From Bugula neritina (Eukaryota > Animalia > Bryozoa), in NCBI GenBank assembly GCA_964035545.1, contig OZ037765.1:3730698-3794697 (forward strand): 64,000 bases of DNA, given 5' to 3'. Of the stretch, positions 1-64,000 are shown piece after piece. How positions within the stretch are numbered: the stretch's first letter is position 1; every line of letters begins with the position of its first letter. The notes under the pieces are model-generated. The model was not told the DNA's origin and searched no databases. It worked only from the letters and a program-made list of their open reading frames with translations. The position numbers and the translations under genes were made by a program.

Positions 1-69
1 GCTTTCTTTTAAACTGTGATCCTTCCCTAATGAATATGATGGATTGTATAAATAAATACACCAACTGAC

Positions 70-3000
70 CAGAGCTAGTTTCAGGACAGACAGGATCTGT
101 AGAGGACTGGTGGCTGAAACTAACTGCTGCAACTTAAAGCTCTCCGTGTTATTCTCTCTTTCAACTTCCTCCTACCAATAGATATTACCATTCAGTAGGA
201 GTGACAACTCCAACATTGAATATAAACTTTCAGTATTCCTGTGCAGTATTGGAGGGATAAGCTTGGCATAGATTTGTGACGTTAGCAGATTAACATTAAA
301 CACGCAAAATACCCTATTGCCTATTTATTAGCCTGCTGTTGATTTCATAACCTGCTGCCTATTTATTAGCCTGCTGTTGATTTCATAATAATTTAATTTT
401 AGGATAACTAAAATAGTCCTTTTGAAAATATTAATCTGTGAAAATATGTTGTAAACTTTAAAAACTCAACATTTAAAGTACAAACAGTGATTTCTAACAG
501 ATGAACCTCTAAACATAAACAATATCACCGGAAAGAAGCTGACAACAACTAATATAGAGATTTCAAGCCAACCTGCATCACCATACACTGAGACTTGTAT
601 TTAGAGCTGCCTCCTGATTGGCTGGTTTTGACATGAGGAAACACATGACTGAAGGTTTGATGGTGTATATAACTACAAGCAACAGAATATTTGTGCTAAC
701 TAAACACTATAGTAATTATAGGCAAGACAAAGGTGCATTTAATTCACACAACATGAGTTACTGACACACTGATACGAGTTACGAGTTTAGATCTACCTAA
801 GGAGTGCCGCGTGCATCTGTTTATGTCCGGCTGCTGGAAAATAGCCTGAGTATCTGTTAGCCATAGCCTCTAGTTTCAACGCAGCATCCGGTAGAAATGA
901 GGGTAGCACGAGGTACGTTGCCTTAAACTGCTGGATATCTTTATTAACCGACTCCAACTTCTACAAAATTGCATGATACAAACTAAACACCAACTCTCAT
1001 GAGAGAGATATGACATAAGAATAACAATGTTACAGTATGAAAGACCTTTTGCTGTACCTTGAAACTGTTGGATACTAAAACTTGCTTCATATCTTCTACA
1101 CTCGTCTCTGTAATGTCTATTCTATGCACCTGAACAGTTTGAGGGATTGAAGATATCGGCACCTATAAAGTATAAAAGGAATACATACTCGGCTTAAATA
1201 TGTTAAATATGTTATAATAAATTTATCAGTGAAAATGTCTAAATCAGATTTGTACCTCTCTTAGATTCCTAAAAAGGTGAACGCTATGTATTAAGATTTT
1301 AAATGATATTTACTTCACATAAATGTTTTTACTATGTATAAATACTTCATTAGAATATCACTACGTGCCCAAGCTTCGCATCATGCAAATAGATTTTTTC
1401 TTTAATGTTTGAAAACAGTTGCCATTGAATGAAACCCCAATCACAAAATTCATCAGTACAAGCATCCATTTGCATAATGTGAAGTAGTGGGAAACACAGC
1501 GTATATTCAACAATAGTCTGTTACCAGCAAGAGAGAGATCACTAGTATTAGCAAAGACTGGTGAGTAGAGAGAGACATTACCTCATGTTTGAGTACATTG
1601 AGTGGGCCTATCAATGAGCAACACGTTGTATTTAGCTCCCTGTAACACACAAGGTGTATAGTATGCACATAGTGAAGGCAAATAGACATGAGTTAGAGAC
1701 TGTATATAACTTGCTAGGTTACTTGAGTAGGTCTAGGAGAAATGAGTAGTTCAATCAAAATGAATAAATCTATATAGGTTGAGGTTATAGTAGTAGTCAA
1801 AGTGAATCAAATCAAGTTCAACTGTTGGTGTGAAACACATGGTGACTAAACTGTTCTTAAAAAATAATCTTTATGAACGCCTTTGATTATTTATTTCGAG
1901 CTAAATAATAAAAAACTTGCTACTGTATCAATGCTGAGAGACAAAAATATCACCACAATGCAATCTGACTCTACACACACAACTACCCACCTGCATGTAT
2001 GCCATCTCACTGTAGAGAATATGAACTGTATTCTCTTGTCCTGAAACACCCAAATGAATATTCAATCAATATCTTAAACACATTTAATTTAAAGCAAGAA
2101 TAACCGTATATGCTCATAGCGGAAAGACCACAAAGCTTTTACTATACCATAAACTGATTCGAGTAAAAATTCAATTACAGCCATATATTACTCACTAAAG
2201 AATATGAATAAACTATTTACGGCTTTCTGGCTAAATTTAAACATTTAATTTTGCATACTTTACTTTTAAAAAAACATTATTTAATAAAAAAAGCTATATA
2301 TTAAAATCAGATTGCAAATGCTAATTAATAAAATTATGCATTGAATTTTATAAAAAGAAATTCAAACCTACAACCAAGAAATATGCAGTTTAAACTTAAC
2401 TCATCACACATGCATACAGATTTCAATAACCGTTTGCAAAACCAACATTTCAGCTGTCAGCTTTGCATATTATACTTATAGTAAATACATTTCCAAGGTT
2501 GGCAATGCCTGTCAAGATATAGAAGAGCTAATATAGTATCTACTTGGTCTCACCAGCCAGGCTGACTAGCCATGAATACAGATAATTACTTACTAAGAGT
2601 ATTTACTATATAATCACCTGCATAGACTGCTGTTAGCGAGTAGTTGTGTTCATCCCAGCTGACAGTTTGATGCTCTCCATTGACATTAGACCAGACAGTT
2701 ACATACTGACTGGAAGAGAAAACCAACATATAGACAAGTAAACAACAGAGCGTAGCATCTTTAAGTTGTATTACAATATGTAGTTCAAATAGCTGATAAA
2801 TATTCTTTTTCAAAAAGGTATTAATGAGTACAGAGTTAATGTGAACGAAAATGAAAATGAGTTCATACAAGAAAGATCATGAAAAGTAAAACATTCAAAG
2901 AATTTGTAACAAAATATTCATCTTACAAAGCAATAGAGAAATGCATCTTTGATTATTAATTATTCACCATTACTTTTATCATGCCAATTCTTCCTTTGCA

Positions 3001-4211
3001 TATGTATTGCTAGTATTGTGATATTTTGATCGTAAATTTATAATCTTTAAGCAGTTTTATTTATCACAAATCTATGTTTGTAGTGTACACAACTCCAACT
3101 ACTAAATATAGTTGTAGCTAGAAGGTTAATAAAAGTGCCCAATTGGGTATCATACTTTTCCAATAATTTAATAGTTGGATAACGCATGCTCAAATGGATT
3201 TAAACTAACAAAGCTCTTTAGTAGTAAACTTACCCCTTGTAGAGGCGGGATGGTTTTAGTATATGCAACTCTACAAATGGTAAACCAGAGCAGTGTAGAA
3301 ATATGATAATATAAATAAAATAAAAACAAAGAAACCAGAATGAGGAATCAAATAGCAGAATGTTATAAAACATTGTATTTGTCTCAAGTAAATGTGAATA
3401 AACTAGAAGTTACTGTATGTCGAGAAATACAGCTAATATATTTAAAAACTACCAAAATGCTCTTTGGTATAAATAAACAGTAGTACCATAGCTTTTTCAA
3501 GCCAATGCATCACTTGGCAATGCAGGTTAAAACCCCACAGTAAAGCAGCTATTTCCAAATCAATTTTTATCCTGAATGTACAAAAATAGCTTCAGAGCTA
3601 TAAACTATAGAATGTTAATTTTTAGTGGCAGACTAAAACAATTATGAATGCTATAACTATTCTGGTATGTGCAGAGTATATGTGGTTAGGGAGTACAGAC
3701 CTAGAAACCTAGCTGTAGACGAAGACACTGGCAGCGTGCTAGTAGAGGGCACACAGAGTATGCTGCCGTTAGATAGAACCTGCTGTAAATACGTCTGCTT
3801 GTCCTAGAATACAAATGTGAAACATTTACAACTGTCTTGCAATTGAAAATTTATTCTTATTTTATTATATTTTGTATGCTAATACAATATACACATAAAC
3901 CCTGAAAAATATCTAAAAAAATGAATTAAATGGCAACATAAGTGTTCAGATATCTACAATCTATTTTTAGAAAACAGACCCAAGTGTTTATAATTAAATA
4001 AACTAATCAGTACAAAAACTAAAAAACACAAGCGAGATACACATAGTATACACTTTGCAACATTTTTTAATTAGCTAAACAAATTTAGAATTTTTATTTC
4101 ATTTTCAGTACAATAAAAATATTGAGTTAAAACCAGAATAAAATTACCGTATAATCATACCAATGCAAAGTTGTAGAAAGGGTTAACCTCTAGTTCATCT
4201 GCTAACGACAT
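70..4211 (-). CDS. ANKRD27/VARP-like VPS9-domain protein, 5' part (continues beyond window start); exons 4161-4211, 3701-3803, 3234-3270, 2618-2709, 1991-2040, 1582-1639, 1058-1162, 797-960, 573-648, 70-171
   Basis: Ten GT-AG exons with compatible phases give MSLADELEVNPFYNFAL-DKQTYLQQVLSNGSILCVPSTSTLP...LELHILKPSRLYKGQYVTV...VHILYSEMAYMQGAKYNVLLIDRP...FKATYLVLPSFLPDAA...FKLQQLVSATSPLQILSVLKLAL. From memory this parallels the VARP N-terminus (NPFY; IVLVP; ILFEE..Y....ILCIAHPL) and the start of its VPS9 domain (L.QL..CTSPQQKL). One extra base in exon 1582-1639 breaks the frame. Orthology versus paralogy to ANKRD27 is not established. Confidence 0.8.
318..388. repeat. Direct duplication, 33-bp unit, 38-bp period (intronic)
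   Basis: tgcctatttattagcctgctgttgatttcataa at 318-350 and 356-388. Confidence 0.9.
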
Positions 4212-5499
4212 CTTCACTGCCAGTTCTATTCACATCTTAGATATATAATGGCTATCTGTGTAGAACTAAAGTCGGGCTAGGTGAGAAAGGTGAGATGCAA
4301 TGCGAGTCTGCTAGTTTATGGTAACCACCTGTTATTATTCAATAGCACTTCATATCTATGTGAAGCTCAATCTACATATCTGATTAGGTCAACCTTAATG
4401 TTTGAAATTGCCTAAAATATTAGATTATAACAGAAATTTAATGTAGAGCTGCCTAACAAAGTTAAAATAGAAATAAAAAAATTGAAACAACCTTAAAATC
4501 CTAGGAATAGACATTGCTGCAGGTCTAGATATTACATAGTAGTTATGAAAGTTATCTATGAACTCAAGTTAATGGTTCAGTTTAGTTATTATAATATGCT
4601 TACTTGCTAACGCCGGTTACTAGCAATGAGTTGTACATAAGTACTATAGCTGAAACTACAATAAATTCATCAACTATACTATAATTTAAGTGATTATTAG
4701 TATTTAAAAATATTCTTAAATAAATGATAGTGACTAAATTAACTGAAATGAAGTAGAAATATAAACCAGAAAAATCTATAAAATACTCATCACCTTCAGC
4801 ATAACATAAAATATACAAATATTTATAAACCTATATAATGTATATATACGTATACGTATACAAAGGATCACATATTGATCATCATAACATGAGTAATGAG
4901 TATGATTTGCTAACACATCATTGTTCGTGTGAACAAGGAAACACGAAATTTCAGCAAATTTCAATTTAATTTCTCCTTACACTGCCTAGAATATCCCCCC
5001 CCCCCCCCCCCCCCCGTCTGTAAACAGTTATACTCAGCGCACCACAGTACAGTATACAAATGATGTTATAAGAGATAAGCAGTGTTGTTTTCCTGTAGCC
5101 AACTAGTCCGGCTTATCACTATTAGTCACTGAACATTTCATTTGCTGTTATTGGTCTATGATGTCCTATTGTTCAGTCTAAATCATATCCTGTTATTGCA
5201 ACCATTAAGGTTGTGACTATAAATAATACATAATGATTATTCTGCTCATAAGGAAAATAACAATTATGATAATAAATAGTTATTTCAGAATTATCTGATG
5301 CTGCTGTGAAACTTTGGCTCAGAAGAAGCATCAAAATGAGAATCAACTTCTAGTTAAAAAAGCCCTGAACTCAAGTTTAAGATTTTCATGCAGCTAAGCT
5401 TGGCCCTGAAAATTTTAAACTTAAGACAAAATTGACAACCATTATTATTGTTGAAAGTCAAATTAGAAGAGTAACTAACTGTGTAAAAATAACATAATT

Positions 5500-6330
5500 A
5501 AGTTTAACTACTAGCAATAATATAAATATAAATAATTATTATAGAATCATTTCTATTCAGTGGTAATGGATGACTGGTATAATCATAATGACAATCTCTA
5601 CAATAATAAAAGATAAGAATAATATGAATATCAATATGCCTAGCCCTATAGTAACTATGTGATTAAATCATTTATAAAAATGACAAATAAATAAATGGCC
5701 ATTAAATATTTATATTATAAATATATGTCATTATAACTATAAGTTATAAAGTGTAAGTTATGATAACTGAAAGTAAATCATGATTATCAAATTAAACCCA
5801 TCACTAAAAATATCATAACAGTTAGCTATCATAATGATAATCATAAAATTAAATTATAATGACTATAAGTATAACTATAAGTATAATAATAATAAATTAA
5901 TTTACTACCAGTATCTTACTGCTACTAGTACTGCTAGTACGCAACTAGTAGTATAAGTATTACTCTTAGTAGTAGTATAAGTATAACTATAAGTATCTAG
6001 GTATTATAAATATAATTATAAGTGTATAACTATAAGCATAAAATTAGTATCATTATTATAATGATGATTATAATATACTTATAGTACGATTATGATACTA
6101 TGATACTATTACTATTAGTATTACTATTAGTAATAGTAATACTATTAGTATTATTATATGAAAACTAAAAGTAAAAGTAAAAGTAAAGTTGATATAAATA
6201 CTAACTCTAAGAGTAACTGTAAATCTAATACTATTAGTAATAGTAAGACTTATTGATATTTACGATGATATTCTAATTCATGTTGATAATGAATATGATA
6301 CAATCATTATCATACATTGAATTTGATAAA
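5500..6330. repeat. Degenerate AT-rich low-complexity tract (TAA/TAG/TAC-like and tataag/tataac motifs)
   Basis: Visible runs such as ataactataagtataactataagt, tactattagtattactattag and aaaagtaaaagtaaaagt; no ORF. Boundaries approximate. Confidence 0.75.
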
Positions 6331-7467
6331 TTGATGACTGACGAGCAAGATTTAATAATTTATTTGAACTAAAAGGGAAACTAAATGATGTTAAATTTAA
6401 CAATAAGTTGATTTTTACACTAAGCTTCATCATTTCTACTTGAGTTTATCATTTTTAATACCGAAGTTAATGCTGAACATGTTGAAAGTTCAGAATAATA
6501 CTTTATTCTTATACTACCATTATGATTCTATTTCACTTGGACTTGAAAGCATGCATTTGTAGAATGTAAACTACAGGATTGAAAATGAATCGGCCTTGAG
6601 GTCAAAGGTGAAGATCGTAGTAGGAACACAGAGTTATGTTACCCATAGAAATTTCTCGCCATGTGACTATCTCGTGGTCGAAAGCGTCTGCTCCGGGTCA
6701 AAATATATGATTATTATACCACAGAGTGCAAAAACTACATCAAAGTTAAAATAGAATTACTCACACATTATGCCTAAAATTGCATTAGCAGCATCGGAAT
6801 ATTATCAGTGCCTAAATTATATAGCAACATTATAGCTATTTGCTATTTACTACAGCTGATTTGCAATCCCAACTCTAGTTTACATATAGTCATGAACATA
6901 AACAGCTACACCCAGAAATTACTAGATGTTTCAGACATGTATTATGACAAAGCAGTAAATCAAATTTTTAACTTTTTGTAAAACTAGTCATAAGATGAAC
7001 CAAATATTAATAATATTTGTGAGATAATATAATTAATTATGATACATCATTTGAAGCTTCCAGAGTAGCTTAATGTTTCCCACAGATCTGTTTATAAATA
7101 TGCTGTTATAGTAATGAAAACAATGACTGCTTCCAAACTTTTATTAGAACACATATAAACTATTCCATAAAATCTTTAGCCTATGCAATTTATAACATAT
7201 ATAAACATAATATTGACATTATATTTTGTAAAAAGAAGGTTTGTTTTAAAGAAACTCCTGTGGTGTGATATTTGTTTATATAAATAAACAAGCTATTTAC
7301 AAAACATAGTAAAAATATCAGCTCTCTTCAAAAGTGGGCTCAATTCAACAATGATCTTTCAGGTAAAATATAGTAGCTAAAATATTGTGAACAATTCGAT
7401 TTCAATATTTCAATTAACCTTATATTTTAGCACCAATTTGTTGCATGCAAAACACCTACCAGTTAAT

Positions 7468-7667
7468 TCATAATTGATTGTGTTTCTCTTTGCTTTCTGC
7501 TACATCCTGTTTCGATACAGGGAGTAAATAACCTTCTGCATCACATGATTGGCTGGCTTGTTGACCTCTGACATTGACAACTGAGTCATATTTGTGCTCA
7601 TCTTTTTTAGTAGTGTTTAGCTCCGTATATAAGGTTGATGAGACAACTTGGTCTTCTGGTGTTTGCA
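7468..7667 (-). CDS. IgSF receptor last exon: third YTEL-x9-YDSV cassette plus GYLLP motif and stop
   Basis: Acceptor tttcaaaag; MQTPEDQVVSSTLYTELNTTKKDEHKYDSVVNV...EGYLLPV...HNQL*. Confidence 0.85.
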
Positions 7668-10600
7668 CTTTTGAAACAGAAGAAAATGATTGTATACAGC
7701 AATTGGTTGAATTTTAGGCACAAATTATTATAACTAACATGACATAATTACAGATCTTAAAATATTGCCAAAGGCATTGAAAAAGCAAACTTAACTAAGA
7801 CGAGTTAGAGTACACCATTATGAATCATTGAACATGAAATGAAGGCTTACTTTTCGATCTTTTAACATTGCTGACAGAATCATATTTATGTTCCTCATTG
7901 TTGATGACTGAGAGCTCTGTATATGCTGCCGGGTCAGCATAAGCCTTTGATGTACCTGTGAATAGAATACAAAATTGTCAGTAGATTAGAATTCAGATTG
8001 ATCACAGCAGAAACATTCTGTAAAACATGAGATAAGTTCTCTAGAATTTTCTTAATTGTAATGCATTTATACCTACCTATATGTTCATAATAATAATAGA
8101 ATACTACTATACTATAAGATTATACATTGATTTGTGATATTGTGGGTTAATGTTGAATGCTATCATGTACTATTGACACACTCCAATTAGTGCCAACAAA
8201 CGATGGCTACAATAACTATCATACTCAGCCATGTTTATTTCTATCCACATTTTGGAGCACTTGAGAGGGCCTACTGTTACTTCTATAGTTAACCATAGTT
8301 GAAGGAACAAGGCATAGCTATAACTAAGATGTAAAACTATTTACTTCTGATGAGAAAAATTGAACTCACTTGCTGCCTGCTGTTTCATATCACCCACTGA
8401 GTCATAGCAGTGTTCATCTCTTCTAACAGCTGACAGTTCTGTGTAGGTGAGAGAACTGGACTGAGCTGGAAGTTTAAGCTGATTTCCTGGACAGAAAGCA
8501 TTGACTTTTTTATAATACTAAATTAACTGTAATAAAGTACATATATTATATTAAAAGATTTATAAGTCATTGTAATGAAAAATATTGGTATATTTTTTTC
8601 ATTTTGGGTTGCTTGCAGCTCTGATTAGTTTTGAGCCCTATTTAAACAAAACTCTACTCAACAATATAAATAGCAACTATTTCAAATTAGTATTATTTTT
8701 ATTCTATTAAGCTTATTTGTTATATTATAGTATTTATGTGGAAAAACAACGTACTTCTGATCTTCAAAACATAAAATGCAAGGGCAGCATTCAAAATCAG
8801 TAAAATACAGCCTCCGGCCACGCCCCCTCCCACAGCAGCCATGTTGGTAGATTTAGAAGAGCAGAGGGTAGACAACTCTGGTATTGTGGCATAACGACTC
8901 CATGTTATATTCCATGTAACTGTCACATTTTTTACTGCAGAAATATTATGAAAACCAAGTGTTTTATGACAAAAGTGTATTACTAGGGCAATATTACAAA
9001 AATTTTGAACAGAAAAAAGCTTTAGTGTGTCATCACATAAATAACTTCAAACCAAAGAAAAAATCAAAAAGTTCTACATAGTTGATAAAGTATTACATAA
9101 AACAAGTTTAATTACTCATATTAAAATTGATTGCAGATACCTCTATTACAATTAACATAGAGCTATACAAAGTCAGAAATTCATTTACATAAATCTAATA
9201 AGTGCATTTACTATAGTTTGAAAAAATGCTTTCACTTTTTTTAGCATTTTATACTAAATATGTTACTAACCTATTCCATTACCAGCTAGACAGCTTACTA
9301 CCTCTTTGTTACCATCCGCTAAAGAACTTAAAATCAACTCTTCTGATTTCTCTGGAGCCATGATTCCTTGTCTCATCCATGAGAATGTAGTAAGGGGTGG
9401 GTTGGAGACCAACCGTTGAGAACAGTTTAGCTTATTTATAGACATATAAGGGTTGAACTCTTTTACGATTGGTTCATTAAATCCTGACTTGACATCAATA
9501 TCTGTTAAATATAGATTTATGTCTGTTGCACTCTTTTATAAAACATAACATCATGTATTTTGTAATTGTAAATTTGAAACTATAATGAAATGATATATCA
9601 AGCAAACTTACACTTGGGTTTTCCACTCACTGACTTGTATGTATTTCCTCCCTTCCAATGAATGTGCATTCTATCAATACATAAAATACTCAGCCCTTCT
9701 CTGTCTGCTTTAGTAGGAGTGTATGTAGTGCCTGTAAATACCTGGTTTATATCTGCAACAGAAATATACATATGATAACAGGTATATGCTTATACATGTC
9801 TGACACTCAAATACAGAATCAACCTACAGAAATTGTAAGAGACAGCATTTTGATATTTATGACAACCAATTATCCTAGTATTTAAAGTAATTCATATTTT
9901 ATGCATGTGCGACTGCATGCATTGGTGTATATATATGGTTATATATGGTATATATAGGTTAAGGTATATACAGACGCGCACACAAACAGAGACATACACA
10001 TGCATAGGTTAACGTACTGTATATATAGGTCAAAATGCTGTATATATAGGTCAACATACTGTATATATAGGTCAACATGCTGTATATATAGGTCAACATG
10101 CTGTATATATAGGTCAACACACTGCATGTATAGGTCAACATACTGTATATATAGGTCAACATACTGTATATATAGGTCAACATACTGTATATATAGGTCA
10201 ACGTACTGTATATATAGGTCAACGTACTGTATATATATGAAGACTTTGGACTGGCATCTGTCGAGTTACAATTAAATTTAAATTCTTCCCCTTCTATGAA
10301 ATCTTCCGGGACATTCAGAGATATGCTGGAGGGAGCAACTAAAAGTTTACAAAACTGGTTGTATAGTTTAACAAAGTTTGTGAAACAGTAAAAGTGCAAA
10401 GATTCAAAAATCTAATTAAGTCAAAAGTTTTGCGATAACATTTATTACAAGAAGGATATTAAAATTTTGATCATAAAATCAAATAGGTAAAATTTCTATG
10501 TGACAGAGTGCAAAAAGATATTAAAGTTTATAGCATACATATATAACGTCTGATTCATGCTTTACCCAACCCATGAATTTTGCAGCACTGTTTTAAAGCA

Positions 10601-13600
10601 ACCAAAATTAGCAAAAACTCTTTATCTTAATATTATATAACATAATGAATACCTTTTACTTGTGTAAGCTGCAGGACTGAGGAATTCAAGTTCCCTGATT
10701 GTCTGTCGTTCACTTCACAATGAAACTCTCCTCTCTTGCGTATATCTGTTATATTTACTTCTACATTTAGGAGGAAGTTATCTCTCCTGGTAGCAGACAT
10801 TAAGCTACTCAGAGCGGGTCTAGAAATTCTCATACCAACCAGACCTTCAGTTTGCTGAGGTAGTATTATCCAGGTGTGTCTAGGTCTTTGTTTTCCTATT
10901 TTATAGACTGTGGTCCCACTATTATACTGCAGATGTACTTGAGTTACATGGAAGAATCCTAAGACTGTACATCTGAAGGCAATCAGGTCATGTTGATAGA
11001 AATCTGGACTCCCTTGCGAAACTGTGTTGATAAGAAGGGCTACAAAATGCAATACAGAATTTTAAAAGATACTACTTTTAGCTACACCACAAACTAAAAC
11101 TTGCACTAATCTGTAATGTGCTTGTACCATCAACCAAGTTAGCTTAATCTAATTACCTGCTAATAAAATTATCGTAGTAGGAGTGGTGCAGTAAGATAGA
11201 GCGAGTGTCAGAAAATGTGGTGGTGCGTTTTAATGCAAACTATGTTTGGTGAAAATATTATTTTTGTCTATAATATAATTTTGACACAATTTATTTATTG
11301 ATCTGCTATTAATAATAAGATGACTATATATTTGGTAGTGATTTAGTAGGATAGAGGAACTAGCTGTAGGAGGAGAAGGTAGAATTATATGATAGTGGTA
11401 AGGTTTCCAAACATTGATTTGTTGTGATTCCAAGAATAGCCTAAAGCAAAAGATTAAGGCAAGTCATAATCAGAATTAGAACTAAAGTTATATACCAAGT
11501 AATACGAATTCTTTCACTAACTTTTTACTGAGAAATAAAAATCATTTTTGAATTAAAAATTGTATTAATTAATGCATTACAAAAAAAAATTAATATTATT
11601 GCAACATATTTCAAAACTTTTTGAAATAATTTAATCATAACTGTGAAGAACTAGTTTACTTACTTAGTGGGATCTTGGTGACTGATTTGTTAGTGTGACC
11701 CCCTCTCCAGTATTGGTGGTTAAGATCATAACAGGATAGATTTAAACCTTCCCTGTGGCTTTCATTTGATGTGAGTTTTGATTCTTCCACCACAATGCTA
11801 TTGACTCCTTTAAAAAAGAATGTATATTGACTAAATAATATATACAATGTATTTCATTTATTTTGCTTAACAAGAATGCAAACCAAACACCAATTGTAGA
11901 CTACTTACAACTTGTTGACTAAAATAGTATTTAAAACACTTGAATTTTGTTAATAAACTTTATTTAAAGCTTGTTTTTAAAAAAATTATCCTACACTTCT
12001 AGTCATACTTCATTTGTTACTTTTTTATTTAATTTATTTATTCTAGCAGCTGTTGTATATAAATTCAATAACAGCATCCAGTATTGGGACATATAAATGC
12101 CACTTGATATGTTAGCTGCTTTGTAAGTAGTATGATGTGTTTTGTATATCAATTTCCTTAGTAGATAAATTGTACAACAATCCAGAGGTAATGTTGTATC
12201 ACATGAAGTACAACAGCAGTGAAATCATTTTGAAAATAGTTACATGATCTGGTACAAATAGGTGGCATTTTATTAAATATACAAGAATTTAAACTTAAAT
12301 TGCATTAGTCCACACTATAACATCAATGTTTTTGATTTTAACCTGCAGCATTAGCAATGACTGATATAACTTTATAATCAAAGATATCTTCACTAGACAC
12401 TTACTGTATTCATAGACTGACTTTGGGCTGGCATCTTTAGAAGTGCAATAAAACTCAAACTCTTGTCCTTCTATAATATGTGTTGGTGTGTTTAGAGTTA
12501 TTTCTGTAGGGGCCTCTAGAATGTAAAAGGGGATATTCACATCAGCTACTTTTTCATCTCCACATTCTGTTTCATCACTAAATTGCTACAGATGCTACTC
12601 TCAACATGCTCCTAAATTACTTGGTGGTTGATCAAAAAGACTTATCACTAAATTTATTACTCGGTCAGCGTGAACTGTTTTTTAACACACACACACATAT
12701 TATGGCAAAAGCTTTTATGCAACGAATTAAATTTGTAGGTGATTGATTTTAAAATAAACATCTTAGTAGTATATAGTATATAGTATTTAACTCAATTTTT
12801 CCAAAAGCTTTTGAGGTACTGTCTAATGACTAGTATTCCAATATAATTTGTAACTTTATATAATATGTTTATGTATGTAAATAACTAAAATGGCGCATAG
12901 CAAGTTATTGTAATGACATAACATATTATTTGCTATTTAAACACGTGACATGAATAGCAGAAGATGCATGATTTAAATGAATGAGCATAAAGATATATTT
13001 TGAGCTGAATCGAAAACATACTCTGACACAAAATGCTTAAAACAGCAACCTATTTCACACAGTTAATCAACATATAATATATATATAACTACAAAATAAT
13101 TACAGTTTAAACTTGGGTCTGAGCCAGAAAAATAATGCAAAGTTAGATCAAATTATATTAAAGAACAGTGAATTATAGAAGACAATGGCGGATGAAACCA
13201 GAGTAGCAGATGATGAGTGTAAGACATAGAGAGTAGTAGTAGTAGGTTTAGAGATGGATGACGTGGGACTCGAAGAATTATCTAAAATAAAAGTTTAAAG
13301 CATCTAGTCACAACTTTAAAACTCAATAGAGCAAGACAAACTGTAGCAAAATCTGAAACTTTTAGCACACTTTTTAAATTACTTATAAGTACCTACTCTC
13401 TGTAACAGTGTAACTAATTCACGCGTGGTCTCAGTGACCACGATGTTGCCTAAAGTATTGTTTAGCGAAACATATTGAAATTTTCTATTTTAGACACTAA
13501 AAACATCTAAAAACTAGCTATTTAACCACATGCAGTTTAGGTTAATAACTTAAATTTGACCACTACAATGACTGCAAATTGGGTAAACTTGTACAAACCA

Positions 13601-14508
13601 CAATGAGCAAAAAACCACCATTTTAAAGAATATTATATTAAAATTGTTAAGGCCATGTTGTATCCAGCTGCCAAGATTAAGATTAACATTGACAAGTTTA
13701 TCATATTATGGAAAACTTGTTAAAAAATTCTATTAGCTTTGCAAATGGTAAAAAACCGTAGTGACTATAGTGTTGGTAAAAACTCTTAAATATAAGAACC
13801 AAATTTTTAACTAAAAAAATCTGATTGTTCTTCCAAAATTTCACTGATTATAATTGAAATCAAAATATTTACACAGACAAAAAATTTGCATAATTAACTA
13901 AAAAGTTAATTATTGTTGCAGTTGACATATTATTTTACAATTACCTCATCTGCCATAGTAGGTCTAATACCACAATTTTTTCAATACCCAAGTTCTTAAA
14001 GCTTCCTCAATTTAAAGCCAGCTTTTAAAAACAAGCTTTTACTGTAGGAATTTTTTATCTATTAAATGTGTTTAAGCTGTAGAAATGCTGGCGAGCTAAC
14101 CTTTAATCTCCAAAATTTCAATTTCAGGGGACATAATTTCTCCAGCATGTGTGTCATAAAGCAGACATTGCAGGCTCCCTCTCACATTTTTGTCAGTTAT
14201 TACCATCTCGATGTAAAAAGTGATGTTTTCATTTGCTCCAAGATTGCCACAGTCATAGTTTTGGACTTGTATTCCTTCAATAGCAAACAAATCGTTGTCC
14301 TCAATCAATTTTCTCCATTTGCCGCTATAAGTCCTGATGCATTCTATTGTATAAGCTTTCATACTGCTATTAAAAATTAAGTTTATTAGTTCTATATTTT
14401 TATAACCAACAGCAGTGCATCTAATCTGTGTCACAGTATTAGCATAAAAATCTGGAGAACCTTGAGAGTTATGAGCAATTTCCAATGAAGTCTCCTGTTC
14501 TGGTGTCA
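7468..14508 (-). CDS. Immunoglobulin-superfamily type I transmembrane receptor with ITAM/ITIM-like cytoplasmic repeats; exons 14101-14508, 12405-12515, 11664-11807, 10653-11039, 10228-10338, 9612-9752, 9271-9501, 8755-8934, 8370-8486, 7851-7955, 7468-7667; leader exon not located nearby
   Basis: All 11 exons have canonical AG/GT boundaries, start in phase 1 and join into an open frame of 2135 nt (about 711 aa). Paired Cys in each Ig-like domain; the membrane-proximal domain has the typical C...SNPP..FSW...C.A.N pattern; TM MAAVGGGVAGGCILLILNAALAFYVL followed by KIRR; three YTEL-x9-YDSV motifs; AATAAA on the minus strand at 7140-7145. Could be one gene or two tandem units. Confidence 0.85.
7851..7955 (-). 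CDS. IgSF receptor cytoplasmic exon: second YTEL-x9-YDSV cassette
   Basis: ttcacag/gtaagc boundaries, 105 nt; STSKAYADPAAYTELSVINNEEHKYDSVSNVKRSK. Confidence 0.85.
8370..8486 (-). CDS. IgSF receptor cytoplasmic exon: first YTEL-x9-YDSV cassette
   Basis: tgtccag/gtgagt boundaries, 117 nt; RNQLKLPAQSSSLTYTELSAVRRDEHCYDSVGDMKQQAA. Confidence 0.85.
8755..8934 (-). CDS. IgSF receptor stalk + transmembrane exon
   Basis: ttctgcag/gtacgt boundaries, 180 nt; hydrophobic segment with GxxxG-type motif and basic stop-transfer residues. Confidence 0.85.
9271..9501 (-). CDS. IgSF receptor membrane-proximal I/C2-set Ig exon
   Basis: 231 nt, phase 1-1; KLNCSQRLVSNPPLTTFSWMRQG...VVSCLAGNGI. Confidence 0.85.
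10004..10237. repeat. 21-bp minisatellite, about 11 copies, each containing the exon end and splice donor of exon 10228-10338
   Basis: Minus-strand unit TATATATACA-gtacgttgacc and variants; translates in frame as (S[TMVI]LTYIY)n. Confidence 0.95.
10653..11039 (-). CDS. V-like Ig domain exon (second in the receptor)
   Basis: 387 nt, phase 1-1; SQGSPDFY...FRCTVLG...KRGEFHC...QVKG; paralogous to 14101-14508 and 53146-53550. Confidence 0.85.
13148..13281 (-). CDS. Candidate alternative terminal exon: S/T-rich stalk + GPI-anchor-like C-terminus
   Basis: Acceptor tttattttag; phase-1 join to exon 14101-14508 gives DNSSSPTSSISKPTTTTLYVLHSSSATLVSSAIVFYNSLFFNII*. Confidence 0.5.
14101..14508 (-). CDS. 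V-like Ig domain exon (first in the receptor)
   Basis: 408 nt, phase 1-1; HNSQGSPDFY...IRCTAVG...VRGSLQC...EIKG. Confidence 0.85.
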
Positions 14509-14616
14509 CTAAAAACATAATATTTAAGATGAAGAACTATTATAGTGTAATCAAATGATAAAATTTCTATGTTATTAATATACACCAATGTAATAAAACA
14601 ACCAAATTTAGTACTT

Positions 14617-14889
14617 CAAGAATTTTTTGTCATATAGTATACTATATGACAAAAAATTCTTGCCAATTCAAATTTTCATGTACATTAATTGGTAATGTTA
14701 TATCTCTAAAATTTTAAATCAAGTATAACTATAGTTATACTTGATTTAAAATTTTAGAGATATAACATTACCAATTGGTAATGTTATATCTCTAAAATTT
14801 TAAATCAAGTATAACTATAGTTATACTTGATTTAAAATTTTAGAGATATAACATTACCAATTAATGTACATGAAAATTTGAATTGGCAA
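14617..14889. repeat. Nested perfect palindromes (46 bp at 14617-14662; 230 bp at 14660-14889 containing two internal palindromes of about 90 bp)
   Basis: Arms checked base by base; symmetry centres at 14639/14640, 14731/14732, 14774/14775 and 14817/14818. Confidence 0.95.
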
Positions 14890-15384
14890 TAATTTTACGA
14901 TGAACCTTTTCAAATTGCTCGGAAACAGGATATGTTTACAACCTAAAGAAAAATTGTATATTCAAACAAGCTGTGCTTCAACTTTAAAAAATTACGCTTA
15001 TAGAACATGAACCTTATTTTTAAGATGTAAACTTCTAGAAATGGACAAATATTACCAATATTAAATAAACTGGTTTTATGTGGCTTGAAGCATTGCATTA
15101 AAGTCATGCTAAAAACTGCTTCGAATGATTTTATAGATTCACAGCTTATTGCTTAATGTGTAAGATCAGCTTTTAGTGGTACATTAGCCTGTGTAGTCAA
15201 ATGTGTGGAGTAAACTCTTAGTCTAAATAAAGGGAATAATATTTAAAGCCGCAATAAATACATGAAAAGCAGTATTCAACTGCAGGTGAGGAATTTGAGG
15301 TAGCCTAAGATTGCTCAGAATATAAAAAACACAATTGGCCAAATATTAAAACTTTCAAATAAACATGTTTTTTGTAGAAATTTT

Positions 15385-15478
15385 TGCCTTCACTGCGAAT
15401 CAAACCTCAGACCTCCAACTTACAAGCCAAAGTGCTAACCATTATACTATGGGAGCTTCTGAGAAACCACAACACAAC
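15385..15478 (-). mobile_element. Degenerate tRNA-derived repeat, related to 17924-18020
   Basis: Shares cagacctcc.actt.caagc....ctaaccatt and the flank gagc.tctgag.aa..caacac with the 17.9-kb copy. Confidence 0.6.
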
Positions 15479-16495
15479 ACTGCCTAGCAACTCATAAGTA
15501 ACAAAGTGAAGTCACACCTCCAGGTTCTCATTATAGAATATGTTAAAAAAGTTTTGTTCTTAAATTAGAAATAGCAGCTGACAGACAGGCACAGCATGTG
15601 AAACACTCACTGTAAATACTAAACTTGCTGCATGACTTTATAGTTTCTAAGGGGAAACTCTCTGTATGCAAGGCTACAACCTGGTTACTAGCTATTAACA
15701 TTCTTCAAAACTTCTTATTTTCTAATTGAACAGAGTTTAAATTTACTATAAAAATGCAATAATTAAATATCAGCAATTATTATATGGAGCAAATGTTTCA
15801 GATATACAAGCACAGCATTTATACTTGACTAATGGTTAAGTTTCAAGCTAAGTTTATTATAAATGATAAAAGCTTCAGGATAAAGCTTGTTCCTAATAAT
15901 CATAGAGTAGCTTTATTGCAGTATTTATAGTATGAAAAACTGAAGTCTAAAACCAACACAGTGCAAGTAATATTCTGTTAAAATTGTACTCCAGTTAGAG
16001 ACTGCGTATGCTGCTGCCTAGCTTTGATACTTATATAATCAGATTCCAATATTATTAGGGCAGGGACAACAATAAATATTCTTTATAATATAATCACAAT
16101 TAGATAAGGGCATAAGCTATCATGGAGATAGCTATCTGTTTACTCATAGGTTATTAAAAAGCTTTAAAAGTAAAACTATCATCAATAAACTTCTCAAAAC
16201 GACATTACTGTAGTGTTTGACTGAAAGTAGAACTGCAAAAGTTTTGTGGAAGTTTAAGTTATCCAAGTTTGGAAAAAACCTTCTGTCTAAATGTCATACA
16301 ATGCAGCATGCAGATAAATGCATAACAGAGCTTTCAGAAAAAGTTGAAATTTGTTAAAAAAGCACATGAAGCTATATATTCACTTGTCTCTTTAATCAAG
16401 TGAAAGGTTATATTATACTTGCTTGTTGTAAACAGTAGATCTAGCTATAAACAAAATTTCACAATTTATTAGTACATTACACCTTTAACTTATAG

Positions 16496-16730
16496 AGAGC
16501 AGCTGTAGTTTAGGGGTCAGCTAAAGCACCGGCTTGGTAAACCAGTAGTCATGGGTTTGAGCCCCAGTAAAGGCTAATGGCGATGTTAGGAAGAGCATCC
16601 AGTCATAGTTACTCCTGTGTCGAATATAAATAAGTCCTTAGCCTGTTTAACAAAAAAACTCTTTCCCTCAGGGGCTTCCCACAGGGATAGTGACTATAAA
16701 CTTCCTTGAATAAGCTTATAGCTAAAAGGA
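16496..16730 (+). mobile_element. tRNA-derived SINE
   Basis: A-box/B-box-like head (gtagtttagggg...gggtttgagcccc) followed by gatgttaggaagagcatccagtcata..t.ctcctgtg; a second copy lies in reverse orientation at 60.6-60.7 kb. 3' end approximate. Confidence 0.75.
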
Positions 16731-17923
16731 ATTATCAGTTAGACTTATAAAAGTATTTAGTAATTTATTACCTTCTATTTGTAGAAAACAAATCTTGACA
16801 TTATCAAAATATTATTTTCTAAGATGTTTGATAGCAACTATATCTTGTTTCTAACATTCAATAAATTTATCAAATACTGAATGATGTTAAATAGAATTCA
16901 AGTTTTTCACCAAGTCAACTGTTTATTTCAAAGTTAAGAAGATAGCAGTAAAGTTTTAGTAACACTTTTTGAGCTTTGTGATATGAAAACAAGGTTAACT
17001 GTTTTTGAAAATGGAATATGATATTATGTAATGCCAATACATTTTGTTTACAAGTGATTTATGTTACCAGTTTCAGATGAGAACAATATTGGAAATGTGT
17101 TGACCTGCAAGCAAAAGTCTTAAACCCCCTTTATTCAAGACTGACTACAATATTGCTCCAATAAAACTATTACAATAATCAGTGTTGTCATAGCAAATAA
17201 ATTAGTTTAAATTAATATTCTGAAAAGATTATATTACAAAATGGCTATAAAATATAACCTCTATATCAAAATATTTCCTTATAGTGAATCTTAGACAAAT
17301 TCAAACATTCTTATTTAATGATAACAATAGTTTTTATTTATAGCAGCTAGTATAGTTGTAAGATATTGTAAATAAATTACTCTAAGTTCTATACTGAATT
17401 GTTTTCTAGATCTGCTGTTGGTTATAGCTGGAATTAAGTGCACTAAGTAACATGACAATAGGGGGGGGGGGGAGGGAGGTGACTCAAACTAGACTTTTTC
17501 TAAAGGTTAAGTGGGTAGGAACTCATTACACTGCTTAAAACCTCCTGGCTGAAATTTATTTTTTTGATTATAATTATATCACTTGTAATGCAATTAAAAA
17601 TATAATGCACTGCTCTACCTATACATATACTTATTACTATATGCAGCTAGTCACTATTGTTTGTGATAGGTAAAGTACACATGTTCCCACAGGTATGATA
17701 TTATAGTGTTGGCAGCAATCTTAGCAGCTGAGAATATGGATGCTAGTTTCAAAGCCAATATGATAAAGTTATATGTCCTAATCAATAGCCATGAACATAA
17801 TAGCATGGCTCCAAAAGCGCAACATAAATGCAAGAAATGTTTCAACTTTTTGTTCAAGTTAAAAAAGAAAATATCTCAGTGGTAGGGTTGTAACAGAATA
17901 TTTATACTTGGGAGCTATATATA

Positions 17924-18020
17924 TGCCTGAACTGGGATTTGAACCGCAGACCTCCGACTTGCAAGCAGGCACACTAACCATTTTACCACTGGGGCTACTG
18001 AGTAAACTCAACACTACAGG
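17924..18020 (-). mobile_element. tRNA(Ala, TGC)-like pseudogene/SINE head
   Basis: Minus strand TGGTAAAATGG (A box), loop CTTGCAA, GGTTCAAATCCC (B box); acceptor stem does not pair well, so not called a functional tRNA. Confidence 0.6.
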
Positions 18021-18899
18021 TTCAACATGTAAAAGTTGGTTAATCAGTGCAGGAACTTATAATAGTAGATATAAGTTTAAGTATATGTGGTCAGTTGAGG
18101 AAAATATAAGTGATGATATACTTAGACATCTTTAGTCACGTGAAGCAATAACACAAGTTACTGTATGCCTATTTGAGACTTGTACCAGGAGCAACTATAC
18201 TAAAGTCACAGTCATATACACTACCTAACATTATTTTCATATTTTTCAAGTTCCAAGTCTGATACAGTCAGTGTAGAGATGTTTGTTTTCTTATCACTAT
18301 TTAGGAAAGTATGTATAATAGGAATCTTGAAATATAAATACTAATTCCCAAAATACAGAGGGAGGACAATTCTACAAGTTTTATTAATTTTCTACACAGT
18401 GCATACATAATGCCAGAACATACTACCAGGCAAACTAAGCTGCTGACACAGTTGTCAAGGTCACATTTATGGCTTTCAGACTTTAGACCACACACAGAGG
18501 TATGTTTCAGTTGCAGCCTGCGAGTAGAAGCTTTCAGCATGTTATACTTGTTCTTAACTATAATTCAACTTGAAATGCTGATAAATTGTACTTTTATTGG
18601 TTAAAAATGAGATGCTTATTGGCTGACGATTACGTTCTTTGATAGCTTACAACGCAGGCCATTATATCACAGGTAATGTGCACACAACTCCCATGACGTC
18701 AAAGCAGCTAGTTGCATGCTGCAGTGTGGCCAGGAAAGTTGGCAGGGTGCCAGATTAAGCCAGTTTTAAGGCTGCTACGTTTAATATTGAGGTAAAAGGA
18801 GTCAAGTTTATATAATTCCTGTGTTAACAGGTTGGGTCAATTGAAAAGGTACAAACTGAAACTATCTCATAAACTTGACATAAACTACCTTGACCTTAT

Positions 18900-21800
18900 A
18901 AGGTTTAGCCTCTCTCAAGAGGAAAGGCCTTCCAACAGACTAGACTTCCTGTATATTAGCTCTATTTTTAGATAAACTCAGAACCATCTGTGATGTCAAG
19001 AGGGGCACCTGCCCTACTTGGAGACCCCCCCCAGAGACACAGTCTGTTGCCTGCTTAAAGCCACTATACACACAGGAAATGTGGAAACTTCAAATAGACA
19101 TGAGTGTTAGCTAAGAATGCAGGCTACTCACACTTTACAGGGGGTCTAGAGTACCTTCTTTAAAGATGTCTAAACCAACTTTCACTCTCAGGCTATTACT
19201 AGAACCATGCAAAATTTTTTATTTGTCCTCTAAGCAGCTCTGAGTTGGGGGTTTAAGTTGGCCCCCCCAACTCCAAACTTGAGAGCCTCAAACTACTGCA
19301 CTCAGTCACCTCCATCTCTGAGCTGCTAATAGAATGATTAAAATTTCTTACGAACTTTACTGTTACTCCAACTCTCTCACCAATACTCTTACTTCCATGT
19401 CTACCTCTACCACTACTTAGTCTGTTTAGAGTAGTTCTACCTTGTTTGTCTTTCCTATCGTGCATGACTAACTTTATCAAATATCTGTTTTACAACTAAA
19501 TACTGCCAATGCAGCTGTAAACAAAGCACTTCCTGTCATAACTACTATATACAAGCTTCTTACGATTATAATAGAATTCATCCTGTTATATAGATGAGTA
19601 TATATTTATATTTCTTGAGCTCATAGACTGTCTTCCACTACTATCAATTTTTCCAACAAATGAACTTCCAATTATTCATTCTGAATCAAAGCTTCTGGAA
19701 ACATTATTTCCAGAGTAATCTTCTCTATTAGTATAACTGTTTCTATTATAATTATTCTCAAAACTGAGTCTAGCTATTCTATACATACTACTTTAAGGAA
19801 ATTGTCTACTGCCTTTTGATTCCTACAACTGCATTTCCTAAATAAATAATTATTTGTGGTGTACACCATAGCACAGCAGTAAATTAATCTTAAAGCTAAT
19901 TATTTCTATACAGCGCATAGGTTTTACTAAGTTTGAAACAATAATTAACTCATTTAAAGTTAGAGCTACTGCAAAGCTTTTATAAGCCTCTCACAATACT
20001 GCACTAATATTCTAATTAGCTTTTTCATTCTTAAGTTAGCCCTTCATAAAAGCATTTATTAATTCACATTATTCTACGAAATATCTAATACTCTGACATA
20101 CCCATTATATCCTTCACAGCACGCTGTCAACCTACTGACTGCAGCAGCTCTAAACTATCTGAACCACTGACACAATATTCTGCTGGCATTTCTATTTCTC
20201 CCACTCCTCTACACATCTACCTTATACTGCAGTCAACACTTATACTTCTTTCATTCACTAAATAGAATATACAACACCTCATATTATGCTGTTTACCATT
20301 CAATTTATTATCATTCTTCTAATACATTTCAAATTCTAGTCTTATTTAATCTTATGTAATTGAATGCATACTTTAAGTTTGAGATGCTTGCTGTACTATG
20401 AGCTAGACATTAACATATTCACATATAGTATGTATTATCCTTGCTATTTAGATTATGTTATTGTATTTTGGAGTTATCTTGTCATAATTACATTGCTACT
20501 CTGTTCGTCATGTGGTTATGTTTTTATATGGTAGGAGCTACAAACTAATAGAGATAAACCAACAACAGTCTAGATACATGGTTTATACTGGATACACTCA
20601 CCTAACATGAGGTGTACATGCGTAAAAAAATAGATTTGGAAGGGATAATATAATGTATGTGAAAGGAGCTAGTGGACAGGTTTACTAGCGGAAGAAAAAA
20701 ACTCCAAACTACTTTATACAACAGATTTAAATAGTTTAAAATTGTTACAGTAGGTAGGTTTGACCTGGATTCTGTAGAAAGTTACAGGTGAACCAGATTA
20801 TTGAATATTTAAAGAAACTTTATGCTGTGGGAAGTGATTCTTATGTAAGGAGTAATAACATTGGTTTTGGTGTCAGAAGCTGAAGGTAAAAGGGCAGATG
20901 ATTACAAAGAGTTTAGAGGTCAAGTAATATACCAGAGTGAGAATAATGAAGAGGTTAAGCAATGCTATGCTGTAACACTATGGTTGTAAATGATGTAGGT
21001 TTAGGAAAATTTATGCTGTATAGATATTATATTTAACTTAACATTGACTGACTGCAAAGCTAAAATAAGGCAAACACTTATCTATTAAGAAAGAGTAAGT
21101 TTTGAAATAAAAGTTGGCTAGAAGAAAGTGCAATTGAATACTATTAATAGTATCTAGGTAAACAAAAACATAAAATTTTAAAAGATTTGACAGAAAACAA
21201 ATTGACAATTTATATGCTAAAAACAAAGTAAAAGTTGGAGGTATTTAATGTAATTGTAGGTCAAAGAAATGCATATTTTCTAAAACATTACAAAATGCTC
21301 ATTCTAATTGTAAGAAGTGTGACCATCGTGTCAGGAAATGCCTAATTTTGTATGTTCAAGTTTCTACTGTATGGGACACAGTCGAAGAGATTGTTCAGTT
21401 GAGAATTATGGCTATGATAGACAACATTAAGGATAGTTGCAGCTGGAGAGATAAACAAAGTAGATATATTCTGAATGGACTGAGTAGAGATAGAGATAGA
21501 CGTGGTGAGAGTAGTGATGGGAGAGTTGAAGGTGATATAAGTAATGAGTGTAAGAAGTTTAGTTTTCATGAAAAATTGAGGTGAAAAGTTGGCACTCTTG
21601 AAGGGTTGAGTATGCTACCCCCCTCCTGTAAGATATGAGTAGCCTGTGATTTTGGCTGCAGATCTGAATTTGGCAAACATGCAGTGCATTTATCCAACAA
21701 TAACTGAGTGAAAGTGACTGACAAACAGTTCAAGGTGGCTGCATGGCAAGCAGCTCAAAGTGGCCCAACATTTGGTTTAAACCAGCTGAGTTTAAAAAAC

Positions 21801-21900
21801 AATGATTAAAGGTTCAGCTAAATCCTGGCATCGCAGAAGCAATGAAATTGTAAATAATGAAAGTTATGCTGACAAGACAGCTGAAAGGTGAAGGTCAGCT
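18900..21900. mobile_element. Heavily decayed retroelement-like debris
   Basis: Purine-skewed blocks with broken short ORFs and no intact domain; family not assignable by eye. Confidence 0.3.
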
Positions 21901-24900
21901 ACTAGTAACAGTATTATAATAATATTCCAAGAAGATTAGGAGTTGTCTGATCAATGAACTCAACTGCAGATTGTAACCAACTGTAGGTTAAAACACAGTG
22001 AATTTTATTATAATGCTGAATGGTGCACAGAATTGCAATCTGGTGAGACAAGCAAATTAAATCTTAGTTCAAATTAAAAATTTTAGTTTAAAATAAATGT
22101 AGCCAACAAATGTAATAATAATTATTGTACTGCCTCTTTGGGAATAATGAGAGGCTACGTTTGACAACCTCTATTCATACCATAACTATGCTCTGCACCC
22201 CTTTGATTATAGCTTAACGCACCATTAGATTCAGTCTGTTCGATACGAAATACTATAGTTAGCTATCTCAGTAGTCTACTGCAGCTCTCCTGGTCACAAA
22301 CTATTGTGGAGCTCTACTGAGCACTTAGAAAGTACAAACATTTGAAAAGGCGCAGCAAGTATTATATGAACCTATATATAAGCCAGCTTCAGAAACAAAC
22401 TATTTTTGTAGAAACATTTACTGCTTGCAAATAAATTAAAACCTCCATTTATATATTTGAGCTTACTTTTCCTCAAAATAATTTTTGAAAGTTCAAATAG
22501 CCATGAATATTAAATTAAAAGATAAATGAAGTATCTACTGTAGCCAATGTAAACAATCTTAAAAAATGTCTACTAAATTGTCCCAGCAGGGTGCCAGTGT
22601 CTAGAAATATGGCTATAGAGAATGTGATAATGAGTGCAAAATTGCAAAAACAGGTGCAGAGATAGAAAAGTTCCAAAAGGCTGTGTTCAAAGTAGAAACC
22701 GTATTAAAGAAGTTATGCTCTCATTTTCAACCTGCAAACAAAACCAGGACTTCTAAGAACAATTGGAAAACTTTGACTATTGAAATCTTTCTGTTATGGC
22801 AGTTGAGAGCAAATCATAGCAGCATACTGAAACTTAGTATACTTGAGCAGCTATTGAAGGATATATTCTATATGTATACTATAACTTTCTGCGTAAGCAT
22901 TAACACCAGCAACAAGGCATATAATATGTAGACAACTTTATTCTAATGGAACTATTGAAGCCTACTTTTCTAGAAACAGCAAAGGGCGCAATATAGCTTC
23001 TCTCCATAGATTAATCTAGTAATCTCATGCTAAAATCTATTATTCGGGTCAAAATATTTCTATAATAATTACAGCAAAACACTTTCAAAGCAGTTAATTT
23101 TCGTCAAACTGAAGATGTGGACTCAGGAATTATATGGAGAGTAAAGGAAAAGTACGCCAACCTGTAAGAGCTAGTGGTTAAATGGACGAAGGCAACTCCA
23201 ACATGACATTCAAGTTTATGCCAGCAGTGGGAGATGTAAACTTTGTGTAGTAGCTAATGTTATGAAGGGAAAACACATTCTATATCATGGCTGCTCCACA
23301 AATAAACTACCCAGCAAGCTGGTAGTAATACATGTCAGTATCTTCTCACCTCTATGTGTTCACGGAGGTGCCAAGTGATGCCTAATGGTGATTACTTAGG
23401 ATAAAAATATAACTCTTTCAGTGTAGTTAAATCAACAAGTTATAGAAAATATAAAACTTTTGCCCCCACATTTAGGTTATATCAAATTGAATGAGTCCTT
23501 CTTTTCTTTTAAACCTATTAAATAATTTTGTCTCTTTTGAAATAAAACAATCACCATCTAGGTTGTGTTGGTCCCTTCTGAAATATAGTTTGATATTATA
23601 CAGGTTCATGAGGTTGCAGTGGATGTATAAACAAGGTTCTGAAAAATAGCGGTGTTGGTGAAAAAAAACAAAACTTATTAGCAATCCCAACACTGATTCT
23701 AAGTTTAGCTAGAGTTGCAGTGCTAATTAGTCAATGTTTATACCTTTTTAACATTAAAAAATCAATTCAGAGTATCCAAGAATAAATTAAGATATTTAAA
23801 AGAAACCAAGGCAGAGGGACATGAAGAGGGATAATGCTGATGTATGATGTAGCAACAAGCTTGTTCTTATGACTGAGAAAACAATAAAAACAGCAGATAA
23901 ATTGGCTAATAAATTAATTTGGAAAGGAGGGAGGCCACTCTATTTGTAGTTTAGCCTAATAGTCAGCCAATATGTTGTTAGAGCTATTTTGCTAAAACAA
24001 TAATGTCAAAGATATTTTGTAAGTGCACTACATGTTAATTAGAATAGCCGAGCAAGAAGGAAGCTAAAAAGGTTATACTGTATTGTATTGGAGTTATGAC
24101 ATCATGGTTTCTGGTACAGCTGTTAAAAGCTTTGCGATAGGTGAGAAGTGAATTGGATCTTTAATTCAGCCATTAAAATACTGTAAAATTTGCAGTTATA
24201 TACTAAAGTAAAACAGTAGTAAACAGTACCATGTGCCTACACATTTTTTACTGCACACTAAACGTAACTGGGAGCTATTCATACTAACCAATCACCTCTC
24301 AAATGATATTGACTTTCCATACTGAAGCCTTGTACTGCTCATTCACTAAAAAGTAGGATGTAAAGCTGCTCACTAAAACACTGAGCAGCTACAATGAAAC
24401 TGTATAGTGTATTCATAACTCTCTCACTTGGAGTAGTAGTAGTAGTAACAGCCAGTAGCCGCTGTGTTTTACCTAGGAAATCCAATATAACAACAGAAGG
24501 GAATGTGTATCATGAAAAGAGCAACATAGTTAAACGTCAAGTCTTGGATTTTTTATGTAACTTGTAAGTGCTTTAAATAATTCTGAATAACAGAAGTAAT
24601 GGGAATAAGAGAAACTTGCGGCAGTTTAAAGCCACTTAATTTTTCATTTTAGGCATTGCTCTAATTTCGTTTTGTTATGATCCATTACACGAGCATTTTT
24701 GAAAATACAAACAGTTTTAACAGATTCTGTGCCAGCTCTATATCTTTAAAATACTTTTTGCCCAAAAAAATTTCTAGGAATTTTAATTTAGGTAAAATTT
24801 TGAACTTTCCTATTTTAGCCTCATCAATGTTAAAGTCTAGACTTGACATTGAATTAATGAAATACTTATTTATTTGCTTATCCAAATTTTTATAAAAGAG

Positions 24901-25088
24901 ATTCCTTATTCTTTAGAATTCACGCAGCATTATGTTTGGCTGTTCCTATTAGATAACTGTATTCACCTGGTTTCCCATTTATTATTGATTCTTTGAACTG
25001 ATTCTATATTCCTCAGCTGGTTTGATCAGAAAGATGTGGTTAGCTCAACTATTTGTTTACATATGTTATTATTGTAGCTACAGCCCAA

Positions 25089-26088
25089 ATGCATATTGCA
25101 TATATTTATCATATTCTATTATGTTTTTCAGCTGCCATTGAGGCGTTTCTTACGATTGGTAAAACTGTAACTGAGGCGGTAGATTTTATTGACAACCTGA
25201 AAGAAAAGTATCGTGGAACTGCTGTGTTGAGGATAGACAACTACTACAAGGCACCACTCGAACATCCTAGATCATGGACAGATAACGGAATTACTAAGAC
25301 ATACCCAACAGATGTGAAATCTAGTTATGAAGGGGGTTTGGCAGTTTATGGAAAAGGGGATGGAAGGGGAGTGGAGTTCTTAATCAAGTATGAGCTGAAA
25401 GTAGATGAGTATGAAATAGACGTCTATGCTTATTTAAGAGTAGAGCAAGAAGTTGCCTGGAGAAAAGAAAATAAGTTTGGTATTGGCATAGTGAAGACGA
25501 GCTCAAATCCTGACGGTATGAATTTTGGAAACCAAAATTGTATCATTTTTGTTTCATATACTCATAGAGAGAACTATCCTTCAACTATAAATAGAAGTAT
25601 CCTCATGAACTTATATTATATATATATATAATCTAGTCGAAAATATCACATTTTTATAACCTATATATAATTAGTATATATTTGCGCTACATACTAAGAT
25701 AATATCTAAAGACCATTTCGTAGGTTATGCTAATGCAGAGAACATGGATTTCATGGAGATTAAAGAGTTTAGCTCAGAATCTCACATCATCATCCACTGC
25801 TACAGGAAGCTTGTCTGTGTGTCCGGAACCTTCTCTGCAGGGCATCATGCTGAGGGACGTATTAAGATACTCCCTGTTAAAGTTAAGGATTTTGCTGAAG
25901 GGGAAATTAGAGACTGTGCAGCGGGTAGTCAAGATGAATTGAACAATGAGCTGAAATACGGTGTAGATAGAACTAGGGTCGCTGAAAAAAATGGTATCGT
26001 TCCTCCAGTGAGAGGAGATGGTGAAAGGATTAGCTCTCCAAAGATGTTCATATTTTTTGAAGGGCTCTGCATTGCATTGCTCTTGTAA
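25089..26088 (+). CDS. Actinoporin-like (conoporin/coluporin/echotoxin-type) pore-forming-toxin homologue with signal peptide and GPI-like tail; exons 25089-25515, 25724-26088 (263 aa)
   Basis: ATG at 25089 gives signal-like MHIAYIYHILLCFSAAIEA, then amphipathic helix FLTIGKTVTEAVDFIDNLKEK, then TAVLRIDNYYKAPLEHP...G....P..V....EG...GVEFLIKYEL...NKFGIG...VCVSGTF...IKILP....DFA, the motif order of molluscan actinoporin-like proteins. Intron G/gtatga...cgtag/G is phase 1. AATAAA at 26247-26252. An acceptor at 25131 means the leader could instead come from an upstream exon. Confidence 0.8.
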
Positions 26089-26270
26089 ACACTTCATTGT
26101 GATAATGTGATGAGAATAATGCAGTCGAACACAAAATTATTAATTACTTAACTATATGTACATCAAGAAAAAAATTTCGTTCAAAATGAGATCACAATAC
26201 CACTTCACGGACATTTCACTGCCAAACTGCAAAAGCAATACTTTCAAATAAAACTTTCTAATAGCACACC

Positions 26271-26364
26271 ACCTGGAATTATGCTATAGCACTCTACCTA
26301 GACATATGACGCTATAGAGTATAGACCCTACCTGGGCATATGACGCTATAACACTTTACCTGAG
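26271..26364. repeat. Degenerate short tandem repeat (about 25-34 bp unit, 3+ copies)
   Basis: acct.g.catatgacgctata.. motif repeated just after the polyA signal. Confidence 0.6.
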
Positions 26365-29300
26365 ATTTTTATGTTTATAATATTTTATTGAGTCATTTCT
26401 CTCTGAAACTTCTAAACAAGGCTCATTGATGATAAATATATAATACATTATTAGCACGATAATTAAAGGGAACCTAATTTCAAAGCTTTTTTTATAGATA
26501 TCTGCATTCAAAAGATAGAAGTGTGCAACTTTTCAGCTCTTATAAACTACTGTTAACATGTTATTATATATAAAAGCACTAACAGTAAAACGAAACATCA
26601 CCCAATTGTGCTAAAATCAAAATTTATAAATTAAGTTGTAAATCTTTCTCTCACTCAATGCAAAGTTTTTGTAACTTTTAAGTTTCTTATAATTCTGAGC
26701 AAAGCAAAATTTATAGAGTTAAGTTTGGCTAAACACACTTGAAGTCCTGGGAAATTTGTGCAGCGCAATTTATTTGACCTATTCAATAACTCTTATAGAT
26801 TTACTAATACATATAATATTTTTTTAGCTTTATTCTTCCGCATCATTTACCATTTGAGTTAAAAAATCAAGTGACAAGCACATCATAAGCTGTTAGTTTA
26901 TCTACAGGGCAGCTGCAGTAGAATGTTGATGTACACACTTTTTATTAAGCATGTGCAACAGCAACTTTAATACATGTCTACGAACTCTCCTAATTGGTAA
27001 AAATTTACGTTAAAACAGAAGAACATAAATTTAAAAGAATCTATGAATTTAAAAAATCAAAGTTATGAGTGATTGTTTTTGAGCCAGTAAAAGCCTAGAG
27101 TGCATACAGAGAACTAGATGGAAACCAGGGCGCTTGCACAAGATATAATAATGTAAAACGAATAAATATGGGCAGACATTATTATTTATTGAAAAAGTTA
27201 AATAACTGAGGGTGGCCTAGAAACACACTCCTTATATAATGAAGGGGGTAGAAACTCCTATAATAGGCCTAACCTCACGATATCATGACATCATGATATA
27301 TCATGAGATATCATACTTATATATATATATCAAATTATTACTGGGTACTACTGTGAATTATATGGATGCTACAACAACGTTCTATGCTATTTATCATGTA
27401 TTTAATCCAAATACATTTTCTTACTGTGTATTCTGACAGTTGATTCTGCTATATATATAAGCAAGGCATTTTCCAATCTAAGAGAATTCATTCATCATAA
27501 TTTTAATTAATAAAGCATATCAACACAGCATAAATTAACTCTATTCTATACAAATAAGCTTTTACGTAACAACAAGATTGACAACTGGTTGTATAGAGTT
27601 TCCTTTGTTCCATATTCCTGTATACTCAACCTATAGCTATTGGCTGCCAGTACATACTTGCTTACTATTTCAAAGCATTTTCTTTTCTTTATTTTCTGTG
27701 TATGACGTATGCTTAACAATGATGAATTAATTGTTTTGGCATGTTCTATTAATAGTTTAATTTTGTGTTGCTCATTAATTATTTATTTTTTCTGGAAGAG
27801 TATATTTGTATAGATTTAGCAGCATTTACAATTTAATTATAATATTTTTGTTATACAAATTGAAATGAATTATTGGCATTGAGGTTTTTGTTGCAATCTT
27901 TAATAAAATGTTATAAGTGTATAATACCATTTCCCATAATCTATATAATAAACGTAGTGTACTTTAAAACACAAGGTTCTCTCTCATATCTATCATATAT
28001 AATATATAGTCATAAAATAACACAGTGAGGTTTTCCTTTGAACTGAGCTTTTATATGAATTTTTATTGAGTGAGAAATACACTGCTGCAGCTTATAGTCA
28101 TTTTATAAACACTTCCCTCTTGCTGCAGGTGTTTGAAGGACATGTATATTAATGTGACTTCTTTATCAATCATATAAAAGCAGTATTTGCTAATATAATG
28201 GGAAACCTAAGTGTATTCACAAAAAGTTATTATATAATTCTTATTAAAAAAACATATAGTTGCAGAGTATTACAATTTTACAATAAAATATGTTTGATAA
28301 GATTTCACCAAAGGGTGTACTTCTATATGCAGTGTTTCTTATCACCTTGTGAGATGTACTTAAAGATAAATCATATAACATTATCTTTTTATTATATTTT
28401 ATAGCCTGCCATAAAATATACATCATTTGATAACATACAATAAATAATTATTAATATTGCAACAAAATATGTTTATCATATTTTATATCTGTTATCATGT
28501 GAAGTAATGAGAGATGAGTTGATAATATTTATAAGCTGATGACAATTAACTGATGAAGTGCTGTCAGTTTATGGGAACACATTTCTACTGTGCTTTGATT
28601 TTTCAAATTCCAATTGACTCTATCTTTACTATACAGTCAAGTGTTAATAACAGATAATTCAAATTAGAACAGGTGTCATTCTACACAGAGCATATCTTAA
28701 TCATAATAGGGATAGCAGATGCTTTGAAAATTCTACCATTATCATATTCATAACATTTATGGTTTAATAATTCAACTATGAAATAATATCACATTTCAGG
28801 TTGTGTTGATAGAAGTCACTAGGGAAGCTATATTTTATATGCTTTACTAAATTATGTGCTTTGCTTGGAAGATTTCTTACTAAAGGAGACATGACAAGGT
28901 AGCCGGGGAGCCTCTGATTTGCATAATACTTCAACAACTATATAGTGTTTCGGACAACTACAAGCACTGCTATGAATTAACATCCTAGCTATAGTAAAGT
29001 ATAAGCTCTTTTTTATAATACCTTCATTGATTAATTTAGAAAAACCCAGCTGAAATATGGCTTAAATGGTAAAACCTCTACGCATAGCGACTATAGGCCA
29101 GCAGTGTTACTGTAGGAAAAGTTGCTTTGAATTTTACTTTCTCATCAGCCGAGAATATATAAAATGCTTCACTCCTTTCTGTAGTATTAATAAGCAGTGT
29201 GTTTGTATTTAAGAAAGTAGAAAGTAAAATAATAGCGGAGTTAACTTTGTAAAATCACATCTTGTTGGGCATTGAGGGGCGGGTAACATCACCTGCCTAA

Positions 29301-32209
29301 CTAATTTTAGCCAATACTTCCTAAACAAATACGGTAAGGTATTACTAAAACATATTATTGCAAAAATTTAGCAATTACACATATCAGACTTCAAAATTGA
29401 TATATTTTGTTTATAGTTTTAAGAGATCAAGATGTCCTAAAATAGCTTTAGCCTAAAACATTGTTACTTCATGGAAATTAACAACTGATTTTATAGAAAT
29501 TACTGCAAGTGAGATCATGCTGAATATTTCTATCAATTTATTAGAGTGTAAATTTGCTTCAGTTTAGTAGAGGTTATGACTCATACAAATAAAAATATAA
29601 CTGGACAGAAAAAAAGTTGATTCTTTAAAATTTCTTAAATTTATTTGAGACTCTCAAAACTTGTAGATGACTAACTTACATAACAATCCTATGACTCATA
29701 ACAGCTATTATAGACATCATTGAGAGGTACACTACATCCTTTATTCACTTGCAGCTCATCTTTATATTATGAGCTGCTTTATAAAATACTGCAATTAAAC
29801 CAGAGCTAACCTAACTCTTTGGCATATATTTTATGTAGCACTATAAATGAGTGTTCACAACTCTAACAGACTACAATGCATTATCAAACAGCTATTCAGC
29901 TAACTACTTCATAGGTAATGTCATCTACAGGATATTACATCATTACATGGAAGATGTACTCATTTGAGAAATAGTTGGCAACGACATATTATACAATGTG
30001 TAATACAATATTATGTAATTTATCATTATATTATATAATAATATGTTTTAGCATATATAATACAAAGTGTCCTTTTTTTGTAATATAATGCTGTATGGAT
30101 GTCAGCCTACTAATGTTGAACGTTATGCTTATATATGATTTTTAATAATCAATAATATATAATGCAATAATATATTAATTTATTACCGCAAAATTATTAT
30201 TTATATTTGGATCAGTAAAACAAACTAAAAGAGAAGAGTTTATTGTTAAAAAAAATGTTTCAAATCTACGAGGCAGAGAATTGATTAAATCATTTACTAT
30301 ACTTTACTTAACCCTTTATTGATAAATAAATAAACAATTACATGAAACACAAAGTATAGAATATAATTATAGTTTGAGTGCATTATAAGTACATTGTATG
30401 ATACCTCTAGAATAGCAAAACCCGAACTCAAACTAAACTGAAACCAAACTAAGCCCTAATCTACTTGCTTTGTGAAACCTGAATACCGCGTTACTGAAAA
30501 TAGCAATATATTGAAATCAACTCTTTATATTAACTCCACTGAAAGACAATTAAAGTCAGCTCAAATGAAGTAAGCTGGCAGCACGTATAACAGCAGCATT
30601 AGCTTATTTTAACAACACAAAAATGTTTTGTATTTTCATAATCTGTGCCTCAAGTCAGTTCTGCTTGTTTTATATAAATAACACAGCTGTTAGAGATATA
30701 GAAGATTACTATGCACCAATAACGCGATAGGAAGATACTGGTTTATAACAGCTACAGATGCTACACAGCCTGTCTTATAGCATATGAAATATAACAAAAT
30801 GATGCTATAACTCCATACTCGTAGCACTATAGCTATTCTTTTTCAGTTATTATAGTTACTCTATGATGCATTTAACAGAATTTTGGCCACAAATATTAGA
30901 AAATTATCTAAAATTAAATTGCCTTGTCAATGTGTAAACTCCTGAAAATATATAGTAAACAAGCAACGCTTAAAATTACTTCTTATTTCTAGAAAACAAT
31001 ATGTGTAGTCAAAAGGTTTTCCATTATATCAACACTGCATATCAAGTTTTCTACAAAGAATAAGCAGTTAATTTTTTTTATATTTTTATATCTTTTTCAA
31101 GCAAAAAGTTAATAAGTGAGAGATTTGAAATAACTGAATGATGTAGTTCGTCAAGTACAAACAACTCCAACATAATATTAAGCAGGCTGATTAAAGAAAA
31201 CTGCTAAAGTTAGCGCCAATGCAAATTGCTAGCGTTGTTATAAAAGTAGTAAAATTGACTATTTATAGATATATTATATTGAAGTGCTATGATGAAATAG
31301 GTCAACCTGAATAACTTTTATACACAGGAAAAGACAGGCCCTCATGTTGATTGACTTTATGAAAACACAAACCTATAACTGGATTTAAATGATTAAAGAA
31401 TATATGCAAAATATCACAGCAGCATATATTTTAAAGCATATAATGTGTACCGCTATAATAGGTGAAATTTATTTGATATTTTTCCTAGAGGTTTCTATAA
31501 CTTCCCTAATGGTGACCAGCTAATATAAATATTATATATATAATGAGGTAGTTCAAATTGTTCATGACAGCTTGATGAAAGTCACTAAAACTTGATGAAA
31601 AATAGCTAAAGTTATTTAACTAAAATTATCACAGAAGTGAACAACTTACCAATTACCAGAAACATGTGTGCTTGGTTTTCCAATTTTTCTAATATAAAAT
31701 ATGTCTCCCATAATTTGTCAACAACGTATAGGCATCAAGTGATGATTAAACAACAAAACATAAATTAATGTCTACAGGTGCTTCAGTTGTGAAAGTTTAT
31801 TTATTTATACAGTTTAAATAGCTTTAAAGAAGTTCAAATGATTCGGAAATAACAGCTAAAGACCAAAGGCTAATGTAAGATTTTGAGGCTACTTCCTTAG
31901 CACAACATCTGTCCTACTTATAGATGTAGCTGCACAATAGCACGTGATGAAATACACTCACATACAAAATATATAATGATGAAAATAGTGCAATACTACT
32001 TTGGTATCTATGTCTTGCTAAATTTGTCTTACAGAAATGTGTAAAAGCAGCAGACCGAGGTCATTTAGTGGAAAAATTTCACAGCCGGTGGAACTGCTAT
32101 AGTATAGCTTAAGTGAGCGAATATCAACATTAATCATTATCACAACTGATAAGTTACATAATAAATTTCTAGTGGGTAATTAATCTATCACTAATGAGTA
32201 AAAACTTTA

Positions 32210-32282
32210 TTACTAATTGGTAATTACTCAATTACTAATTACTCAATTACTAATTGGTAATTACTCAATTACTAATTAGTAA
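32210..32282. repeat. Simple repeat built from aattact/aattactc/aattggt units
   Basis: ttactaattggtaattactcaattactaattactcaattactaattggtaattactcaattactaattagta. Confidence 0.85.
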
Positions 32283-35200
32283 CAACATAATGTTAATCTA
32301 AGAAACAATAAAAGTATTTTGGCCAAAATCTTTTAGACTTATTTTCTGCATTGAACTTTTTTAACTTTTATTCTGAGTGTATGTCACTAACCTACTTGTC
32401 AACGAATAGACAAAAACTAAACAGATAAATAAATACAGAGCAACTTTAGTGTGCCAGATAAGTAAAATTGTAGGCCAATACTTGCCATTACTCAGTTGCT
32501 ATTTGCTAATATAAAAATAACAGTTACAGCATCCAAACACCTTTGTTAAGTGGATCTCGGTATATCTCTCTTGCTCTTTATTTCAAATTTCTGTCTAGTC
32601 CACTTATTTAAATAAAGATTCATACCGTCGGGCTTTATAACAGCTTTAGGGATTCCTAGCATCAGTGAACTAATAAATAGGTACTTAATAAATGCCAAAC
32701 AATTTTTTTATATCTGTAGGCACGCGGCTCATCAAAGTTTATTTACATACACTAATTTACTGGGTGTATAATATGTAGCTGTTTATTACAATTAAAGTTA
32801 TTTAAAAAGCTTTAATAACAGAATTTGAAATAATTATAGAAAACAAATATTTTTTAAAATATTATTGTGTAATATTGTGATTTGAAATGCTATTAAACCG
32901 CCAGAGCGGGTAACTTTTACCCGGTATCCATTTTTATAAAATTAATATATATGGCTATAGGGCATTACAGGTTTATAAACGCAAATACTTGAACATACTC
33001 CTAACTGCAGTCAAAGTCCAATAATTATTTCATATATGCAGTCAAAATACAAACACAGGACATGTGAAGCTTATGAAAATATTTTTAGCTCATCCCAGGA
33101 AATTTAACAGCTTGATTTCTTCTCAAGATTTTGATAGTCTGACCCATATTAATTTAGACTTTGTTTGTTTTTATATGCAAATTTTTACCTGCGTTATAAT
33201 TTTACTGCTAGTTACCAAGCAGTATTAGAAACAGTATGTAAAAATATATTAATTCATTAACTTTCTAGAACCATCTACTCTATAATTAATATTAAGTCGG
33301 TGGTAACTTTGCTCTAAACAGAGACTACAAACTGTCGAGATAACAGAAAAAAGAGAGAATAACAAGTGACAATAACAAGTTACCATAACAGGACAAGCAA
33401 GTCTAATTATAATTCAACATTATGTAACTTTTTTTATAAAAAAGTAGCATTTTGTAGGCTGAGCTGCTTCAAAAATACATTTTAGAAATTCTATGTAATA
33501 TAATCTGCTTTCACGCAGTAACTAAAATCTAAGTAACGCGAAAAAATAGACTGAGAATAACAGTGCTAGAAAGGCATAAATGATCCAATTGTTAGTAATT
33601 TTTCTTTAATATAACTTTTACACACTCTAAGATATTATTTCTACAAGGTATAACTATAAAATTTAATTGTTATGAGATCAGAAGTGACACTGCAGAGTAT
33701 TGGGGGGATAAGTTCCATAAGATGAGTAATTGTACAGGTACATTGATTTGCAACTTTGTTACTGTTACAGGCTTTTGGGCAAAGTGAATGACTTCATATA
33801 AACCTCACTTAACAAAGTATAATTTAGTATTTCTATGCTAAAATTACTCTATAATAATTTACTTAAAAACATCTTCAAACTTTTTATCACGATATATTAT
33901 CTATATTTAGAGCTGTGTATATTATAGTATTTACATTATCATTAAATATTTAAGTTTTAAAAAACTTCTATCACAATTTTATACTTGAAGTTTACAACAC
34001 AAAATAAGACATTACAAAACACAAACTCCAAATTTTTAACCAAAATTTTTGTTACAACATATAAATAAAATATCTTAAGATCTAAACACTTGCTATATAG
34101 TAATTATTATTTAATGCACCATGACCGGTGATATATAAGTTGCTTCAATAATGTAGGCCCTATATATGGCTATGTTAATTTACATAACGTATTATTTTCA
34201 AAGTTTATTCCAATAACTAATATTACAATACCTTTAAAAATAGTAGATAATTTTAGCATTACTTATAATATACACATTCCTTGCACTAAATCATTTCTAT
34301 AGAAGATTCCTTAGATGTAATCATAGATTTGCAGTATTGTGATCACAAAAAGCGGTGAGTTAACTAAAACATTGGCACAGTTTTTGAAACGAAGATGTTC
34401 TGCTTAATAAACTTAATATATTAACTGAAAACACTCAAATCTGTTTACCTTCACAAATAGCAAACGGCTAACTAATTCAGCAGCCAACAGCAGTGACCTT
34501 GAAGAGGCAGTATTAGCCTATAAAAATCATGCTGTCTAATGACAGCGTCTTTAATTAAGTCAGCAACTTCCATACAACAGTCTGACAACAAGGCTTTCTA
34601 ATTTATCAACATTTATTCATATTCATTGTATGAACTAAGTGGCCTAATCTATATAGTCTGTATTGATGAGTCAGTCAAGTTGGTGACTTAATGACACAGC
34701 ATATAGTAGAGTAAGTTAGACTGTACTATTAGTGCCAGATAGTTTGATGGTTAACAGAATTACTATTTAAAAGACAAGCATTTAAACACATTTATCATAT
34801 TATTTTATTCTAGTTTACTTTACAGCAGCAGCCAAATGCTGAGAATATAACTGTAACATTATATTTAAGTTGCACAAGTCAAGCTTGGTTACTATGTATA
34901 AGATTATATATAATATAATCAAGTATAAAACTGATCACGTGTGTAGCATGTAGCATCTTTGAGCTTAATTTACCTTGAAATTAGTTTTAAAAAATAGTTA
35001 AACAATATTCAAAATAGTGCCAAGCCTAAAATTCAATGTTAGTTTGCATGATTGAGCATATTTTAGTTTTTGCAATGTCAAACAAAAACAAGGGCTTGCT
35101 ACAAAATTGGTTATGCAGTTATTGTTAAATGCAAGTCTGCTAAGCGTAAGTGGGATCACTATGTAATGGGCAGGTAACACTGGATGAGTTTATCTAAACT

Positions 35201-36211
35201 ACAAACTTTTAATATACAAGTCAAAACAATAAATTATATAACTATTCAGCAATTTTCACAGCTACCAACACTTGCACATACAGCTATTCTGCTTCATGCA
35301 TCTGATATATAAACCTGACCAATATATCATAATATGACTAATTATTCAACATGTCCTATTATGACTCATTAAGATGGCTGACAAAGCTCTTAGCTGTATG
35401 TACACTGACTCATACAGATACACTTACAGCTACCACTACATTTCATCACACAATATTTACTCACAACTCACAGCTACAAAGGAAGTGCACCAATTATCTT
35501 AATTTACAAAATAAGCATTACAAATTCTTGCACCAATTTCAATACAAACTATTATTTCAAGTACAAGAAATTCGCAATAATAATGATAATGCATGCAACT
35601 ACATTAAACTTCACATTTTAAATCTGAATATAGTATACTTTAAATTTTCATTTAGAGTTTCAAATATACGAGTCTAGTTGCAAGAGTTGATTTATATCAT
35701 GCGTGTTGCACTGATCATGATCCTATAATACTAGCAAAACACTAATTCTTATTTATTCTTTGTAAAGATGATTTAATACTTTAAAATTTGAAATTTTTTT
35801 ATTAATTGAATCTACAATAGCCCTACACTCAGTACTATAGAGCACCTAAGAGCCAGTGTAAACAAGTTAAGTTCATTGAGTAGTGTTCTACTATTACTAG
35901 GAATTGTGAAATAGCTTTTTAGAGTTTGTAAATATGGCAGTCAAAATAAAGTTTAAAATAAATATTCAAATGTGTGCAATAACAGTAGTGGGTATCAAAA
36001 TAGAATGCCTAAAGAATACTGAATTAAAATTTGCAATTTCAAATGCTTCAAACTTACCCAAACAACATCCCACGGAAGTGAAGAAGGCAATAAGTCATTA
36101 AACTCCACAACTCAAGTGGTGATACAATATCAACCAGTAAGCATTACTAACTCAACTAGAATAAACTTACTGGTCAAGAAATTAGTCATAATATAAAAGC
36201 TAGTGCTGCAC

Positions 36212-36472
36212 GTCTAACTCCCGTCAAACTGGGAGGCCTTATCTAAGGTTTAAAGATGTCTTAAAGCGAGATCTCAATGACTTCCATATAAATCCCAGCA
36301 GCTTTACCACATTTTCCTATGACCGTGCTGAATGGAGACAAAACCTTTATACCAGACAGACATTTGACTCAAGTAACAACGTTAAGAGTCTTACGGCCAG
36401 ACGTGCAAGACACCAGCACTGAAGATGCTATGCATTGTCAACACTGACAGACGCTTGCCAGACTGACTATAA
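36212..36472 (+). mobile_element. 5'-truncated RTE-clade LINE with 10-bp target-site duplication
   Basis: Encodes RQTGRPYLRFKDVLKRDL...DRAEWR (RTE ORF C-terminal motif); flanked by agtgctgcac at 36202-36211 and 36473-36482; absent at the paralogous site near 51005. Confidence 0.85.
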
Positions 36473-37101
36473 AGTGCTGCACTCAGTGACCTCGGTCAAG
36501 AACACGACTCAACAGATCAGTGGAAAAATACTGGGGTATATCAGGTTCATATAAGTATAACATCTGCCCCACCCCAGCATAAGGCATAACAAGTAAACTT
36601 TTGATTAAAATGATAAGAAAATTCCAAATGTGTATAACTGGCAATTTCAGCTATCGGATAAAAGTCCAGCCAAAATAACTTAGACAATGCTTACTGGACA
36701 TTCTTATAGGATATAGACTAAGTGTTTTACTAATAGAACTTTATTTTTGTTTGTGCAACTCTGCTTTATATATTTTACTGCAGGTAAAAGTTCCATTGCG
36801 CTGATACAGTCTTAAGCTTATCTACAGCTATTTACTTTTTTAAATTTATTAATAAATAACTTATTCACACGTTCTGAAATGAAATGGTATCAATTAAATA
36901 TAGTAATTACAAATTAATACAGCGTTCTATAATATACTTGAAGTGAGAACAGGCAAACAACAGTCAGTTTTACAGTCTTACTGTAGAGTTGATTGAAAAA
37001 TATTTAATAATAACTGTGTTGCCCCATCAGTGTGTTGTACTCTTTAATAAGTATGAACTCGATACACCACCTATTTTATCTGTACTATAGTACTGAAGCC
37101 G

Positions 37102-37103
<2 letters not shown>

Positions 37104-37164
<61 letters not shown>
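37104..37164. repeat. (TA)n microsatellite
   Basis: Pure TA run. Confidence 0.95.
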
Positions 37165-37165
<1 letters not shown>

Positions 37166-37970
37166 CAGTAGGTTATTAACAAAGTATAACTAATTAAACA
37201 TTAAATCCTAACCAGCACAGACACATAAGAAAACAACCCAATTGGTGCAAATAGGCTTTCAAAAACCAAAATTACCATATTAGGACAATTTCAAAATTCT
37301 CAGCAGGGGTATTAAGTCTCTGACAGGTTAGATTTAAAAACTTAAGATATTATATTATATTGTAATAAAGTGAACTGTCTGGATAGGATAACTCCTACAC
37401 TAGCTGTGAAGCTAGTAGCGTTACTTTAGTAGTATAGCCCGCGTATATTATCTGTTTCTATAAGTACAATAAAATAAGTGACATGGTTATGCTTGCCGGG
37501 TCATTAATTATACTGGCCTATTTTAAACGTAACCAGCCCACCTAGAAATGTGCATTTACATGATGGTTACTATACATCAAAATCAAAGAATATTTTGAAC
37601 CTATACATAAAAGCTTGTAGAATGGCAAGTCAGAGTAGAAAGCAGAAATTTCTAAGTTTAACAACTGCATCTAAGAAATGAAAACTGGTTCAATATTTCA
37701 AGTAATTTATTAATAATACTCAAGCGCTCAGTAACGGTTTGTTGATTAGGTAATTATGTTACTGAAAACAAATAGGTTTTGGGTTCATTTATGTAGAGCA
37801 ACTTTTGAATATCAGAAAAACAAAACATTCTAAAATACAGCACACAAGAAGGTTAGCTAGTTTAATTTCATATGAGGAATGTCAAGAGTTTAGGAAGTTT
37901 AGGAATGTCTGTTGTCATCTGTAGATTCTTGTCATTTATTATGAACTATACTTTGTTGATTAAACATCTT

Positions 37971-38726
37971 ACAGAATGTATACTATATACTTGCTAACAG
38001 AATGTATACTATACTTGCTGACAGAATGTATACTATATACTTGCTGACAGAATGTATACTATATACTTGCTGACAGAATGTATACTATATACTTGCTGAC
38101 AGAATGTGTACTATATACTTGCTGACAGAATGTATACTATATACCTGCTGACAGAATGTATACTATACTTGCTGACAGAATGTATACTATACTTGCTGAC
38201 AGAATGTGTACTATACTTGCTGACAGAATGTATACTATACTTGCTGACAGAATGTATACTATATACTTGCTGACAGAATGTATACTATATACCTGCTGAC
38301 AGAATGTATACTATATACTTGCTGACAGAATGTATACTATAGCTTGCTGACAGAATGTATACTATAGCTTGCTGGCAGAATGTATACTATATACTTGCAG
38401 ACAGAATGTATACTATAGCTTGCTGACAGAATGTATACTATATACTTGCTGACAGAATGTATACTATATACCTGCTGACAGAATGTATACTATATACTTG
38501 CTGACAGAATGTATACTATAGCTTGCTGACAGAATGTATACTATAGCTTGCTGACAGAATGTATACTATATACTTGCAGACAGAATGTATACTATAGCTT
38601 GCTGACAGAATGTATACTATAGCTTGCTGACAGAATGTATACTATACTTGCTGACAGAATGTATACTATACTTGCTGACGGAATGTATACTATACTTGCT
38701 GACAGAATGTATACTATACTTGCTGA
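37971..38726. repeat. 24-26 bp minisatellite, about 30 copies (gacagaatgtatactata[ta]cttgct)
   Basis: Head-to-tail units with no spacers; includes a 7-unit, 179-bp higher-order duplication. Confidence 0.95.
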
Positions 38727-41700
38727 TGAAGCCAACTTCTAGTAATGCATATTGATATTATTTCTACTATTTCTACCCATCAGTAATTCTTTATTTTCAC
38801 CCTTGAAAAAATACTCGCTGGTAAATACTGAATAATTTTAAACTGGGTTTAACTGGAAATTAAAATTTGCTTTCATTGGTTATTGCTAAGTAAGTGTAGG
38901 CTTGTAAGCAAATCTGCCTACTAATAATTTGCTTGACAAGCTATTTATTTTTAGGCTCTTAATACCTTGGCTTGTAGATTATAGACTGCTTATTGAAAAA
39001 AGGTTATTATCTAAAACTGGCCAATTTTATCGCATTACTTTACTTGAAAAACAAAATTGGTAGTTAATAGACTTTATATGATTCATTATAGGTCTGTATA
39101 GGGCCCTGCACTGCAGATAGCACCCATTACAGATTAATAGTTTTGAAACTATACTAGCCTTCTCATACTCAAAGTGCAGCCGAGATCATTTTAAACAAGA
39201 GACTTAAATATTATAACCAGTCTTTTTCAAATATGTATCCTTTACATAGAAGAAGACAACTACATATGATAAAAACTGATGATGTAATGAAAAGTTGGAA
39301 CTGGCTGAGGTTGAAGCTAGAACAGATGGTGAGGAAATATTGGATTTAATAAACTTGTTCCTATTAGGTTTTCTGATTCAACTATATACAGCTTTCAAGA
39401 GAATATTCCAACACCAAAACTGCAGCAAATTCATTGCATTTAAACACTTATGGCTGTATGCAGTGCTACTGTCAACAGAATATCATTTAGGCAAGTTTTC
39501 ATTTTTACAGGATGAACATTAATGAGTGTAAGCTGCTGCCATCTGCCTTTACTTAAAATCTCCTTCATCAACCATTGAGATTAGCAAGTTTTACAAGATA
39601 ATTTTAAGAAGCAAAATTTGATACCATCTCAGCCATTAAAACTTCCATTATACTTTGAAGTTATACTAAAATTATATTATATAGTAGAATCAAAGTATTA
39701 GTACTGAATTTACTATGTTGATAATATTTCTTACAGAAATAAGATAACCTTTATATTATTACCTATTTTATTATTTTTCATGTAAAACTACATGTAATAC
39801 AGAAATGAAGGCTTCTCACTCACCAGGGCATTTGACTACCGACATTTGACCTTTTAACAAAAAAGTGTGGCTATCCCTGAGCCAGTAGCCATGTGATTTA
39901 ATTTAAGCTGGACACTACTTGAACTATTATGTAACTTTTATATGAATTGTGGCCATCACTGTTTTTGCATCAAGCAACAGTACAGTTACAGCGCTGTAGA
40001 GGCAGCACTTTATGACCTATATTACGTACTGCGTAGTAGCGAGATTGCAGCTGTGCTTAAAAATAGGTTTATAGATTACTGCGACCAGTTAAACAATCTT
40101 TTTCATAGCATGCTTGTTTAGATTCTTAGAAACTTTTCAACTACTTAATGAGTGAGAGTTGGGTTTGCAGGCAGCTGGTAGTAAAATGCAACAAAACCCT
40201 TTAAGCAAGGAATAGTGTGATATTTATTCACAATTACAATTTATTATTGATAATCTAAATCACTTATATATATATAATTCAATAACCCAACAGGTAATTA
40301 ATTATTATTTTATACATGCAAATTGTGAATATAGGCATTGGCAAATGTTAAAATATTTAATATAATTTTGATTTGCAGATATTATGCAATAGTCAAATTA
40401 TTTTTTGTTAATTAATTTAATCTCATTAGCACCATTTATTTGTCAAGCAAACAGTTTGTAACTTTGCTATTGTTTTCAAATAACTTAAAGTAGATCCTTG
40501 CCTTCATGACCTGTTGATAATGATATAGACTAAAACTTTACGGAAAAACGACTTTCAACTTTTAGCTCAAGTTTTTATTTTGCTGACAAATATATTGATC
40601 ATGACATAATTTAGGAATTAATTAATCTTACTCCAACTGCATAACAACATAAAATAGTCAATTAAAGTTAAGGATGAATTTCTAAACTGACCATTATACA
40701 TACTGTAGCTGCTTTTCATGAGATTGGATTCGGGATTCTATTACTGATGTGTTCAGTTTATTCTACTAATCACAGTTATGAAACTGTAAAGTGATTAAAA
40801 ATAGCGAAATTATTAGCCTATAGTATTATTATAATAACACTTCACTAAAATGTATTGCAGGTGATTTAACTAGAATTGCTACAAACTCTCAATTGAAATT
40901 AACAATTGCAGCTTAAAAATAACAAAATACATCTCTTTCACTTTTTCTGAGGAAAGTTATTTTTAGATGTATGAGATTTACACAAATGTAAGTTTACAAG
41001 AAGCACAGCACAACCTCTTTATTGGAAATTTAGGATCAAACTGGTTTTTTTAAAGAAACAAACTGAGGCAATGAGAATATTGCAAATTGTGACGGCAGCA
41101 GCATCATGCACCCTTATCTCCTCCTTCTCAATGTTGTTTGTCTTATTATGAAAAAGTGAATTTAGAATAAACCAGATAGATAGTTATATATAGGTAAATG
41201 TGTGACTGTGACTAAATTAGCAACCAGGTTACTACAAACAAATGGATAATAAGTTTAAAAAAGAAATTTTCTTTTCGAAAACTTTGCATATATGCATAAA
41301 ATGACTGGCTGTAAAATATCAAGTTGTTGAAATGCTTGCAGCAACCTCTTCCACTGTGAGGATCAACAGCAGCGGTGGTGACGTATTTGAAAATACAAGT
41401 AGTGCCAAGTTTACTAAAGAATAGCTGAGCCACTCAAACTTAAACTATAATACAGGCCATAGTCTAGCACTGAAATTCTAGAACACAGGCTTTTCTCATT
41501 TTCTCCATTGCTGCACCTACTTCAAATCTGCAGCTAAAAACGTTCATCGTATAGATGTACAGCACTAGTTGTTATTACTAGCCCTATAGCACAGAAACAA
41601 ACATATAAATTACTCAATTCGAATACGAGTATTAAGAGGCCATGCAACACAGTTTCTACTAATTTTAGTGCTTATAGCCATTGCCCAAGGTCAGCAACTA

Positions 41701-42199
41701 AGTTATTCTCTATAACTGAACCCAAAACCTGTTTGTTTTCAATGAGATACAATTAGTCAACAAAACATTACTGAGCATTTGAGTATTACTAAATTACTTG
41801 AAATATTGAACCAATTTTCATTTCTTAGATGCATGGTTGTTATTAAACTTAGCAATATCTGCTTTCTACCCTGGCTTGCCATTCTAAAAAGTAAAAACTA
41901 GTAAACAACAGCTGGCGTCCTGCAGTATAAGTTGTCTGTGTAAATTTGCAAACATACAATTTTCAGATGTAATTTTTAAACATTTAATTTAGGAAATTTG
42001 AAAAAGCAGCTCAATTTACTCAAAAATTCAAAAGGTGAAAGAAAATAATACCCACTACAGAATATACACAACTAATTATTGCAAACTGTATGTATTTCGC
42101 AGTACAACATATAAAGGAATGTATATGTATCATGATGATAGCTAAGATATTATGGAAAATGTAATGGGTTAAATTTACATGATTTATTGCAGAAAAAAC

Positions 42200-43310
42200 T
42201 GTCCTTCAAATCCAACCTCAACCTCTACTTGACAAGGAACAGACACCAGCAACGATGTCTAATTGAGGTTCTGGATACAACCAGGCAGACCTAGCAGCCA
42301 TTGATTAACACCGAATTTCTATACATACTCAATGAATAACAATTAGAACAGTCTATATAATGTGCACAAATCTTAAATCGCTTTTATAAATAAATCTGAA
42401 CTTTCTTTCAACTTGCACTGGAAAGATAATATGACTTGTGGTTACTATACTAGAGTATAAGACAAGTATATAAAGAATTTCAACTATACTCTAAACCAAA
42501 ATATACCAAGAAAGAATTAAAGAGCTTCAGCTATTAAAATGTTGCCACTACTGCACCTATATGCCATGGAGGTGGATGTAGGGCAGACACAAATCAATAC
42601 ATTAGCATTTGCTGGTGATATAGCGCAGGTAACAAGTGAAGAGGAACTGCAACTGAGAATAAACCTGTGGGATGCGACTTTCAACAAGTATGGAATAAAA
42701 GTCAACTACAGAAAAGCAGAGATACTGGTGTTTAGTCATCATTAAATAAATACCAACATTTAAGTACTTGGGTATTGCTACAAGGTGTGGCTTATAGTAA
42801 GTATGTGTAGAGGATACCAACAGAATAGACAAATTCTCTACTAATGTCAAACTAAACTATAAAAAACATTTTGGCATATCTTATAAAGTTAAGCAAATTA
42901 TATGTATATAGGCATGATATGACTAATATTGGTTTACAGAACTGCATGCATGAAATGCTCCTATCAAATTCTATAAACAATTTTGATATCTCAGACAAAA
43001 TAGCGAACTATATGCAGACCTAGGCATTGAAGAACTGAAAAACTCAATCGAATACAGCTAGTTAATTATAGTACCGACATATCTGGAGATAAAATGAAAA
43101 ACATCCAACACAACTATCAAAAGCAAAATTAATAGAAAACATCCACAGGAAGATTCCAGAAAAGATGTGCATTGTTGATACAATTGTTGATACAAAATGA
43201 CGTCAGTCTGAAATGAGTAGAACTGATAATAGTATATACATTAGGACAGAGATAGTTGGGAAAACCCGAGTTGTTCTGTTAGACAAGTCTGGGCATTGAC
43301 AAGAGTTTTG
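42200..43310 (+). mobile_element. Decayed non-LTR retrotransposon (RTE-like) reverse-transcriptase fragment
   Basis: INTLAFAGDIA (degenerate FADD)...EEELQLRINLWDATFNKYGIKVNYRKAEIL followed by FKYLG; outer boundaries approximate. Confidence 0.8.
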
Positions 43311-43597
43311 TGGGAGACAGGTATTGAAGCAGCCTATCATGTGATGCCATATGGGTTGTAAACATTATATAGAAAAGTAGTGGACATCATGCTAGATTCC
43401 TTATATGATGTTTAAAATAATTACTTCACTAACGTTATTTTTTTTTCTTTATAATAGTGCAAACGACTTCTATAAAAAAAGACAGCTATTGAGTATTGTG
43501 AGGTTTCACTGTAGAGTATTTAACTCTGACTGAGGTTGTATATACTAATGAGTAAGTGTGTCACTGGGTTGCATGGAATGGTTAACTGGTTCTTTAC

Positions 43598-43711
43598 TTA
43601 TCTTATATGCCGTGAAACCTAAATTAACCCAAATTATACCAATACAGAAACAAAATACAAACAAAACAATAAATGTAGGTAGTGTAAAATAACTATGGTG
43701 GAATACAAAAC
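43598..43711 (-). CDS. Candidate transmembrane exon for the 53-kb V-domain gene
   Basis: Acceptor cctgtattccag, donor gtaaag, 114 nt, phase 1-1; GFVFHHSYFTLPTFIVLFVFCFCIGIIWVNLGFTAYKI. Confidence 0.4.
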
Positions 43712-45486
43712 CTGGAATACAGGAATTTATGAGACAAAATATGAAATTAAATAAATGAAACTCTACTGACCTTTGCTCTCCTGCTGACACACTATAATTA
43801 TTATGTTATGCGACATTTATGACTACTAACAACAGAGATCTGAGAGTGACTGATCCCAAAGCTGCAACTAAATCCAGTACACATCCGTCAGTTGGCTACA
43901 TGACAAAACTTCCATTGCCATTAAATTACAAGCCATTTAAAAGCCACACAAGCAAACATGGATGAGGTGCAACAGCAAGTTGCGCAGCAGGCAATCCATA
44001 AACCCGCATTTCCCTAACCACAAAGCCTGGGGGATAGCCGAGTGAACTAAGAGATGACTATTATATCTTTACAGCAGCAATTATTCCTATAAGTCAAGTT
44101 GATATAATATTTCTGCAGGCAGCAGTCAATTGTAAAATGCTCCTGCAGTAGGCAGCATTGTTGTCACCTTTAAATTTTAATGACATCACAGCTAACTAGT
44201 GATAATAGATTCAATTTTGGTTTTGATTTGCCAATGAAATTTCCAAAGGTTAAAAAGTTTCATTTGAGAGCACAAAAGTATATTATACCATTTTAATTTT
44301 TTCTATGAAGATATAAAGCCTAAGCTTCAGATGTTTTAGCATTTTTATAAAAATGATAAAATTTGTTTTTGCATGTCATTACTTCTTAATTTGATTGACT
44401 ATTTCTATCTCGCTGTGGCATATGCTATATTTTATGTTTAAAATGGCAAACTTATATAATAGTTTTTGTTATATTTTTTTTAGAAACTTTGAAAAACAAT
44501 GAAATATAGACATAGTAAGAGAAATAGTTAATCATAGATAAAGAGAAATAAAGCCAATATCAAGTAAAACAATCCTGTTTTTTAAATTTTTAACCAATTT
44601 TCACACATTTCCATCTTTCACCTTATTATTACAATTAGTCTTATAAAATAAAATAGCCTCAACTTTGGACTTTTGCAAGTTACTCTTTACGTGCTCAATG
44701 ATTAAGTATCTGATTGATGAGCTATATTTTACTAGATACTATGGTTGAAATCACCACTCATCAATATACTGAGCTTTACTATTAGTTTTGTGTGTTTTCC
44801 AGCCCTATATAGAAGTAAGCAACTGCTGCTTTGACAGGCACTAAAAGTGATGTTACATCTTCTGCAGATAAACTACTTGTCTACTAAAATTAGCATTCAT
44901 ACAAGAAATGATAAGTTTATCTTATCACAGCTAACTGTCAAACTCCTTCTTATAGCAGACGTAGAATAGCAAAAGGTTATAGCAGCAGTTTGTACTGGTT
45001 AATATAATAGAATAGGAATTAGAAACAACTTATAGGTAATGAGTAACAGTTGAGTCAGAAACTTTCACTGGTGATAACTGGTCTTTCTTTTAGCTAAATG
45101 CTTGAAAACAGCTTTAGAGTTATTAAATCTACACTAGCTAAACTTGGTTAATATATTTTAAAAAGTTATGTAATACTGTCAGGTATGACAATCTTATGGT
45201 TACTAAAAGCGTATAAAACATATTTTAGTAAAAAAACGGCTGTCCATGCTGCCTCTCTGGGCTAAATTTAGGTTCAGACTATGTTTAAAAATATACTTTA
45301 AGCAATTTTTAAACACTGTCAAACCTAAAGATAATAATAGGTTTTGTATTTTTGACAGTTAATGAGATGTAAATCAAAAAAAGAATTTACCACATTTGCT
45401 ATAAAATTGGAACCCAGTCTGCATTATTTGTGTGTGCTTAGCAACCATGTAATCTAAATCAGTGGCTTCTGCTAGTGTAATAACCA

Positions 45487-45590
45487 CTTAGGTGTATTAA
45501 CAACTTAGGTGTATTAACAACTTAGGTATATTAACAACACAGGTGTATTAACAACACAGGTGTATTAACAACTTAGGTGTATTAACAACA
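45487..45590. repeat. 17-bp tandem repeat, 6 copies (cttaggtgtattaacaa)
   Basis: Directly visible, with cac/ctt variants. Confidence 0.95.
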
Positions 45591-48500
45591 TATGTGTTTG
45601 AAGTTTACTTGCTTTTAGGTAATCCAATTCATATTTATTTCATCAATTGAAACAAAACATATTATTTACTCACAAATCTATAATATTTTATTGATCTCTT
45701 TTCTAGATGGATATGATATTGAATAACCCATCCAAAATTGTCAAGTAGTACAATAATGGTATTTAGGCAAAAGCAAAACTGTGCAATACATTTCTACTAT
45801 TTATAATGCATGTCTTATTACATCAGAACAAAGCTAAGATTATTGTATTAAAGCTGCTTGTAAAAATAATTAGGCCTACTACATGTTCTATAGAAACTCA
45901 TGTGCAATAAAGTAGAGTGTTAAAACACAGTATATTGCTATTAGTTTTATGTTTGTTTAGCAAATTGTGCTGCATAATAACAATATGCAGTATTTTCTTA
46001 TTTCATCTTAAAATTAGGCTGTTATTTTCCACACTACTACAATTCAATATTTTTCTATTCACTTATTTTTCTAACCTAAAATTATATTATTATTTTAATT
46101 CCATTTTTAACCTCGATCTGTAATACGATACTATTTATAATTATTACTCACTCTAAAACTCATAATGTTACGCTATACTAATTATTCTACATTCTTAAAC
46201 TATTTATCAGGTATAATGTTATTTACAAGATTTTTTATCAACAGTTAAATTATTTTCACAATGCACAAGGTAAATGCTGATAATAAAACTTGATATTTAG
46301 AGTTCAATTATATTAGTTATGCTTTCACATAAGTGGTATAAATAATTTTATCAAGCCAGCTATTTTAGATAATTAGATTAAATTTTTGTAGCTTTTATAA
46401 ATAAATTCATATTGGTATCAAATCACAGAAGGTATAGATGTAGGAAAGAATGCAATGTACAGCTGACATACAGTAAAATGCTGCCTACTTGTCTCCCCCA
46501 TACTGGCCATGAAACAGACTTATACAGGTTTATAGGCTAAATACAATTACCAAGCATTAATTATTTTAGTTATTAAAATATATTGAATCTTCAGATTGCA
46601 TTACTATATACTGTTTTAATAAACAACTGTATAAATAGACAGAAAATAGTAACTTTGTTAAAGTAATTTTATGGTTTTGAAGTAGACTATACTAACTAGG
46701 CAAATAGTCTCACTGAACTTTTCAACTAATTCATATAACATTATTTATTCAATATAAAAGTAGAGTTGATCAAGTGACCTATTAAAACAATTATTTGTTA
46801 GTAGAAAGTTCCCTTTCTGTATTAATTTATGTAGGAATATTGATTTGTTAAATATTATCCTGTAATTGATATATATAGTTGGAATGAAGCCGAATGTTTA
46901 CACTAGTGCAAGCGAGTTTCAAACAGCTATTGTGATCAGACACAGCAATGCTAAAAACCTGCATAATGTTCTTTATACAAAATATATTAATATAATAAAT
47001 TATGTATAATATAATATTGTATATAAGAAATATTAAATATAAAATATATTATATTTTACTAAATTACATTCAATGATAAATCCTTTGTATTGTATAAGTG
47101 TACTCATGGTAATAACGTAACTTGTTTCTAACAATATTATACAGGCAAAGTTCTTGCTCATTTAAATTGATTGAAACTTTTAATCTTGTATTTAAAAAAT
47201 TACCATACTTAATTTAAAAGATGGGCTCAAGTGTGATGAGCAGACTACGCAGTTGCATGATGCAACAGATAAAAAGTAGATTATAGAAGTCCAGCAATCT
47301 TAAGACTTAAAAGTCCCTGTTTTTCATACTATCTATAGTTCTACCATTTATATTCTCATAATTTAGCAGCTGGAATAGTTTAAAAGCAATTCACACTTTG
47401 AATAAAAAATTTTTTTTTGCCCAGTTGCTTATATACATAAAGGAATAAAATATTTAATATAATTATCTACGTAAAATGTTTAAAATTGTACTCCTCTAAA
47501 TCCTTTTCTATACATTTTAAATATTTTGACAAGATTTTCTCAGCAATTGTTTTCAATAAAATGCAGTGCAGGAGTAACTTTGGAATCCTGCCAACAACCT
47601 GAGTAACAAAACAAGCAGATCCAACTAATGTTGACAAATTTCTAGTGCCTTGTGCTAAGTGAACTTAATGCAATAAAATGGTGTACACACCATACTGCAG
47701 GCAGATAAATCACATAAAAAGCTTCATATAGATTATTTTGTTGAAGTAAGCAACTATAAACTGTAACTTGCAGCTTTACTCACTGTATACGTTTTTAGAG
47801 TTATATGTCAAACAGACATGAAATATTCTATTATGCTAACCATAAAATTACTAAACAAAGTTGACAAAAAGGCCAAATTGGATAAAATACAATTGGTTTG
47901 TTTAAGCAATAAACATTAGCCAAAATAGGCATAACGATTTTCATCAAAATTTAACATGTTTCTTCAGTAGGATTATCATAAAGAAGTTTTATTTTGTAAA
48001 AAAACAAGTTAGCTAGTTGAGTGGTGCAGGGAGAGTGAAGCCAGGATGTACATAAAAATTAGTTATTTAGCTGAAAGCTTTTCATAGTAATTTTTCTGAA
48101 AGCTATATATAATACAACACCCGGCACCTCCCAATATATAAGCCCCTTTATAAACTTTGCTGTCCCCTATATTCTATAAAACTGCACGACGTTATTGTCG
48201 GCTAAACTAAGTTAACTGATTAAAAGGTTGTGCGAATAATACTATTTAATAATATATTAATATATCAATATTTGGAAATCAATCACCATCTAGTTTTTAT
48301 AGCCAGAAAAAAATCAATGTATAGAGAACAAGCTTTATTTGCTATTTATATGCTGTATGCAAAAAAACAGAGATGGTGTATACATAATACAACACTTTAA
48401 CATAATGCTTAGATTCTATATTATTGTATCTTAATTATTTTATTGCATTCAAATTTTCAAAGCCAACTAACTAAATGTTAACTAAACATACCCAGCTAGT

Positions 48501-49772
48501 AAAAACTTGCACAGCAGTACTATTTGGAATCGTGTTATCTTGACACATGAATTCAATAAATATATTCTTCTGCCACTATTGGTTAATATCCCTCATCAGC
48601 TTGCATATTATTGGCTAGAAAGTTTTCAAGCAGTCACATGACTGAAAGCCACTACGGCAAAGCTATAGTGTTAATATATCAGTAAAGGAAGTCTCCCAGG
48701 CTACATGTACCTTGGCCACTTTCATAGCTATATATAGAACCATTTTATTTTACAGCTTTAAGCTATATGGCCTTAGTAATCAAAGTTGCATTGCCACTTA
48801 TAATTAGGAAGGCAGCAGAAATGACTCTAACACTATAATATAACACACTTGGAGTTATAAGTATTTTTATTGTAATCTAACACACGCACTACCATAACAG
48901 AGATAGATCTTGAGCTAATAGCTTAATTGACTAACACTGGTGTATCCATGACTAATCATGAGGTGAGAATAGACTAAAGCTTCAATTTGCAATGAGTTCA
49001 AGAGTTCAACTGCACTGTATCAGTAAACACTAAAACATAGCATAGGGCAATATTATGGGTGTTGATGTAGATTTTAATAAATATTTTCTTATACCACAAA
49101 TTTCTTTAAAAAAATAGATAACAATCAAGCATTTGGTTTTTCACAACCAATATAATGTTAAGTTAAATAAACCTTTAATTCACGTATTTGAACCATACAT
49201 AAGGCTCTGTGAGCATTACTATTTTTCAATCCCTTAACCAACATTACAATTAAATACTCTAAAAGTTGCTAAGAATTTATCAACCAGCCTCTGCACTGCA
49301 AGTCAATCACCACAAGTAGGTGATAGAGTCACTGACCAGCATTTAAATATTCATACATATTAAAACTAAATAACCCGCTATCAATATAAAGTATTAGCTT
49401 AAATAATTTCCTCACAAACACAAAAACTAAGTTAGAAAATAAGTTATAAGAAACATGTCTATGCAGAGAGTATAATAAATGTGGATATTATCCAGGGAAA
49501 ATATTATATAATATCTTTAAAATACTCAAAATTGAGATAAGCAAGTTCATCTGACTAAAAATTTGTACAGACTACGTTCTATATATTCTTAGAGAATGAG
49601 AAGTGGGAAAGTGATTGAAGCTTTAGCACGTATGCTGATCAACAGTCAGTTGCTTTTTATAAAAGACCCTTATAAGCTTAGCAAGTCAGCCTTCTCTTGA
49701 TATATTGAAACTCCTTTGTGAGCTGCTCATGTATGTAGCTCCCCTGTATGCAAAATTTAAGTTTATATTTAT

Positions 49773-52700
49773 GTTAGTTTTTAAAAACATAATTTAAACA
49801 GTTTTTAAAATAGTGTCAAGCCCAAAATACAATTTTAGATTTCATGATTGAATATTTGATTTTATTTTACAGCTCAACAAAAACAGGGGTTTACTAAAAG
49901 AATGGAATTTAGTTTTTATTATTAAAGTCTGTTAAGTAATAAGTAAGATCACTACAATGTAATGAACTGGTAACAATTTAATCTAAATTATAATCCTCCA
50001 TTACACAAGTAAAAAACGGCAAATGAATTAACGGCTCAGCAATTCACATATACATGTATATAAACTACTACAGCTTTCAACACTGTCACACACAGTTATT
50101 CTGCTCCATATATCTGATTATATATGACCCATTATTCAATATGTCCTATATAATAGTCCGAAGGTAGCCAACAGAACTCTTAGCTGTATGTACACTGACT
50201 CATACAGATACACTTACAGCTACTACTACATTTCATCACTCAATATTTACTCACAACTCACAGCTACAGAAGAAGTACACAAATTATCTTATTTTACAAA
50301 AAGCATTACAAATTCTTGTACCACTTTCAATGCAAGCTATCATTTAAAGCACAAGAAACTTGTAACCGACTATGAAAGCGATAATTAGAGTTAAATATAA
50401 TATTATATACTCCAAATTTTTTAATTTACAGTACATATAATATTATATCTGAAGTATTTATTCAGAGTTTCAAATATGCCAGTTTAATAGCAAGAGTTGA
50501 CGTATATCAAGTGTATTGTATCAATCATTGACCTATAATACTAAAAAATACTCAGTCCTGTTTATTCTTACTGAAATCATTTAATACTTTGAAATTTGAA
50601 GAACATTTATCAATTGAACCTACAATAGCCCTATAATATAGGGCAGCTAATAGCCAGTGTAGACCAATTAAGTTCATTGAGTAGTGTTCTATTATTACAA
50701 GAAGCTGCGAAATAGTTTCTAGAGTTTGCAAATATGGCAGTCAAGAAAGAATTTAAAATAGATATTGCAATGTGTGCAGTAACATATTAGTGGGTACCAG
50801 AATAGAATGCCTAAAGAATACTGAATTGAAATTTGCAATTTTTAATGCTTTAAACTTACCCAAACAACATCTCAGGAAAGTGAAGAAGGCAATAAGTCAT
50901 TAAACTCCACACCTCATGTGGTGATAAAATACCAACCAGTAAGCATTACTAACTCAACTAGAATAAACTTACTGATCAAAGAGTTAGTCATAATAAAAAG
51001 TTAATACTGCACTCAGTGACCTTAGTCAAGGACACAATTTGGCAGATCAGTCGAAAAGTACTCAGATATACGAATAATCAGGTTCATATGAGTATCCAGC
51101 TGTCCTGAAGCAAGTGAACCTTTGGCAAAAATGAGAAGAAAATTTCAAATAAGCACTGATCGAAAATTGAGCTATAGAATAAAGACTAGACTAAATAGCT
51201 GCCACCAGCAGATGAATTGGCTATAAATGTAGAGGCTTAGCCGATGCTGACTGAACATTCTGAAAGGATGTAAGCTGTAAGTGCTCTACAAGAGTAATAA
51301 CATGTAATGTAAAACTTTTTTTTGTTTTTGCAGCTCTGCATTATATAGCTGCAGGTAAAAGTTCCGTTGTGCTGATGGCTATGCCATCTTGCTTATCTAT
51401 CATTATATATACTTATTTAAATAATGATATAGTGGATAACTTATTCACATGTTTAGAAATAAAATTGTATCAATTAAATAAGTAAATAAAAGTTTAAACA
51501 CCTTTATCTAATATACTTAAAGTGAGAACACAGCAATCGGACATTCAAATTTTCAAACAGGGAAATAAGGATTTGATTGAAAAATATTTTATAACAATTT
51601 TGTTGCTCCAATCAGTGTGTTGTACTTGCTTTTATGACCTTTTAATAATAATATAGACTAAAAATTTGCAAAAAAGTTATTTGCAATTTTTAGATCAAGT
51701 TTCTATTTTGTTGGCAAATATATTTAGATTAGATAATATAATTTCGCAATTATTTAATCTTACCTCAACAGCAATAACATAAAATAGTCAATCATGTTAC
51801 ATGCAGCTTTAGAGTCAAGTATAGATTTCTAAACTGACATATATAATATATGCTGTAACCACCCTCATGAGAATAGAAGAGATTCTAAATTACTGATGTG
51901 TTCAGTTTATTGTACTAATCACAACTATAACGCTGCCATGTGATCATCAGTAGGGAACAATATCATTATAGTATTATTATAGTAACACTTCATTTTATGT
52001 ATATTGTAGGTGATTTAATTAGAACTATAACTACAAGTACTTCTAAAATTTTTAGCTAATTCTAAAAAGTTTTATTTTTTAACAATGCTATATTGGAGCT
52101 ATTTATGAGGATACAAAGCCTAAGCTATATAGGTGTTTTAATACTTTTATAAAAAAGCATGAGTTTTGTTCTTTTATTTTGTTACTTCTTGATTTAATTG
52201 ACTATTTTTATCTCACTGAACAGTGGTATTTTATGCTTATAATGGCAAACTAAATTTTCACATCACAATTTCAAAGAAATTGAAAAATATAATGAAACAG
52301 ATAATTAATAAGGATCATTATGAATTATAGGTGATCAGAAAAAAAGCCAATCTTGAATAAAACAACTCAGTTATTTAGATTTTTGTTGTACAATTGATGT
52401 TCATGCATTTTCAGCTTCACATTTTTATTTCAATTAATCATATGAAATGAAATAGCCCAACTTTAGACTTTTGTGAGTTATTCATTGCAATTAATAACTA
52501 GGTATCTGACTGTTAACTATCATATCCGTTTTACTAACCAGCAATATCAATTTAATTGGTAAACTGAGCTTTACTGTGTATTGCAATTTCAGTGGCTCTT
52601 AGCCAATTTATGCAGTTTTTATCTCATTAAGCCGTCTAATTCCTTTTAGCATCTTTGGAATAGCAAAAAATTATAGTGGGCAGTTTGAACTGGTCAATAT

Positions 52701-52960
52701 ATTAAAATTTCTATAGCAATCAACATTGATTAGCAACAAGCAAGTAATAAGTCTATAGCATGGCAGTGCATGGAGCCGGGAAATTTGGTCTGTTTTAGCT
52801 TTAAGCTAGAAAAAACAACTTTGAAGTTCTATAGTCTGCACTAGTTTTGCTTGGCTACTATATTATTTAAAAAAGCTATATAATGCAGCCAGATATAATA
52901 ATCTTATAATTGTTACTAAAAGCAGAAAACAACAGATTTTATTAAAACAAGTTCACTGTC
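49773..52960 (+). repeat. Segmental duplication copy B (compact form)
   Basis: Colinear with copy A at 34980-45250 but lacking its three extra segments. Confidence 0.9.
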
Positions 52961-53145
52961 CCTTATATATTTTTTGGATAAATGTGGATCTATCGATCAG
53001 ACCTAAACCAATGATATATCCACTATAATTAAAAATGTGGATTTTTCAACCTTGTATAATCAATTACACAACAGTGCTTTTATTATTTAATTATTATACT
53101 TAAAATTAAGGGTTAAGTAATATTTCATATTTTTTGTAAACTTAC

Positions 53146-53812
53146 CTTTTATTTCTTTAATCTCTATCTTAGTTGAAGAAACCTCTCCAGAATTTGTTTC
53201 TTGTGCCCGGCAGGTGAAAAATCCTCTTATACTCTCATTTGTAAAACTTAATTTAACATCAACTGAAAAACCAGTTTCACTACCTATTGCCGAACAGTAG
53301 GTGGCATCAATATTTGTACCATCTATCCCATTTGAAGCATGTAGCAGTTCATTTATACTTTCCCAAGCTCCAAAGATCTTTACACACCCAGCTTTGTATA
53401 TTTGGTCTCTGTTGTAGTAATACAAACTTAAAACTGTCAGTTTCTCAAAGCCAGTTGCACTGCATGTGAACGTAACTGGTTCACGAATATAAAAAGCACG
53501 TGCCCTGGACGAGTTGTGCGTGATGACCACAGATCTACTGGCAAAAGATGCTAAAATAAGTTAGATAAATTTCTTTGTAGTTATATGTGTTAGAAAGTTG
53601 TTAGTTTGAATCCAAACATAACATGTTAAAGCTAGCAATACACCAGAGAACCATTTCACAAATTGCACCAATTGTTAAATTTAAAAAAGCTACACTATAG
53701 AAGCAATTAGCTTTAAATTGCAAGAAGTGATCTTTTTAAGGTTATTTAAAAATATCTACTTACGTGAACCAAAGATTCCTATATATATCAAGAAATAGAG
53801 ATATCCCAGCAT
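53146..53812 (-). CDS. IgSF paralogue: signal-peptide exon (53764-53812) + V-like Ig exon (53146-53550); downstream exons uncertain
   Basis: MLGYLYFLIYIGIFGS/gtaagt joins in phase 1 to PSFASRSVVITHNSSRARAFY...FTCSATG...IRGFFTC...EIKG/gtaagt (405 nt); paralogous to the V-like exons at 10.7 and 14.1 kb. Confidence 0.85.
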
Positions 53813-56025
53813 ATTACTAAAAATAAAAATTAAATCAATGAAAATGGCTACTGTGGCTGGTTTTTATTGAAATAATTACAAAGTTGCAGCATTGCTAGTT
53901 TTATAATAAGTCTAATTTTATATTAAACTATAACCTTCTATTAGTCTGCAGTATAATATATGATGACAAGTCAATAAACATATCATTTTGTTTAAAAAAT
54001 AACTATACTTCCACAATGTTGTCCAATTTATTGTTGGAATCATATAATATGACTTTAGTACATGTAGCTAAAATGACGAGTTATTTAAAACTATGAAGCC
54101 TAGTGTTTTACTATTTACTTACACAATTACGTAATAACAAGGCTGCTAAATTTATTTGCCTAAATTAAATTTGTAAGGCAACACCCCTAACAAGACCTAG
54201 TGCTGTTTTAATTAGAAATACAACAATTATACGTTGAAAAGCTATAATGATAGTTGTGATTTTATAATCAAAGAGTTTTAATATAGTGTAACTTCAGTAT
54301 TCAATAGTTTATTAGAACATGGCAACTAACAAAAATTTACTTTTAAACTACCTGAAACTTAAAAAATATTTTGTTGACATGCTTTAAAAAGCTGCCTTTA
54401 AGACTGCAACTTAAAAAGGCTAGGTAACTTAGTAGCATCTCTTATAGGAGTTAAGGAAGGTAATTTTTTATATATGGTATAGGACTTTTGAAGCTTATTC
54501 CACGGAATAACGCTAAGTGATTAAAACTGTTTTTAGGATCTAAATTTGAAATTTTGCCGTGTAGCTATAATAAAAAAATAGCTATTTGTATTTGATTTTT
54601 TGTTGGAATTTCAACAGCTTAAAAATGTATTTAGTATTAACTTTAATTTTAAGTCTTTCTTATTTAATACTTGGTTCCTTGAAATGAAACTAAATCATAT
54701 TACATAACAAGTCTTTTTGCAAAACAAATGTGCAAACTGTGTGCAGTTACCACTTTTCAGGTTATTAATGAGTAATATTTTCAATAATTTGTATAAGATA
54801 GATTTATGTTAATTCTGAAGCTCTAATAGCTAGGTTGGATATTTTAAAATCTTTTATAAAGCATTACTTTCTGGCAGGACTTTTTAATGTTGCAATGTAA
54901 TTGATAAATCCTAAGCTGTAATTTATCCCAAGGCTTGCTTTTTAAAAAAACTAGATAATATAACACTTATAATTTGTAGAATTAACATGAAAAATTATTA
55001 AAATATAATAAATAGATAATATCAAAAATTGAAAACATACTTTGAATTGCATTTATCTAAACGTGGTCAAAGAGCAGCTAGCTTACGAAATAATGATATT
55101 TCTTTCTTGTCCAGCAAGAATTAAAAAGACAAAAATGTATACACCACATAATCTTTACATACCACTAATGCTTCCAAAAATATTTCAATAAATTAAAAGA
55201 ATTATTTAAATTCTTTCAAATTTATCGTCGATAGTAGTAAAGTAATATGGCATTTTCTTGCAAGCTCCAAATACCTTGATTATAAATTAGGTTTTGCAAA
55301 TGATATTTTTGGACTGTTAAGATAAAATTGTTAGAAAATATAAGTAGGTTTTTTCTCCAAAGTATGATGGTGTTTCAGCAGGACTTCCTTTCAATGCAAA
55401 AATTGTAAAATAAGTACGTAGATCAGTTTAAGTTATTCAAATTTAGATATCGATATAAGCATTTGAAATTTCAGGTATCCTAGCTTAAGTAGCAACAAAC
55501 ATGACTATTTTTGCATGTAAACATTAATACAATACCAAGAAAAAATCTTGCAATTATTTAGTAGTAAATAATATGGCGTTTACTTTTTACATCCCTTTGC
55601 TTTTTCTTAAGTTTTCACCGGGCCTACGGATGTGTCTAATGTTTGCACACGCTGAATAAACAACATATTTTGGCCTAGCTATAGTATGCCAAGCTATAGT
55701 ATGCCAAGTGTTATAGACGCCTAGTTTATCAAAGCCATTAGCTAGATAACAAAACAGCTAATAAACTATACTATTTTTTCTATTTTATGTTACTGGTAAA
55801 ATATTATTTGACTGTAAAACTATGCAATGTGCAATAATATCAACTTCTGATTGTTTTTGATACTGAAACATAAACAATGTTATACATATATAGGTATACA
55901 CATTGCCTTGCATGACACCAGTCCAATATACTTGCAGTGATAATAAAGCAGCATCGAATGAAAACATGGTTGCTGCTGATGCTGCTGCTGCTATAGCACA
56001 CGATTGGTGTACTGCAAATATTTTT

Positions 56026-56130
<105 letters not shown>

Positions 56131-59100
56131 TGTATATATTATGTCCTTTTTGTTGCTTTATAATTTGATTGAGTATACGTGATATTTTACTACGGCAGTA
56201 TATATATATATGTTCTTTCATGTTCGTAATAACAAATATATTAAAATTTAACATGTACATTTATCCCTGTGAAAGAAAATTAACTATAGAATCATAGATA
56301 GAAACAAATTAAGCTATTTTAAATAAAATGACGTTTTTCCTAAATTATGTTTACTTGCAAACTTTTTCACAAGCAGTGAGCTACTATTTTTTTTATATAA
56401 AGCAGCTCTCTTGAAACTTTCCTTGCGAAGCGTTTATCATGCATATAAATACAATACCTACAAGTAGCATTGTAATTTAAAATTACAACTCGAAGCTTTG
56501 GAGTTATAATACACAACATTTCAGAAGCATTATTCACAACAATTTTCAGAATTCTAACTCACCCACATTTTACATCCGTTTGCAGCTTTCTCACCCAGCT
56601 TCATATCGTATTGTTTTAGGGCATGTTAAATTATGAACTTGTATATATTCCTTGTACCAAATGCAATGCCTTATTAATCATAGTCTGGTTTTACAAATAT
56701 TAGTATTACTATTAACAATACATATGCTCTCACACTTACTAACTTTTTCCACTAACTGATCTACAGAACTGATATATTTTGAGTTCATTCTGGCAAGATA
56801 ACATGTAAAGTGTTACATAGGATGTAATAAGCAGTTGTCACCAGGTGCATCAAGTCATAATAAACTATAAAGAAAAATTACTCTATTGATCCAATTTAAA
56901 CGGCTATTTAGTTCAACAAAATATCTGCAACTATTTAATTGGGCTGAAAGCGTTTTTTTTTGAAAATGCAACTATTAGGATCATATTTAAATATAAGTGG
57001 TATATTTTATTGTGTTAATCAATATCTTATTGCATATGCATGTGCTTATAGTAATTCAAAATTCAGTGATCTTGATAGCTAGTCTATAATTATTGATACC
57101 AGCTATATCATATTATATATAGTCGCAGTTTTGTAAATAATATTGATCTCTTTTGCATAAAATAGTTTGGGTCACTAGAGCATTTTTTTAACCCAATTTT
57201 CTTATGACATATAGTTTAACATTAAATATAAATTATCTTTATAGCTTCATTTTCACTAGACTTGGCTGCAAGAAAATGTTTTGCTTTATTGATTTAGATT
57301 ACTTATTTTTAATTTCCATTTCCTTACCAAGATTAAAATTGAAAGAATTACGTAGTTAATTCAATAGTTCACTTTGAAAGAGTGTGGTTATTAATGTTGC
57401 AATATAAATAGTTATCGTCCCTTTTACAATGATCACTTACTGTAGTTCAAAATCTACATATTCCTAAACCCAGTAAATACACGGTTACCCTTCATCATGG
57501 GTATGAAGTGAGTTATAAAACAATATGAAAAAGTGAACCCTTTTCAAACTTGACAAGGGCTGACAAGAATCAAAATACTCCTATTAACAACATTGTTGCT
57601 ATTATAATGTGTCTCAAAAATATCAATTCATATCGTACCAGTAAACTTACCAGTATTCATGCTGCCAGGGCTGTGTACGTGGGATGTGAAGTGCAAAATC
57701 CATAAGCATTTACCCATAACTATAATGTACATATAATGGGTATATGGTAACGCATATTAGCTGAAGCATGAAAAACCGCAGTTTTTTCTAGAGAAAAGCA
57801 GGTATTATTATTATATTTATAACAAAATATCATCATCAAATCAGATATAACAAAAGGGTAAAATTATTTCAATCGACTTTAAAACATTTGAGAGTACTTG
57901 AATTTTAAAGTTCTATAACTAAGTCTCTAATAAATTAAGCAGTCATGAGCTATATGTTATATTCACATGTTATAGCTGCTGCCTTGTGTTGCAATAAGCA
58001 TCTCTAACACGAGTTATTATTGCTTATTTAAATTTTGATGAGTCATTACAATAATATGTTTACTGCACTTTTTCGATCGTTTTATGCTTCATATATAACT
58101 AATTAAATTGACATTTTTACAGCTTATTAAGCCACAAAAAAGAGTGCAAATTCCTCTATATGTTGAGTAGTTCAACTTTAGTGAAAATAATCTTTTCAAC
58201 ATGCATAACACAAATCAGACATGATAAATGATTAATATGAGAACTTTGATTATATCACTTGTTCAAGCCTATGATCTACTAGCTAGGAGAATTACTTGTG
58301 GCTACTCAAATTAAATTGTTATTGATTTATGCAATACATTGATAAGAAGAGTTATATAACAGATATACTATATTACCATATCATTTATAGCAGCAATCAT
58401 AGTATGTTTACACAAAATATTGTAAACATGTATCAAAATTAGCCTTAGCAAAACACATTCAAATTTTAAAAAAATTCTATAATTTCAAAGTTAACTTTCA
58501 AAATGCTTAACATCTTATAAGAAGTAGTACAGTAAATAGAGACATCTAAGATGTACCAGTGTGTTGTTTATAATGCAGGACAGTGGCATGATGACATGCA
58601 TCCTGTTAGCAAAAAAAAATTTAGTTTCAAAATATCTTTCCATTTATCAAGTTTATAGTAAACTTGTGCAAAAAACAACTAGAAATGTGTATAGATGTTT
58701 CGAAACATTTTTTCAAAGTTGAACGTTTGAAACTGTAAATACATATTAAATTCAGTGACTTAAGAAACCTTATAAATTTTTGACATAGTATAAAAAGGGG
58801 GGGGGGGAAACTACATGTACTTTATGACATCTTAAACAAGAATGAAATAAAACTGCTAGCCATTGAGGATTGATAAAAATATGTACGACATAATGTATTT
58901 GCAAAAAGCAAGGTCAACAGTACAAGTAATGCAAAAAAGGATATGGTTTAATGAAATAATAAAATTGTAGCTGCATGAATAGCAATTTCAATCTTATAAA
59001 AAATGAAATGACAGGATCAGAAAAAATATTCTAGAATCGCTGAAGTGGTGTGTTTTAGTTGCTTAAGTCACCTAACTCTAGAATATCAAAGAAAAGCATA

Positions 59101-60027
59101 TTTTTTAGTTATAAAAATATCCAACTATCAGTATTTTATCAAATATTCGCTTGCCATGGTTATGAATAGTATAAACCTCTCAACAATTGTGGGAATTACA
59201 TGCAGAATTTTAAAATCGATATGTTTCGATTTATATCAACCCTTAACAAAAGAAAACATAGCTAAAACCTAAATATAGATACTTCTGCGTGCTTAATTTT
59301 TATTGGAAAAATTGGGCCTATACATAATCTGATTGAGATGCTCTTTATTTGTATTAGTCTTATACTTTTTGGTTTTATTTTTTTATGCTATAATATATTA
59401 TTCTACAGCTCTCTTTTTATTGATTATTATAATTATAATTATTAGTAGACGTAACGGAGAGTTTCAAGTGCTGGGTACTCTAAAAATATTGTATGTATAT
59501 ACTTTGAAAGTTTATTCTATATTAGCTTTTTTTTAACTACATGCCCTCATTTTAAAACCACTTTTCAAAGCATGCATGAATTCGTATTATATTTGCATAA
59601 TATTATTATACATAGTATGTGTAATGTAGCTTAAATAGCCAACACATGCACTGTTTCTATAGCACATGAGACCTATATATACCATATGATGAGCTGAAGT
59701 GTATGTTGTAAGAGTATGCATAAGTCTCGAATAATGATACATATCTGCTTTTGTCACATGTTACAGGCTTGGCCTTTGCTATCTAGAGACCAACACCTTT
59801 TCATCTGCACCTGTGTAAACACTTTCTTAGCCGCTCTTGAGTATAAATTGCTATAGCTTCAGTATAATTTTATTACATGAAAATGGTGCATGGTTTACAA
59901 ATTAGAATGTGTAAAAAACAAATCATACACATTATAATTGAAAGCATATCTTTGACCATTAAGTGTACATGGTTCGTAACTGTATCATCATAAGTAGAAA
60001 ATGATTCCAAGTTAATGTTAAACTTAC

Positions 60028-60426
60028 CCTTTTAATGTATAGAAAGTCATGTATTTGTCCACTTGAATATTTTCATTACTAAGCTAGTACCCACTACATG
60101 CATGCAGGTTCAGAGCTGTTTGCAACACTACAATCTAATAGTACTATGTGACTTTTCTAATGATAAGCATTGTTACAATATTAGCAGTACTATTTCTCTT
60201 TACTATTTTGATTTTATAAATGTCATAATATCCTTCAACCTGCACCTTTCTTTGAACTATTAGGTGAAGCTCTTGCACATTCCCAGACTGCATTAATTGT
60301 ATGAGAGCTCATAGTATGCATAGTGTAGTTGTCTGCACCACCAAGGCACACTGCAAGTTATGAAGTACACCCAATTATAATAGTGAGCTTGGAGCAGAAC
60401 AGTTAGCCTAGCAGATTACCATTGTA
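60028..60426 (-). pseudogene. Candidate decayed V-like Ig exon
   Basis: 399 nt between AG and gtaagt; YFITCSV near the start and HACSGY...TLKG at the end place Cys residues as in the intact V exons; several stops and frameshifts. Confidence 0.4.
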
Positions 60427-60589
60427 CTATCATTCATAACCTAAGCATTGATGTAACAATATTGTATAGCTGCATCGTACCCAAATGCACTGGTAGCTTT
60501 TTAGTATATCACAAGAAAAACTCGCGCAAGTTTATAGTCACCATTCTTGTGAGAAAACCCCTGATGTAAAGGGTTTTTGTTAAAGCGGG

Positions 60590-60733
60590 CTAAGGACTTA
60601 TTAGGATGAGGCACAGGAGCAATTATGACTGGATGCTCTTCCTAACATCACCAATGGCCTTTGTCTGGGTTCGAATCCATGACTTCATGTTTACTAGGCA
60701 AAAGCTCTAACCCCTAGACCTAGGCTGCTCCCT
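60590..60733 (-). mobile_element. tRNA-derived SINE (same family as 16496-16730)
   Basis: Reverse complement contains ggattcgaaccc (B box) and gatgttaggaagagcatccagtcataattgctcctgtg. Confidence 0.75.
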
Positions 60734-62883
60734 TTTAGCATACCACAATGATGATTATAAAGGTTTCAGATCTGGACTATAACATCTTTACACATTTCTA
60801 TTATATTTCAGTGAGGGGAGAAAATTCCTGCTGATTTAATTATTGCAGAAACCAAGACAAACTAAATAATAGCTATATTTAACTTGATTGTGTTAGTTGT
60901 AAGTGTGGCAAAGCTAATTTTGGCAAAGTAATTACTAATCTTATGATTGGGTATGCTTATAAGAAAACCATTTAGCTATAAGAAGTTGTAAATATTAGAT
61001 AACATTGCCTTCCAAGCAGCCATTCCCCTTCCCATAAAACAATTGAATCTAGTTAATCGCACTAAACAGTAAAAGTGAGATGTGCTGCATAGCACCTAAA
61101 TTAGTGTAATACCTTTAAATATGCATTACTTCTTTCTCAGTATTTGATTATTTTTTCTAAAGATTTACATCACTAGATTATAATGGAATTCCAAAAATCT
61201 TAAATAGTCATAATTTTGATTTATTGTTGGTATTACACAAAAGTTGGTCATTTATCACAAAGAAGATTTTACGAATATTATTATATTTTATGCCCTGTTA
61301 ATTTATTTTTAACTCTACTGAATTCTACCATCCAAGGAAACAAAAGGTCACAATGCTAACCACTTAGGAAATACGTAAGTTTAGAAGACTGTGATCTAAA
61401 AACGTTCCAAATTTTTAAAGATATTATTACTATTTATAATTTATATTGCTTAAACATGAATGAATATTGTAATACTAAATTTTATAATTACAAAATTAAA
61501 ATTTAAATATTTTACATATTTTTGGTTAACTGATTGGTAAGGAGTTACTATAGCAGTATAGCTAAGTTTGCTGCAGTATTCAATTGCTATAATTATATTG
61601 AGAAATCTGAAGTTTTAGCACAGGATAAATCACGCACGCACACACATACACACAGTATATTCAACATAAACAAATTACTCATATAATGCTTAACAGTATC
61701 ATGATAACTTGCCAATTATCAATTTTATAATTTTAAGCTTTCTTGATTCTATTAAATTTACAGGTTACTATATAACAAGAAAATTAAGTAAATATTAAAT
61801 AAAATGAGTATAGAAGAAAAATTGTAGCATGCACCATTTTTGGAACTTCAAAGTCTGCTTGTTTAAAATTACAGAAAAGTAATATATTTGATGATTCAAA
61901 GAGATTAGTAATTATTGTTAACATAATGAGAAATTAAAATTTTTCCTAAAAAAAAGTTTAGGTTTGTTCTCATTCATTGAAACCATAATGAACTAGTTGG
62001 CAACACAACTCAAACAGTTTATGATATAGCAGTAGCAGCACATTTTTAAGACAATGTTGAATTGTCTTAAAATAATTAATTGCTATGTAATGTTTGTATC
62101 TGTTTACTAAAGCTATGTTTGTACTATGTTGTAGTTTTCAAAGTGCCATGTAACTGTTTTGAACGTATACTGTTTGTTTATCAAGCAAGTCAGTTAGCTT
62201 TGAGATTTGATAGAATAAAGTGTAGTGACAGTAAGAAAGTTGGTAGCAATTTATTGCAGTAGCCTACTTGTCTATACATCATAACAACATGCTAATTACT
62301 ACTAGTTACTACCACTCTTAGTTAGCAAATTAAAGTTTGTTTTAGATACAACAACCCTGTATACTAACTATTACAAGCAAAATAATAAAAATGATTATAA
62401 TTATCGTCATGGTTATCATAATGATAATAATCATTTATAATAACTTGTAGGCTTCAGTATCCTCTATTTGAAAAAAAATCACGTAGTTTCTTTTTTCAAC
62501 TTCATTAGGTATAAATTTGCATGCTACGTTATTGGGGTTAAATAAGCCACTGGCTTTCTCCCCTTAGCCAACTCTTCCACGTTAAGAAGAGTGGGATACA
62601 GGTAAATACAGGTACAATATGGCACTTATATAATTATGTTAATGTAAGTATTAGCACACTAATGCTATATAGCTATAGCATAACCACTGAAAAGTTTATA
62701 AATTTATATTTTTAGAAAAATTGGTGTAACATTACCTCTAAAAACAATTTCAAGGTTGTTATAAACAACATTCAAAGGGGTATCATTATATAAAATGTAA
62801 AGATTCAAAATTATCTAATAATGTTAATAAACTTCTTTAGCTATTTAGTATATAGTCGAGCTAGTACACGGCATCGATGGGTA

Positions 62884-63060
62884 TACAATAAAAACTCTAC
62901 ATTGAACAATATTTTATTCACTTTAATAATAAAGGTGCACCTTAGATAATAGAGTAATCAGATGAGGAGTTGCCTGTTCGATATGATTATATAAATCATC
63001 TACAATACAATAAAAAATTACATTGAACAATATTTTATTCACGTTAAAATAATAAAGGTG
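62884..63060. repeat. Imperfect direct repeat (about 54 bp, two copies)
   Basis: tacaataaaaa..tacattgaacaatattttattcac.t.aa..aataaaggtg at about 62884-62937 and 63006-63060. Confidence 0.8.
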
Positions 63061-63119
63061 ATACTGTAAGGAGTTTATGTAATATTATATCAAATAGGCA
63101 ACTCCATGTTTTATTACTA

Positions 63120-63465
63120 AGCCTAGGGCCACACGGTGCGTATTTTTGCATGCGAAAATTAAAACCACAAGTAGCGAAGGCGTCCACTGTAGCGTCAGTG
63201 ATGCGTGATAAATAAAGCTTTCATTTTTAAATCGCACTCGCTTTCAATAAAACGCAATTTACTGGAATTTAGCACTAAAGTAACGAAATTGGGCTCGCTT
63301 AATCACTACCAGCCAATTAGGTGACGACGACAGAGACGATTCGCACTTGCGTTGAAAATGCAGAGCGACAAGTGCGAACGTTTTCTCAACGCGCACAGTG
63401 GACACCTTTGCTACTTGTGATTTCAATTTTCGCATGCGAAAATACGCACAGTGTGGCCCTAGGCT
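63120..63465. mobile_element. MITE (346 bp) with long terminal inverted repeats and TA flanks
   Basis: agcctagggccacacggtgcgtatttttgcatgcgaaaatt...gtccactgt pairs with acagtggac...aattttcgcatgcgaaaatacgcacagtgtggccctaggct; TA at 63118-63119 and 63466-63467; no ORF; CpG-rich relative to the window. Confidence 0.9.
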
Positions 63466-64000
63466 TAGTGTTCCACGTATATTAGATGCGGTTTAACTAG
63501 CCTAATGCATCGCCTACTGGCACTCGGACAATGGGATGACTGGTTCACGATAGGAATGGGACTAGTTGCATGAGTTGATTGACAGCCGCTTGGATAGCGT
63601 GCAGTTACCGGAGAGCAGTAGATTAGTGAAGTTGTAATTGTGCTCGTCTGTGATTATGTAATGCTAATATGCTTTTATGTAGTTAGTAAATATTGTATCT
63701 TTAGTATAAACAAATATATATTCTCACTATGAATTAGCAGCATTGCTTCAATCATAATAACCCACAAATAAGTGAAGCACAATACACTTGACTAGCTGCA
63801 TAAAATTAAAAATGGAGTTGTCTTTCCAAAATAAGGATCGCTTCAAAAATTGGGAAACTAGAAGTCATATTCGACATTACTGAATAAATAATTCTTATTG
63901 GTCTGAAAATAAGCGTCTGCTCCAAGTAATCCGTAACGTTATTGGCATTCCGATTCTGTTCGCTTTTAATTTCTATCGAAACTTACTGTATTTAAATAAT

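Follow-up and report, generated by a model that had tools for sequence, protein, structure and literature searches.

A predicted Ig-like receptor gene and an actinoporin-like gene at the probable decaying edge of a lineage-restricted receptor array

Analysis of a 64,000-nucleotide stretch of genomic DNA (the window) leads us to think it likely that the span marks the decaying margin of a tandem gene array belonging to a large, lineage-restricted family of Ig-like receptors, inside which a gene of an unrelated family happens to sit. On the minus strand, the region from 14.5 to 7.47 kb is predicted to hold one complete receptor gene, which includes both the V-like exon at 14.1 kb (V14) and that at 10.7 kb (V10), while a third V-like exon (V53) lies at 53.1 kb. 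These three intact, diverged exons had been recognized in the original prediction, and each is bounded by canonical splice sites (AG acceptor, GT donor) in phase 1-1, as is every receptor exon that we found. The coordinates of all features are collected in Table 1. All sequence searches were run exon by exon and not on joined proteins.

Table 1. Predicted features of the window, with the observations on which each assignment is based
Feature	Position	Strand	Evidence
V-like domain 1 (V14), four cysteines	14101..14508	-	acceptor and donor in phase 1; family HMM 139 bits; aligns with V10 and V53
Ig-a, first half of C2-like domain 2	12405..12515	-	phase 1-1 splice sites; 55-58% identity to Ig-a exons of C9 gene
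Ig-b, second half of C2-like domain 2	11664..11807	-	phase 1-1 splice sites; 46% identity to C9 Ig-b
V-like domain 3 (V10), inner cysteine pair lost	10653..11039	-	splice sites; alignment; family HMM 118 bits
Ig-a, first half of domain 4	10228..10338	-	splice sites; 55-62% identity to C9 Ig-a
Ig-b, second half of domain 4	9609..9752	-	splice sites; match to C9 gene exons
Membrane-proximal C2-like domain 5 (Ig5)	9271..9501	-	splice sites; 45% identity to C9 Ig5, E 8e-19
Juxtamembrane stretch and transmembrane (TM) helix	8755..8934	-	splice sites; 39% identity to C9 TM exon, E 6e-13
Cytoplasmic cassette 1, YTEL-x9-YDSV	8370..8486	-	tail motif; alternative acceptor 8465
Cytoplasmic cassette 2, YTEL-x9-YDSV	7851..7955	-	tail motif
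Cytoplasmic cassette 3, YTEL-x9-YDSV then YLLP, stop codon	7468..7667	-	tail motif and ORF
V53, orphan intact V-like exon, four cysteines	53146..53550	-	splice sites; alignment; family HMM 139 bits
Older copy of diverged duplication, broken by insertions	34981..44716		self-BLAST
Other duplication copy, directly downstream of V53	49774..52512		self-BLAST
Actinoporin-like exon 1: signal peptide and pro-region with Lys-Arg site	24394..24556	+	ORF; in-frame donor 24557
Actinoporin-like exon 2: amphipathic N-terminal helix and first part of beta sandwich	25132..25515	+	92% identity to L057, ungapped
Actinoporin-like exon 3: rest of sandwich, stalk, 14-residue hydrophobic C-terminus (GPI-type signal), stop	25739..26088	+	hhalign

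V14 and V10 had previously been taken for paralogous receptors; they appear instead to encode domains 1 and 3 of a single predicted protein with the plan V-C2-V-C2-C2-TM-tail, a double-V plan that recurs on contig C9. The product would be a type-I membrane protein in which V-like domain 1, split C2-like domain 2, V-like domain 3, split C2-like domain 4 and C2-like domain 5 are followed by a transmembrane helix and then by three YTEL-x9-YDSV cassettes that arose by exon duplication, each on a separate phase-1 exon. The donor of the domain-2 Ig-b exon is compatible in phase with the V10 acceptor, and the donor of the domain-4 Ig-a exon coincides with the first unit of a 21-nt minisatellite at 9999-10237. 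A leader exon was not found for the receptor, the search yielding merely unverified candidates such as the ATG at 19581. As phase 1-1 allows any exon order, V14 and its split Ig exons could conceivably form a separate truncated gene or pseudogene, with the functional receptor beginning at V10; V14 and V10 share merely 28% identity, and the V pair of a C9 gene appears by eye to be much closer. We regard this arrangement as unlikely, however, since the C9 genes repeat the double-V plan with V exons approximately 1.95 kb apart in every unit, the first unit of the window gene is not followed by TM or tail exons of its own, V14 retains its splice sites and an intact 135-codon frame, and the interval from 11.06 to 11.66 kb contains no convincing leader exon.

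The assignment to one gene draws on a family that is widespread in the same genome, where at least 100 V-exon matches and at least 53 Ig-b matches always share clusters. The exon order of the C9 gene (V, Ig-a, Ig-b, V, Ig-a, Ig-b, Ig5, TM, tyrosine tail) is that of the window receptor, and the V-C2-V-C2-C2-TM-tail plan is common to dozens of genes on this contig. Identity between the C9 gene and the window receptor is 39-62% in the non-V exons and only 25-32% in the V exons. In the C9 relatives a single tail exon holds seven YTE[LM]-type repeats together with YVNI. The earlier picture, that of diversified Ig-like receptors encoded in clusters, with tyrosine motifs in their tails and with pseudogene exons, holds up, and we found no description of such a family in the literature searched. 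Among the C9 paralogues, pN/pS is higher for V exons (0.57) than for Ig-b (0.46) or Ig-a (0.35), and two hypervariable patches reach local values of about 0.8-1.1.

V14, V10 and V53 are 25-30% identical; pairwise comparison within the 64-kb window gave 26-29% identity with E 1e-10 to 1e-16. In the alignments of V exons the first cysteine is nearly invariant and the second invariant, with a spacing of 84 residues, and the exons have in common an R/K-G-x-F/L-x-C motif as well as a Gly-Glu pair that is conserved in the last strand. The B/F-strand cysteine pair, a hydrophobic residue two positions before the second cysteine and a Gly-x-hydrophobic G strand, as expected of Ig domains, are all present, whereas the invariant strand-C tryptophan some 12-18 residues past the first cysteine is replaced by leucine or tyrosine; the sole invariant tryptophan lies 34 residues after the first cysteine. 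V53 matches Pfam Ig_2 with E 0.0019 and 18.8 bits, below the cut-off of 27, and Ig_3 matches five of 25 V-exon family members at E 0.03 or weaker. The remaining receptor exons gave no match to Pfam Ig-clan profiles, and PDB sequence searches with the V-like exon were blank. The C9 counterpart of domain 5 found only the Ig C2 domains of CD22 and nectin-1 in the PDB, weakly (E 0.13-0.24), and Atlas language-model features, which serve as a lead only, place the V-like exon near Ig, V-set and I-set clusters (0.90-0.93). The sequence signals for a putative Ig fold of the V-like exon are weak. The tandem tyrosine motifs noted previously on one receptor correspond to the three tail cassettes, which are best described as ITAM-like only: measured against the definition Yxx[LI]-x(6-8)-Yxx[LI], all three have a spacer one residue too long and end in valine. 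If the receptor functions as its layout suggests, the fast-diverging V-like domains would bind a variable ligand, and the ITAM-like tyrosines of the tail would then be phosphorylated and recruit SH2 proteins.

Other parts of the window resemble the debris of further copies. Between 15 and 53 kb, that is, downstream of V53, there is no Ig-a, Ig-b, Ig5, TM or tail exon. The segmental duplication reported from the first reading was seen again by self-BLAST as a diverged but collinear one, the pieces 34981-37041, 40497-40875 and 44304-44716 being 68-76% identical to 49774-52512 (35.0-44.7 kb against 49.8-52.5 kb); one of the insertions in the older copy holds a tandem repeat at 37.9-38.7 kb. We searched for V exons with a family HMM built from 25 of them, applied both to open segments (E up to 10) and to a six-frame read-through in which stops were written as X (per-domain E up to 1). 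In the window it matched the three intact exons alone, so that the decayed V exon thought probable near 60 kb was not recovered, nor was one detected at 48.1-48.4 kb, where the DNA resembles a V-bearing stretch past the window. Just beyond the window end (C1:3794698-3819500), approximately 15 V exons are present in decayed form, broken by stops and frameshifts. V53, the diverged duplication and these broken exons would then be leftovers of further receptor copies. No tRNA or Rfam family was detected in the window, and ten other open segments examined in it contain no Pfam domain.

V53 and the V exons upstream of it could be read differently, as mutually exclusive alternative first V exons of the one receptor, in the manner of Dscam, with the actinoporin-like gene nested in a long intron. 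V53 is intact with good splice sites, the V exons share strand and phase 1-1 without other exon types between them, and on contig C9 the family also includes a gene-like series of at least nine V-like matches, in part fragments, spaced approximately 490 nt apart. Nevertheless, most of the upstream copies carry stops and frameshifts and the intron would span 38.6 kb, which is long for a 216-Mb genome, and we consider this reading very unlikely. Decay at the edge of an array is the reading that we prefer for this part of the window.

The one public run showed strong heterozygosity at the receptor locus in the individual that was sequenced; no RNA run was found that contains the stretch. Contigs of the second haplotype, equal in depth, diverge by 10-13% over V10; from 12.8 to 14.6 kb there is just one contig, at haploid depth, and over V14 no second-haplotype contig at least 85% alike was found in this run. 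Judged at this locus alone in one individual, such haplotype divergence is compatible with a polymorphic recognition receptor.

In a word-indexed protein search with both the receptor and the actinoporin-like families, the matches were exon-sized ORFs of one JGI sample only; among the 5.8 billion proteins searched, none outside this lineage matched the receptor family. A metagenome scan with the V profile returned nothing, and the single match of the domain-5 scan, metagenome contig L062, was discarded as a false hit of bacterial appearance. V14 and V10 have no orthologues in the JGI sample. The closest match to V53 there, contig L063, is 67% identical and not collinear; we rejected it as an orthologue, and as a paralogue it is of no use for a rate test. 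It is possible that the receptor family comprises conserved adhesion or neural IgSF molecules that are neither immune nor allorecognition receptors. Adhesion molecules such as nectins pair a V-C2 ectodomain with a tyrosine tail too, nectin-1 gave one of the two weak PDB matches, and overall pN/pS is below 1. Yet dozens of tandem copies with pseudogene exons, the lack of matches beyond the lineage among 5.8 billion proteins, the faster divergence of V exons relative to the other exons and the extreme haplotype divergence argue against this possibility, which we consider improbable.

The second gene of interest lies on the plus strand at 24394-26088. Donor 24557 occupies the position of the single donor in the related contig L057, and a homologue from the bryozoan Watersipora has an intron there too. 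Exon 3, which has a same-frame alternative acceptor at 25724, aligned to the family profile with 96.7% probability (hhalign, E 3.9e-10), and a profile of nine exon-2 copies matched a relative, P0006, with E 2e-6. Comparison with L057 gave dN/dS values of 0.35 in exon 2 and 0.24 in exon 3, indicating that the predicted gene is under purifying selection. In the window haplotype a 7-bp duplication has placed a consensus donor, 24564, just past the in-frame donor 24557; because this adjoining donor is out of frame, the window allele may splice poorly. The genome contains at least eight further copies of the gene, and a profile search identified seven full-length relatives of 240-299 aa, the Watersipora protein among them, all with a hydrophobic tail.

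A structural relationship to actinoporins is predicted from the relative P0006, which is approximately 25% identical. Its AlphaFold2 model (pLDDT 78) has a beta sandwich with two flanking helices and an amphipathic N-terminal helix, and Foldseek placed actinoporins at the top of the list (FraC, E 6e-10; equinatoxin II, TM 0.76 by target), in agreement with an Atlas search. Exon 2 folded alone with nine sequences gave a pLDDT of 48 and was useless, and an Atlas feature search of P0005 was blank. There was no match to PF06369 or any other Pfam entry at E up to 1 and none in the PDB with the family profile at E up to 10, and neither the window exons nor seven of eight relatives contain the P-[WYF]-D motif of the phosphocholine or sphingomyelin site. 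The suggestion of an antisense pore-forming-toxin homologue stands as regards the gene and, through its relative, the actinoporin fold, but the sequence marks of cytolytic actinoporins are lacking.

The proposal that the protein is membrane-tethered agrees with the GPI-type hydrophobic C-terminal tail, which is present and conserved: it is kept in L057 and six relatives, while P0011 has instead a true TM helix and a short tail. By inspection the window protein has the hallmarks of a GPI-anchored precursor, namely a signal peptide, a hydrophobic C-terminus of 14 residues (10-20 being expected) after small residues and no cytoplasmic tail. It does not have the form of a soluble secreted protein of approximately 20 kDa, as a stalk and hydrophobic anchor are found in it and in the seven relatives. 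In the predicted product, a signal peptide and a pro-piece with Lys-Arg at its end would precede an actinoporin-fold (AF) domain, and behind this would come a stalk and a GPI-type C-terminal signal that would lead to a GPI anchor. Cnidarian toxin precursors open in the same way, with a pro-piece that ends in Lys-Arg behind the signal peptide. Most likely, the protein is a surface-tethered domain for binding membrane lipid or glycan and not a secreted cytolysin. A membrane-anchored actinoporin-fold layout was not encountered in the literature searched, and the family would represent a pore-toxin scaffold serving as a cell-surface protein.

Do the two genes belong together? They are arranged head to head at a distance of less than 10 kb, and the original prediction saw in them a candidate recognition-plus-effector locus. 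In such a module the receptor would sense non-self, the linked tethered actinoporin-like protein would be the cytolytic effector and selection would keep the pair together. The pore-former fold with its amphipathic N-terminal helix and the probably colonial nature of the host animal fit such a module, as does a second group of toxin-like copies at C9:4.308-4.346 Mb, which the matches listed place 104-142 kb away from the family cluster at C9:4.137-4.204 Mb. Two of five toxin-like places (the window and C9:4.31-4.35 Mb) fall within approximately 140 kb of family clusters in those match lists, and a loose, non-random linkage may exist. The genome match lists from which these distances are drawn are lower bounds on the matches present. 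On the other hand, no family exon is listed within 100 kb of any other toxin-like copy: among the matches listed, the other eight copies lie between 104 kb and several Mb from V or Ig-b exons, or on a contig without any, those at C9:9.28 Mb, C2:22.67 Mb and C3:29.0 Mb being Mb from family exons or on another contig. The closest copy of the toxin-like gene, at C9:9.279 Mb, is far from the closest receptor relatives at C9:4.14 Mb in the same lists; as the nearest relatives of the two genes are at different places, they were not duplicated as a block. The Watersipora homologue, which has no V-like exon within 10 kb, also speaks against the pairing. Taken together with the missing PF06369 match and P-[WYF]-D motif and with the predicted membrane anchor, these results make the module very unlikely. 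Close linkage within a single window is no evidence for a shared function, and the receptor-toxin pairing does not recur elsewhere in the genome among the matches listed. Most likely, duplication in a region rich in gene families has brought the two genes next to each other by chance.

Bryozoans are colonial and are said to show allorecognition (PMC9546547), and the literature that we searched identifies no recognition genes in this group. Concrete candidates are now provided by a family whose dozens of clustered Ig-like receptors diverge fast, with ITAM-like tails, pseudogene exons and deeply split haplotypes. As a long shot, the V-C2-V-C2-C2 family could be a bryozoan colony-recognition (fusion/rejection) system, this locus being among its most diverged and most polymorphic members and hemizygous or hyperdivergent over V14, with the GPI-tethered actinoporin-fold proteins acting as surface effectors or ligands at contact zones. 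Should this prove true, bryozoan allorecognition would become molecularly testable for the first time.

In common with equinatoxin II, sticholysin II and FraC, the modelled actinoporin-like family has a beta sandwich with two helices, the N-terminal one amphipathic and the second one short (Foldseek TM 0.70-0.76 by target); HALT-1, bryoporin, Nakanori and fish ALPs completed the actinoporin-like/AF comparison set. Unlike actinoporins, it lacks any sequence match to PF06369 or a PDB chain as well as P-[WYF]-D, it has a cysteine-rich strand peculiar to the family, a stalk and, at the C-terminus, an anchor of the GPI type or a TM anchor, and the window protein is longer (approximately 298 residues, from exon lengths, against approximately 175). 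The predicted receptor resembles vertebrate ITAM/ITIM immunoreceptors in having paired tyrosine motifs in a short tail behind Ig-like ectodomains, but differs in its x9 spacing (x6-8 in the latter), in the valine that ends the second motif and in the placement of three cassettes on separate exons. In the colonial marine invertebrate Hydractinia, the Alr genes of the allorecognition complex are clustered, with many pseudogenes and strong sequence diversity, and encode an N-terminal V-like domain barely seen by sequence profiles, further Ig-like domains, a TM segment and ITAM- or ITIM-like tails (Huene et al. 2022, PMC9546547). The window receptor departs from Alr in its two V-like domains (V-C2-V-C2-C2), in a tail of repeated YTE[LM] cassettes and in its probable phylum, Bryozoa. 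In architecture only, the two families are alike, both being clustered and diverse, with pseudogenes, a V-like domain placed first, additional Ig-like domains, a TM segment and an ITAM-like tail.

Within the window, C1:3730698-3794697 of the genome, the receptor on the minus strand is modelled as 11 exons, all of phase 1 and each with a canonical acceptor and donor. They follow the order V14 (a V-like exon of 136 codons), Ig-a, Ig-b, V10 (a second V-like exon), Ig-a, Ig-b, a complete C2-like domain, a transmembrane exon and three tail cassettes, each reading YTEL-x9-YDSV; the half-exons Ig-a and Ig-b combine into one small C2-like domain. A leader exon was searched for and not found, and none of the RNA runs contains the window stretch. 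We infer the gene model from splice sites and family conservation. V14, V10 and V53, the V-like exon near 53.1 kb, had been regarded as paralogues in the original prediction. However, V exons on contig C9 are paired, with members about 1.95 kb apart, and a receptor gene there (L050) has an exon order identical to that of the window receptor. Thus it is most likely that V14 and V10 are domains 1 and 3 of a single receptor, not two paralogues, while V53 stands as an intact exon. When the L050 gene is compared with the window, the Ig-a, Ig-b, domain 5 and transmembrane exons show 39-62% identity and the V exons only 25-32%. The tyrosine cassettes are multiplied within one exon in L050, where seven tandem NSPYTE[LM]-type repeats are followed by YTEM-x9-YDSL and YVNI, whereas they form separate exons in the window receptor. 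A 21-nt minisatellite begins at the donor of the domain 4 Ig-a exon, so that this donor is repeated many times, and a perfect 90-nt repeat at an offset of 86 nt occupies the intron immediately upstream of V14.

Coordinates of the features discussed (window positions unless a contig or locus is named)
Feature	Location	Strand	Detail
Receptor gene	14508 to 7468	-	
Minisatellite	9999-10237		21-nt unit
Repeat upstream of V14	14687-14862		
Actinoporin-like exon 1	24394-24556	+	signal peptide, pro-piece with Lys-Arg site
Actinoporin-like exon 2	25132-25515	+	amphipathic helix at start, hydrophobic moment about 0.5
Actinoporin-like exon 3	25739-26088	+	14-residue hydrophobic tail at end
7-bp duplication	24557-24570	+	donors at 24557 (GTAACT) and 24564 (GTAAGT)
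Segmental duplication	49774-52512		diverged collinear copy of pieces of 34981-44716
Tandem repeat array	37912-38726		units of 26 and about 179 nt, 92-99% identity
Spacer copy	46956-47649		80% identical to L052:3966-4645
Terminal duplication	1-880		99.7% identical to L055:8921-9800, 1080 bases upstream
Dispersed repeat, 170 nt	16532-16703; 60528-60699		inverted copies, 75-80% alike
Decayed V exons	C1:3794698-3819500		
L050 tail exon	L050:5053-5457 (C9:3186552-3186956)	-	
V-like matches, C9	G000:C9:3157903-3161756	one strand	about 490-nt spacing
L013	G000:C3:29000908-29001471	-	matches P0005 residues 14-204
Toxin-like copies (4)	C9:4.308-4.346 Mb		104-142 kb from nearest listed family exon, at 4.204 Mb
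Toxin-like copies	C9:9.279 and 9.282 Mb		about 5 Mb from family exons, among matches listed
Toxin-like copy	C2:22.67 Mb		about 4.5 Mb from family exons, among matches listed
Toxin-like copy	C3:29.0 Mb		contig without family exon among matches listed

The V-like exons share two conserved cysteines 84 residues apart, the first nearly invariant and the second invariant and preceded by an R/K-G-x-F/L-x-C motif. An inner cysteine pair is present in V14, V53 and the C9 copies, and V10 lacks both of its members. V53 gave a sub-threshold match to Pfam Ig_2, five members gave Ig_3 matches, and an Atlas feature search with the V-like exon led to Ig clusters. The canonical strand-C tryptophan is absent, and a PDB sequence search with the V profile and with V53 returned no match. 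Domain 5 of the C9 gene matched, weakly, only C2 domains of CD22 and nectin-1 in PDB sequences, with the usual ANPP-x-W motif. We class the domain encoded by the V-like exons, short of proof, as Ig-like and probably V-like.

A profile built from the window's three V exons found at least 100 matches in this genome of 216 Mb and about 30% G+C. Among the matches listed, most lie on C9 at 0-1.1, 3.07-3.25 and 4.13-4.20 Mb and the rest on C1, C2 and C4; the Ig-b exon has at least 53 matches within the same clusters. One C9 stretch holds more than 12 V-like matches, several of them fragmentary, and could represent a poly-V family member. Outside the genome, a search of 5.8 billion proteins recovered only exon-sized ORFs of one JGI sample. 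Among the C9 paralogues, pooled pN/pS was 0.57 for V, 0.35 for Ig-a and 0.46 for Ig-b, and V variability was concentrated in two patches flanking a conserved DDTVW motif, with local ratios of about 0.8-1.1. Such values show V to be under relaxed or diversifying pressure, without proving positive selection. The family is a diversified, Ig-like one, as predicted, and no such receptor family is described in the literature searched. In a colonial animal, it may reasonably be considered a candidate for non-self recognition.

Variation at the receptor was assessed over 8650-14600 (5951 letters) in contigs of X1, the sole public run with the stretch and probably the source of the assembly. Strongly differing contigs were found at a depth equal to that of the reference-like contigs (about 50-70). 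These second contigs differ from the reference at 28 of 212 letters over one end of V10, at 19 of 182 over the other and at 32 of 333 over Ig-b and its intron, and have one intron replaced. In the two exons with listed differences, 9 changes gave 4 residue changes (transmembrane exon) and 6 gave 2 (Ig-b). At 85% likeness or more, 12.8-14.6 kb, V14 included, was covered by only one contig, at haploid depth. The receptor locus is therefore very heterozygous, on figures that come from 8650-14600 alone, and the V14 stretch is hemizygous or hyperdivergent. The minisatellite shows many small length differences among the X1 contigs.

V53, an intact exon whose splice sites are good, is separated from V14 by a stretch that holds no other type of family exon. 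Upstream of V53, past the window's end, are about 15 V14-like or V53-like exons with stops and frameshifts, all on the same strand and with no other exon types in between. Alternative V exons used in the manner of Dscam are a low-probability account of this arrangement, to which the intact V53 and the lack of other exon types could be fitted; the stops and frameshifts point elsewhere, and we read V53 and the remnants as a tandem array in decay. Directly downstream of V53 lies 49774-52512, one copy of the segmental duplication; a tandem repeat array sits within the other. Another window segment resembles the spacer between two V14-like pseudo-exons past the window, and no V exon is detectable beside the window copy. 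At the window's start, 880 bases belong to a very recent tandem duplication. A decayed V exon predicted at 60 kb was looked for and not found; a 170-nt dispersed repeat may be what suggested it.

The actinoporin-like gene was searched exon by exon, unjoined. Exon 2 has at least eight additional copies in the genome, and searching 1.84 billion representatives with a profile added seven full-length relatives of 240-299 residues, none with a Pfam domain. The family has a member (P0010) in the bryozoan Watersipora subatra (GCA_963576615.1), and one further relative came from the 'BRYA16' metagenome. The seven proteins finish with a short hydrophobic tail, except for one that has a true transmembrane helix there; exon 3 matches the C-terminal half of their profile (hhalign probability 96.7%, E 3.9e-10). 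L013, a family copy that matches the relative P0005, reads through 247 codons as a single open frame, and hence has no intron within the matched part. A JGI contig, L057, aligns with the window end to end at 83% identity: exons 2 and 3 align without gaps at 92% identity, introns and flanks at 76-87%, and the hydrophobic tail and stop codon are retained. The Watersipora member, the BRYA16 relative and L057 point to a bugulid bryozoan as the probable source of the genome. With dN/dS of 0.35 (exon 2) and 0.24 (exon 3) against L057, the gene is under purifying selection. Where exon 1 ends, the 7-bp duplication gives the window two donors, the first in frame and the second consensus but out of frame; L057 has a single consensus donor, GTAAGT, at the in-frame place (window 24557).

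Less than 10 kb separates the receptor from the toxin-like gene; the two are arranged head to head and had been proposed to form a receptor with a linked cytolytic effector. Other copies of the toxin-like gene lie at least 104 kb from listed family exons or on a contig without any, and no V-like exon occurs within 10 kb of the Watersipora homologue. Among the matches listed, the nearest copy of the toxin-like gene is at C9:9.279 Mb (64-68% identity) and the Ig-b exons nearest to the receptor's are at C9:4.14 Mb (54-57%); as these are different places, there is no sign of block duplication. A conserved receptor-effector pair is not supported, and loose clustering in a region rich in gene families is possible. 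The parts described in the original prediction are real and it was largely right, but functional coupling of the receptor and the actinoporin-fold gene is unsupported.

The prediction of a pore-forming-toxin homologue holds for the fold, as modelled on the relative P0006. Its AlphaFold2 model (pLDDT 78, pTM 0.74) had as top matches FraC, Fav, equinatoxin II, sticholysin II, bryoporin, Nakanori and HALT-1, with E down to 6e-10, TM scores by target of 0.62-0.78 against actinoporin-type structures and an rmsd of about 3 angstroms to soluble forms; in the Atlas, the closest clusters are those with PF06369 or Nakanori. Placing the gene in the actinoporin sequence family was rejected. It is instead conserved and belongs to a small family of predicted membrane-anchored proteins: unlike actinoporins, its product has no PF06369 match, no PDB sequence match and no P-[WYF]-D motif, and it is predicted to be anchored, whereas actinoporins are soluble.
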